Part shown: piece by piece, positions 1 to 15,643 of the stretch
Layout: every line of letters starts with the position of its first letter
Position numbering within the stretch: position 1 is the stretch's first letter
IMG/VR virus record: IMGVR_UViG_3300045988_159430
Location: 1 to 15,643 of that record
Source of the DNA: a virus
Length of the DNA stretch: 15,643 nt
Reading direction: 5' to 3' (one strand)
The notes under the pieces: generated by a model
Databases searched by the model: none
What the model saw: only the letters and a program-made list of their open reading frames with translations
What the model was told of the DNA's origin: nothing
Translations under genes and position numbers: made by a program

Positions 1-1479
1 ACTCCAGTCATTGAAGAAAGTAATTGGTTTTTCATTTCCACTAGATGTTATCAAAGTAAATGGTTTCAAATATTCTGGAGATATTATAGTTTTAGAAGTA
101 TTAAATATAATACCATTAGATAGATAATTCTCAGCTACATTATTTAATAGAAACTCTACTCTATCAGTTTCTGGATATTTATAAGCCTTGCCAGCATAAA
201 CCATATCTCCTGCATAATCTAGATGATATTCAATAAAATCTGAACTGATTATCTCATTCCAAACATAATCTTTCCAAATAGGAGATATATCAGATTTAAC
301 AGATTGTGTAATATTAATAGATAAATTAATAATACTTGAACTATTCTTTATAACAGATACTCCAATAGTTGCTTTTCTGGAAGATAATCCTGAATTTTCT
401 GCAATGTTCAAACTAATAGTTGCTACACCTTGAGGATTCACAGTTATCTTCTGTCCACTAATCCAACCTACAGGAATGCTAAATACAACATCATCTAAGT
501 TGTTTGAGCCTGTACCAGTTATATTTAATGTAGATGCAGTTCAACTTACTTCATAATTAGTATTAGGAATCATTAAAGATGTTGCAGCTTGTTTAATTGG
601 AACTGTAGCTTCAAGAGTATAACCTCCAGAAGTTGTTGCAGTAACCATTGCACTAAACTCCAAATTATTAGTAGTTTTATTCTCTGGAACAGTTAATACA
701 AAATAGTTATCAACAATATCCTTTTTAATATTACTAGCTTGAGGGCAGGTGACATTAAATGAGGTAATTGTTTCTTCTGCTTTAGTTGTACTTAAATGGA
801 ATTCTTCAGTAACAAAAGCAGATGCTCCATAAGTTCCAGATGAAGGAGTTACTACTAGCTTTAAATCTTCTGGAGTATTACTTTTTTCAATTTTAAAGCC
901 GTAACTATAACTAATAAATTTATTAGTATCATAATAAGCTCCTAATTGGATAGTTCCAATTAAATCTGTATTTCATTGAGTATTAGCTCTTACTGTAAAT
1001 TTAAACTTAATAGAGCAAGAATCCCAATCCAGAACTTCCATATTAACTAAAGCTGTAGCATTAACAACTGCTGCATTTCATTTAATAATATCTGATCTAT
1101 TTAATATATACTCTACTGTATATTCTCCACCAGTATTTGGTACTTTAATGGTGCCATTAGCAGGATAATATCCAGGAGCTTTACTATGTAAATTAATTGG
1201 TAAATCTTCCTCTAATAAAGCAGTAGTAATGCCTCTAGGATAAAAATGAAATACAGTAGAAGAATCAGTAGTTATTGTTGTAGGAGATAAAAATTGTATT
1301 GTACATCCAGAAGTACTAGGCTCTTGTATAGTTACCTCTAAAGGCCCTTCTTCAGTATAATCATCTCCCCAAGCCCAATAATCATATTCTCCAGTAATTC
1401 CCCATCCAGGATTATTCCATTTAACAGGAAAACTCCTTGATGCGTTATATATTCCTAATTTACTTGGTATAAATGCCAT
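1..1479 (-). CDS. Large structural protein with Ig/BACON-like repeats (tail fibre or receptor-binding candidate); C-terminal end runs off the window
   Basis: ATG at 1477-1479. Track ORF 1078..1479 stops at TGA (tca 1078-1080), but I checked the same frame triplet by triplet to position 1 and found no TAA/TAG, only two more in-frame TGAs (973-975, 541-543). The read-through translation contains ...NYEVSWTASTLNITGTG...VGWISGQKITVNPQGVATISLNIAENSGLSSRKATIGVSV..., which resembles BACON/Ig-like repeats. Product call is by eye only. Confidence 0.8.
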
Positions 1480-1481
1480 TT

Positions 1482-1970
1482 TTAAAAGTTTTTAAATACA
1501 TAATAATCTACTTGTCCTTGAAGATCTTTAGTTATAGCATCATCAAGAAGCTCCATATAGTTATTTTCTATATATTCTATAGTATTTGATAATGGATGTT
1601 TACCTTGAATTCCTTGAAGATGTATCTTCCTCCCAATTAAATATGTAAGCTGATCTATTGTTGGTAACTTACCATTATAAGGTCTGGGAATAATTGGCTT
1701 AGTTTTAATCCAACTCTTTATATCATTAAGTGGAGGGAACTTACCAGAATGTCTGCCTTCTTCAACGTATTTCCAATAATCTAATAAACTAACATTAACT
1801 TCATAATCCCCATTTTGGGTCTCAACAATGTAATTTAAACTATTACCTAATAATCCAGTATCATCAGTCCTTGTTTGAACCAATTCCTGTCTATATAAAG
1901 AAATTATGAGTTCTCCTCAACGTCTTAATAACTCATTTAAATTTGGGAAATTTAGTTCTTGAATATTCAT
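1482..1970 (-). CDS. HK97 gp10-like head-tail / neck structural protein
   Basis: ATG 1968-1970, TAA 1482-1484, 162 aa. Track ORF 1482..1883 is started at a TTG and extends upstream through one in-frame TGA (1917-1919, ...LLRRWGELIISLYRQELVQTR...). The motif DTGLLGNSL...LDYWKYVEEGR resembles the HK97 gp10 family signature. Confidence 0.75.
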
Positions 1971-2013
1971 TTTTGTTAAAATATATTAATTTATAGGTTA
2001 GTATCTAAACACA

Positions 2014-2036
2014 AATAGGGAGACTTACTCCCTATT
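2014..2036 (-). terminator. GC-rich hairpin, candidate intrinsic terminator or leader hairpin next to cassette copy A
   Basis: 9-bp stem AATAGGGAG (2014-2022) / CTCCCTATT (2028-2036) with a 5-nt loop. On the minus strand it is followed by TGTGTTT. It lies between the gene ending at 2092 and the gene starting at 1970. Confidence 0.5.
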
Positions 2037-2040
2037 AAGT

Positions 2041-2089
2041 GTCAAGTTTTTTACTCAAATTTAGTAGTTAAAATAAATAAAAACTGACA
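2041..2089. repeat. 49-bp conserved intergenic cassette, copy A
   Basis: GTCAAGTTTTTTACTCAAATTTAGTAGTTAAAATAAATAAAAACTGACA. The first 28 nt are identical to copy B (7706-7754). The first 17 nt and last 15 nt are identical to copy C (15161-15209). The ends form an imperfect inverted repeat (GTCAAGTTTTT / AAAAACTGAC). Confidence 0.85.
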
Positions 2090-2091
2090 TT

Positions 2092-2876
2092 TTAATGTTT
2101 TCGTTTTCATTCTTCAATTTGTCTATTTTCTTCATTAGCTTTATCTATAACATAACAAATTGTATTTAAGAACTCTTTAATTTGCATATCATAAACTTGA
2201 TGCCAATTAAATTTAGTAACCTCACTTACTTTATCTATTCAGATAATTCAGCTTCATTTTTGAGTAAAAGGAGTAACCGTCTCATCTGTATCAGACTCCT
2301 TAGAATCTTTCTCCTTTCTAATTTGTTCTTTGTTTTCTTCAATTTCTTCTTCATCTCTCTTTCCGAAGAGTGAAGGGTACTCAGAGTTGATAGTCGCAAT
2401 AAGTTTACAAAAAAAAACATTATATCTGAAAATACATCAATTGTTAAATGATTATTCAAAAACTCTGCTTCATCCAAAGGATCATAATCTTCTCCATACT
2501 TCTTACCTTCTGGTAATAAAAAGCAAGCAGCTAGATTTGGCATATAATCATCATACTTCTTATAAAAATTCTGGAAGTCTATGTATTGACTTGCAGTCAT
2601 CTTATTAACATTAAAAAAGACTTTATATTCCCTGTCTCCAATAATATATTTAGTTTCTGGAGTTTTAGGTTTATATGTACTCTCTACAAATTTAAGATTG
2701 TTAATTAATTCTTGTAATTTATTCAGCTCCATATTTTGAATTTCTTCTAAAGAAATATCACTAAGTACAGATACCATAGCTAAATTCATATCTAATTCAT
2801 TTTCTCATTCTTTTCTAATTACATCCAATAGTTTTCTATAATGAGCTAAATTCATTTCATTCCAAGATTTTATCAT
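2092..2876 (-). CDS. Phage protein needing a -1 frame change at a T9 run (tail-assembly-chaperone-like G/GT architecture, or a homopolymer indel); about 261 aa if fused
   Basis: ATG 2874-2876 lies 1 nt after the terL TAG. In-frame TGA at 2805-2807 (...VIRKEWENELD...). Frame 0 is the track ORF 2235..2789 and ends at TAG 2235-2237. After the T9 run (2409-2417) frame 0 turns R/L-rich and uses rare codons. The -1 frame reads CKLIATINSEYPSLFGKRDEEEIEENKEQIRKEKDSK...FNWHQVYDMQIKEFLNTICYVIDKANEENRQIEEWKRKH, is open to TAA 2092-2094, and contains 4 in-frame TGAs (2254, 2248, 2239, 2107). That frame has no start codon of its own: a TAA lies 15 codons upstream of the T run. Confidence 0.6.
2409..2417 (-). 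promoter_or_regulatory. T9 homopolymer (A9 on the plus strand): candidate -1 ribosomal frameshift or transcriptional slippage site
   Basis: Minus strand reads ATG TTT TTT TTT GTA. Re-reading the last T gives TGT AAA CTT..., which is the frame with protein-like composition. A T10 run would fuse the two frames directly. Confidence 0.5.
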
Positions 2877-2877
2877 A

Positions 2878-4125
2878 CTATTTAAATTTAATATTATAAT
2901 GTCCTTTAGTTGTATTTAATGAGTCATAGGCTAGCATTAATGAAATTACTGTATCATCATTAAATCCAGATGGAGCATTATAACTAATATTTCCAGTTTT
3001 TGGATTATATGAAGCTTCATATAGTCTTAACTCATTTAAAAGTTTATCATCTTTTAATAATCCTATCTTTTCATTCTCCAAAGCAGCTTGAAGCTTATTA
3101 ACTATATCTGCCTTACTCTTATTAGTAGTTAAGAATCGTATAATCCTGATTTTCGGATTCTTCTGAACTAACATATCATAGAAGACACTACCAATTGAGT
3201 TTTGTTCAACTTGCACAATCTTTATAAATCCTTGATACTCAGTTAGTATATTTGTTAATAAATCAACTTGCTCTGTTGGAGTTTTATCGTTAAAATACTT
3301 TATAAAGACCATTTGCCCAGATTCATTTAAAGCAGTAACACAAGTATAGTCTTTACCACTCCCAGTAGCCCAGTCTATTCCTATATAAAGACTCTGATAA
3401 TCTGGTTTTTTCTCAATTATGCAATTAGCTATATTATTAAATAAACATCCATCATCATCTGCAAATTCCCCTAAGTATTCGGTTCTAAATTTATTTTTTG
3501 AGGTTGTAAGTCGATACATCTCTAACTTCTCTTTATCTAAAAGCATAGATGTATCTTCTAAAGCTCAATCAAATGATTTATAGAACTTGTCATATTTCGG
3601 ATCTAACCCTTTAGTAAAGCAGTCATAAAAGAAACCCTCTCGGAACCTTGGAGTACTAATAATTAATATTGGAGCAGACCACACATCAGTAGTAGGTTTA
3701 ATAATTTCAAATACTTCATCTTTTAAGTAAGCAGCCTCATCTAATACAAGTAATCCACTTACAGAGAATCCTCGTAACGAATCCATTTGTTCTCCAGATC
3801 TAAATAATATAGAACTGCCATTATTAAACTCTAATTCAAGCAAAGTTTCATTCTTACGTTTAAGAATATCTGCTTCAGCTATAGCATTAACTATTTCTTT
3901 AAACACTTTTCTTGATTGCCCAAGAGTAGGTTCTACTATACAATTGACTGTTTTTGGATAGTTAATTGCAAATCGTAATAATTCATTTTCAGCTAAGAAA
4001 GATTTACCTACTTGTCGTTTAGCTTTAATTGTAAATATCCTTCCAGATCTATAAGCATCTGCCATAGCTATATGAACCTTATATTGGTACATAAATGGCC
4101 TATATCCTTTATATATCCTTGTCAT
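2878..4125 (-). CDS. terL: Terminase large subunit
   Basis: Track ORFs 3565..4125 and 2878..3546 are in the same frame, joined by a single TGA (3565-3567): ...KFYKSFD-W-ALEDTSMLLDKEK.... The N-terminal ATPase has Walker A KAKRQVGKS and Walker B LLVLDEAA. The C-terminal RNaseH-like nuclease begins around LYIGIDWATGSGKDYT. 415 aa, ends at TAG 2878-2880. Confidence 0.9.
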
Positions 4126-4561
4126 TTATAATAGGATCTCCAAATTTAAATTGGCATTCATTATTTTGAATATTAACTTGAATTTCTGGTTGATTTAATC
4201 CAAACATAGAATTTATTGTTTTAATAACCTCAGTAGCAGATCTTACATCATTTTTACTAATAGCAATATCCAACAATGTTTCCAATCTTGTTAATTGTAT
4301 ATGTCTTAAATTCTTTATAAGATTATCGTTTTTATCTGCAATAATCTTATAAGCTTCTCTAATATATTTAGCAGCAGTAGTTTGCCCAACTCCATATTTA
4401 GTTTGAAGTTCCTCACTTACTTTATTTCTGGACCACCCTTTATTAAATAATCTTGCTGCATAAAGATATTTAGTTTTTTGTTCGTCTATTTGATCCTCTT
4501 TTACTTCTTCCTTTTTCGGTCTCCCTATTTTCTTCGGCAGTTCCTGATTCTTTACTTTCAT
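4109..4561 (-). CDS. terS: Terminase small subunit candidate (HTH-containing)
   Basis: 150-aa ORF immediately upstream of terL with a 17-nt overlap. Basic N-terminus followed by an HTH-like segment (YLYAARLFNKGWSRNKVSEELQTKYGVGQTTAAKYIREAYK). Ends at TAA. The call rests on position plus the HTH. Confidence 0.65.
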   Translation of the reverse strand: MKVKNQELPKKIGRPKKEEVKEDQIDEQKTKYLYAARLFNKGWSRNKVSEELQTKYGVGQTTAAKYIREAYKIIADKNDNLIKNLRHIQLTRLETLLDIAISKNDVRSATEVIKTINSMFGLNQPEIQVNIQNNECQFKFGDPIINDKDI

Positions 4562-4805
4562 TTTCCTTTAGTTTTTCTTGATATTCAAAATAGATTGGGG
4601 CAATCCTCTTTATAAGATTAAGTATACAAGTAGCACAAGCTACGCTCATTCTATATTCTTGTTCAATTAAATATTCATAAATCTCTTTAAGCTTAATTAC
4701 ATCCTGCTTTTGTACATTTCTGCAATAATTAGACTTAGTTGCAGTTACAAATCTATCTTCAAATCCTCTTAAATATTTAAACTGCTCTTCTGTTAATTGT
4801 TTCAT
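4470..4805 (-). CDS. Hypothetical protein
   Basis: 111-aa ORF, ATG 4803-4805, TAA 4470-4472. The last 92 nt overlap the terS start in a different frame. The N-terminal 80 aa look like a normal globular protein. No recognisable motif. Confidence 0.6.
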   Translation of the reverse strand: MKQLTEEQFKYLRGFEDRFVTATKSNYCRNVQKQDVIKLKEIYEYLIEQEYRMSVACATCILNLIKRIAPIYFEYQEKLKENESKESGTAEENRETEKGRSKRGSNRRTKN

Positions 4806-4807
4806 AA

Positions 4808-4882
4808 TTAGCGCTTTTTAGTATAAGTAAATATAGAAATTAACTTTCCATTCTTGTAGTGATAAATAACTTCTGTTTCCAT
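4808..4882 (-). CDS. Very small ORF (24 aa), uncertain
   Basis: ATG 4880-4882 lies 12 nt after the upstream stop. TAA 4808-4810 lies 2 nt before the next ATG (4805). Peptide METEVIYHYKNGKLISIFTYTKKR. Supported only by the tight spacing. Confidence 0.2.
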   Translation of the reverse strand: METEVIYHYKNGKLISIFTYTKKR

Positions 4883-4894
4883 AAAATATAATTT

Positions 4895-5224
4895 TTAATT
4901 AATAAGTTTGTATATAACATCTATCAGCTTAGTAGATGCATCTTTTAATAATATCATAATATCTTTAATAATTGGAGTCATAAATGCTAATAGTGCAATA
5001 TACCCAACCATTAAAATTGAAAATTGACTTGTAATAAGAATATATATTAATCCAATTCACCAAGTCATACATAAACTGCAATCTAAAGGTTTTAGTCTTC
5101 AATCTTCTTTATAAGGTATACCTTTAAATAGTCTTTTTCAAATACTGTGTTTAAAACTATCCAAAGCCCCAGATAAATCAATTATAAAGACTATTATTAC
5201 TGCTATTATAAATAATTCTAACAT
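4895..5224 (-). CDS. Small integral membrane protein (about 3 TM segments)
   Basis: Not in the ORF track because of 3 in-frame TGAs (5138-5140, 5099-5101, 5057-5059). ATG 5222-5224, TAA 4895-4897, 109 aa: MLELFIIAVIIVFIIDLSGALDSFKHSIWKRLFKGIPYKEDWRLKPLDCSLCMTWWIGLIYILITSQFSILMVGYIALLAFMTPIIKD.... The C-x2-C...WW membrane motif resembles DUF1360-type proteins (by eye). Confidence 0.7.
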
Positions 5225-5463
5225 AATCTCTCTCTTATTTGTTTAATAAATCTTTGAATTGTAGTATGACTAATTCCTAATATTCTTCCCACTTCTCTAT
5301 AACTGTGATATTCAGCATATAATATGATTACTGTCTTATCTGCCTTATTAAGCTCAAGTCATTTTGGATATATACTTAATAGTCTATCATCCATATTTGT
5401 AAACATACTATAGTCTATTTCATACTCAGTAAGTAAATCGTCAATATTAATCTTCCGTTTCAT
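5218..5463 (-). CDS. Sigma-70 region 4-like protein (C-terminal half of an ECF-type sigma factor, as a separate ORF)
   Basis: Not in the ORF track (in-frame TGA 5359-5361). ATG 5461-5463 is immediately preceded by an in-frame TAA. Ends at TAG 5218-5220, 81 aa: MKRKINIDDLLTEYEIDYSMFTNMDDRLLSIYPKWLELNKADKTVIILYAEYHSYREVGRILGISHTTIQRFIKQIRERLC. This matches the region 4 pattern L--L----r-v--L-----s--EIa--lgis--TV--r---a---L. Confidence 0.65.
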
Positions 5464-5755
5464 TTAATCAATCCTCCAATTCGTCATTTTGTTGTTCAAG
5501 TGGTTCTTTAACAATCTCATAATATTTCTTATAGGTATAGTAATATCTACTTGTTTTACTAAACCAATAATTCTTAAATAATCTTGTAATCCAAAATTTC
5601 AATTCATTTTTGCTATCAAGCTGATTTAATTTTGGATTTGAATACTCTAGTATTTCTACAAAAATCATTTGAACACAGTCATCATCTGCACCAAATTTTT
5701 GCTTAAGTTCCATAATAAATGGATAGTACTTTTCTACAATTTCGTTATTACTCAT
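5447..5755 (-). CDS. Sigma-70 region 2-like protein (N-terminal half of an ECF-type sigma factor, as a separate ORF)
   Basis: Track ORF 5468..5755 ends at TGA 5468-5470. Under TGA=Trp it extends 7 codons (WLNETED) to TAA 5447-5449. ...GADDDCVQMIFVEILEYSNPKLNQLDSKNELKFWITRLFKNYWFSKTSRYY... fits the ECF region 2 pattern (D-vQ--F--l ... -Wl--i--N-----R). Confidence 0.6.
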
Positions 5756-6242
5756 ATGTTCACATATATCCTCCTGCTGTTTTTCGCTGCCCTTTAAGAA
5801 CCTTTACAATATTTCTAGATTGTATATTTAGTTCTCTCTCAGCATCTATTGCTGAATCCCATCTTTTAATAACTATTCCATTTAGTAATTGCAGTATTGG
5901 TTTCTTATGACTATATCCAGCTCGCAGATTATGAGTTCCATAATTATTATTATAATTATAAGTACACCATTCTAAATTACTTACATTATTATTTGATTTA
6001 TTTTCATCCTTATGATTTATACAAGGATAGTTATTCGGATTAGATATAAAAGTTTCAGCTACTAATCTATGTATATAACACTTCTTTTTCAAATTTTTAT
6101 TATATAATGTTACTGTAAAGTACCCATTAGTTTTTACTTGAGGTTTTAACCTCTTTGGAACTGATGCTCTTAAACTTCATATTGAGCCATCAGTTCCAAT
6201 TTGGTAGTTTTCAAAATTAAGTATTCTTTTATAGGCTATCAT
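5748..6242 (-). CDS. HNH homing endonuclease (NUMOD4-like N-terminus, HNH core, IENR1/NUMOD1-like C-terminal HTH)
   Basis: Track ORF 5760..6092 is TTG-started and TGA-ended. The same frame extends upstream through TGA 6177-6179 to ATG 6240-6242 (MIAYKRILNFENYQIGTDGSIWSLRASVPKRLKPQVKTNGYFTVTLYNKN...). It extends downstream through TGA 5760-5762 to TAA 5748-5750 (...RKTAGGYM-W-TYE). HNH core: HRLVAETFISNPNNYPCINHKDENKSNNNVSNLEWCT. Confidence 0.9.
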
Positions 6243-6666
6243 TTGCTATATAATTACTAAATTCTGTATTTACATCTATCTTAATGGCTTTCTTTAAAGA
6301 CAACTCTGTTTTTAATGAATAGCCATAAGTTCCTCCAAAATCTGTTGTAGAACAACCATATTTCATAGAATCCTTTATAAAGGCTTGTTTTATATCTTTA
6401 AATATATATACTCCATCATCAAATATTATTACTAATATAGAATTATTTCTTGATAGCATATCAAATTTATCCCTATTAATAATAGTGGTTGGATATTTAT
6501 TAGAATTAAATCTTCTCCTTTTAACTTCAATTATATAATCAATTCCATTCCAATTAAATGTTCCATCATATCTGGAGTAATCGTCTTTACATCATTCTAT
6601 GTCTATATTAAATTTCTCTTTAAATAGATTCTTTGTAAAGACTAAGCTTCTTATATCTGTTTTCAT
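6229..6666 (-). CDS. Hypothetical protein, possible PD-(D/E)XK-fold nuclease
   Basis: Track ORF 6229..6459 extends upstream in frame through TGA 6592-6594 to ATG 6664-6666, which forms a TAATG overlap with the upstream gene. 145 aa. ...SRYDGTFNWNGIDYIIEVKRRR... gives a D-x14-E-x-K arrangement. The function call is weak. Confidence 0.6.
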
Positions 6667-6905
6667 TATTTTATATTATTAATTTTAAGTGTTAAATCAC
6701 AATATTCTTCATATAAATTAGATACTTCTTCACTTGCTGGATTAATCCACATTACTGAATCTAATTTATGTTTTAATTCTGCTCTTTCTAATCTTAATTC
6801 AAATGTTTTATGTTGTCTTTCCTGATAGACTTCATTTACTCTAAAACCTGCAACAATTGAAGATGCAATTAAAAGACCAACTAAAATTTTATTTATTTTT
6901 TTCAT
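6666..6905 (-). CDS. Small protein with an N-terminal signal-anchor/TM segment; first gene of the leftward operon
   Basis: 79-aa ORF, ATG 6903-6905, TAA 6666-6668. N-terminus MKKINKILVGLLIASSIVAGF. It sits about 40 nt downstream of a consensus promoter. Confidence 0.7.
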   Translation of the reverse strand: MKKINKILVGLLIASSIVAGFRVNEVYQERQHKTFELRLERAELKHKLDSVMWINPASEEVSNLYEEYCDLTLKINNIK

Positions 6906-6942
6906 AATTTTATTATTTATAAGTTAATACTTGTTTATTATT

Positions 6943-7000
6943 GTACTACAAAGATAATACATTTTTATTCAATTTCCAAATTTTTTAGGTATTATTTTTA
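6943..7000 (-). repeat. Left arm of a 58-bp inverted repeat (promoter duplication)
   Basis: The reverse complement TAAAAATAATACCTAAAAAATTTGGAAATTGAATAAAAATGTATTATCTTTGTAGTAC aligns without gaps to 7590-7647, with about 48 of 58 identical. The last 17 nt are nearly perfect. Confidence 0.8.
6949..6980 (-). promoter_or_regulatory. Bacteroidota-type promoter driving the leftward operon
   Basis: Minus strand: TTTG (6980-6977), a 20-nt spacer, then TATCTTTG (6956-6949). This matches the Bacteroides -33 TTTG / -7 TAnnTTTG consensus. Confidence 0.6.
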
Positions 7001-7056
7001 TTATTTTCAAAAAAATATTACTATTTGTATTTTTATTATATATTAATAAAAACAAT

Positions 7057-7542
7057 ATGATTTACGTAATTAAATTAACTAAAACGAATTTTATTAAAGT
7101 TGGTTACACTACTAATATAAGTGGCAGACTAACTGCTTATAAAAATACTATTCCAAATGAGATGATAGAATTTTTTATAGCAAAAGAAGGAAATAGAGAT
7201 GATGAAAATTATTATAGAGATAAATATAGAGCATATAAAACTAAGAGTAATTCAGAATGGTTAAAACTTCCAGATGAATTAATTGTAGAGCTATTAGCAG
7301 ATTTTAAGAGTGCAAATAATATAAAAATAAATAAACAAAGCAAAAAAGAATGATATAATGAGAATATAGATAAATTAGTAGAATTGTGCTTATCTGGAGT
7401 ATCATTAAATAGAGCTGCAATTCAATTAAATGCACTAAATTGAGACTGAATAAAATATGCTAATCAAAGATACGAAAAAGAGAATGGCAAAAAATTAACA
7501 AAACTTTGGGTAAGAAAAATCAAGAAAAGTTTTGCAGAATAA
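7057..7542 (+). CDS. T5orf172-domain (GIY-YIG superfamily) protein with a C-terminal HTH-like domain
   Basis: Track ORF 7057..7353 ends at TGA. The same frame continues through TGAs at 7351-7353, 7441-7443 and 7447-7449 to TAA 7540-7542, 161 aa. N-terminus: IYVIKLTKTNFIKVGYTTNISGRLTAYKNT...SEWLKLPDE (T5orf172 pattern). C-terminus: WYNENIDKLVELCLSGVSLNRAAIQLNALNWDWIKYANQRYEKENGKKLTKLWVRKIKKSFAE. Confidence 0.8.
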
Positions 7543-7561
7543 AAATTTATTATTATATTTG
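7531..7561 (+). promoter_or_regulatory. Bacteroidota-type promoter (P1)
   Basis: TTTG 7531-7534, a 19-nt spacer, then TATATTTG 7554-7561. It overlaps the 3' end of the T5orf172 gene. Confidence 0.55.
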
Positions 7562-7589
7562 TAGTGTAAAGAAAAAAATAATTTTTTAT

Positions 7590-7647
7590 TAAAAATAATA
7601 CCCGAATTATTTGGAAATTTAATTTTTATGTATTATCTTTGTAGTAT
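7590..7647 (+). repeat. Right arm of the 58-bp inverted repeat (promoter duplication)
   Basis: TAAAAATAATACCCGAATTATTTGGAAATTTAATTTTTATGTATTATCTTTGTAGTAT is the inverted copy of 6943-7000. Confidence 0.8.
7610..7641 (+). promoter_or_regulatory. Bacteroidota-type promoter (P2), rightward twin of the leftward promoter
   Basis: TTTG 7610-7613, a 20-nt spacer, then TATCTTTG 7634-7641. Confidence 0.6.
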
Positions 7648-7669
7648 GAAACTAAAACTAATAATTCTA

Positions 7670-7695
7670 GGCAGGTGAAAATCCTGCCACTTTTT
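7670..7695 (+). terminator. Intrinsic terminator-like hairpin with T tract
   Basis: GGCAGG (7670-7675), loop TGAAAAT, CCTGCC (7683-7688), then AC TTTTT (7691-7695). It lies only about 30 nt downstream of the predicted P2 start site. Confidence 0.6.
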
Positions 7696-7705
7696 GAATC
7701 TTACT

Positions 7706-7754
7706 GTCAAGTTTTTTACTCAAATTTAGTAGTAAGAAAATAAAAATATTGACA
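7706..7754. repeat. 49-bp conserved intergenic cassette, copy B
   Basis: GTCAAGTTTTTTACTCAAATTTAGTAGTAAGAAAATAAAAATATTGACA. Same absolute orientation as copies A and C. It ends 30 nt before the helicase ATG (7785). Confidence 0.85.
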
Positions 7755-7784
7755 AAAACTTTAACTATTTAAATTATTAAAATT

Positions 7785-9506
7785 ATGAAAACATATTTAA
7801 ACAATTTGATTAATGAGTTGCCAACTAACTGTTTATTTGATAAAGGAAAAGTTGGATGTGGAGGAACTTCAATGGCAATTGAATGTAATAAGCCTTATGT
7901 TATTTGTGTTCCATTTACTAGCTTAGTTGAAAATAAACTTCAACAATATCCAAATGAAAGACGTACTGAGAAGATATTTGGAGTTTATGCTGGAGTTACT
8001 ATTAAAGAGATTAAAGATTACGTAGAGAGTGTTAAATGTCCTAAAATTATTGTTACATATAACTCACTTCCAAAAGTTATTTCTGCAGTTAATACTAAAG
8101 AATATAGTTTATTAGTAGATGAATATCATATACTATTTAATCAGTATAGCTTTAGAAAGGATGCTATTAAACCTGTTTTAGAGAACTATGAATTATTTAA
8201 AGATTTTACATTTATGACTGCTACTCCTCTTGAAGAAGAGTTTGTATTAGATGAATTAAAAGATTTAGAATTAGTAAAGCAAGAATGGGATGATGTTATT
8301 GAAACCAAGGTACAAGCCGTTAAATGTAAGAATGTTGAAGCTTCAACTATTAAATTAATTAATGCTGTTCTTAATAATCAAGTCGAAGGTAATGTTTATA
8401 TATTTGTAAATTCTGTAGACTTTATAAAGAATCTTATTCAGAAAGCTAAACTTACAGAAGAGAATACCAGAGTTATATATTCCAAAAACAATAAAACCAA
8501 ATTATCAATTCATAATTCTACAGTATTAGATGAACCTAAGAAAATAAATTTATTAACTTCTACAGTATTTGAAGGTTCTGATATTTATGATGAAAATGGA
8601 AGAATTGTAGTAGTAAGTGATGCTCAAAAAGCACAAACTCTTCTTGACATCTCAACTTCAATCCAACAGATTGCTGGCAGAATTAGAAATAGTAAATATT
8701 TAAACTGGATAACTCATCTTTACTCAGCAACAAGATATGCAGATATTAGTTATGAAGACTTTAAAAAGAAGAATATCCAGAATATTGAGGAAACTAAGAT
8801 TGCTGTAGATGCTTACAATGCAATGCCTGAAGTTGCAAGAAAGAAACTTAAAGAATTTACATCTGATACTTATATCCAAGTAAATGATGATTTTACATTT
8901 ACATTTGATCCAAATATGGCTAAGGTAGATATTTTTAACTTTAAAGTGACAAGAGGTTTATATTCTATTAGAACGAATCTTAATAAAGAATATATAAAGA
9001 ACGGATTTAAAAAAGTAGTAGAATGTGAAGACAACTCTATTAAGATTGATTTTGAATCTGATAATAAACCATTTAAAGAACTAATTAAAGAAGTTAGAAC
9101 AGAATGGGAAAATAAATTTAAACTGAATACTCCACTCTTAAATGATGCTATTATTAAATATCCTTGGTTACCAGAAGCTATTAGTAAATTAGGATTCGAA
9201 AAGATGGCAAGCTTGAAATATTGCATTTCGGATATTAAAGATGCTCTATTAAAGAAATCAAATAAAAGTGCAGATAATAAAGCAGCTAAGAAGTTAAATC
9301 AATCAATTACTCTTGGAATGTGGTATTCTAACGCTGATATTAAAAAGTTTGTTAAAGAAGCTTATGAAATTAGTGATATTACTATTACTCCAAAAGCAAC
9401 AGAAATTGATAAATATTATGAAGTTAAAAAATGCCAGAAAAGAGTAAATGGTAAACAAACTGAAGGTTATGTAATTATTAATAAAAAGTTTGTATTTAAT
9501 AAATAA
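7785..9506 (+). CDS. Superfamily 2 (DExH-type) helicase, replication/early module
   Basis: 573-aa intact ORF ending at TAA. Motif I GKVGCGGTS, motif II LLVDEYH, motif III MTATP, motif VI QQIAGRIRN. No in-frame TGA; it has 5 TGG Trp codons. Confidence 0.85.
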   Translation: MKTYLNNLINELPTNCLFDKGKVGCGGTSMAIECNKPYVICVPFTSLVENKLQQYPNERRTEKIFGVYAGVTIKEIKDYVESVKCPKIIVTYNSLPKVISAVNTKEYSLLVDEYHILFNQYSFRKDAIKPVLENYELFKDFTFMTATPLEEEFVLDELKDLELVKQEWDDVIETKVQAVKCKNVEASTIKLINAVLNNQVEGNVYIFVNSVDFIKNLIQKAKLTEENTRVIYSKNNKTKLSIHNSTVLDEPKKINLLTSTVFEGSDIYDENGRIVVVSDAQKAQTLLDISTSIQQIAGRIRNSKYLNWITHLYSATRYADISYEDFKKKNIQNIEETKIAVDAYNAMPEVARKKLKEFTSDTYIQVNDDFTFTFDPNMAKVDIFNFKVTRGLYSIRTNLNKEYIKNGFKKVVECEDNSIKIDFESDNKPFKELIKEVRTEWENKFKLNTPLLNDAIIKYPWLPEAISKLGFEKMASLKYCISDIKDALLKKSNKSADNKAAKKLNQSITLGMWYSNADIKKFVKEAYEISDITITPKATEIDKYYEVKKCQKRVNGKQTEGYVIINKKFVFNK

Positions 9507-9520
9507 AAATATTATATTTG
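9489..9520 (+). promoter_or_regulatory. Bacteroidota-type promoter (P3) inside the 3' end of the helicase gene
   Basis: TTTG 9489-9492, a 20-nt spacer, then TATATTTG 9513-9520. The next ATG (9525) is only 4 nt downstream, which implies a leaderless or near-leaderless mRNA. Confidence 0.55.
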
Positions 9521-9524
9521 TGAT

Positions 9525-9686
9525 ATGGAAGGAGATATTAAAGAAACAATTAAACAAACAGAAGAGTATATTAAAGAATTGGATAAATGAATACTTGAGT
9601 GTAAAGAAGCTACTAAAAGATTTGGTGATATTATAGATAAAGTATTAAAAAATAAAGATTATATGTTTATTTCTAAATTTGATTAA
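9525..9686 (+). CDS. Small hypothetical protein (53 aa)
   Basis: ATG 9525, in-frame TGA 9588-9590, TAA 9684-9686: MEGDIKETIKQTEEYIKELDKWILECKEATKRFGDIIDKVLKNKDYMFISKFD. Absent from the ORF track because of the TGA. Followed 2 nt later by the next ATG. Confidence 0.5.
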
Positions 9687-9688
9687 TT

Positions 9689-9829
9689 ATGGATGATTAT
9701 TTATTTAAAAAGCTTGAAGAACTAGAATACAGAATAGTTCAACTAGAAAACCAGAATAGAGGTTTAGTTTGGGAAGAAGTAGAAGAAATGCCAAAACCAG
9801 AAATTCCTAATGTAACATATACTGACTAA
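9689..9829 (+). CDS. Small hypothetical protein (46 aa)
   Basis: ATG 9689, TAA 9827-9829: MDDYLFKKLEELEYRIVQLENQNRGLVWEEVEEMPKPEIPNVTYTD. Coiled-coil-like. Tightly packed, with 1 nt before the next ATG. Confidence 0.5.
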   Translation: MDDYLFKKLEELEYRIVQLENQNRGLVWEEVEEMPKPEIPNVTYTD

Positions 9830-9830
9830 T

Positions 9831-9974
9831 ATGAAATATCAAACCTATAAAGTATGCATAAATGGAGTGTATTATGTATATGTAATACCAGAAAATAGTA
9901 GGTTTTTAGTGGACTTACAAACAGGAGATTTAATACCTAAAGAAGATGATAAATTATTTGAAATGATGGAATAA
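9831..9974 (+). CDS. Small hypothetical protein (47 aa)
   Basis: ATG 9831, TAA 9972-9974: MKYQTYKVCINGVYYVYVIPENSRFLVDLQTGDLIPKEDDKLFEMME. Last gene before the convergent terminator. Confidence 0.5.
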   Translation: MKYQTYKVCINGVYYVYVIPENSRFLVDLQTGDLIPKEDDKLFEMME

Positions 9975-9979
9975 ATGAA

Positions 9980-10005
9980 AATAGGAGGGCATAAACCCTC
10001 CTATT
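9980..10005. terminator. Bidirectional intrinsic terminator between convergent modules
   Basis: 10-bp stem AATAGGAGGG (9980-9989) / CCCTCCTATT (9996-10005) with loop CATAAA. T-rich tracts follow on both strands (TTCTGTTT on plus, TTTTCATTT on minus). It sits between the plus-strand stop at 9974 and the minus-strand stop at 10011. Confidence 0.7.
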
Positions 10006-10010
10006 TCTGT

Positions 10011-10580
10011 TTAAGCGTATTTTCAAATGTATCCTTTAGATGTTTGCTTTAATCCACTACATACTCTACTAATGGCTCCTCTATCAGTTCCTACTGCATT
10101 AGCCGCTTCAGTACAGCTTTCATATTCCTTAATAAAGTTTCCCTCTAAATCATATTGTAAAACCTTTTTACATCTTTTCTTATTATGAATTTCATTACTA
10201 ATCTTCCAAGGCAAACTATATAAATGTTTCTTACCTTTATTTGATTCTGATAGTTTCTTTCTTCATTCTGTAGAAAATTTTATTCCATAGTTGCCACCTT
10301 CACCTCCTGGCTTCAAGTTTAAACACATTGGATCTACTTCCCATTTATCTCCTATTAATTCATACTCCTTTTTAGATAATTCATCTGAATCATTACAGAA
10401 TGCAATTATTTCTTTTTTATATGCATTAGGAAATCTTTTATAGTAGTTCTTAATAATTTTACCAGAACCTTTATATGGATCTTTATATGGGTCTTTTCCT
10501 TTATAAATACGCTTACCAATGTAATATTTTCCTCTCAATGAGCCAGCAGTTAAATAAATTTTATAACAATAGTAAAACAT
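10011..10580 (-). CDS. GIY-YIG homing endonuclease (GIY-YIG core, NUMOD3-like linker, IENR1/NUMOD1-like HTH)
   Basis: Track ORFs 10263..10580 and 10023..10214 are in the same frame, joined by TGA 10263-10265 (...GIKFSTE-W-RKKLSESNKGKKHLYSLPWK...). The second ORF ends at TGA 10023-10025 and continues to TAA 10011-10013 (...TSKGYI-W-KYA). Core: YCYKIY...GKYYIGKR...EYELIG...CLNLKPGGEGG. 189 aa. TAATG overlap with the endolysin stop. Confidence 0.9.
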
Positions 10581-11032
10581 TATATAATTGTAAATTTCTG
10601 TCTTCTCTGCAAACCCTCTTTATTCTTCAGTCCTAAATGAATTCAACTAGCTATTCCATTTCTAGGTTTCTCATAAATAAGTTGATCAAAATCATACTTT
10701 TCAATAGCTTCAGTAATCCAAACCTGAAATTCTTTCATTTGGCCGTTACTTGGAATTATATCTGCTGCATATCCTGTTAGATGGGCAGATGTCAAAGATC
10801 CTCCTACAGCTTTATTAAGCTCATTACATCTATAACCTGAATTCACACTTATTGCTGGATTCCCCAACCGATTAACATCACAATACTCTGCCCAATCACT
10901 TCTTAATGGGTCTAAAAGTTTCTCGACTAACTCTATAAGGTGTTCAGTAATCTCTTTATTTGGAGTATTATCTATCTTCTTAATAGAAGCTGTATCAGAT
11001 CTTGTTAATTCACTAATAGTAAAATATTTCAT
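10580..11032 (-). CDS. Endolysin, peptidase M15 family (zinc D-Ala-D-Ala carboxypeptidase / L-Ala-D-Glu peptidase-like)
   Basis: Track ORF 10643..11032 ends at TGA 10643-10645 and continues to TAA 10580-10582 (...PRNGIAS-W-IHLGLKNKEGLQRRQKFTII). Motifs SGYRCNELNKAVGGSLTSAHLTGYAADI are typical of M15 peptidases. 150 aa. Confidence 0.9.
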
Positions 11033-11193
11033 TATTTAATAATATCTTTAAGCATAGTATAACGGTAAAATAAATGACATCCTGCACCAAGTGCTATGAG
11101 TACTAATGTAATCCAAAATGGAATTACTTTTACCATTAAAAATACTAAGATTATAATTACTATTGCTATTAAATATTTCATCCAATATTTCAT
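11032..11193 (-). CDS. Holin candidate (53 aa, two TM segments)
   Basis: ATG 11191-11193 (alternative ATG 11179-11181). TAA 11032-11034 forms a TAATG overlap with the endolysin start. MKYWMKYLIAIVIIILVFLMVKVIPFWITLVLIALGAGCHLFYRYTMLKDIIK. Too short for the ORF track. The call rests on position and topology only. Confidence 0.6.
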   Translation of the reverse strand: MKYWMKYLIAIVIIILVFLMVKVIPFWITLVLIALGAGCHLFYRYTMLKDIIK

Positions 11194-11196
11194 AAC

Positions 11197-11850
11197 TTAT
11201 TTATTTAAAATTATACTTACTTTAATTCCTGCATCTCTTAGTTTTACTCAAGTATCAACTGGCATCTCATTATCACAATAAGATAAGCCTAAAATTCCAA
11301 TATCTCTATCTTCTGATTTTAAATAGAATATTGCAATCTTATTAACATCATTAGATTTAAATGAATAATACATTCTTCTATCTAATTCCTTTATATCTTC
11401 AACATCTCCAAATCATCCTCCTTTTTTAGATGTTTCCAATATAAATAAATAATCAGATAATAGGAAGTCTTTATAGTGACTTGAAACTGGAGCAACTCCA
11501 GGTTCTGTTTCTTCACTATTCATAATTCCATAAGTGAATGGTAATCCTCCTAATCCTGAAGTGCCATTATGATACTCAATAACTCAAGCTCTATCTGCAT
11601 TCGTATCATTTAAAAGGTCTTTAAGGATATATCTAACCTTAAGATCCGCTTCTTGTCGTATTACTTGATTAGTATTATGAACTGTTTCTATATAACTTAC
11701 AACTTTATCATATATTATTCCTGGATTAGTACTTATAATTATTACATAAGAAATAAATATAAATCCAAATCCACCTTTAATTATTTTCCACAGTCCATAT
11801 TTATCTACTCATTCTAATACCTTTCCAAACCAGTTTAATTTATTTTCCAT
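11197..11850 (-). CDS. Membrane-anchored protein of unknown function, first gene of the lysis cluster
   Basis: Absent from the ORF track: 4 in-frame TGAs (11809-11811, 11584-11586, 11413-11415, 11248-11250). I translated every codon from ATG 11848-11850 to TAA 11197-11199, 217 aa: MENKLNWFGKVLEWVDKYGLWKIIKGGFGFIFISYVIIISTNPG...DRAWVIEYHNGTSGLGGLPFTYG...KKGGWFGDVEDIKELD...MPVDTWVKLRDAGIKVSIILNK. One N-terminal TM segment. Confidence 0.7.
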
Positions 11851-12275
11851 TACATATTATCAGAACAAGTACCCAGAGTGTTGTCTACAGCTAAATCAAC
11901 TCTAACAAATACTCCAGTACAAATATCTTTGAACTTCTGATAAAATGGAGTAAAAATTAAAGGATAAGAAATATCAACTTCTGGATATTGGTTATTAAAT
12001 CGGTTAATTATATTAGTTAATGCTAATATTCCAGCTGATTGCTCTTCAAGCTGATTATTATCAGTCTCATCCCATCTTGCTATAAAATAGAGATTTAAAG
12101 AGTAAGTAATAGTATCCTCATCCATATTAAATGTATTTGGAGTTATATAAAATACATTATATTCAATAGTTGGGATACTATTAAGTTCATATATATCCTT
12201 ACTTCCTACAAAATTAATATTGGGTTCTTCAAGAGCACAAGCTTTTAAATTGTTTATTAATTCAAAATACGTCAT
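11850..12275 (-). CDS. Hypothetical structural (neck/tail-completion?) protein
   Basis: Track ORF 11850..12377 overlaps the upstream gene by about 100 nt. The internal ATG 12273-12275 (MTYFELINNLK...) lies 1 nt after the upstream TAA and is the more likely start. 141 aa, ends at TAA 11850-11852. Confidence 0.65.
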   Translation of the reverse strand: MTYFELINNLKACALEEPNINFVGSKDIYELNSIPTIEYNVFYITPNTFNMDEDTITYSLNLYFIARWDETDNNQLEEQSAGILALTNIINRFNNQYPEVDISYPLIFTPFYQKFKDICTGVFVRVDLAVDNTLGTCSDNM

Positions 12276-12276
12276 T

Positions 12277-12954
12277 TTACTTACTCTTTTTATTGTTATC
12301 ACTTGAAGGGAAATCATAAGCTCTTTGCAGAGGACCTTCACAAGAATTATATCTCCAACCTTTACCTCTAGCTCCACCTAACCAAATAGTGCAAGATGAA
12401 CTTGAATACATATTTGGATACATATCTTTAAGAGGTTTATAAGAATACAATTCAGGAAAATCATTATAATATGTAATTACCCAATTTTGCAATCTAGTTT
12501 TAAAGAAATCTGCTTTATCTCTATAATACTTCTTAATAAGATTAACTTGATTAATATCAGAAGTTAAATCTTTCTCATCATCAGTCCTCATAACCCCAAA
12601 ATTACTCAGCTTAAATGAGATGGGTATAGTAATCTCACTTAATACTTGATAAAGTAAATAAGGCTGAATATAGTAATCTAGCAATTCTTTATATCTATGA
12701 TTTTCTGGGTCATCTATTGAAGTAGGATCATAAATAGGAGGTTCTATTGGATGAACTGGTTTATTTGGATCTTTTCAATCAATTACTAATTTCTGAATCT
12801 TTTCTAAGAGCTTAGTTCCAATTAATGACTGAAGCTCAATATCTTGTGCAAGTTTAATTGCTGACTGAAGATATTTACCAGAAACATTATTGTCTAAATT
12901 GGATTCTGATTTTATATAATCTTCAGATATTAATAGTACATTTCTATATTCCAT
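12277..12954 (-). CDS. Head-tail connector / adaptor-like protein (gp6-like N-terminus)
   Basis: Track ORF 12277..12684 is TTG-started and extends upstream through TGA 12775-12777 to ATG 12952-12954: MEYRNVLLISEDYIKSESNLDNNVSGKYLQSAIKLAQDIELQSLIGTKLLEKIQKLVIDWKDPNKP.... This N-terminal pattern resembles head-tail connector proteins. 225 aa, ends at TAA. Confidence 0.7.
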
Positions 12955-13597
12955 AATAATATTTATAATTTTTGCAGGGTTTATTTTTTCTACAAGATCT
13001 AGATATACTAGAAGAATCTACATTATTCTTCTCTCCAGCTTCCTTAGCTGATTTATACTCACAAATAAAATTACCATCTAAATCATACTTATATACTTTT
13101 TTGCACTGACGTTCTGAAATTAGTTGTTTTTCTTTATCTGAGAGTTTCATACCTTTATTTCAAGGAGTTTTGCCTAATCTTGCCTCCCTCATTTTACGCT
13201 TGCTTTCATCTGAATGCTGTTTACCATAAAATGAGTTATTTTCTCCTGATCTTATAATTCTAAGACTATCTTTATAATCTTGTGAAAAAGAATATCCACA
13301 AGTACCGTCTCCTCCATCAGTTAAATTATACCCATATTTTGGATTTCTAGTATTATACTTATAAATCAGAATCTTTTCTAAAGTCTTAGCACAAGCTTCT
13401 GGAAGATTATCTCTAATTATAATATGCTCAAAATTATCTCAACCATATTTTTTAATTGCTCTGCTAAAATAAAGATTATTCTTGTAACCTTGACCTTTAG
13501 TTCCCCATCTATTATTTAAAGTAAGTGATGTTATTCCAAAATATAATTTATTATCAGCTATATTCTTATGGCAGTACACTGTATAATTATTCAACAT
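12944..13597 (-). CDS. GIY-YIG homing endonuclease inserted between the portal and connector genes
   Basis: Track ORF 12944..13150 is only the C-terminal HTH. The same frame continues upstream through TGAs 13160-13162 and 13439-13441 to ATG 13595-13597. 217 aa: MLNNYTVYCHKNIADNKLYFGITSLTLNNRWGTKGQGYKNNLYFSRAIKKYG-W-DNFEHIIIRDNLPEACAKTLEKILIYKYNTRNPKYGYNLTDGGDG...ENNSFYGKQHSDESKRKMREARLGKTP-W-NKGMKLSDKEK.... Ends at TAG 12944-12946. Confidence 0.9.
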
Positions 13598-14678
13598 TTT
13601 CTGCATTGTCTGACATTCCTTTTGGAGTTAAACTAAATGGTTCAATAGTAATACTATTCTTAATGCCGAAGATTTTATCAAATGAGTCACAAATTTCTGA
13701 TTGTATTGGGCGTACAAAAGTACGATTATATAGCTTAAATGCTTCATTAAACTCATTTTCATTAAATCCTGAGCTATAGTTTAAACCGAACAACGAAGGA
13801 TTAGCTCTGAAGGCACAGAATATTTGATCTCTGGTTCTCTCAGATAATGATTGATATTTCTCATCAAAATCATCAGAATCTAATCTTTCAATAGTAGTCT
13901 TATTTGCCTCATCTGCATTATATGAAATCAATATTCTGCCAGCATTCTGATAACCAGAGAACTTCTCATTAATATTCCTCTCAATCTCCTCTCTAATTTC
14001 ATCTGTAGGTTCCCCATTATTAAAGTTAATAATAAGATTACCCATAAATCCATTATTGATGTTATTTAAATGGAATTCATTAATATTTTTCTCAGTTTCA
14101 CAAGATAAAATAGCAGCTCCATAAACAGGAATAGGATATACTCCTCTTGTTATATAACCTTTATTATAAAATATACTAGCTGGATTTTCATCCCCAGCTC
14201 CAAATTTTGGATATTTTATAGCTTTTACAGACCAAGCTGTCCAATCAGTTGCATAATATAATATATCATTCTTTTCGCTTGACCTTACATTCATAAAATC
14301 AATATGATATATCTCTGCAACTCTTCCGAGCATATCTCTAATTACTTGGATAGCATAACCTCCAAATATCATCTTATCAATAGTGATTTTTCTCATTATA
14401 TCAACTATTGTTTCACCTTTCTTGTTTACAACTACTTCAAATCCTGGAGCATTACATTTAACATCGTTACCAACAATAAAGTCAGCAGAACCATTAATAA
14501 TGGATTGGAGAGTGGCAACATTTAAATATAAATCCCATAGATATAATGGATATTTGTTATCTTCTCCCCACATTACATAATCTTTTCCCCTCACTTTAGT
14601 TTCTGTAGGTAATACGATATTACTTGCAATAAATGGATCAATAGCACTTAACTGAACTTTTGTTTTATTTTCGCTCAT
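13587..14678 (-). CDS. Portal protein
   Basis: 363-aa intact ORF (ATG 14676-14678, TAA 13587-13589). ...YVMWGEDNKYPLYLWDLYLNVATLQSIINGSADFIVG..., GGYAIQVIRDMLGRVAEIYHIDFMNVR, NNGFMGNLIINFNNGEPTDEIREEIERNINEKFSGYQNAGRILISY...DEKYQSLSERTRDQIFCAFRANPSLFGL match the Phage_portal / PBSX-type portal pattern by eye. Confidence 0.85.
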   Translation of the reverse strand: MSENKTKVQLSAIDPFIASNIVLPTETKVRGKDYVMWGEDNKYPLYLWDLYLNVATLQSIINGSADFIVGNDVKCNAPGFEVVVNKKGETIVDIMRKITIDKMIFGGYAIQVIRDMLGRVAEIYHIDFMNVRSSEKNDILYYATDWTAWSVKAIKYPKFGAGDENPASIFYNKGYITRGVYPIPVYGAAILSCETEKNINEFHLNNINNGFMGNLIINFNNGEPTDEIREEIERNINEKFSGYQNAGRILISYNADEANKTTIERLDSDDFDEKYQSLSERTRDQIFCAFRANPSLFGLNYSSGFNENEFNEAFKLYNRTFVRPIQSEICDSFDKIFGIKNSITIEPFSLTPKGMSDNAENVE

Positions 14679-15057
14679 AACTTACGTATGTATTAGGTTT
14701 GTCGTATTGATAATTATTATTCTCATAATCTCCAATTCTTATTAATCCTGTTCCCAATATAGGTATTGGTTTACCAGCAACTAATATCTGAGTACCATTA
14801 GTAAGAGTATTATTATATGTAACCAGAATAACTGGATTGCCATATAACTCTGATCTAAATGGATTGTTTACATCAACTATAACTTGAAATTTATTTGGAT
14901 TAGTAAATAAAATATATTGATATTCACCGTCTCTCATTCCTTCTTGAAGTGTAATATCAAACTTATAGTAGATATTCTCAGAATAATTCTGATTTTCAAG
15001 ATTAAATGTATAAACTTCTTTAGTAGTTGTATTTTGCATTAATAAAGTATAATTCAT
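14665..15057 (-). CDS. Hypothetical protein upstream of the portal gene
   Basis: 130-aa intact ORF, ATG 15055-15057, TAA 14665-14667, with a 14-nt overlap with the portal start. First gene downstream of cassette copy C. No recognisable motif. Confidence 0.7.
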   Translation of the reverse strand: MNYTLLMQNTTTKEVYTFNLENQNYSENIYYKFDITLQEGMRDGEYQYILFTNPNKFQVIVDVNNPFRSELYGNPVILVTYNNTLTNGTQILVAGKPIPILGTGLIRIGDYENNNYQYDKPNTYVSYERK

Positions 15058-15132
15058 ATTTTACAGCAATTTACATTAGTTTTACATATCTTTTTCTTAA
15101 AATATAAACCAATTTACTAATGTATTAAAATA

Positions 15133-15160
15133 ATTAAAGGAGACCTAAGCCTCCTTTAAT
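15133..15160 (-). terminator. GC-containing hairpin abutting cassette copy C (candidate terminator or leader hairpin)
   Basis: 10-bp stem ATTAAAGGAG (15133-15142) / CTCCTTTAAT (15151-15160) with an 8-nt loop. On the minus strand it is followed by TTATTTTAAT. Confidence 0.5.
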
Positions 15161-15209
15161 GTCAAGTTTTTTACTCACTCAAAGTACTAAGAAAAAATAA
15201 AAACTGACA
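15161..15209. repeat. 49-bp conserved intergenic cassette, copy C
   Basis: GTCAAGTTTTTTACTCACTCAAAGTACTAAGAAAAAATAAAAACTGACA. The 17-nt 5' block and 15-nt 3' block are identical to copy A, and the centre diverges. Confidence 0.85.
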
Positions 15210-15213
15210 AAAA

Positions 15214-15643
15214 TTATGCTGATGCTAAAGTTCAGTTTTTAGATGCAGCTAATGATTTCTGTTCCTCAGTAAGTGCATTATAAACATCTGCTGCAAATTG
15301 AATGGTTTGAGATACTTCTCCAGTTAAATCAGCAGCTTTATTTAGAATATTATCAATAGCCAAAGAATTAAGACTTGGCAGTTTACTTAAATCTAAATAC
15401 GTTTTTAACCCTACTATTCCTCCCATATCAGTTATATAAGTATTATCGGAAGATCAGCTATAAAATGGCCAATTAGAAAAGTTTTGTCCTGCTGCACTTA
15501 TATTTGTAACATCTCATTCAGGAAGTTCAGTTATATTATCAGGCAATTGTTCGTAGAATCCTCCTATTTCCATATTAATTACATTACCCGTAATATTAAA
15601 TTTCATAGTTGGTAATATTGTCACTCTATCTTTTTGAACTCCA
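15214..15643 (-). CDS. Structural or surface protein, N-terminus outside the window (possible DUF285/BspA-like leucine-rich repeat element)
   Basis: Track ORF 15232..15426 ends at TGA 15232-15234 and continues to TAA 15214-15216 (...AASKN-W-TLASA). Upstream the frame stays open to the window edge through TGAs 15454-15456 and 15514-15516 (...ITELPE-W-DVTNISAAGQNFSNWPFYS-W-SSDNTY...). The ELPEWDVTNIS segment resembles the W-D-v-S-n-V repeat of DUF285 proteins. This is a weak call. Confidence 0.7.

Follow-up and report, generated by a model that had tools for sequence, protein, structure and literature searches.

In this phage lineage TGA codes for tryptophan (genetic code 4), and three independent lines of evidence agree on it: codon swaps among relatives, the corresponding columns of distant homologs, and coding density. 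A sequence-only reading had claimed as much for the whole window (the 15,643-nt stretch of viral DNA analysed here), and the claim holds. We consider it probable that the recoding is specific to the phage, that the host is a standard-code member of Bacteroidales, that TGA carries a cost, and that the decoder lies outside the detectable phage tRNAs. TGA-to-Trp recoding in gut phages is already known (10.1101/2021.08.26.457843; PMC11210395). What is new here is the context, namely a small genome without a detectable suppressor tRNA, signs of a standard-code Bacteroidales host, and uneven use of TGA.

The window covers about half of a ~31-kb genome with 28% G+C, which is that of a siphovirus-like tailed phage. 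Members of the family recur across many public metagenome assemblies, and c085915 (31,151 bp, with a 119-bp terminal repeat) is a complete relative. An identical portal protein is encoded by 59 public contigs of up to 32,290 bp. Since every contig on which the portal protein was found, in 118 collection blocks, is under 50 kb, this is a free phage and not a prophage.

Gene model and coding density

With translation table 4 the window holds 27 ORFs, 26 of them complete, and the gene lengths in a public collection for the same phage already agree with this model. Three tiny ORFs (2092-2187, 6924-7055 and 7628-7729), with one TGA each, were rejected from it. In-frame TGA occurs 31 times, spread over 17 of the 27 genes, alongside 48 in-frame TGG codons, and accounts for 39% of tryptophan codons. 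The earlier reading had estimated this share at about 40% and had counted 35 TGAs in 17 genes; the share and the number of genes stand, and the count of 35 does not. The single TGAs of the three rejected ORFs would explain most of the difference. All of the TGAs that it had placed individually, at 3565, 10263, 7351/7441/7447, 13439, 5760, 10023 and 10643, are in frame. It was also right that no gene ends in TGA: the complete genes stop at TAA (22) or TAG (4), the latter at 2878, 5218 and 12944, as it had noted, and at 2235, which it had missed. TGA is never a stop in this lineage, and termination is by TAA or, less often, TAG.

When TGA is taken as sense, coding density climbs in the window from 64% to 83-88% (19-23 points) and in c085915 from 74% to 95% (21 points), a gain of table 4 over table 11 that the sequence-only reading had anticipated. 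A control in which TAG was taken as sense gained just 3-5 points, and in five standard-code relatives, in which 12 of 66 complete genes do end in TGA, table 4 shifted coding density by -1.3 to +0.7 points. The four stretches that had been described as ORF deserts under the standard code become open, at 1-1479, 4895-5224 plus 5218-5463, 11197-11850 and 12944-13606. The tight packing proposed for the genes (0-17 nt) describes most junctions, with 19 of 26 lying between -20 and +18 nt, and fails for seven, which comprise gaps of 264, 89, 151, 242, 36 and 156 nt and one overlap of 92 nt.

Another way to view these TGAs is as true stops, with the genes around them being pseudogenes, assembly errors or separate fragments. 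Table 11 does list the fragments as separate ORFs, and the endolysin appears in public databases both as a 150-aa call and as truncated calls of 127-129 aa. However, dozens of independent assemblies share these TGA positions, protein domains span the TGA sites, the invariant His132 of the M15 endolysin lies past a TGA, and frames remain open for hundreds of codons beyond each TGA in both the window and c085915. Conservation and domain continuity refute this reading, to which we give practically no credence.

Identity of the inserted residue

We aligned 18 related genomes to the TGA and TGG sites of the window. At the TGA sites the relatives carry TGA 266 times, TGG 26, TAT 14, TGY 4 and TAA once, and at the TGG sites they carry TGA 47 times. 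No GGN codon was found at the 31 TGA sites among these 18 relatives, nor any swap of a stop codon to TGA. Tryptophan is the commonest residue at each tested TGA column in well-conserved protein families, consistent with the expectation that TGA falls at family Trp positions. In the Peptidase_M15_3 (Pfam) endolysin (150 aa, 10580..11032, minus strand), the TGA at 10643 (residue 130) lies two residues upstream of His132, which we take to be a zinc ligand in the M15 family, and W fills its column in all 25 homologs (44-59% identity). The GIY-YIG / NUMOD3 homing-endonuclease-like protein (Pfam; 220 aa, 12944..13606, minus strand) has TGAs at 13439 (residue 56) and 13160 (residue 149); among 115 homologs column 56 holds W 77 times, E 35, I 2 and D 1, and column 149, in NUMOD3, has W as its plurality (38). 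Among standard-code relatives, the terminase column has W in both L019 and L020 but G in L021, the NUMOD tail column of the gene at 10011..10580 is W in L019, and the TGA column of the 1482..1970 protein is Tyr in L019 and L020.

Could TGA specify another residue? One candidate is glycine, its meaning in Absconditabacteria and Gracilibacteria (code 25), and another is selenocysteine. Human microbiomes do contain code-25 phages (10.1101/2021.08.26.457843), and the glycine of L021 at the terminase column points the same way. The absence of GGN from the TGA sites in the 18 relatives, whose commonest substitute for TGA is TGG, with TAT and TGY next, argues against glycine, as do the M15 column and both GIY-YIG columns, and 31 sites in 15.6 kb are far too many for selenocysteine. 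The codon-swap data refute a residue other than tryptophan, and we regard one as very improbable.

The swaps can be followed through the tail, neck, terminase and head-side genes, each on the minus strand. The tail protein at 1..1479, which runs off the window, represents the N-terminal 493 aa of 726 aa (the full-length 726-aa homolog is present in relatives) and has TGAs at 1078, 973 and 541 beside 9 TGG; relatives have TGG 7 and TGA 10 times at 973, and TGA 12, TAT 3 and TGG 2 times at 541. A neck or tail-completion-like protein of 162 aa (1482..1970; weak PHROG match to phrog_5, tail completion/Neck1) has a TGA at 1917, where close relatives have TAT 11 and TGA 6 times. The TGA at 2805 of a 213-aa protein with a TAG stop (2235..2876) is matched in relatives by TGA 10, TGG 2, TGY 4 and TAA 1. 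In the terminase large subunit (415 aa, 2878..4125; Pfam Terminase_6N and Terminase_6C), the Terminase_6N match to the ATPase domain (residues 37-231) crosses the TGA at 3565 (residue 188), a site with TGG 3 and TGA 15 in close relatives, and Terminase_6C follows at residues 248-401. Site 12775 of the DUF6712 protein (Pfam; 225 aa, 12277..12954) has TGG 4 and TGA 6 in relatives. The portal protein (363 aa, 13587..14678; Pfam Phage_portal) has 4 TGG and no TGA, with a family TGA share of 0.14, and the C-terminal part of a fibre-like protein that runs off the window (15214..15642) has TGAs at 15514, 15454 and 15232, its homologous 323-aa family having a TGA share of 0.81.

Early and lysis genes

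A Bacteroidota-type promoter-like site, TTTG-N20-TATCTTTG (6949..6980, minus strand), lies upstream of a leftward operon, and the same intergenic position is conserved in c085915. The second gene of this operon encodes a 145-aa protein (6229..6666, TGA 6592). Also on the minus strand are an HNH / NUMOD homing-endonuclease-like gene (164 aa, 5748..6242; Pfam HNH_3, NUMOD4, I-HmuI_NUMOD-like; TGA 6177 and 5760; family TGA share 0.61), a 102-aa protein (5447-5755, TGA 5468) whose gene overlaps that of an 81-aa HTH / sigma-70 region-4-like protein (5218-5463; Pfam HTH_50, Sigma70_r4_2; TGA 5359), and a small membrane protein (109 aa, 4895..5224; TGA 5138, 5099 and 5057) with a family TGA share of 0.62. 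The plus strand carries a T5orf172 / MUG113-type gene (Pfam; 161 aa, 7057..7542; TGA 7351, 7441 and 7447), found in some relatives only and with a family TGA share of 0.71, a 573-aa early helicase-like protein of the SF2 family (7785..9506; 5 TGG, no TGA), and a 53-aa ORF (9525..9686) whose TGA at 9588 is kept in 10 relatives. The 573-aa gene is the sole large non-structural gene, and the AlphaFold2 model of its product (pLDDT 80.6) has SF2 / DEAD-box helicases as its fold matches. The claim that recoding extends to early genes is borne out by the T5orf172 gene, the 9525 ORF and the leftward operon, and not by this main early gene (0 TGA among 5 Trp codons).

Further along, a homing-endonuclease-like gene with NUMOD1 (189 aa, 10011..10580, minus strand; Pfam NUMOD1, I-HmuI_NUMOD-like) has TGAs at 10263 and 10023. 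A holin-like gene (11032-11193) adjoins both the endolysin and a membrane-anchored protein (217 aa, 11197..11850, minus strand; TGA 11809, 11584, 11413 and 11248), the sites 11584 and 11413 being TGG in 2 relatives.

Uneven use of TGA

TGA appears to be a usable yet costly codon. It supplies 39% of Trp codons, against 72-86% for the A-ending codon in other two-fold A/G pairs, about half of the composition-based prediction. In family-level counts, which are not phylogenetically independent, TGA makes up 1 of 107 Trp codons in the helicase-like gene (23 distinct family variants), 1 of 123 in the capsid, 1 of 46 in a 174-aa protein and 0 of 20 in the scaffold. Genes for fibres, tail proteins and homing endonucleases use TGA often, with family shares of 0.81-0.96 in fibres and 0.61-0.71 in homing endonucleases. 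Heterogeneity among the genes of one genome gave a permutation P of 0.024, and in the window alone the spread corresponds to uniform use (17 genes observed against 17.1 expected). The near-TGA-free early helicase-like gene fits the published picture of standard-code early genes; the SF2 helicase-like protein would have to be made by the unmodified host ribosome. Head genes avoid TGA too, and the pattern is not a plain early/late split. For the major capsid, scaffold and protease genes, being nearly TGA-free may go with their being the most highly expressed, as we assume them to be.

Decoding of UGA

The proposed search for a tRNA with a UCA anticodon came back empty: neither the window nor the 72 family loci, which include five whole contigs, one with a terminal repeat, gave a tRNA with ARAGORN, and an Rfam scan at E<=1 covering the window together with the complete relative (L014 + L051) showed no tRNA or tmRNA. 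Release-factor and aminoacyl-tRNA-synthetase domains (Pfam, PHROG) were absent from the window proteins and the relative's five head and fibre proteins. The sigma-like genes downstream of the host-type promoter already contain TGA, and decoding capacity must therefore come from the host, from a member of the small set of early products that are free of TGA, or from virion cargo.

Alternatively, in a standard-code host UGA could be read by a missed RNA, either a non-canonical or split phage tRNA or the tRNA of a co-resident prophage or co-infecting recoded phage. Suppressor tRNAs were found in merely 35% (10.1101/2021.08.26.457843) or 15% (PMC11210395) of code-4 phages, and the authors of the former survey suspect that non-canonical tRNAs evade detection. 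Conserved, strongly folding non-coding gaps of the window (z = -3.0 and -4.1) carry a repeated 70-nt element; these have the look of an A/T-rich palindrome fused to terminator hairpins, not of a tRNA. ARAGORN at 90% thresholds and in mitochondrial mode, like the default run, gave no consistent candidate, and the candidates at the 80% threshold, which have poor cloverleaves and sit inside genes, were rejected as noise. With the Rfam result, this makes a missed RNA unlikely.

Host of the phage

The Bacteroidota promoter consensus was quoted from PMC7366714. The pattern TTTG-N18-21-TAnnTTTG has four matches in the window against 0.69 expected, all in the early region and each directed at a downstream gene. 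Besides the site at 6949..6980, these are one upstream of the 573-aa gene (7610..7641) and two weaker sites (7531-7561 and 9489-9520), all on the plus strand. The matches lie outside called genes, apart from overlaps with the final 12 nt of T5orf172 and the final 18 nt of the 573-aa gene, and two of the four are conserved in a relative of ~89% DNA identity. Genome-wide in the complete relative the pattern is not enriched (2 matches against ~1 expected); position and conservation alone count. A Shine-Dalgarno-like core stands upstream of just 4 of 26 genes. Among endolysin relatives, 72 of 80 kept bacterial-genome loci are Bacteroidota, and the best 30 are all Bacteroidales. Endolysin genes move between phages, and the taxonomic neighbours of one are merely a hint.

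If instead the host itself used code 4, whether it were Mycoplasma/Spiroplasma-like or a gut lineage not yet recognised for this code, phage and host would have one code in common, and the phage could do without recoding machinery. Mycoplasma and Spiroplasma, the well-known code-4 bacteria, have no cell wall, whereas the genome here has genes for a peptidoglycan peptidase and a holin-like protein. The promoter-like sites, missing Shine-Dalgarno motifs and endolysin relatives indicate Bacteroidales, and we know of no code-4 member of that order. TGA at half its composition-predicted rate, and its avoidance by the helicase-like and head genes, would be unexpected for an ordinary host codon at 28% G+C. 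A code-4 host would, however, account for the lack of a detected family tRNA and of release-factor or synthetase domains, for TGA in two thirds of genes, including those after the host-type promoter, and for the uniform spread within the window. It would also explain the 1118-aa tail protein with 11 TGAs, which needs efficient UGA decoding and is hard to square with a host on the standard code and a phage that brings no tRNA. In addition, of the 27 cultured phages for which table 4 is predicted, 22 have Mycoplasma or Spiroplasma as host (PMC11210395). We judge a code-4 host to be improbable. Because of the promoters, the missing Shine-Dalgarno sites, the peptidoglycan endolysin and its Bacteroidales relatives, the host is most likely a walled, standard-code member of Bacteroidales. 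With such a host, the recoding would belong to the phage itself, like that of the recoded gut phages already published, instead of coming from a host that used code 4.

TGA is a sense codon throughout the window

Under the standard code (table 11), the window breaks up into 62 short ORFs and several ORF-free stretches. Reading TGA as sense raised the non-overlapping coverage of the window by ORFs of at least 60 aa from 64.3% to 83.3% (87.7% with a cut-off of at least 50 aa), and the mean ORF length from 152 to 207 aa. In the control, with TAG taken as sense instead, coverage reached just 67.6%, and the gain was only 3-5 points. For c085915, a complete relative joined from two loci, moving from table 11 to table 4 (TGA as Trp) raised coding density from 74% to 95%, reduced the number of genes from 49 to 38 and increased their mean length from 159 to 264 aa. 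The comparison of the two tables that the sequence-only reading had proposed as a check thus came out in its favour, with density rising from 64% to 83-88% in the window and by the figures just given in this relative.

Our own gene model of the window has 27 ORFs and 31 in-frame TGA codons spread over 17 genes, which together with 48 TGG codons gives TGA a 39% share of Trp codons. The 26 stops comprise 22 TAA and 4 TAG (2235, 2878, 5218 and 12944), with TGA used at none of them, and across the phage family TAA and TAG are likewise the sole stops, a TGA terminator being absent. Every coordinate named in the sequence-only reading proved to be an in-frame TGA. Its tally of 35 TGAs in 17 genes was right for the genes and slightly high for the codons; its statement that no gene ends in TGA holds, although its list of TAG stops missed one of the four; and the overlaps or gaps of 0-17 nt that it described between genes apply to 19 of the 26 junctions and not to the remainder. 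The domain of the terminase large subunit (terL) extends across its in-frame TGA, and gene calls for this phage in the public collection match the table-4 lengths (terL 415 aa, endolysin 150 aa). Annotated by table 11, this phage, which is widely assembled, has 17 of its 27 genes broken, those for the terminase and the endolysin included.

Five more distant relatives (L019, L020, L021, L061 and L062; 28-43% terL or portal identity to the window) use the standard code: their coding density is 94-98% under table 11, table 4 shifts it by -1.3 to +0.7 points, and 12 of their 66 complete genes stop at TGA. A closer relative, with 63% portal identity (L060), is recoded as in the window. Since L060 is recoded and the distant relatives are not, the reassignment is a derived trait of this lineage.

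TGA encodes tryptophan

As we read the alignments, the strongest evidence on the identity of the residue comes from codon swaps, for which the window sites were compared with the same sites in 18 related genomes. At window TGA sites the relatives carry TGA 266 times, TGG 26 times, TAT 14 times, TGC or TGT 4 times and TAA once, and at window TGG sites they carry TGG 472 times, TGA 47 times and other codons 20 times. Window TAA or TAG stops are replaced only by one another or by sense codons, and never by TGA. This pattern indicates that TGA and TGG act as synonymous codons. The non-synonymous alternatives at TGA sites are Tyr and Cys, and no GGN (Gly) codon occurs at a window TGA site among the 18 genomes. 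We therefore rejected glycine, the meaning of TGA under code 25 in phages of Absconditabacteria and Gracilibacteria, Gly being found once, in one distant terL. Readings of TGA as selenocysteine, and of the TGA-interrupted genes as pseudogenes, were also rejected.

Homologous proteins, which the sequence-only reading had suggested consulting for the residue in the TGA columns, also point to tryptophan. In the M15 peptidase, the endolysin encoded at 10580-11032 (-), the TGA is residue 130, where 25 of 25 aligned homologs (44-59% identity) have Trp. It lies two residues ahead of the invariant His132, so a product stopping at the TGA would miss a residue kept in all homologs; public databases nevertheless contain endolysin calls truncated before His132. 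Residue 56 of the GIY-YIG protein is W in 77 of 115 homologs (E in 35, I in 2 and D in 1), and W is the plurality among homologs at residue 149 of the GIY-YIG gene. Of three standard-code relatives, two have W and one has G in the terL column, and the NUMOD-tail column is W in standard-code relatives. It is thus as good as certain that TGA stands for Trp in the window.

The phage and its family

Pfam searches identified the terminase large subunit (2878-4125), the portal (13587-14678), the Peptidase_M15_3 endolysin (10580-11032), in which the invariant conserved residues are present and whose gene adjoins a holin-like gene, a DUF6712 protein, a protein with an HTH resembling sigma region 4, and four genes of homing-endonuclease type (one HNH, one T5orf172 and two GIY-YIG/NUMOD). 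For most of the window proteins left without a name, PHROGs were of no help. Scans of IMG/VR with terL and the portal returned 62 loci, and an exact look-up of the portal protein returned ten further. The majority belong to one family with contigs of about 30 kb, five of which could be rebuilt end to end. The c085915 genome measures 31,151 bp and has a 119-bp terminal repeat, which shows it to be complete. Outside a small plus-strand module it consists of head, tail, fibre, lysis and packaging genes, and its only recognised non-structural genes are the helicase-like gene, T5orf172, homing endonucleases and small regulators. No integrase was recognised in c085915, and no prophage copy of the phage was seen among exact-protein matches in the public collection, where the exact portal protein occurs in 118 blocks, all on contigs shorter than 50 kb.

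In ENA ERZ505314, a contig of this phage (NODE_67) is covered 323-fold. GenBank holds a close relative of the window phage, "Siphoviridae sp. ctuCR5". A megablast of the whole window against GenBank phages gave no match, and tblastn with terL gave remote matches only (below 30% identity, to Halorubrum, Thermus and Pseudomonas phages), which are uninformative on the host. The sole very long contig with this phage family is L054 (IMG/VR 3300045988_175865, 148,631 bp). The 21 kb examined contain nothing but recoded phage genes and run collinear with the 31-kb genome, and exact-protein look-ups place the phage on no contig longer than 50 kb; we therefore rejected a prophage in a host chromosome. 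The contig yields no information on the host, and could be an artefact of assembly or a concatenated bin. Several fibre-like proteins encoded at 6923-13522 of c085915 share the C-terminal motif LTEEQKSLA-SKNWTLA, in which the partial gene at window positions 15214-15642 also ends. To judge from the shared motif, these genes look like an exchangeable receptor-binding cassette serving one attachment module.

The host is probably a member of the Bacteroidales

Mollicutes, the main code-4 bacteria, have no cell wall. That the phage encodes a peptidoglycan peptidase and has a holin-like gene argues against such a wall-less host. To our knowledge, Bacteroidales use only the standard code. Taken together, four indirect lines in the sequence data suggest that the host is probably a walled member of this order. 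When an alignment of 9 M15 sequences was scanned against 185,579 species genomes, 72 of the 80 loci kept were from Bacteroidota, and the best 30 were all from Bacteroidales. The Bacteroidota primary-sigma consensus, with TTTG at -33 and TAnnTTTG at -7 (PMC7366714), has 4 matches in the window against 0.69 expected, a count reached in 1 of 200 shuffles. None of the four is found beyond the early region; each is directed at a downstream gene and lies outside called genes, save for a short overlap with the final codons of T5orf172 and of the 573-aa gene. Two are kept at the same places in c085915, where the genome-wide count is not enriched. Shine-Dalgarno-like cores precede 4 of 26 genes, against a background of 9%, a scarcity as expected for Bacteroidota.

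Two features of this region deserve mention in their own right. Downstream of the promoter-like site at 7610-7641 and ahead of the 573-aa gene, which starts at 7785, the stretch 7650-7700 contains a hairpin (GGCAGG-TGAAAAT-CCTGCC) followed by a T run; in this early-gene leader it resembles a terminator or attenuator. At 5218-5755, two small adjacent genes follow a host-type promoter, each with an in-frame TGA. One encodes an 81-aa product with an HTH like that of sigma-70 region 4 and the other a 102-aa product without a family match, and together the two proteins could be a transcription factor that serves the late genes of the phage.

TGA is avoided in the early helicase-like gene and in head genes

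Within the window, TGA appears evenly spread, being present in 17 genes where 17.1 are expected under uniformity, and accounting for 4 of 12 Trp codons on the plus strand and 27 of 67 on the minus strand. Across the family, per-gene shares were counted over distinct variants, and since these are not phylogenetically independent the counts must be read with that in mind: TGA makes up 1 of 107 Trp codons in the 573-aa early helicase-like protein, 1 of 123 in the major capsid protein, 1 of 46 in the 174-aa protein adjoining the capsid gene, 0 of 20 in the scaffold, 3 of 30 in the protease and 20 of 145 in the portal. The share is 0.47 in the 1118-aa tail protein, 0.61-0.71 in homing-endonuclease genes, and 0.81 and 0.96 in the fibres. 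A permutation test inside one genome supports uneven use (P = 0.024), and in family genes other than those avoiding TGA, Trp codons switch freely. Fibre, tail and lysis genes are thus recoded, and the helicase-like gene, capsid, scaffold and protease avoid TGA. TGA is also carried by T5orf172 (7057-7542, +), the ORF at 9525-9686 (+) and the leftward operon behind the host-type promoter at 6949-6980 (-). This upholds the earlier proposal that recoding is not purely a late-gene phenomenon, except for the principal early gene (7785-9506, +), which avoids TGA.

We read TGA as a working but costly codon. On this reading it would be excluded from the gene translated first, and from the head genes, which we assume to be the most highly expressed. 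Suppression in a standard-code cell accounts for such a pattern better than does a native code-4 host. The latter would have the phage simply share the code of its host, as in Mycoplasma and Spiroplasma phages, which also read TGA as Trp and, with a host-matched code, need no suppressor tRNA. However, other two-fold A/G codon pairs in the window end in A in 72-86% of cases, as against 39% for Trp codons, and the avoidance of TGA by head and early genes would be out of place in a code-4 cell. Furthermore, an endolysin with its invariant residues and a holin-like gene would be needless in a wall-less Mollicutes cell. Where Mycoplasma and Spiroplasma hosts lack a wall, the window phage combines a peptidoglycan endolysin with Bacteroidota-type promoter-like sites, no Shine-Dalgarno use and under-used TGA, and we consider a code-4 host improbable. 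The best explanation, and one to which we give reasonable though far from full credence, is phage-specific recoding on a standard-code Bacteroidales host.

The 15.6 kb of the window contain four genes of homing-endonuclease type (5748-6242, 7057-7542, 10011-10580 and 12944-13606). Their presence varies between close relatives, and they are richer in TGA than the genome average; as written, they can be expressed only in a TGA-decoding cell.

No decoding machinery was detected

The sequence-only reading had proposed a search for a tRNA with anticodon UCA. ARAGORN returned no tRNA of any kind in the window or in 72 family loci, c085915 included, and an Rfam scan (E<=1) found neither tRNA nor tmRNA in the window and c085915. 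At an 80% threshold ARAGORN reported 6-13 "tRNAs" per genome, which we rejected as noise, since their stems are poor and all lie inside genes; one call, "tRNA-SeC(tca)" at 12740-12837, comes from reading the in-frame TGA at 12775 on the opposite strand. Neither a release-factor nor an aminoacyl-tRNA-synthetase domain came up when the window proteins, together with five c085915 proteins from the head and fibres, were scanned with Pfam and PHROG. The base following TGA is A in 50% of cases, compared with 31% after TGG (n = 48), a difference too weak to make a case for context-dependent read-through.

A suppressor tRNA was present in only 35% of the code-4 genomes of Borges et al. (10.1101/2021.08.26.457843) and in 15% of the table-4 phages of Cook et al. 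(PMC11210395). With 65-85% of code-4 phages in these surveys lacking one, phage-encoded machinery is not defining for the kind. UGA might still be decoded by a suppressor RNA that escaped detection or is borrowed, for which, given the empty scans, we see little likelihood. A bolder reading, which we hold to be doubtful, is that the 31-kb, 38-gene phage decodes UGA as Trp efficiently in a standard-code Bacteroidales cell without a tRNA of its own. One route would be for a phage protein to re-tune host termination or the host tRNA-Trp. The candidates would be restricted to the few TGA-free early products, chiefly the 573-aa SF2 helicase-like protein and otherwise a 79-aa protein encoded at 6666-6905. 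Alternatively, the host may have an unrecognised latent capacity to read UGA. If it is true that the phage has no tRNA and the host uses the standard code, this would be a tRNA-independent route to a change of genetic code. With 38 genes, no detectable tRNA, few TGA-free genes and a very high frequency in public assemblies, the phage makes a compact case of tRNA-less recoding.

The helicase-like protein and a repeated non-coding element

The 573-aa protein belongs to a large nameless family, with 1,597 cluster representatives matching at E<=0.001 and no family name from Pfam, NCBIfam, PHROG or a PDB sequence search. In its AlphaFold2 model (pLDDT 80.6), an SF2 helicase core of two domains precedes a C-terminal part made of helices. 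The best fold matches in the PDB are DEAD-box RNA helicases, DbpA, Dbp10 and Vasa among them (E about 1e-8, TM 0.35-0.5), and some of the DEAD-box helicases among the matches are bound to ribosomal particles in their structures. Fold similarity of this degree does not tell RNA from DNA helicases, and the ordinary reading of its role would be replication.

A 45%-identical homolog, free of in-frame recoded stops, is encoded by a TAG-recoded prophage (L153; ENA ERZ28598220, 132-kb contig, locus 5,900-21,740). This locus adjoins an integrase and standard-code host genes whose nearest named relatives are from Lentimicrobium (Bacteroidota). Reading TAG as sense lifts its coding density from 70% (table 11) to 90%, its terL has 13 in-frame TAG codons, and TGA is still a stop. 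It resembles published Garnet prophages, and has only the helicase-like gene in common with the window phage.

A repeat of about 70 nt occurs in three of the long non-coding gaps, the conserved gaps 1971-2234, 7543-7784 and 15058-15213, with every copy in the same plus-strand orientation (2019-2089, 7684-7754 and 15139-15209). The tail operon, the 573-aa gene and the portal operon each have a copy upstream. In the repeat, a G+C-rich terminator-like hairpin precedes an A/T-rich imperfect palindrome bounded by TGTCAAG...TGACA, and folding is unusually strong in the gaps that contain the first and third copies (z = -3.0 and -4.1). The repeat is not tRNA-like, and may be a regulatory or late-promoter element.

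Comparison with known recoded phages

It is already established that gut phages recode stop codons, TGA to Trp among them (10.1101/2021.08.26.457843). Cook et al. (PMC11210395) assigned table 4 to 0.08% of gut vOTUs, and TGA-recoded contigs number 21 of 58,776 in Gulyaeva et al. (PMC9610469). The code-4 clades of Borges et al. have low G+C, a preference for TAA and standard-code hosts (10.1101/2021.08.26.457843). With two of these clades, Jade and Agate, the window phage shares in-frame TGA at Trp positions, low G+C, a strong preference for TAA stops, a host predicted (here on indirect signs) to use the standard code, many recoded codons among the structural and lysis genes, a gene of apparent replication type that the standard code can still read and, for the most part, the absence of a detectable suppressor tRNA. 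However, Jade and Agate genomes are about 127-200 kb, some with predicted Firmicutes hosts, compared with 31 kb and 38 genes here. Two Jade genomes also carry a code-change operon (tRNA-UCA, TrpRS and RF1), of which none was detected in the window phage, and the avoidance of TGA in the major capsid, scaffold and protease genes sets the window phage apart. Thus, its small size, likely Bacteroidales host, lack of a detectable code-change gene and head-gene TGA avoidance distinguish it from the described code-4 clades.

By size and host it resembles instead the TAG-recoded Garnet and Amethyst clades, phages of about 34 kb that include a Garnet prophage in Prevotella (10.1101/2021.08.26.457843). 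They have in common a small genome, a Bacteroidetes host (as we infer it here) and structural and lysis genes forming one recoded block, along with a key early gene free of the recoded stop, the integrase in Garnet and Amethyst and the helicase-like gene in the window phage. Yet a different stop codon is reassigned: Garnet and Amethyst read TAG as Gln and keep TGA as a stop, and the window lineage reads TGA as Trp and keeps TAG. The crAss-like phages (e.g. Suoliviridae) share with the window phage Bacteroidales hosts, presumed in our case, and reassignment of a stop codon in part of the genome. Those with opal or amber recoding, however, are podovirus-like, about 100 kb in size, with their own polymerases and often suppressor tRNAs (PMC11210395, PMC10136315), and no sequence relationship to them was seen, terL matches being remote only.

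Two further loci came to our attention. A region of 31% G+C (L076) on a 143-kb contig binned as Phocaeicola dorei (CAVGUB010000111.1) has 32 TGA and 8 TGG codons, and its coding density rises from 51% to 94% under table 4; this is either a prophage or part of a large phage contig with TGA recoding that was binned with Phocaeicola. On a 388-kb scaffold of Proteiniphilum acetatigenes DSM 18083 (L140; NZ_KB905697.1), the region at 150,381-156,716 is phage-like, with 29% G+C, and looks TGA-recoded from its codon content: over the 6.3 kb read, density goes from 69% to 95% under table 4, and the M15 peptidase gene has 2 TGA and 0 TGG codons. This cultured member of the Bacteroidales is a possible system for experiments on TGA recoding.

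Follow-up and report, generated by a model that had tools for sequence, protein, structure and literature searches.

What does a short sequence do that recurs between the transcription units of a phage genome? The question is raised by the viral DNA analysed here, a window of 15,643 nt with 27.8% G+C (positions 1 to 15,643 of IMG/VR record IMGVR_UViG_3300045988_159430), in which an initial annotation had pointed out three copies of an intergenic cassette, each beside a hairpin. In phages that have not been cultivated, gene regulation is approached mainly through repeated signals between genes. We found that the cassette is a real, clade-wide and functionally constrained intergenic element. It may act as a phage-specific promoter, an RNA hairpin or a protein-binding site; the reading that we put forward, with less than even confidence, is that the cassette would be a promoter-type DNA recognition site for a phage transcription factor.

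Copy A lies at 2040-2089 (plus strand, TGTCAAG...CTGACA), and the genes on either side, on the minus strand, have the direction of its reverse complement. It starts 2 nt past the stop codon (2092-2094) of the minus-strand ORF 2092-2451, with TGA read as sense, and is scored by covariance model R1 at 74.6 bits on the minus strand. Copy B, at 7705-7754 on the plus strand (TGTCAAG...TTGACA), is placed 30 nt 5' of the ATG of a 573-aa helicase-like gene, and copy C, at 15160-15209 on the same strand (TGTCAAG...CTGACA), 4 nt past the stop codon (15214-15216) of the ORF 15214-15642. From GTCAAG to TGACA each copy is exactly 49 bp long, to which a conserved leading T adds one more, giving 50 bp, and the first 17 nt are common to all three: GTCAAGTTTTTTACTCA occurs exactly three times in the window, always on the plus strand (2041, 7706 and 15161), with no further match there when up to three mismatches are allowed. 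None of 200 dinucleotide shuffles reached three matches (mean 0.12); the three copies are real and far beyond chance. Copies A and B are identical over their first 28 nt, A and C over their last 15 nt, the termini form inverted repeats, and a hairpin lies 4 nt (A), 17 nt (B) or 0 nt (C) to the left of the copy, all as the initial annotation had described. Its statement that the cassette gaps and the divergent promoter region are the only sizeable intergenic gaps was too strict, as two more are found at 4806-4894 and 9975-10010. It had also named a local duplication including the flanking genes as a way to explain the similarity away, but the flanks of the three copies are unrelated, indicating that no such duplication carried genes along.

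In the phage that carries the cassette, TGA is a sense codon. When it is read through in the window, gene fragments join up to give TerL (2878-4125), a tail protein of 493 aa and other products, and the TGA codons fall where tryptophan is expected, for example in GYMWTYE and GYIWKYA at the C-termini of homing endonucleases, and are read as tryptophan in both early and late genes. A search for a suppressor tRNA found none, and ARAGORN gave no matches at the cassettes. The recognised genes include those for TerL, the portal protein, an endolysin, one HNH and two GIY-YIG endonucleases, and a T5orf172 gene. A megablast of the whole window against GenBank phages gave no match, TerL is less than 30% identical to that of any cultured phage and, as judged from such comparisons, this is a phage clade without a cultured relative. 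In contig 097310, which covers 27.7 kb of the 30.9-kb genome, nearly all genes form one co-directional array of ~27 kb that spans from a host-type promoter at 6949-6980 round to a convergent terminator at 9978-10007.

Related contigs were collected by an exact scan of IMG/VR for the 17-mer, which yielded ~40 of them (the complete ones ~29-32 kb), and by TerL-based and portal-based look-ups that added relatives; 23 Logan/ENA contigs were read. The phage is present in 119 assembly-collection blocks, mostly as 30-32-kb contigs, and the clade is common in many public gut-type assemblies; in the sample that yielded ENA ERZ505314 NODE_67 it is abundant, at ~324x coverage. The scan revealed further copies at fixed sites across the clade. 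Four copies, all pointing the same way, are present in every genome: site D, which is not in the window, is followed after 8.5 kb by A, after a further 5.6 kb by B and after another 7.2 kb by C. The 17-mer is retained clade-wide at four per genome, down to genomes that are only ~72-80% identical. A, D and C lie inside the gene array and B upstream of its head, and all four have the same sense relative to the array. The suspected bias to operon boundaries is borne out by these genomes, in which cassettes are found only between genes, at transcription-unit junctions, and usually adjacent to a terminator.

Some sites vary. Three genomes (L068, L071 and L072) have an inverted fifth copy, E, placed 2 nt past the stop codon of the helicase-like gene, with 20 nt between it and the ATG that follows. 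E has no adjoining hairpin, and has the same sense relative to a short opposite operon as A-D have to the array; in its place the window holds a host-type promoter match (9489-9520, plus strand). The site-A cassette is flipped between the same flanks in four genomes (L036, L054, L065 and L078), and at site D the hairpin, which is long and AT-rich, lies on the other side and is followed by a partial second cassette. A more distant relative (L083, 43% in TerL) uses the standard code and has Bacteroidota-type promoters, and its junction equivalent to site A has neither gap nor terminator nor cassette, indicating that the cassette and the terminator are gains of this clade. A degenerate core pattern run against GTDB genomes gave chance matches, with a real cassette in 0 of the 120 loci listed, a result that carries no information on the host.

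The single orientation of the four universal copies and their spacing of 5.6-8.5 kb would be explained by a strand-specific DNA signal outside transcription, such as site-specific nicks of the T5 or phiKMV kind or a replication or packaging signal, and the phage does carry several HNH/GIY-YIG nucleases. We regard this as very improbable, however, as E and the flipped A violate the single-strand rule, no nuclease is tied to the cassette, and a location that is strictly intergenic and next to terminators is unneeded for such signals.

The variable sites also bear on whether the cassette might be a quasi-palindromic repeat of the MITE/REP kind, selfish or neutral, that has spread to a few permissive intergenic spots near stops and hairpins and whose copies are made uniform by gene conversion. 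Any regulatory effect would then be incidental, although modules could be exchanged through this short stretch of homology in the manner of PeSL cassettes. The termini are inverted repeats of the TG...CA type, E is present or absent, D has the partial second copy, A can be flipped, and the gain is lineage-specific (L083 has no cassette at the A-equivalent junction). Moreover, an AATTT/CTTTT dimorphism recurs independently at A, B and D and once at C, which shows gene conversion among the copies, and variable genes or ORFs and homing endonucleases adjoin B and C. Even so, a selfish repeat seems unlikely to us. No target-site duplication is visible and the flanks of A-E have no shared duplicated bases, no transposase-like ORF was seen in ~27.7 kb of the 30.9-kb genome, and 50 bp is unusually short. 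Only four to five copies sit at fixed orthologous sites in all genomes examined, even those at ~72-80% identity, indicating retention rather than turnover, and direct repeats that flank essential genes are costly, so that keeping them suggests a function. In a recombination-junction test, identity change-points were not enriched at A and were sporadic, in few genomes, at B and C. The cassettes mark module boundaries, as had been proposed, in the sense of transcription units but probably not in the sense of recombination.

The hairpins adjoining A, B and C score as intrinsic terminators, each oriented with the local genes. Terminator A (2014-2036, minus strand) has 9 bp followed by TGTGTTT, terminator C (15133-15160, minus strand) has 12 bp followed by TATTTTAAT, and terminator B (7670-7688, plus strand) is followed by ACTTTTTG and lies directly 3' of a host-type promoter. 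The convergent intrinsic terminator at 9978-10007 (minus strand, within the gap 9975-10010) has no cassette and provides a negative control, and neither has terminator F, a good terminator after the gene that follows the one for the major capsid protein. On the coding strand TATATTTT occurs seven times, three of them just past terminators A, C and F, where ~20-21 nt separate the T-run from the box and 7-32 nt the box from an ATG. The box at 1978-1985 (minus strand) follows cassette A at a distance of 54 nt and precedes by 7 nt the ATG that opens gene 1970-1482, and that at 15099-15106 (minus strand) is downstream of terminator C, 53 nt after cassette C. The succession of T-run, ~20 nt, TATATTTT and ATG would be a promoter-like restart signal. 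We considered the cassette itself as the restart promoter after terminators and rejected this, since the boxes follow A and C as well as the cassette-less F, which indicates that the cassette is not needed for transcription restart and that the restart signal is separate.

Primary-sigma promoters of Bacteroidota have TAnnTTTG at -7 and TTTG near -33 (PMC7366714). The window contains only four matches to this type (TTTG-N19-20-TAnnTTTG), all intergenic and all facing genes: 6949-6980 (minus strand), which heads the ~27-kb leftward gene array; 7531-7561 (plus strand); 7610-7641 (plus strand, rightward, TTTG-N20-TATCTTTG), which sits in a 70-nt inverted duplication (6934-7003 and 7587-7656); and the match at the spot of E. 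The misfit of the cassette to the host-type consensus, noticed at the outset, is confirmed, and the minus-strand TAAATTTG becomes TAAAAGTG in orthologous copies. The arrangement TTTG-N19-21-TAnnTTTG is absent from the cassette, and TAAATTTG has a TTTG 24 nt off, at B only. A scan with the sigma-70 consensus gave fewer promoter-like sites than in shuffles and was uninformative; at the cassettes it found just TTGACA-17-AATTAT, at B.

The anatomy of the cassette, drawn from 26-30 distinct variants, is that of a quasi-palindrome whose parts differ in conservation. TGT, T5-ACTCA, GTA, an ATAAAAA-like run and ACA are invariant or nearly so, as is the whole block TGTCAAG-T6-ACTCA together with the GTA. 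The pentamer after ACTCA and before GTA is hypervariable (~11 versions), and free variation is seen in the arm with which the conserved block would pair. The terminal hexamers come as matched pairs (TGTCAA/TTGACA, TGTCTA/TAGACA and TGTAAC/GTTACA); the imperfect pair TGTCAAG/CTGACA is common, some hybrids occur, and terminus types are mixed within single genomes. At A and B of L077 and L079 the outer TGACA is lost, and the arms still pair as AAGTTTTTTT/AAAAAAACTT.

These inverted termini could be held by a protein. As an orientation-independent binding site, be it an operator, a roadblock or an upstream activating site, the cassette would be a bent, A-tract-rich segment whose inverted TGT...ACA ends are held by a phage HTH protein, and once bound it would modulate the adjacent terminator or a weak promoter. 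The termini are ~43 bp apart from centre to centre with T- and A-tracts between them, and a site of this kind would tolerate the flip at A. The distance from the cassette end to TATATTTT is 53-55 nt at A, in both orientations and with different hairpins, and at C, and an 81-aa HTH protein (5218-5463) and other small early proteins are possible partners. This spacing rule, however, is broken in L077, where the site-A hairpin is deleted, the cassette is kept and the distance is 25 nt, and it is different at D, E and B, while terminator F has the same restart box with no cassette. Separate half-sites need not match each other, yet the arms do match, with the types mixed within one genome; the interior is asymmetric and conserved; and the common orientation of A-D would go unexplained. 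We therefore give this reading a low probability, about that of the selfish repeat.

The pairing of the arms can also be read at the level of RNA. The transcript in the array direction would fold, right after a stop codon, into an AU/GU-rich hairpin of 15-20 bp that serves as a processing or stability signal or as a read-through signal, and this is a possibility that we take seriously while doubting it. At A, D and C, and at E within its own operon, the cassette has the direction of local transcription, and at B it has that of the array headed there; its distance from the preceding stop codon is 1-5 nt at A, C and E and in the flipped copies of A. Folding across 26 variants favours the array-sense strand (mean -10.8 kcal/mol, against -6.0 for the other strand): its stems have 15-20 bp (-7 to -18 kcal/mol) and include three conserved U·G pairs, compared with 11-12 bp on the other strand. 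All transition mismatches are G·U on the array-sense strand (61 G·U cells versus 0 A·C), and 88% of the cells are paired, versus 46-58% when the partners are slid. The terminal hexamers keep their match as they change (CAA/TTG, CTA/TAG and AAC/GTT), and the L077/L079 stem re-registers after the loss of the outer TGACA.

On the other hand, RNAalifold gave no consensus structure on either strand, and the z-scores for the three window copies on the array-sense strand were modest, at -1.9 to -2.8. A check for covariation in the terminal inverted repeat, by covariance model and pair counts, found a mostly invariant stem with weak covariation: both sides changed in only 2 of 16 pairs, and the covariation score was equal to that of the -1 slid control. 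The G·U bias comes from only three columns, and the conserved arm is kept in sequence with a variable partner arm. Template-switch correction of quasipalindromes yields matched arms without selection, which could account for the matched termini here. In addition, a promoter that transcribes B in the array sense was not found in the window, and in the four genomes with a flipped A the transcribed form is a weaker hairpin with the complementary loop. No Rfam family was found at the cassettes in E-value mode, the sole match being a weak, sub-threshold snoRNA inside a gene.

Two variants of the RNA reading can be told apart. The first is an RNase III-type processing signal as between the genes of T7, which had been among the roles first proposed; the stems of 15-20 bp on the strand opposite to the one first shown speak for it, and the modest z-scores, the lack of a consensus fold and the wrong sense of B and the flipped A speak against it. 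The second is a read-through signal like nut or put, placed before terminators A and C and acting in late transcription through the 27-kb array. The order of stop, cassette, terminator and next gene at A and C mirrors that of lambda, which is cro-nutR-tR1-cII. The cassette might then be a new class of antitermination RNA, a hairpin with a conserved UGAGUAAAAA arm that is reiterated along the ~27-kb array directly before intrinsic terminators, and by which the late transcription of a TGA-recoded phage that has promoters of the Bacteroidota type would pass the terminators that stop early transcription. We think this improbable, and Pfam and PHROG scans of the window proteins recognised no N-like, Q-like or NusG-like gene.

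The absence of an RNAalifold consensus and single-sequence z-scores of only -0.8 to -3.3 argue against a purely structural RNA role. A conserved block with a freely varying partner arm is also not what base pairing alone gives; conservation from the -35 to the -10 with a variable part downstream is, rather, the pattern of a promoter on the read strand. That strand is laid out as TGTAAC/TGTCAAG plus a T-tract, 16 nt, nGTA and then a poorly conserved A-rich stretch, and the 16 nt from the end of the terminal heptamer or hexamer to nGTA are the same in all three terminus types. ECF promoters in general have AAC plus a T-tract, N16-17 and a CGT-like element, and in B. subtilis SigW recognises TGAAAC-N16-CGTA and SigX TGTAAC-N17-CGAC. 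We note that one and the same 17-mer occurs at sites with unrelated flanks, and that the cassette lies 30 nt (B) and, in relatives, 20 nt (E) upstream of start codons.

A candidate reader is encoded in the window. The overlapping minus-strand ORFs 5447-5755 and 5218-5463 (together 5218-5755) resemble an ECF sigma split in two. When joined, they match TIGR02937 (sigma70-ECF) over its full length with E=8e-10, which is below the curated cut-off, and TIGR02985 (Sig70_bacteroi1, a Bacteroidota ECF subfamily) with E=4e-5; the C-terminal ORF alone, which encodes the 81-aa HTH protein, passes Pfam Sigma70_r4_2 with 26.5 bits. PDB sequence searches with both halves gave no significant sigma match. As the host-type promoters are confined to the early region (6949-7641 and 9489-9520) and an ECF-like sigma is encoded, some other signal must serve this sigma.

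The proposal of a promoter for the phage's own sigma thus gains from the split ECF-like sigma and from the ECF-like read strand, but the promoter-like strand faces a gene only at B among the window copies. At A, C, D and E the ECF-like strand runs antisense to its neighbouring genes, whereas it faces genes at B and in those copies of A that are flipped. Of the canonical CGT the C is missing from nGTA, the -10-like element, and the -35-like element is TGTAAC, TGTCAAC or TGTCAAG, with AAG in place of AAC in most copies. Among the sigma region-4 recognition-helix alleles (QRF, ARC and ARV) we found no co-variation with the terminal hexamer types. From a promoter one would expect neither matched inverted termini nor an inversion of the entire cassette at site A, and transcription appears to restart after terminator F with no cassette. 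The opposite strand, which is co-oriented with the genes, is readable as TGTCAR-N17-18-TAC(T/A)AA, but its putative -35 arm is variable, the best-conserved block would lie past the -10, and at A and C only 0-4 nt separate the cassette from the intrinsic terminator downstream. A likeness of ACTCACT to T7/T3 promoters was also considered and set aside, since no single-subunit RNA polymerase is encoded and the large proteins are tail-like.

Taking these points together, we suggest that the ~50-bp AT-rich quasi-palindrome may be a clade-specific DNA signal that punctuates the phage transcription units and is read, sequence-specifically, by a phage-encoded transcription factor, most likely the split ECF-type sigma. 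The cassette would be a promoter-type site set within an inverted repeat, with TGTCAAG/TGTAAC as its -35-like and nGTA as its -10-like element. We infer that the sigma or HTH protein reads it and that transcription starts within the cassette. At site B, where the order is host-type promoter, terminator, cassette, 30 nt and the ATG of the helicase-like gene, the rightward block after the cassette would be sigma-dependent 'middle' genes, this timing being likewise predicted. At A, C and D the promoter-like strand opposes the late genes just upstream of their terminators, where it may insulate, occlude or make antisense RNA only, and the genes downstream of A and C would carry their own restart boxes.

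The clade combines three unusual features, namely TGA read as tryptophan, early promoters of the Bacteroidota type and an ECF-like sigma split into two ORFs. If the cassette is the target of this sigma, it would define a phage ECF sigma promoter and, with it, unusual promoters that oppose genes; should it work as RNA, it would represent a processing or antitermination signal of a new kind. In both cases it is a compact, testable 50-bp part, and natural mutants are at hand in the matched-arm variants, the flip at site A and the hairpin deletion of L077.

Compared with known systems, the cassette has features of several. As in ECF promoters of the SigX/SigW type, TGTAAC/TGTCAAG plus a T-tract is separated by a fixed 16-nt gap from nGTA in a genome with an ECF-like sigma; unlike them, the cassette has a -10 in which the C of CGT is missing and a spacer conserved throughout, it points away from any gene at four of its five sites, and there is no co-variation with sigma region 4. 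RNase III processing sites occur between T7 genes and are likewise repeated, mutually similar intergenic hairpins directly after stops, with stems broken by a bulge or an internal loop. In contrast to them, the cassette stems are AU/GU-rich, 11-20 bp long, marginally stable and predicted only, with no consensus fold, and some copies are not in the sense of transcription. The resemblance to lambda nut and HK022 put is that of a repeated cis element whose transcription, at A and C, immediately precedes that of intrinsic terminators between early and later genes. The cassette differs from both in having no boxA/boxB or put-like sequence or fold and no N-like protein found with it, and B follows its terminator in the operon sense whereas D and E have no nearby downstream terminator. 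With MITE/REP elements the cassette shares the TG...CA inverted termini, the AT-rich interior, the intergenic location after stops, the occurrence in both orientations and one presence/absence site, but it is only ~50 bp long, has neither a target-site duplication nor a partner transposase or RAYT, and is kept at very low copy number, stably, at orthologous sites.

The closest functional analogy that had been suggested is to the promoter-early stem-loop (PeSL) cassettes of T4-type phages (PMC2839356, PMC4122927), and it is a fair one. Both are short, repeated intergenic composites that lead from the upstream stop through an AT-rich segment to the next ATG (PMC2839356, PMC4122927); in both a stem-loop terminates transcription, present here at A, B and C; and in both the copies within a genome are similar enough to recombine, with variable genes adjoining some of them. 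However, the early promoter of a PeSL is a strong one for the host sigma-70 and is always directed at the gene downstream, whereas the cassette has no host-type consensus, and PeSLs number in dozens within hyperplastic regions, whereas the cassette has four to five copies at fixed junctions of core genes in an unrelated, ~30-kb phage that is not of the T4 type. The cassette is therefore analogous to the PeSL class rather than a member of it, with the shared succession of stop, AT-rich cassette, stem-loop terminator and gene.

At the cassette sites, an AATTT/CTTTT dimorphism (2058-2062 in copy A, 7723-7727 in copy B, and the orthologous positions) alters two features simultaneously on the gene-sense strand, the reverse complement of that on which the cassette was first described. 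The AATTT state gives a perfect Bacteroidota-type -7 box, TAAATTTG, on this strand, and the CTTTT state gives TAAAAGTG and extends the hairpin to 20 bp. Each state is found at sites A, B and D. Site D, the fourth cassette site, lies outside the window (L040:2976-3110, in a related phage contig) and comprises the cassette, a 44-nt AT-rich hairpin to its right (CACTACTATATAAG...CTTACATAGTAGTG) and, after the hairpin, a partial second cassette, TGTCAGAAATTTTACTCACTTTAG, which overlaps the stop codon of a 777-aa gene.

Downstream of terminators A and C, the hairpins adjoining cassettes A and C, and of the cassette-less terminator F, we found TATATTTT boxes (1978-1985 and 15099-15106, both on the minus strand, and 26197 in the related contig G097310). 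The boxes are placed about 20-21 nt downstream of the terminator T-run and 7-32 nt upstream of an ATG. The T-run appears to have a double role as the upstream promoter element, and mRNAs starting from these boxes, a candidate late-promoter class, would be nearly leaderless. After the box downstream of terminator C, there is a one-codon ORF, ATG TAA (15074-15079, minus strand), ahead of gene 15057-14665, and the true start of this gene is preceded by three TGTAAA repeats spaced at 10-13 nt.

The region adjoining cassette B is an insertion hot spot. The T5orf172 gene (7057-7542) is flanked on both sides by a 70-nt inverted duplication (6934-7003 and 7587-7656, 80% complementary) that covers the host-type promoter region; the gene is missing from many relatives (e.g. 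L025 and L210), and in others its place is occupied by 51/62-aa or 59-aa ORFs. The window also has homing endonuclease genes of the GIY-YIG and HNH types that stand alone (10011-10580, 12944-13606 and 5748-6242, minus strand). They are cleanly missing in many relatives and explain most of the alignment breaks between genomes. An early 145-aa protein (6229-6666, minus strand) matched no family in Pfam or PHROGs, and its D...E-x-K motif (YDGTF...IIEVKRRR) suggests a PD-(D/E)XK nuclease.

Throughout the window, early and late genes alike read TGA as Trp, with ~30 in-frame TGA codons in total (for example in 2878-4125, 1-1479, 5748-6242 and 7057-7542). Neither the window nor 10 related loci, which span most of the genome, yielded a tRNA gene. 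The early promoters fit the Bacteroidota consensus despite this code, and we know of no Bacteroidota host that uses it.

The ECF-like sigma is encoded by two minus-strand ORFs in different frames (5218-5463 and 5447-5755) with a 17-nt overlap. Because this split is common to all clade members and is kept in the more distant relative L083 (7762-8085/8042-8344), it is probably real, with the sigma either made in two pieces or produced by programmed frameshifting, and not an error. Following TerL, two further minus-strand ORFs overlap in different frames (2092-2451 and 2235-2876), a layout also present in L083 (11321-11980/11845-12129), and this arrangement resembles that of tail-assembly chaperones made by programmed frameshifting.

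Follow-up and report, generated by a model that had tools for sequence, protein, structure and literature searches.

Tail assembly chaperones (TACs) of the G/GT type come as two products with the same N-terminus, the longer of which arises by a programmed shift in reading frame, which is -1 and only rarely +1 or -2. The domain shared by the two products binds the tape measure protein and the extension binds the tail tube protein, G and GT are required in a fixed ratio, and the proteins are absent from virions. In phage P2, gpE/E+E' (PF10109, Phage_TAC_7) depends on a -1 frameshift on the T-rich heptamer TTTTTTG. The stimulatory element of a ribosomal -1 cassette is a stem-loop or pseudoknot about 5-9 nt downstream, or an SD-like sequence upstream. 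The tail assembly chaperone frameshift is conserved in tailed phages, with lambda gpG/gpGT as the reference case (Xu, Hendrix and Duda; reviewed in PMC5009743). Recoding can also occur during transcription, and programmed slippage at A9 or T9 runs has been described for Thermus thermophilus dnaX, Shigella mxiE/spa13 and IS elements (PMC1088944, PMC5009743). Nine A/T is the length at which both selection against such runs and their use become apparent in bacterial genomes (Baranov et al. 2005, PMC1088944), and at which slippage by bacterial RNA polymerase becomes effective and is used for expression (PMC1088944; review PMC5009743); Thermus dnaX and Shigella mxiE both use runs of this length (PMC5009743).

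The window examined here is a 15,643-nt stretch of AT-rich viral DNA (~28% GC; IMG/VR record IMGVR_UViG_3300045988_159430), and all features described below are on its minus strand. Gene X lies directly downstream of the gene for the large terminase subunit (terL, 2878..4125; Pfam Terminase_6N/6C, PHROG phrog_2), with 1 nt between the terL stop and the gene X ATG. The frame-0 ORF, which would give the short product, occupies 2235..2876, starts with the ATG at 2876, ends at TAG 2235-2237, and translates to 213 aa. Its N-terminal part (2409..2876, 156 aa), common to the short and long products, is an alpha/beta domain with a net charge of -10 that ends in ...DIMFFF. The final codons of this part, TTT TTT TTT, form a T9 run in phase 0 (2409..2417; U9 in the mRNA, A9 on the plus strand), which is the shift site and the sole homopolymer of at least nine nucleotides within the window. 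As read from the sequence, the run contains the in-frame slippery heptamer T_TTT_TTT (2409..2415), the X_XXY_YYZ element expected of a ribosomal cassette. Past the run, frame 0 continues as ...DIMFFF VNLLRLS...AELSE up to the TAG. The -1 arm (2092..2409) comprises 105 codons plus TAA 2092-2094, with base 2409 read twice, and reads (MFFF)CKLIATINSEYPSLFGK...EEWKRKH; its fusion to the N-terminal part would give a long product of 261 aa with the junction peptide MFFFCKLIATINSEYPSLFGK. Four TGA codons (codons 51, 53, 56 and 100) and one TGG are found in this arm. For 171 nt (2238..2408) both frames are used, frame 0 specifying a basic helical hairpin (net charge +10) and the -1 frame a short helix with an acidic linker (net charge -6). 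The C-domain (2095..2259; KWSWIIWIDKVSE...EFLN..CY..DK...IEEWKRKH), present only in the long product, has two helices. The original prediction had placed the T9 run and both stops at these positions and had counted four TGAs in the -1 arm, and re-reading bore it out throughout. Downstream of gene X is a conserved partner gene, p162 (1482..1970), weakly similar to tail completion/Neck1 proteins (phrog_29822, E=2.8e-6; phrog_5, E=1e-4). Between the two genes, at 2039..2057, is a copy of a promoter-like repeat, TGAGTAAAAAACTTGACAC ('cassette A'), which occurs three times in the window against 0.01 expected; it is part of the context and lies outside the recoding signal.

Set beside lambda G/GT, gene X has the same outline: a single start, two predicted products with a common N-terminal domain, a long form reached by a -1 shift, a small non-enzymatic gene in a tail-gene module, and an arrangement kept over wide divergence. 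It differs in its position, immediately between terL and a neck/tail-completion-like gene, in having neither sequence nor fold similarity to known TAC families, in a frame 0 that runs for 57 conserved codons past the site (the 171-nt overlap) rather than stopping early, and in the usual site of its family, a T9 homopolymer rather than a heptamer with a nearby stop. With P2 gpE/E+E' it shares a U-rich slippery site, a -1 extension and a tail-gene operon, but gpE is only about half as large as the gene X protein and the gene order is unlike. Like the A9/T9 slippage systems, gene X has exactly nine A/T within the coding region, a third frame that stops at once, an extension that we infer to be reached by one added mRNA base, and no need of a stimulatory RNA structure. 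Unlike them, its run also holds an in-frame ribosomal heptamer, and its family mixes T9 with heptamer-plus-hairpin sites at the same codon. Such a mix recalls dnaX, which uses ribosomal frameshifting in E. coli and transcriptional slippage in Thermus, here within one phage gene family.

A scan of IMG/VR provided 20 related loci (37-99% aa identity), and look-ups of database homologues extended this set with loci sampled independently in Logan and ENA. Among the 34 close loci, 31 have a run of exactly T9, with the N-terminal part in frame 0 and the C-terminal part in the -1 frame; they represent no fewer than 10 samples and the output of several assemblers. All 30 full loci (37-99% aa identity) have both T9 and the two arms, and their geometry is constant: past the shift site, frame 0 runs on for 57 aa (54 in one group) and the -1 frame for 105 aa, and the overlap is free of indels. 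The three non-T9 loci, L025 (TTCTTTTTTT), L031 (T10) and L032 (T7), look like homopolymer errors because each shows either a second indel within a few bases 5' of the run or a disrupted terL. A search for a related genome with a single uninterrupted ORF and no homopolymer, the counter-example named in the original prediction, returned only rare T10-type variants (L043, protein P0140 and L025). The comparison of homologous contigs that had been proposed along with it came out in favor of a conserved T run and a conserved two-frame arrangement, in the close loci and in the wider family alike.

Three motif-based scans (IMG/VR, GTDB genomes and JGI metagenomes) recovered 166 further loci of 25-63% GC, and the resulting working set of 184 loci with a complete -1 arm was clustered at 70% identity of that arm, giving 90 clusters. 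The two-frame geometry recurs, more loosely, in all 184 loci, and the shift site and the -1 extension persist throughout the 90 clusters over the full range of 25-63% GC. The consensus of the -1 arm consists of ..IN.GYP.LF, an acidic linker and then F..KWGWI..VD.VSE..R..W..V......EFLN.L.Y..DK......IE.WK..H. TGA codons 51, 53 and 100 of the window arm align with invariant Trp residues in relatives that use the standard code, so TGA is read as Trp in the window. The motif [ILVF]Nxx[YF]xxL[FL] is found within 25 residues 3' of the run in 127/153 loci, and on the 5' side the open stretch of the -1 frame has a median length of just 14 codons; together these observations show that the -1 frame is entered at the run itself. 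Retention of the two-frame arrangement across such a large family, far beyond what chance would provide, argues for programming and against sequencing error, and the recoding of gene X is very probably real and programmed.

Codon-position variability was examined in 11 representative sequences, using a nucleotide alignment anchored on the codon boundary. The N-domain has frame-0 periodicity (0.26/0.13/0.46 at codon positions 1/2/3), and the region 3' of the frame-0 stop has -1 periodicity (0.13/0.38/0.22 in frame-0 numbering). Within the 171-nt overlap the three positions vary about equally (0.32/0.29/0.37), and the middle third retains frame-0 periodicity. When synonymous codons were resampled with the -1 protein fixed, the probability of an open frame 0 was 0.02-0.28 per lineage; with the frame-0 protein fixed, that of an open -1 frame was 0.001-0.04. 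Taken together, these patterns indicate that both arms of gene X are coding. The original prediction had described the frame-0 tail as an aberrant stretch of rare codons, a view that the database homologues overturn. The close ones (n=87) are all of the short form (184-216 aa), and a profile search of 1.84 billion representatives matched 1991 clusters (972 at E<=1e-10), nearly all of 200-225 aa and matching through the frame-0 tail. In an AlphaFold2 model built on a 94%-identical homologue of the short form (pLDDT 88, pTM 0.75), the last helix (146-181) of the alpha/beta domain passes straight through the FFF site, and the chain then folds back as a hairpin (185-212) that is continuous with the domain. 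What frame 0 encodes past the run is a helical hairpin that forms the canonical, conserved C-terminus of the family. The C-part was modeled as two helices at pLDDT 70-91 with a poor linker, and the model had no match in BFVD; the -1 C-domain is conserved in standard-code and in GC-rich lineages.

Fold matches to the protein comprised 32 uncharacterized proteins of uncultured phages and a protein of one cultured phage, Nonlabens (Persicivirga) phage P12024S. The P12024S genome (JQ823122) uses the standard code and has 35.5% GC; there the homologue P12024S_38 (175 aa) comes directly after terL and has a T9 run at 23578-23586, and the -1 frame runs through the separately annotated P12024S_39 (ORF39). 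The motifs LYPELY and FSLKWSW are shared by the P12024S -1 arm, and the frameshift is unannotated in GenBank. Searches of GenBank phages by megablast with the window, and by tblastn with the fusion, with P0110 and with a C-domain, found no match, and the P12024S-type protein is matched in GenBank only in two Nonlabens phages. Pfam and PHROG held no family for the window protein or ten relatives, and no named member was found; a literature search found no description of the gene X family or of its shift site.

The shift site varies among lineages in a restricted way. T9 is the site in 72 of the 90 clusters and occurs in all three codon phases (30 clusters in phase 0, 4 in phase 1 and 38 in phase 2), T8 is almost absent (one cluster, phase 1), and the remaining short runs are T7 (14 clusters) and T6C, that is T_TTT_TTC (3 clusters), both in phase 2. 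An in-phase X_XXY_YYZ heptamer is present in 90/90 clusters, including all 18 of the T6C/T7/T8 type, and is the one element common to every lineage. Of two more loci, both without a T run, L120 carries G_GGT_TTT in frame and L136 only T_TTT_C. The 17 T6C/T7 clusters are all in the single phase that permits use of the heptamer, for which the chance probability is (1/3)^17 = 8e-9, so ribosomal -1 frameshifting clearly works in the gene X family. T7 and T9 coexist within two clusters (>=70% identity), which makes the site types interchangeable over short evolutionary distances. Given this co-occurrence, T7 and T9 may be functionally equivalent for the ribosome.

The strongest alternative to transcriptional slippage builds on these features. 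It holds that the -1 shift is purely ribosomal in all lineages, by tandem tRNA-Phe slippage on U_UUU_UUU, and that the extra T's tune efficiency or are simply inherited. Every T9 holds an in-frame U_UUU_UUU, so ribosomal frameshifting alone could yield the long form; the universal heptamer, the permissive phase of the short runs, the use of G_GGT_TTT by L120 and the interchange of T7 and T9 between close relatives all speak for it, and the classical mechanism in tail chaperone genes is a ribosomal shift (PMC5009743). What it leaves unexplained is the number nine. Depending on the phase, the two extra T's lie upstream of the heptamer, on both sides of it or downstream, and on whichever side they fall the total is still nine. 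Under a heptamer-only null derived from codon-position T frequencies of 0.17/0.32/0.25, T7, T8 and T9 would be expected at 57%, 30% and 9%, yet T9 was observed in 72/87 (binomial 4e-59; the clusters counted are related and so lack phylogenetic independence). T8 should serve the ribosome equally well, yet the ratio of T8 to T9 is 1:72 where about 3:1 would be expected. RNA secondary structure also argues against this alternative. In the window lineage RNAalifold detected conserved structure on neither side of the run: it predicted nothing upstream and, some 40 nt downstream, a 6-bp hairpin that lacks covariation, and no stimulatory element for a ribosomal cassette (stem-loop/pseudoknot, or SD-like sequence upstream) was found in that lineage. 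In the short-run lineages, long stems often start 3-7 nt past the heptamer; a stem of >=8 bp at 0-9 nt was found in 11/18 short-run clusters versus 12/68 T9 clusters (Fisher 5.6e-4, Mann-Whitney 3.9e-4), a contrast partly confounded by GC (0.46 vs 0.41). A purely ribosomal mechanism is, on balance, the less probable explanation, although it retains a substantial share of the probability.

A need for nine T's that is blind to codon phase is what slippage by RNA polymerase predicts, and gene X has two features expected of that mechanism, a run of at least nine T and a length kept regardless of phase; a third would be mRNA of mixed run length transcribed from uniform DNA. The suggestion in the original prediction that T9 is a transcriptional slippage site is, with the nine A/T threshold reported for bacteria (PMC1088944) and the occurrence of T9 in all phases, a plausible one. 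For the window we lean, without strong conviction, towards a two-product gene X with transcriptional slippage as the main route. On this mechanism, the majority of expression events would involve standard decoding of U9 transcripts, giving the 213-aa canonical form that ends in the basic helical hairpin, and a minority would shift to the -1 frame at T9 to give the 261-aa form, which has the acidic linker and the conserved C-domain in place of the hairpin. RNA polymerase, its hybrid filled by nine rU:dA pairs, would slip there and add one U, so that the mRNA, now U10, would read MFFF-CKLIAT... in frame. Computed from the window sequence, U10 transcripts encode the 261-aa long form and U7 transcripts a 260-aa fusion, and U8 and U11 transcripts stop at once (156-157 aa); the fusion would come from the fraction of transcripts that are U10 (or U7). 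Ribosomes slipping on the in-frame U_UUU_UUU inside T9 may also make some of this protein, as a minor second route, and since the product is identical, the junction peptide cannot separate the two routes. In relatives with T7, T6C or G_GGT_TTT, classical ribosomal -1 frameshifting aided by the downstream stem-loop would take over.

A further possibility is phase variation at the DNA level, in which replication slippage would toggle genomes between T9 (short form) and T10/T7 (long form), and both products would be supplied by mixed infection or by heterogeneity within the population. T9 tracts are hypermutable, and rare T10/T7 contigs do occur in T9 lineages (L043 versus L036-L042; P0140). Such variants are nevertheless rare (about 5 in >220 loci or proteins), both products would be needed in the same cell, and the T6C and G_GGT_TTT lineages keep the two-frame design without a mutable tract, all of which makes this explanation improbable.

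Still less probable is that the two arms are separate genes, with the -1 arm translated from an internal start of its own, as the GenBank annotation of P12024S_39 has it. Gene callers do sometimes report the -1 arm as an ORF (P0088-P0091, P12024S_39), and an ATG or GTG is present in the short upstream -1 stretch in 38/153 loci. In the window, though, a stop some 14 codons 5' of T9 closes the -1 frame, and the stretch from there to the run has no ATG, GTG or TTG, in agreement with the original prediction that this arm has no initiation codon and is reachable only by slippage. Conservation of the -1 frame starts right at the run (motif IN..YP.LF), upstream of any internal ATG, and the slippery site is conserved exactly where the frame is entered. 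When fused homologues were sought with the C-terminal 105 aa, only the four stand-alone ORF calls P0088-P0091 were found, two of which stem from contigs with homopolymer errors. Least probable of all, and contradicted by the data, is a sequencing or assembly error that hides a true T10 and a simple 261-aa ORF, as the original prediction had considered: homopolymers are error-prone and a few contigs with 10-nt or T7 versions do fuse the frames (L025, L031, L032, L043 and protein P0140), but T9 is found in independent samples (31/34 close loci), in a cultured phage genome and in 72/90 family clusters, the frame-0 tail is a conserved and well-folded part of about 2000 protein clusters, and L025, L031 and L032 carry further nearby indels or a broken terL.

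A p162 homologue is immediately downstream of gene X in 74/77 loci. In P12024S, the gene X homologue is followed by genes for large, baseplate/tail-fibre-like proteins with BACON domains and a weak tape-measure match and, further on, by a head protease and then the major head protein. This synteny indicates that gene X opens the tail module. The original prediction had compared gene X with the G/GT tail assembly chaperones, and of that comparison the two-product -1 architecture stands: the conserved two-frame coding of 184 loci predicts two products with a common N-terminus, related by a -1 shift. The identity as a known chaperone is not established. TAC genes lie between the major tail (tube) and tape measure genes, and gene X does not, the order in the window being terL, X, p162, and the sole TMP-like gene of P12024S (phrog_58, E 2e-4) is about 6.5 kb and six genes downstream of the gene X homologue. 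The comparison with TAC families that had been recommended produced no match by profile or by fold. No Pfam or PHROG TAC family matched the window protein or 10 relatives; PF10109 (Phage_TAC_7) matched 2/46 family members weakly (E 0.0065, below the Pfam threshold) and the window protein not at all. Foldseek with the short-form model and a profile search against PDB sequences found no relative in the PDB, and TAC entries in BFVD matched only at E 0.36 or worse. Membership of gene X in the known TAC families was rejected on both position and similarity. By synteny and by analogy, from which we infer its function, the two products of gene X probably serve together, at a fixed ratio, as an assembly chaperone much as lambda G/GT do, and gene X is likely to represent a new kind of assembly chaperone.

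The shift site of gene X is very probably one of real, conserved and programmed -1 recoding, and the sequence statistics point to transcriptional slippage alternating with ribosomal frameshifting at the same codon. It is of interest for a family that is large yet anonymous, for the stretch that codes in both frames, and for its statistics of run length and phase. The family proteins are labelled hypothetical in every source, and the long form has never been annotated, JQ823122 listing the 3' part as a separate ORF; about 2000 protein clusters are for this reason without a record of a real, conserved product. The tail module of a widespread phage group opens with a gene that has two predicted products and 171 nt of dual coding, and the cultured member, Nonlabens phage P12024S, makes experiments possible. 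The peak of run lengths at nine, the scarcity of T8 and the heptamer-plus-hairpin lineages provide a testable case for a single recoding event carried out by transcriptional slippage in the majority of lineages and by the ribosome in the rest. A broader reading, offered tentatively and with slightly more reserve than that proposed for the window, is that the whole family (~2000 clusters at 50% identity, from phages of marine Flavobacteriia to recoded phages associated with humans and animals) depends for its expression on obligatory -1 recoding by two interchangeable routes at the same codon, polymerase slippage on T9 in any phase and frameshifting on an in-frame heptamer with a hairpin, between which lineages switch. 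It would be the first widespread programmed transcriptional slippage in a structural gene of tailed phages, and the family would then be a natural comparative system for the mutual substitution of transcriptional and translational recoding.

Both reading frames of gene X lie directly after terL (window 2092-2876, minus strand), and the TGA codons in its -1 arm line up, in an alignment, with invariant Trp residues of relatives that use the standard code. Sense TGA is also required by terL, the portal gene and other genes of the window, and TGA is read as Trp in the window. No tRNA genes were found in the window, so it carries no suppressor tRNA. The gene X protein family is also carried by standard-code phages, including Nonlabens phage P12024S (JQ823122, locus 23136-23830). 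There P12024S_38 is extended in the -1 frame from a T9 run (23578), and the 3' portion of this extension has been annotated as a CDS of its own, P12024S_39; neither the GenBank nor the RefSeq record annotates the frameshift.

In one lineage (L105, L107 and L110, from IMGVR_UViG_3300001485_000027 and the 65-kb contig 3300037249_000989), frame 0 stops three codons past the T9 run and the hairpin tail is absent, an early stop that resembles the arrangement of G/GT. The 65-kb contig has two copies of gene X, both of which may be degenerate, since the -1 arm of each is only nine codons long.

The two frames are fused by a rare 10-nt or T7 tract in four related loci, L025 (position 1791), L031 (396), L032 (3415) and L043 (2461), and in the database protein P0140, with runs ERR3857650 and ERR3857878 among the sources of these sequences. 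The tracts of L025, L031 and L032 are likely errors because they are accompanied by nearby indels or a broken terL, while L043 and P0140 could be either true T10 variants or errors.

When seven related loci (L014-L020) were compared with window 2092-4125, terL was about 99% identical but gene X, of the phase-1 T9 class in these loci, only about 38-56%; the gene boundary is thus mosaic, with a recombination junction at the terL/gene X border. Several ORFs of the window (5748-6242, 7057-7542, 10011-10580 and 12944-13606) resemble homing endonucleases, of HNH-like, T5orf172/MUG113-like and, in two cases, GIY-YIG-like type. The related locus L001 has an additional HNH-like ORF (3174-3659) that is missing from the otherwise near-identical window, suggesting that mobile endonuclease genes are gained and lost.

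A 19-nt repeat with a TTGACA box, TGAGTAAAAAACTTGACAC, occurs three times in the window (0.01 copies expected), always on the minus strand, at 2039-2057 (downstream of gene X; cassette A of the original prediction), 7704-7722 and 15159-15177. An inverted repeat, GGGAG-TAAGT-CTCCC, that can form a hairpin (about 2018-2032) comes after the copy at 2039-2057, and the 19-nt repeats are probably phage promoter cassettes.

Most genome matches of the family are short MAG contigs, for which host assignment is unreliable. The remaining one, a member with a T9 run (L112), lies within a 218-kb contig of an Alistipes sp. MAG (NZ_DBFWLF010000004.1), and its location inside this long contig suggests that it belongs to a prophage and that part of the family has a Bacteroidota host.

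Follow-up and report, generated by a model that had tools for sequence, protein, structure and literature searches.

Overlapping phage genes for a probable two-subunit ECF-like sigma factor

The r2/r4 locus and its decoding

The stretch of DNA analysed here (the window) comprises 15,643 nt of the IMG/VR virus record IMGVR_UViG_3300045988_159430 and has a G+C content of 27.8%. On its minus strand, two small genes overlap by 17 nt (5447..5463): the region-2 gene r2 (5447..5755), a 102-aa ORF for a sigma-2-like protein, and the region-4 gene r4 (5218..5463), an 81-aa ORF with a sigma-4-type helix–turn–helix (HTH) at the C terminus, read in the +1 frame relative to r2. An initial annotation had described the pair as the two halves of an ECF-type sigma factor encoded by separate ORFs. 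Both ORFs were recovered at exactly these positions on the minus strand under genetic code 4 only, and the peptides quoted for them agree with the translations.

The r2 protein has four confident helices and, beyond them at the C terminus, an acidic tail of ~30 aa with …EDWLNETED at its end. The r4 protein, whose N terminus reads MKRKINID…, has a conserved 36-aa N-terminal segment (KINIDxLLxEYxxDxxxF...KW) that leads into the sigma-4-type HTH. The start codon of r4 (ATG, 5461-5463, minus strand) sits inside the Asn-Glu codons (AAT GAA) of the r2 tail, where the r2 frame reads GAT TGA TTA AAT GAA across the junction, and the r4 frame is closed by a TAA directly before this ATG. The junction letters, the TAA and the +1 offset are all as first described; the stretch within which a frameshift could join the two ORFs measures 17 nt, rather than the 3-4 nt originally given. 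A Shine-Dalgarno-like GGAGG (5473..5477, minus strand) lies 9 nt 5′ of the r4 ATG and overlaps the r2 codons for Leu-Glu-Asp. The Shine-Dalgarno-like motifs of r2 and r4 are the two strongest in the window, most of whose genes have none.

Tightly packed genes appear in the window only when TGA is read as Trp, a sense use throughout the window that the initial annotation had overlooked. The in-frame codons of the window ORFs include 30 TGA against 45 TGG, with TGA on both strands, and the complete ORFs all end in TAA or TAG, with zero TGA terminators. The sole TGA within r2 is the codon for Trp96 at the junction (5468-5470, minus strand). In r4 an in-frame TGA encodes Trp35 (5359..5361, minus strand), which lies 5′ of the HTH and is invariant in the alignment of r4 relatives. 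Under table 11, r2 ends at the junction TGA, leaving an ORF of 95 aa (5468..5755), and r4 is not listed as an ORF because of the in-frame TGA at codon 35. Since TGA is Trp across the window, the r4 ORF first proposed therefore already presupposes that decoding.

The junction TGA had been suggested to act as a recoded stop, at which, under host decoding, r2 would terminate and the ribosome could re-initiate at the r4 ATG. Standard decoding cannot give a working factor, because r4 itself would be cut at codon 35, before the HTH. The junction TGA is one of the 30 ordinary Trp codons, it is missing from several of the junction classes found among relatives, and the standard-code relatives L016, L055 and L056 show the same split. 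Judged across these loci, the split is unrelated to the junction TGA codon. A scan of the window and of ten relatives' loci (~6-20 kb each) turned up no tRNA, suppressor or other. The host itself probably decodes TGA as Trp. A scan of species-representative genomes with the r2 alignment found no prophage.

Directly 5′ of r2 lies an HNH/NUMOD homing endonuclease gene (5748..6242, minus strand; Pfam and PHROG matches) that overlaps the r2 start by 8 nt. It is missing at this position in many relatives (L001 and L018 are without it; L019, on a 198-kb scaffold, has it), and P0001 is a deletion variant in which the HNH N terminus is fused to r2. Endonuclease genes adjoin the r2/r4 pair on either side, differing by relative. 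On the other flank, a conserved 109-aa membrane protein with a PLDCSLCMTWW motif is encoded at 4895..5224 (minus strand), with synteny in L015, L016, L055 and L056; its gene always follows r4, or the fused gene in fused relatives. Further along the minus strand are a gene for a 150-aa protein at 4109-4561, assigned to TerS by its position and without profile matches, and the gene for TerL (2878-4125; Terminase_6N and Terminase_6C), 1.1 kb downstream of r2/r4. The pair, with r4 ending at 5218, is positioned directly upstream of terS-terL, as RinA-type activators are. The flanking proteins of 145, 109, 111, 150, 79, 573 and 213 aa all remained without annotation in PHROGs, and no Rfam families were found in the window.

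A divergent intergenic region (6906..7056) with a conserved extended -10-like motif, TGTATTAT, heads the operon of the minus strand to which r2 and r4 belong. This element recurs at 7543-7784, is also conserved in L008 and may serve as a promoter. A repeated ~55-nt element (TTA.TAC…AAAAAACTTGACA), present at 2040-2095, 7705-7760 and 15160-15213, was tried in several registers as a -35/-10 pair, none of them convincing.

Conservation of the split among relatives

We compared 55 sources, made up of the window and 54 fetched loci from independent metagenome and virome assemblies, and assigned the architecture of each with HMMs of each half. The arrangement is split in 53 of the 55, a recurrence far beyond chance. 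In 48 sources, the window included, the halves overlap with r4 at +1 and the overlaps measure 17, 26, 29, 50 or 14 nt; in five, the halves are kept apart by a complete HNH endonuclease gene (139 aa) together with a TAG stop; and the remaining two (L015 and L054) carry a fused single gene, which in L015 stands within the same flanking genes. The split is thus conserved among related phages, and a single-nucleotide indel that restores one continuous sigma ORF, which the initial annotation had allowed for, was found in none of the relatives at the locus.

The collection has 874 blocks in which a protein identical to the window r4 is indexed, and in 477 of these the longest carrying contig is 20-50 kb. 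Alignment columns average 73% identity in r2 and 72% in r4, and many positions are invariant. The split and its +1 overlap are also kept in the standard-code phages L016 (41% G+C), L055 (26%) and L056 (33%, with an integrase), whose r2 proteins are ~33-35% identical to that of the window. Their block consists of a nuclease-like gene, r2, r4, a PFDCxLC membrane protein, a small Cys-rich protein and a TerS-like gene.

An exhaustive profile search (E<=1e-3) gave an r2 family of 471 representative clusters, mostly of ~100 aa. Among the best 150 of these 471 clusters, 112 are region-2-only proteins, tightly sized at ~100 aa and with a tail of median 24 residues, and about a tenth are proteins of 156-245 aa with a C-terminal HTH. 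The r4 relatives measure 58-95 aa in 120 of 120 cases among the matches listed, and some JGI records label them 'RNA polymerase specialized sigma subunit'. From these comparisons, the split is old and widespread among related phages. The fused relative P0035 (156 aa) aligns with r2 at its N terminus (7e-13) and with r4 at its C terminus (40% identity over 42 residues). The nearest neighbours of fused members are split forms, an indication that genes split or fused more than once in the family.

An artefactual indel from sequencing or assembly, or the decay of a formerly intact sigma gene into a pseudogene, is contradicted by four observations: an identical r4 recurs in so many blocks and on such long contigs, 53 of 55 sources are split and show several junction classes, both halves are conserved, and the region-2-only members are tightly sized. 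Single-base indels in purine-rich stretches are a common error and the junction lies in such a stretch, yet the comparative data already refute this reading, to which we give practically no credence.

In the overlapping junction classes, the r4 ATG always lies within an xAT-GAx codon pair of the r2 acidic tail, which encodes Asn, Asp or Tyr and then Glu. Such pairs yield an ATG only in the +1 frame, so r4 is always at +1, and an acidic linker therefore makes a +1 start readily available. This is a simpler account of the constant offset than programmed +1 frameshifting in the 17-nt overlap, by which a fused sigma factor of ~183 aa would be made and the two-ORF appearance would be a recoding device. 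Frameshifting would fit the +1 offset of every overlapping arrangement, distant standard-code relatives included, and the existence of fused relatives of similar total length. A conserved slippery or stimulatory sequence is absent, however, from junction classes that differ in both sequence and length, and r4 keeps its own ATG everywhere, at a conserved N terminus. In the five loci with a complete HNH gene and TAG between the halves, r4 is in a different relative frame, and a fusion product is therefore impossible there. We consider frameshifting very unlikely. Independent initiation of r4, probably coupled to r2 termination, is the simplest reading. The GGAGG-type motif of the window is absent from the other junction classes.

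Relation of r2 and r4 to sigma-70 factors

The NCBIfam sigma70-ECF model TIGR02937 has 165 positions and a curated cutoff of 42.9 bits. Its positions 4-104 are matched by r2 (E=8e-4, 19.0 bits), positions 117-161 by r4 (E=2.4e-5, 24.0 bits) and positions 4-161 by the r2+r4 concatenate (E=4.2e-10, 39.5 bits), which is just below the cutoff; the fused natural relatives score 21-36 bits, and nine of ten fused proteins match the model end to end. All five NCBIfam matches of r2 are sigma models, and the concatenate matches PHROG sigma family 1740 over the r2 and the r4 part alike. In the r2 family, no Pfam model is matched nearly as often as Sigma70_r2, which finds 17 of the best 150 members. Two r2 motifs, DDCxQ (ECF 'DLxQ') and ELKxWIxRxxKN (ECF 'WLxxIxxN'), are invariant or nearly so.

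Of the two Pfam assignments that the initial annotation had pointed to, the one for r4 held, with a marginal pass for Sigma70_r4_2 (26.5 bits; gathering score, 25.7). For r2, which alone has no Pfam match, the TIGR02937 match, the conserved motifs and the Sigma70_r2 matches of its family speak for a sigma-2 domain, at scores short of the curated cutoffs. The top Pfam match of r4 is the generic HTH_50 (1e-7), which scores above Sigma70_r4_2; its best PDB sequence match is the TyrR HTH, and its match to the Xpf-type model NF005385 is weak (E=0.015). PDB sequence searches with r2 profiles, including the 150-member alignment, gave no sigma match. Against phage GenBank, a DNA search recovered the neighbouring HNH gene only, and a protein search with the r2+r4 concatenate had no match.

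In the AF2 model of r2, block-averaged pLDDT is 87-96 over residues 1-60 and the tail is of low confidence; the four helices follow the ECF sigma-2 order. Foldseek found nothing for this model at E<1 in the PDB and, in BFVD, only uncharacterised phage proteins of fused length. The AlphaFold model of the fused homologue P0035 is confident (pLDDT 90). Its best 50 PDB matches are almost all sigma factors, aligned for the most part over their full length (sigma-32, SigB, SigH, sigma-A, FliA, WhiG, SigK, RpoE, SigW, SigL and BldN), and include the isolated sigma-4 domains of SigC and SigD, with E-values that are individually weak (0.18 or worse). In these models, the sigma fold is seen in the fused homologue rather than in the window proteins themselves.

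The same searches bear on whether the pair is a sigma factor at all. The r4 protein could be an HTH activator that works with host sigma in the style of RinA, ArpU or LtrC, or a packaging accessory, and r2 an unrelated helical partner. Generic best matches of r4 (HTH_50 and TyrR), the empty searches with r2 alone (Pfam, PDB sequence and Foldseek PDB) and sigma scores that are sub-threshold, r4's marginal Sigma70_r4_2 pass excepted, would suit such a pair. We nevertheless regard it as unlikely: a single sigma model is matched by r2 in its first part and by r4 in its last, with a higher score for the two joined, r2 finds sigma models exclusively in NCBIfam, Sigma70_r2 leads the Pfam matches of its family, and the modelled single-chain homologue of both halves folds like a sigma factor. 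No RinA or ArpU family was matched in PHROGs, Pfam or NCBIfam. Two sigma modules on separate polypeptides, as first proposed, are instead supported by the complementary colinear matches, the fused relatives and their sigma-like fold. The alignments show r2 and r4 to be homologous to the N- and C-terminal halves, respectively, of sigma-fold single-chain relatives, and on its profile matches the r2+r4 family is a divergent one within sigma-70.

A candidate two-subunit factor and its parallels

Sigma factors are almost always single chains, with a linker threaded through RNA polymerase. The minimal ECF-like type has both domains on one polypeptide, joined by a linker, and at this locus, as read from the sequences, the domains are on two genes in 53 of 55 sources. 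Gene fission of a minimal ECF-like two-domain phage sigma-70-family factor into sigma-2 (r2) and sigma-4 (r4) polypeptides is, in our judgement, the likely explanation. The r4 protein would be translated from its own ATG, with GGAGG 9 nt upstream and probably in coupling to r2 termination, and such coupled translation would deliver r2 and r4 in roughly equal amounts. We predict that r2 docks on the β′ clamp helices of RNA polymerase and reads the -10 element, and that r4 docks on the β flap and reads the -35 element, with the acidic tail of r2 and the N-terminal 36 residues of r4 replacing the broken sigma-2/sigma-4 linker. Together, r2 and r4 would redirect the polymerase of the host to packaging and structural genes, which begin immediately downstream; the packaging genes at 2878..4561 are the presumed first targets. 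The factor is probably used for late genes.

In SigO-RsoA of Bacillus subtilis, sigma-4 and sigma-2 are on separate proteins (PMC8103513, PMC7826278), encoded by an operon written yvrI-yvrHa with the sigma-4 protein SigO first (PMC8103513). The initial annotation had named this system as the known precedent; a precedent it is, but not the sole one, as T4 gp55/gp33 has also been called a split sigma (PMC2988020). Like SigO-RsoA (YvrI-YvrHa), r2/r4 comprises a sigma-2 and a sigma-4 on separate polypeptides that are encoded together. SigO-RsoA is host-encoded and has a small stress regulon, whereas r2/r4 is phage-borne; its sigma-4 gene comes first, whereas r2/r4 is colinear with a normal sigma, sigma-2 first. 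The r2/r4 genes further differ in overlapping at +1 and in having fused orthologues in the same syntenic slot, and no SigO- or RsoA-specific family was among the NCBIfam matches of either protein.

The T4 pair combines a sigma-2-like protein (gp55) with a second protein (gp33) at the β-flap site of sigma-4, and acts with host RNA polymerase on late genes (PMC2988020). The gp33 protein is unrelated to sigma-4 in sequence, does not itself read the DNA and depends on gp45, the sliding clamp, and T4 late promoters are without a -35 element (PMC2988020). Genes 33 and 55 are distant and separately regulated, with no natural fused form known (PMC2988020). Both phage systems pair a small sigma-2-like protein with a second subunit, but in r2/r4 that subunit has a real sigma-4-type HTH, the two genes overlap, and there are relatives with a fused gene. 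The PHROG matches included no gp55 or gp33 family. An analogy to SPO1 gp33/gp34 was dropped, as gp33 is now seen as a sigma-A-dependent transcription inhibitor and gp34 as a complete late sigma.

Single-chain phage sigmas (P0035, L054 and PBSX Xpf) share the sigma-2 plus sigma-4 make-up. The fused relatives are close in size (156-199 aa, against 183 aa for r2+r4) and have the same TIGR02937 match, and the flanking genes of P0035 are those of r2/r4. Their domains are covalently linked, whereas the split forms bear the acidic r2 tail; the r4 N-terminal segment (EYxxDxxxF) of the split forms is largely missing from the fused ones. Xpf, from a prophage, is listed as a 'positive control factor' with sigma-2 and sigma-4 (PMC10141391), and RinA-type activators work on a promoter that lies upstream of terS (PMC3152322). 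PBSX Xpf and RinA-type late activators occupy the same slot in other phages of Gram-positive bacteria. RinA, ArpU and LtrC resemble r2/r4 in this slot upstream of terS-terL and as presumed switches for packaging and structural genes, but they are single proteins, and r2/r4 had no match to their families in Pfam, PHROGs or NCBIfam.

The endonuclease genes have a parallel of their own in the ribonucleotide reductase of Aeromonas phage Aeh1, which is split by mobE and became a gene in pieces via homing endonuclease insertion. Likewise, in five r2/r4 loci a free-standing HNH gene lies exactly between the halves of one unit. The r2/r4 split, however, is older than the endonuclease insertion. Since the two halves are not separated by an endonuclease gene in most split loci, the enzyme takes advantage of the junction rather than being its demonstrable origin.

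We found two natural exceptions to the single-chain sigma, SigO-RsoA and T4 gp55/gp33, each of them a special case. Two-subunit sigmas are an established concept, and r2/r4 differs from both cases as a colinear overlapping pair with fused orthologues and a large family; in the searchable literature, whose coverage is incomplete (few subscription journals), we found no phage sigma described as split in this colinear way. The evidence above also removes a tempting but wrong tie between the split sigma and stop-codon recoding. For annotation, small region-2-only and HTH-only phage genes beside terminase genes may be the two halves of a sigma factor.

In this large phage family, one orthologous slot is occupied by a single fused gene in some members and by colinear sigma-2 and sigma-4 genes in others, the latter being the more common state. 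This offers a natural experiment on the need for the sigma linker, on how half-sigmas meet on the polymerase and on whether halves mix, and bears on engineered split and chimeric ECF sigmas. A bolder reading, which we hold to be less likely than not, is that r2/r4 belongs to a large and old phage sigma clade, with hundreds of 50%-identity clusters under both the standard and the TGA=Trp code. Its members would normally be non-covalent sigma-2 + sigma-4 heterodimers, fission and fusion would have occurred repeatedly, and the half that reads the -10 element and the half that reads the -35 element could each be swapped without the other, through recombination and homing-endonuclease-driven gene conversion. 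If so, r2/r4 exchange would be a natural modular system for evolving promoter specificity.

Repeated elements in the window

The window carries a conserved ~55-nt element, TTTGTCAGTTTTTATTTTTTCTTACTACTAAATTTGAGTAAAAAACTTGACA, in three copies (2040-2095, 7705-7760 and 15160-15213), all in minus-strand orientation. Within it, the 18-mer TGAGTAAAAAACTTGACA is identical in all three copies (chance expectation 0.05), and each copy is followed by a GC-rich hairpin that differs from one to the next. Structural-gene blocks lie after two of the copies. The remaining one sits between the two plus-strand genes, directed opposite to them and facing the operon of r2 and r4, the sigma-2-like and sigma-4-like genes of the split sigma pair. 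Diverged copies in three related loci (L013, L022 and L048) retain GTTTTTATTT, TTA.TAC and an A-run followed by TTGACA. We looked for a -35/-10 register in the element and found none that was convincing; the element could be a late promoter or another type of regulatory site.

A second repeated motif, AAAATTTGGAAATTGAATAAAAATGTATTATCTTTGTAGTA, is located at the start of the minus-strand operon that includes r2 and r4 (6906-7056, minus orientation), and recurs in plus orientation upstream of the plus-strand gene for a 573-aa protein (7543-7784). The motif contains an extended -10-like sequence, TGTATTAT, and is kept in L008, a relative at 64% identity, where conserved copies occupy 4803-4864 and 5264-5325. 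In its arrangement the motif resembles paired early promoters of the host type.

Conserved neighbours and the genetic code

A 109-aa membrane protein bearing the motif PxDCxLCMxxWxGL (4895-5224) is always encoded right after the sigma gene or genes, whether split or fused. Next in order is a short protein that carries a conserved C..C motif (4470-4805), found in split relatives whose loci reach that far. The loci compared were the fused-gene locus L015 and the distant split relatives L016, L055 and L056; the linkage is fixed even in the most distant relatives. No family match was found for either protein.

TGA is read as Trp across the whole window, in genes on both strands, and no tRNA genes were found in the window or in the loci of ten relatives. 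Some public gene calls for these phages (as at loci L006 and L007) used the standard code, which yields truncated proteins, including r4 fragments of 58 aa and, in L006, a terminase (TerL) in pieces. The r2-family member P0019 was cut short by the same type of call, ending in the residues ELED.

Homing endonuclease genes and variation around the sigma pair

Homing-endonuclease-type genes crowd this phage, with three NUMOD-bearing examples within 15.6 kb (5748-6242, 10011-10580 and 12944-13606); others occur in the related loci L011 (6350-6769) and L002 (10544-11098). Two near-identical copies of this phage, which is ~30 kb in size, are situated close to the ends of far longer contigs, the 198,436-bp scaffold L019 (phage at ~171-191 kb) and the 148,631-bp IMG/VR contig L029, and may be integrated prophages or mis-joins.

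Depending on the relative, an HNH gene precedes r2, separates r2 from r4 or follows r4. On a 1189-nt contig, the r2-family member P0001 is a 157-aa protein that joins residues 1-40 of the upstream HNH endonuclease to a complete r2 (window counterpart, 5447-6242); this metagenomic variant has lost an internal part of the endonuclease gene. Both r4's C-terminal end and r2's tail vary along with the HNH insertions, and mixed combinations of r2 and r4 variants are seen among relatives. These patterns suggest gene conversion around the sigma genes.

Follow-up and report, generated by a model that had tools for sequence, protein, structure and literature searches.

The window analysed here, i.e. the whole stretch of 15,643 nucleotides (28% GC), holds genes of a long leftward operon on both sides of a short rightward module. 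The first gene of the operon (6666..6905, minus strand) encodes 79 amino acids with an N-terminal hydrophobic segment and is TGA-free in 15 unique relatives. Beyond it lie a 145-aa ORF that contains TGA (6229-6666), an HNH homing endonuclease (5748..6242, minus strand, two TGAs) and a pair of overlapping sigma-70-like ORFs (5218..5755, minus strand) with a TGA in each, which give weak Sigma70_r4_2 and HTH matches. By our reading of the sequence, the ORF at 5447-5755 would resemble sigma-70 region 2, and that at 5218-5463 resembles region 4. The large terminase subunit (TerL; 2878..4125, minus strand) spans one in-frame TGA. At the other end of the window, the operon comprises the portal protein (13587..14678, minus strand), a GIY-YIG/NUMOD3 homing endonuclease (12944..13606, minus strand) with TGAs at its YGW and PWNKG motifs, a TGA-free 53-aa protein with two transmembrane segments (11032..11193, minus strand; TGA-free in 17 unique relatives), for which position and hydrophobicity suggest a holin role, an endolysin (10580..11032, minus strand, one in-frame TGA) and a NUMOD1 homing endonuclease (10011..10580, minus strand, two TGAs) that is missing from some relatives. 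A weak BACON match is seen in a tail protein. The endolysin, already recognised as an M15 peptidase in the original prediction, matches PF08291 Peptidase_M15_3 (E = 3e-14) and phrog_894 endolysin (E = 2e-30), carries the zinc motif SxHxxGxAxD / H-x6-D, its SAHLTGYAAD aligning to SRHMYGHAAD of PDB 1LBU, and is conserved in 31 unique relatives.

The rightward module is preceded by a T5orf172/MUG113 (GIY-YIG-like) gene (7057..7542, plus strand) with three in-frame TGAs, which is found in only some relatives and is thus probably mobile. Its central gene (7785..9506, plus strand) encodes an early protein of SF2 helicase-like type, 573 aa in length, in which a Walker A motif, a DEYH box and a TAT motif are recognised. 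The AlphaFold model of this protein (mean pLDDT 82) shows a generic SF2 two-RecA fold, and its structural matches include the HSV-1 origin-binding protein. Three small plus-strand ORFs follow at 9525-9686 (53 aa, one TGA), 9689-9829 (46 aa) and 9831-9974 (47 aa). In the leader of the helicase-like gene, a GC hairpin followed by a T-run (7670..7688, plus strand) looks like a terminator or attenuator, and other relatives build the equivalent stem from a different sequence (GCTGGGA...TCCCAG). A 13 bp hairpin (9978..10007) lies where the rightward module and the end of the long leftward operon converge, and is a probable bidirectional terminator.

Four sites with the composite architecture TTTG-N19/20-TAnnTTTG are present, with exactly the coordinates, strands and 19-20 nt spacers that had been predicted, and all of them lie in one divergent control region of 2.6 kb (6.9-9.5 kb), where they occupy non-coding stretches or the ends of genes, each facing a downstream ORF. 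The leftward promoter P_L (6949..6980, minus strand) consists of TTTG, a 20 nt spacer and TATCTTTG, lies about 44 nt upstream of the ATG at 6905 that opens the leftward operon, and keeps both boxes in relatives with four different spacer sequences. P_R2 (7610..7641, plus strand; TTTG, 20 nt spacer, TATCTTTG) is a near-copy of P_L in opposite orientation, and the helicase-like gene starts 144 nt downstream of it, the GC hairpin lying in between. P_R1 (7531..7561, plus strand; TTTG, 19 nt spacer, TATATTTG) overlaps the 3' end of the T5orf172 ORF and is conserved in relatives. P_R3 (9489..9520, plus strand; TTTG, 20 nt spacer, TATATTTG) is located at the end of the helicase-like gene, and recurs in the complete relative g111919 at 27477-27508 as well as in many other relatives. 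Since only 4 nt separate the end of its -7 box from the ATG at 9525, the transcript may be leaderless or nearly so, which would be rare in Bacteroides thetaiotaomicron, where 5' UTRs of less than 10 nt account for about 3.7% (PMC7366714).

From our point of view, the best explanation as a whole, with a probability of roughly 0.7, is that the window covers roughly one half of a tailed phage genome of ~30 kb, from an uncultured gut lineage with Bacteroidota as hosts. The four promoters would be of the type read by the primary sigma factor of these bacteria, one of them firing leftward into an operon of about 27 kb with regulatory, packaging, tail, head and lysis genes, and three firing rightward into the short module of the helicase-like gene and the three small ORFs. 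Translation would start without Shine-Dalgarno (SD) pairing from A-rich leaders, as in Bacteroidia, and most genes would carry in-frame TGAs read as Trp, with the recoding belonging to the phage clade rather than reflecting a code-4 host. Dozens of genomes of ~30 kb and ~45 genes, complete ones among them, attest to an abundant and diverse lineage; the searches for decoding genes described below cover the complete genome of g111919 (29,156 bp) and 63 family loci (978 kb). A 148,631 bp IMG/VR contig carries a further relative, L055, and its gene order suggests a concatemer.

That TGA stands for Trp in this phage is well supported. Reading TGA as sense raises the ORF coverage of the window from 56% to 87%, and in alignments with standard-code relatives in-frame TGAs fall on W (738), F (334) and Y (217), the same profile as that of TGG, and in the homing endonucleases on the YGW, PWNKG and GGYxW motifs. 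The recoding is fixed in every relative that retains at least 63% portal identity. Among the syntenic relatives, the nearest ones (43-50% TerL identity) have the standard code, and slightly more distant ones (34-37%) recode TAG instead; by locus, recoding covers the close relatives without exception, L019, L020 and L064-L075 are standard, and L076 and L077 recode TAG. The code therefore varies with the phage clade, in line with the original view of the reassignment as phage-specific.

The codon is unevenly distributed among the genes. The helicase-like gene has no TGA here and one TGA against 100 TGG over 22 unique relatives, the capsid gene has one against 102, and the first leftward and the holin-like gene likewise avoid it. 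It is present in likely early and regulatory genes such as the sigma-like ones, so that the pattern fits poorly with a simple switch from an early standard to a late recoded program. TGA is already found just downstream of host-type promoters, in the 145-aa ORF, the two sigma-like ORFs and the first of the small ORFs that follow P_R3, so that suppression would be needed as soon as infection begins; this speaks against a switch timed by the phage. The nucleotide context 3' of TGA bears no decisive readthrough signature (A 43% and C 4% after TGA; A 32% and C 8% after TGG).

ARAGORN detected no tRNA in the window, as had been noted before, and no tRNA or tmRNA in the complete relative or in any of the 63 family loci (63/63), and a relaxed ARAGORN search together with Rfam at E <= 10 returned nothing tRNA-like. 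Pfam searches found no translation factor, with release factors and tRNA synthetases absent from the complete relative and the 63 loci. The idea that the phage supplies its own suppressor, for example a tRNA-Trp(UCA), hence found no support, also when the search was carried beyond the window. Two further candidates were considered and rejected. The intergenic hairpins cannot well be hidden suppressor RNAs, since their loops vary between relatives and are thus not anticodon-like; and the TGA-free 573-aa protein does not qualify as a code switch, given its generic SF2 helicase fold and its homologues in the replication modules of standard-code integrated elements. Such a lack of machinery is no peculiarity of this lineage, as Borges et al. 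detected a suppressor tRNA in only 35% of code-4 genomes. As tRNA-Sup(UCA), RF1 and TrpRS are absent from most published code-4 genomes, this machinery does not strictly define the class. In a phage without tRNA, release factor and tRNA synthetase, it must be the infected cell that enables UGA to be read as Trp.

The likeliest route would be near-cognate reading of UGA by the host tRNA-Trp(CCA) against RF2, possibly aided by an unrecognised phage factor; another option would be a suppressor from another resident element. We propose that TGA could act as a translational throttle because its decoding would be costly or conditional, with the helicase-like gene, which would be needed first, and the capsid gene, which would be needed in bulk, both avoiding it. 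Near-cognate readthrough, however, is normally far too weak for proteins with three to four TGAs, which counts against the near-cognate route. It is possible, albeit doubtful, that the whole 30 kb lineage decodes UGA as Trp efficiently in standard-code Bacteroidota without any suppressor tRNA. Two routes could lead there, namely (i) a host tRNA-Trp(CCA) such as the 4 bp anticodon-stem variants of a few Bacteroidales, which if true would restrict the host range to such strains; or (ii) inactivation of RF2 by a small phage protein or RNA that has so far escaped recognition. Either of them would constitute a tRNA-independent code switch and would explain the suppressor-less majority of code-4 phage genomes.

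One could alternatively imagine that the suppressor is provided in trans by another TGA-recoded phage or prophage that co-infects or resides in the cell, for example a crAss-like one with a tRNA-Sup(UCA), so that translation would depend on a helper. This would agree with a lineage that has no tRNA of its own and with the suppressors carried by related recoded phages, such as the tRNA(CUA) of L076. Recoded residents exist, too: a 132 kb contig of a standard-code Bacteroidota contains the TAG-recoded prophage L144, and Borges et al. describe other recoded prophages in such hosts. An abundant and diverse lineage of dozens of genomes is nevertheless hard to square with obligate co-infection, and we regard a helper as unlikely.

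Improbable, too, is a host that natively reads UGA as Trp, be it an undescribed code-4 lineage within the Bacteroidota or one with Bacteroidota-like signals. No suppressor would then be needed, as the complete genomes without tRNA, release factor and tRNA synthetase and the TGAs in probable early and regulatory as well as late genes would suggest, and TGA is never needed as a stop, the tallied genes ending in TAA (29) or TAG (5). In such a host, however, one would not expect TGA to be nearly excluded from the helicase-like and capsid genes, as this is no behaviour of an ordinary Trp codon, nor to be under-used at 28% GC: it makes up 34-39% of the Trp codons (family mean 39%), and the A-ending fraction is 0.34 for Trp versus 0.67-0.90 for the Lys, Glu, Gln, Leu and Arg pairs. 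The standard-code or TAG-recoded syntenic relatives speak against it as well, and a screen of 42,109 genomes names no Bacteroidota among the UGA-to-Trp lineages (PMC13092985). The classic code-4 Mollicutes, finally, lack peptidoglycan, whereas the endolysin is intact and conserved here, so that the argument against wall-less hosts made in the original prediction holds.

Sequence comparison with cultured phages says little about the host. The window has no megablast match among 50,697 GenBank phages, the tail fibre none by tblastn, and the helicase-like protein matches cultured phages only at ~30% identity or less, in unrelated phages. The tblastn matches of TerL, all at <30% identity, are to Thermus, haloarchaeal and jumbo phages, and are thus uninformative. 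Assigning the host from TerL relatives alone was given up as ambiguous, since these fall into both Bacteroidia and Clostridia MAG bins: the syntenic standard-code relatives L068 and L069, with 39% TerL identity and 5-7 genes in synteny, are embedded in contigs of Bacteroides sp. MAGs (189 kb and 587 kb), and L065, L071 and L075 in bins labelled Acutalibacteraceae or Clostridia. The latter contigs are phage-sized and SD-less, which makes mis-binning likely. Homologues of the helicase-like protein (47-48% identity) occur next to Arm-DNA-bind_5/Phage_int_SAM_5 integrases in integrated elements that are flanked by BACON, DPP-IV, OmpA-like and CBAH genes of Bacteroidota type.

The translation starts point to the same phylum. 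As predicted, they lack SD sequences and follow A/T-rich stretches: an SD core (GGAG/GAGG/AGGA) precedes 4 of the 24 starts in the window, which equals the background rate, with those four cores lying inside overlapping upstream genes, and the GC content of the 25 nt upstream is 4-8% at 7785, 7057, 6905 and 1970 and 20% at 15057. Across the family, 0-16% of the genes have an SD core, again the background level, as compared to 5-18% in Bacteroides contigs and 50-52% in the Firmicutes prophage controls L081 and L082. The start context, with A at -3 in 70% of the genes, 52-55% A at -11 to -15 and a G fraction of 0.03-0.18, agrees with the SD-less, A-rich pattern published for Bacteroidetes (PMC7366714).

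The promoters themselves follow the consensus -33 TTTG / -7 TAnnTTTG published for sigma-ABfr (PMC7366714). They share with these promoters both boxes, the 19-20 nt spacing, a position 40-150 nt upstream of ORFs and conservation in relatives; they differ in residing on a phage and in being predicted from sequence. The four composite sites of the window compare with 0.34 +/- 0.52 expected (enrichment >10-fold), none of 200 dinucleotide shuffles reaches four, and 300 first-order Markov simulations average 0.38 and never exceed 3, so that the sites are commoner than the AT content predicts. The genome of the complete relative has no further composite site outside the control region, and sigma-70-type sites are not enriched (17 versus 27.6 expected). 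The -7 box TAnnTTTG alone is at chance level (32 versus 25.3 expected), and the signal thus lies in the two-box architecture and its placement. In front of both the first leftward gene and the helicase gene, diverged relatives, including the distant L060 and L061, retain the -33 as well as the -7 box with varying spacers. That the matches are due to chance or belong to another promoter class, and so tell nothing about the host, is very improbable: in spite of the AT-rich sequence, the unenriched -7 box and a total of only four sites, it would have to account for the composite enrichment, for clustered, intergenic and correctly oriented sites, for boxes kept while spacers diverge, and for the independent agreement with the missing SD sequences and the Bacteroides-linked relatives. 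From the promoters, the SD-less starts, these relatives and the helicase homologues, a predicted host within the Bacteroidota is well supported. The original prediction of a standard-code Bacteroidota host thus stands as regards the phylum, and the standard code of the host is what we infer from the phylum.

The general idea of recoded gut phages in standard-code hosts has already been published (Borges et al. 2021/2022; code 4, TGA to Trp), and the present lineage adds a further member to that kind. It resembles the code-4 phages of that study in its gut type, in-frame TGA for Trp, predicted standard-code Bacteroidota host, TAG-recoded or standard-code relatives and the commonly undetected suppressor tRNA. 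With ~30 kb, it matches the small clades, Garnet, Amethyst and Topaz among them, in size, but it could not be assigned to a named clade. It further differs in that the recoding extends beyond structural and lysis genes, as the capsid and holin-like genes avoid TGA and the sigma-like genes and homing endonucleases use it, and in that the absence of tRNA, release factor and tRNA synthetase is demonstrated on complete genomes and across the whole lineage. The crAss-like phages (Yutin et al. 2021) are likewise low-GC gut phages that infect Bacteroidota and reassign stop codons, but have genomes of ~100 kb with unrelated gene content and their own RNA polymerase, and usually carry suppressor tRNAs. 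Phages of Mycoplasma and Spiroplasma, whose hosts use code 4 natively, also read TGA as Trp and need no suppressor; in contrast to them, the present phage has a peptidoglycan endolysin, uses TGA as a minority Trp codon (0.34-0.39) and carries Bacteroidota-type promoters.

Overall, promoter architecture together with the absence of SD sequences can provide a phylum-level host where database matches fail. How stop codons are read in the about two-thirds of recoded phages that have no detectable suppressor tRNA is an acknowledged gap. With its small complete genomes free of tRNA, release factor and tRNA synthetase genes, its clear host-type promoters and its gene-specific avoidance of TGA, the lineage represents a compact test case for this question, and if its host were found, a tRNA-less mechanism would become directly testable.

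When TGA is read as a sense codon, 87% of the window (28% GC) is occupied by ORFs of 100 aa or longer, as compared to 56% with the standard code, which leaves it fragmented; no comparable gain was obtained with TAG as sense. With TGA as Trp, ORFs were found for a T4-type large terminase (TerL; 2878-4125), a Peptidase_M15_3 endolysin (10580-11032) and a portal protein (13587-14678) on the minus strand, and for a 573-aa SF2 helicase-like protein (7785-9506) on the plus strand. Four homing-endonuclease-type genes lie within these 15.6 kb, namely T5orf172 (7057-7542), NUMOD1 (10011-10580), HNH (5748-6242) and GIY-YIG/NUMOD3 (12944-13606), and the presence of two of them varies among near-identical relatives. 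No close cultured phage was found for the window; dozens of relatives, mosaic and 29-33 kb long, are present in IMG/VR and public assemblies. In a complete relative of 29,156 bp, reconstructed from loci L001 and L025, the sequence lacking a counterpart in the window is structural only (tail proteins, a tape-measure-like protein, prohead protease, capsid and fibres). One strand carries an operon of ~27 kb and the other a short convergent module of the helicase-like gene and three small ORFs; a divergent control region lies between them, and both end at a common hairpin (9978-10007). A further relative, L055, occupies positions 109806-130855 of a 148 kb 'viral' contig (IMGVR_UViG_3300045988_175865, 148,631 bp), whose circularly continuing gene order suggests a concatemer of about 5 x 30 kb.

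TGA is a Trp codon in this family. Opposite the in-frame TGAs of the recoded members, alignments to standard-code relatives show W (738), F (334) and Y (217), which is the profile also displayed by TGG codons, and in the homing endonucleases these TGAs occupy classic Trp positions. All relatives down to 63% portal identity are TGA-recoded, the nearest standard-code relatives are found at 43-50% TerL identity, and two relatives at 34-37% TerL identity (L076 and L077) recode TAG, as reading it as sense raises their ORF coverage from 0.57-0.69 to 0.89-0.96; in L076 a tRNA(CUA) is also present. The family hence spans standard, TGA-recoded and TAG-recoded codes, and since these split by relatedness, the code tracks the phage clade, as expected from the original prediction that the recoding is phage-specific.

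The four promoters of the Bacteroides type that had been predicted, P_L (6949-6980, -), P_R1 (7531-7561, +), P_R2 (7610-7641, +) and P_R3 (9489-9520, +), were recovered at exactly these coordinates with spacers of 20, 19, 20 and 20 nt. The composite TTTG/TAnnTTTG pattern was enriched (4 observed versus 0.34 expected), a count of four being reached in none of 200 shuffles, and Markov simulations agreed. The -7 box alone occurs in the window at chance level (32 versus 25.3 expected), and the promoter evidence therefore comes from the paired boxes and from where they are placed: the four sites are confined to 6.9-9.5 kb, where they occupy non-coding sequence or gene ends, and each points to a downstream ORF, with no further composite sites in the remaining genome. 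The region shows no enrichment of sigma-70-type sites (17 versus 27.6 expected). As a test that we rate less circular than enrichment, conservation was examined in relatives, where both boxes are kept at the homologous positions ahead of the first leftward gene and the helicase gene, with spacers of at least four unrelated forms; the distant loci L060, L061 and L062/L063 also bear two-box sites. We regard the architecture and conservation of the predicted promoters as established. Their consensus is that reported for the primary sigma factor of Bacteroides (PMC7366714), and host RNA polymerase with a primary sigma factor of this type would transcribe divergently from the control region.

The helicase-like gene has a leader of 144 nt (7645-7784, +) with a terminator-like hairpin (7670-7688) followed by a T-run. 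Because in other relatives a different sequence (GCTGGGA/TCCCAG) forms the same stem, attenuation or a short RNA of ~50 nt from P_R2 is suggested. At 9513-9527 the -7 box of P_R3 ends 4 nt ahead of the ATG at 9525, which implies that an mRNA of the 53-aa ORF from this predicted promoter would have little or no leader. A conserved element of ~55 nt, TGTCA-N5-TTATTT..TAC..N6-GAGTAAAAAACTTGACA, is present in 4-5 copies per genome with a 17-mer identical in all of them (2040-2056, 7705-7721 and 15160-15176 in the window, all on the minus strand; 13461-13477 and 22078-22094 in the L001/L025 genome). Every copy shares its strand with the long operon and occupies an intergenic gap where modules meet, and for most of them a GC hairpin comes next, no more than about 10 nt away; the RNA fold of the element gave z = -3.6. 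The element may serve the sigma-like proteins of the phage itself as a middle/late promoter or as a regulator site. These proteins correspond to two ORFs with a 17 nt overlap (5218-5755, -), resembling sigma-70 regions 2 and 4 (weak Sigma70_r4_2 and HTH matches), which contain TGA in both parts, are syntenic in standard-code relatives and might represent a phage sigma factor that is split or frameshifted.

Start codons in the window are, as predicted, devoid of Shine-Dalgarno (SD) sequences, with a GGAG/GAGG/AGGA core at only 4 of 24 starts, each inside an overlapping upstream gene. The rate across the family loci, 0-16%, equals background; the same crude method gave 50-52% for Firmicutes prophages and 5-18% for Bacteroides chromosomal contigs. 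The upstream regions are poor in G (3-18%) and A-rich (70% A at -3, 52-55% at -11 to -15), resembling the Kozak-like context described for Bacteroidetes. In a TerL-profile scan of the GTDB genome collection, the nearest syntenic relatives (39-50% identity) were all standard-code and mostly from MAGs of Bacteroidia, Paludibacteraceae and Bacteroides; two were located within Bacteroides sp. contigs of 189 kb and 587 kb, with 5-7 genes in common in the same order. A few were found in Clostridia bins, on phage-sized and equally SD-less contigs, and are taken to be mis-binned. Helicase-like homologues (47-48% identity) reside in integrated elements adjoining Arm-DNA-bind_5/Phage_int_SAM_5 integrases and flanked by BACON, DPP-IV, OmpA-like, class-A beta-lactamase and CBAH genes. 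Another (44% identity) belongs to a TAG-recoded prophage of 31-32% GC (L144, ENA ERZ28598220 scaffold_71, 132 kb, locus 5900-21740), which adjoins a Phage_int_SAM_5 integrase; the chromosome around it uses the standard code and has 38-40% GC. One tail protein has a sub-threshold BACON match. The endolysin, already invoked against wall-less Mollicutes, has an intact zinc motif and is conserved in relatives, and wall-less hosts are therefore excluded. Altogether, promoters, SD-less starts, syntenic relatives and helicase homologues provide good sequence-based support for a Bacteroidota host at the phylum level; that this host uses the standard code, the other half of the original prediction, we infer.

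How, then, is UGA decoded? The suggestion that the phage supplies a suppressor was not supported. Neither tRNA nor tmRNA was detected in the window, in the complete relative (relaxed ARAGORN included) or in the 978 kb covered by 63 family loci; Rfam at E <= 10 returned no tRNA-like match, and Pfam and PHROGs no release factor, tRNA synthetase or tRNA-modifying enzyme. The 573-aa TGA-free protein was considered as a code-switch factor and rejected, as its model is that of a generic SF2 helicase (matches include the HSV-1 origin-binding protein) and its relatives lie in replication modules; we read it as a putative replication helicase. Genes placed straight after host-type promoters contain TGA, namely the 145-aa ORF, the two sigma-like ORFs and, past P_R3, the first small ORF. 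Given this and the lack of a phage tRNA, the phage does not follow the textbook scheme, in which a phage tRNA drives the switch from early standard-code to late recoded genes. From our point of view, UGA would be decoded by something pre-existing in the cell, our preferred candidate being near-cognate reading by the host tRNA-Trp(CCA) in competition with RF2, perhaps with the help of an unrecognised phage factor. In this context, 24 Bacteroidales genomes that possess only a tRNA-Trp variant with a 4 bp anticodon stem use UGA stops less (PMC13092985). That another resident recoded element supplies a suppressor in trans can be imagined, and we consider it unlikely.

In codon usage, TGA is not a neutral Trp codon here. 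The A-ending fraction is 0.67-0.90 in five comparable codon pairs versus 0.34 for Trp. Among unique relatives, TGA versus TGG counts are 1 versus 100 in the helicase-like gene, 1 versus 102 in the capsid gene, 2 versus 71 in its neighbour and 0 versus 33 in the holin-like gene; TGA fractions reach 0.6-1.0 in fibres and homing endonucleases (0.6-0.73 in the four homing-endonuclease-type genes). This gene-specific pattern fits a costly or conditional decoding, and a host natively using code 4 is quite improbable, as the under-use of TGA and its avoidance in particular genes speak against it.

TGA- and TAG-recoded gut phages with predicted standard-code Firmicutes and Bacteroidetes hosts, including small clades of 22-34 kb and recoded prophages in Prevotella, have been described by Borges et al., in whose work only 35% of code-4 genomes yielded a TGA suppressor. 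The conclusion of the original prediction therefore rediscovers a known phenomenon, in a lineage that could be matched to no named clade. What is new is modest, namely the lineage-wide lack of tRNA, release factor and tRNA synthetase on complete genomes, and the occurrence of TGA in regulatory genes together with its strong avoidance in helicase and capsid genes. The lineage as such offers a compact model for the problem of tRNA-less recoding.
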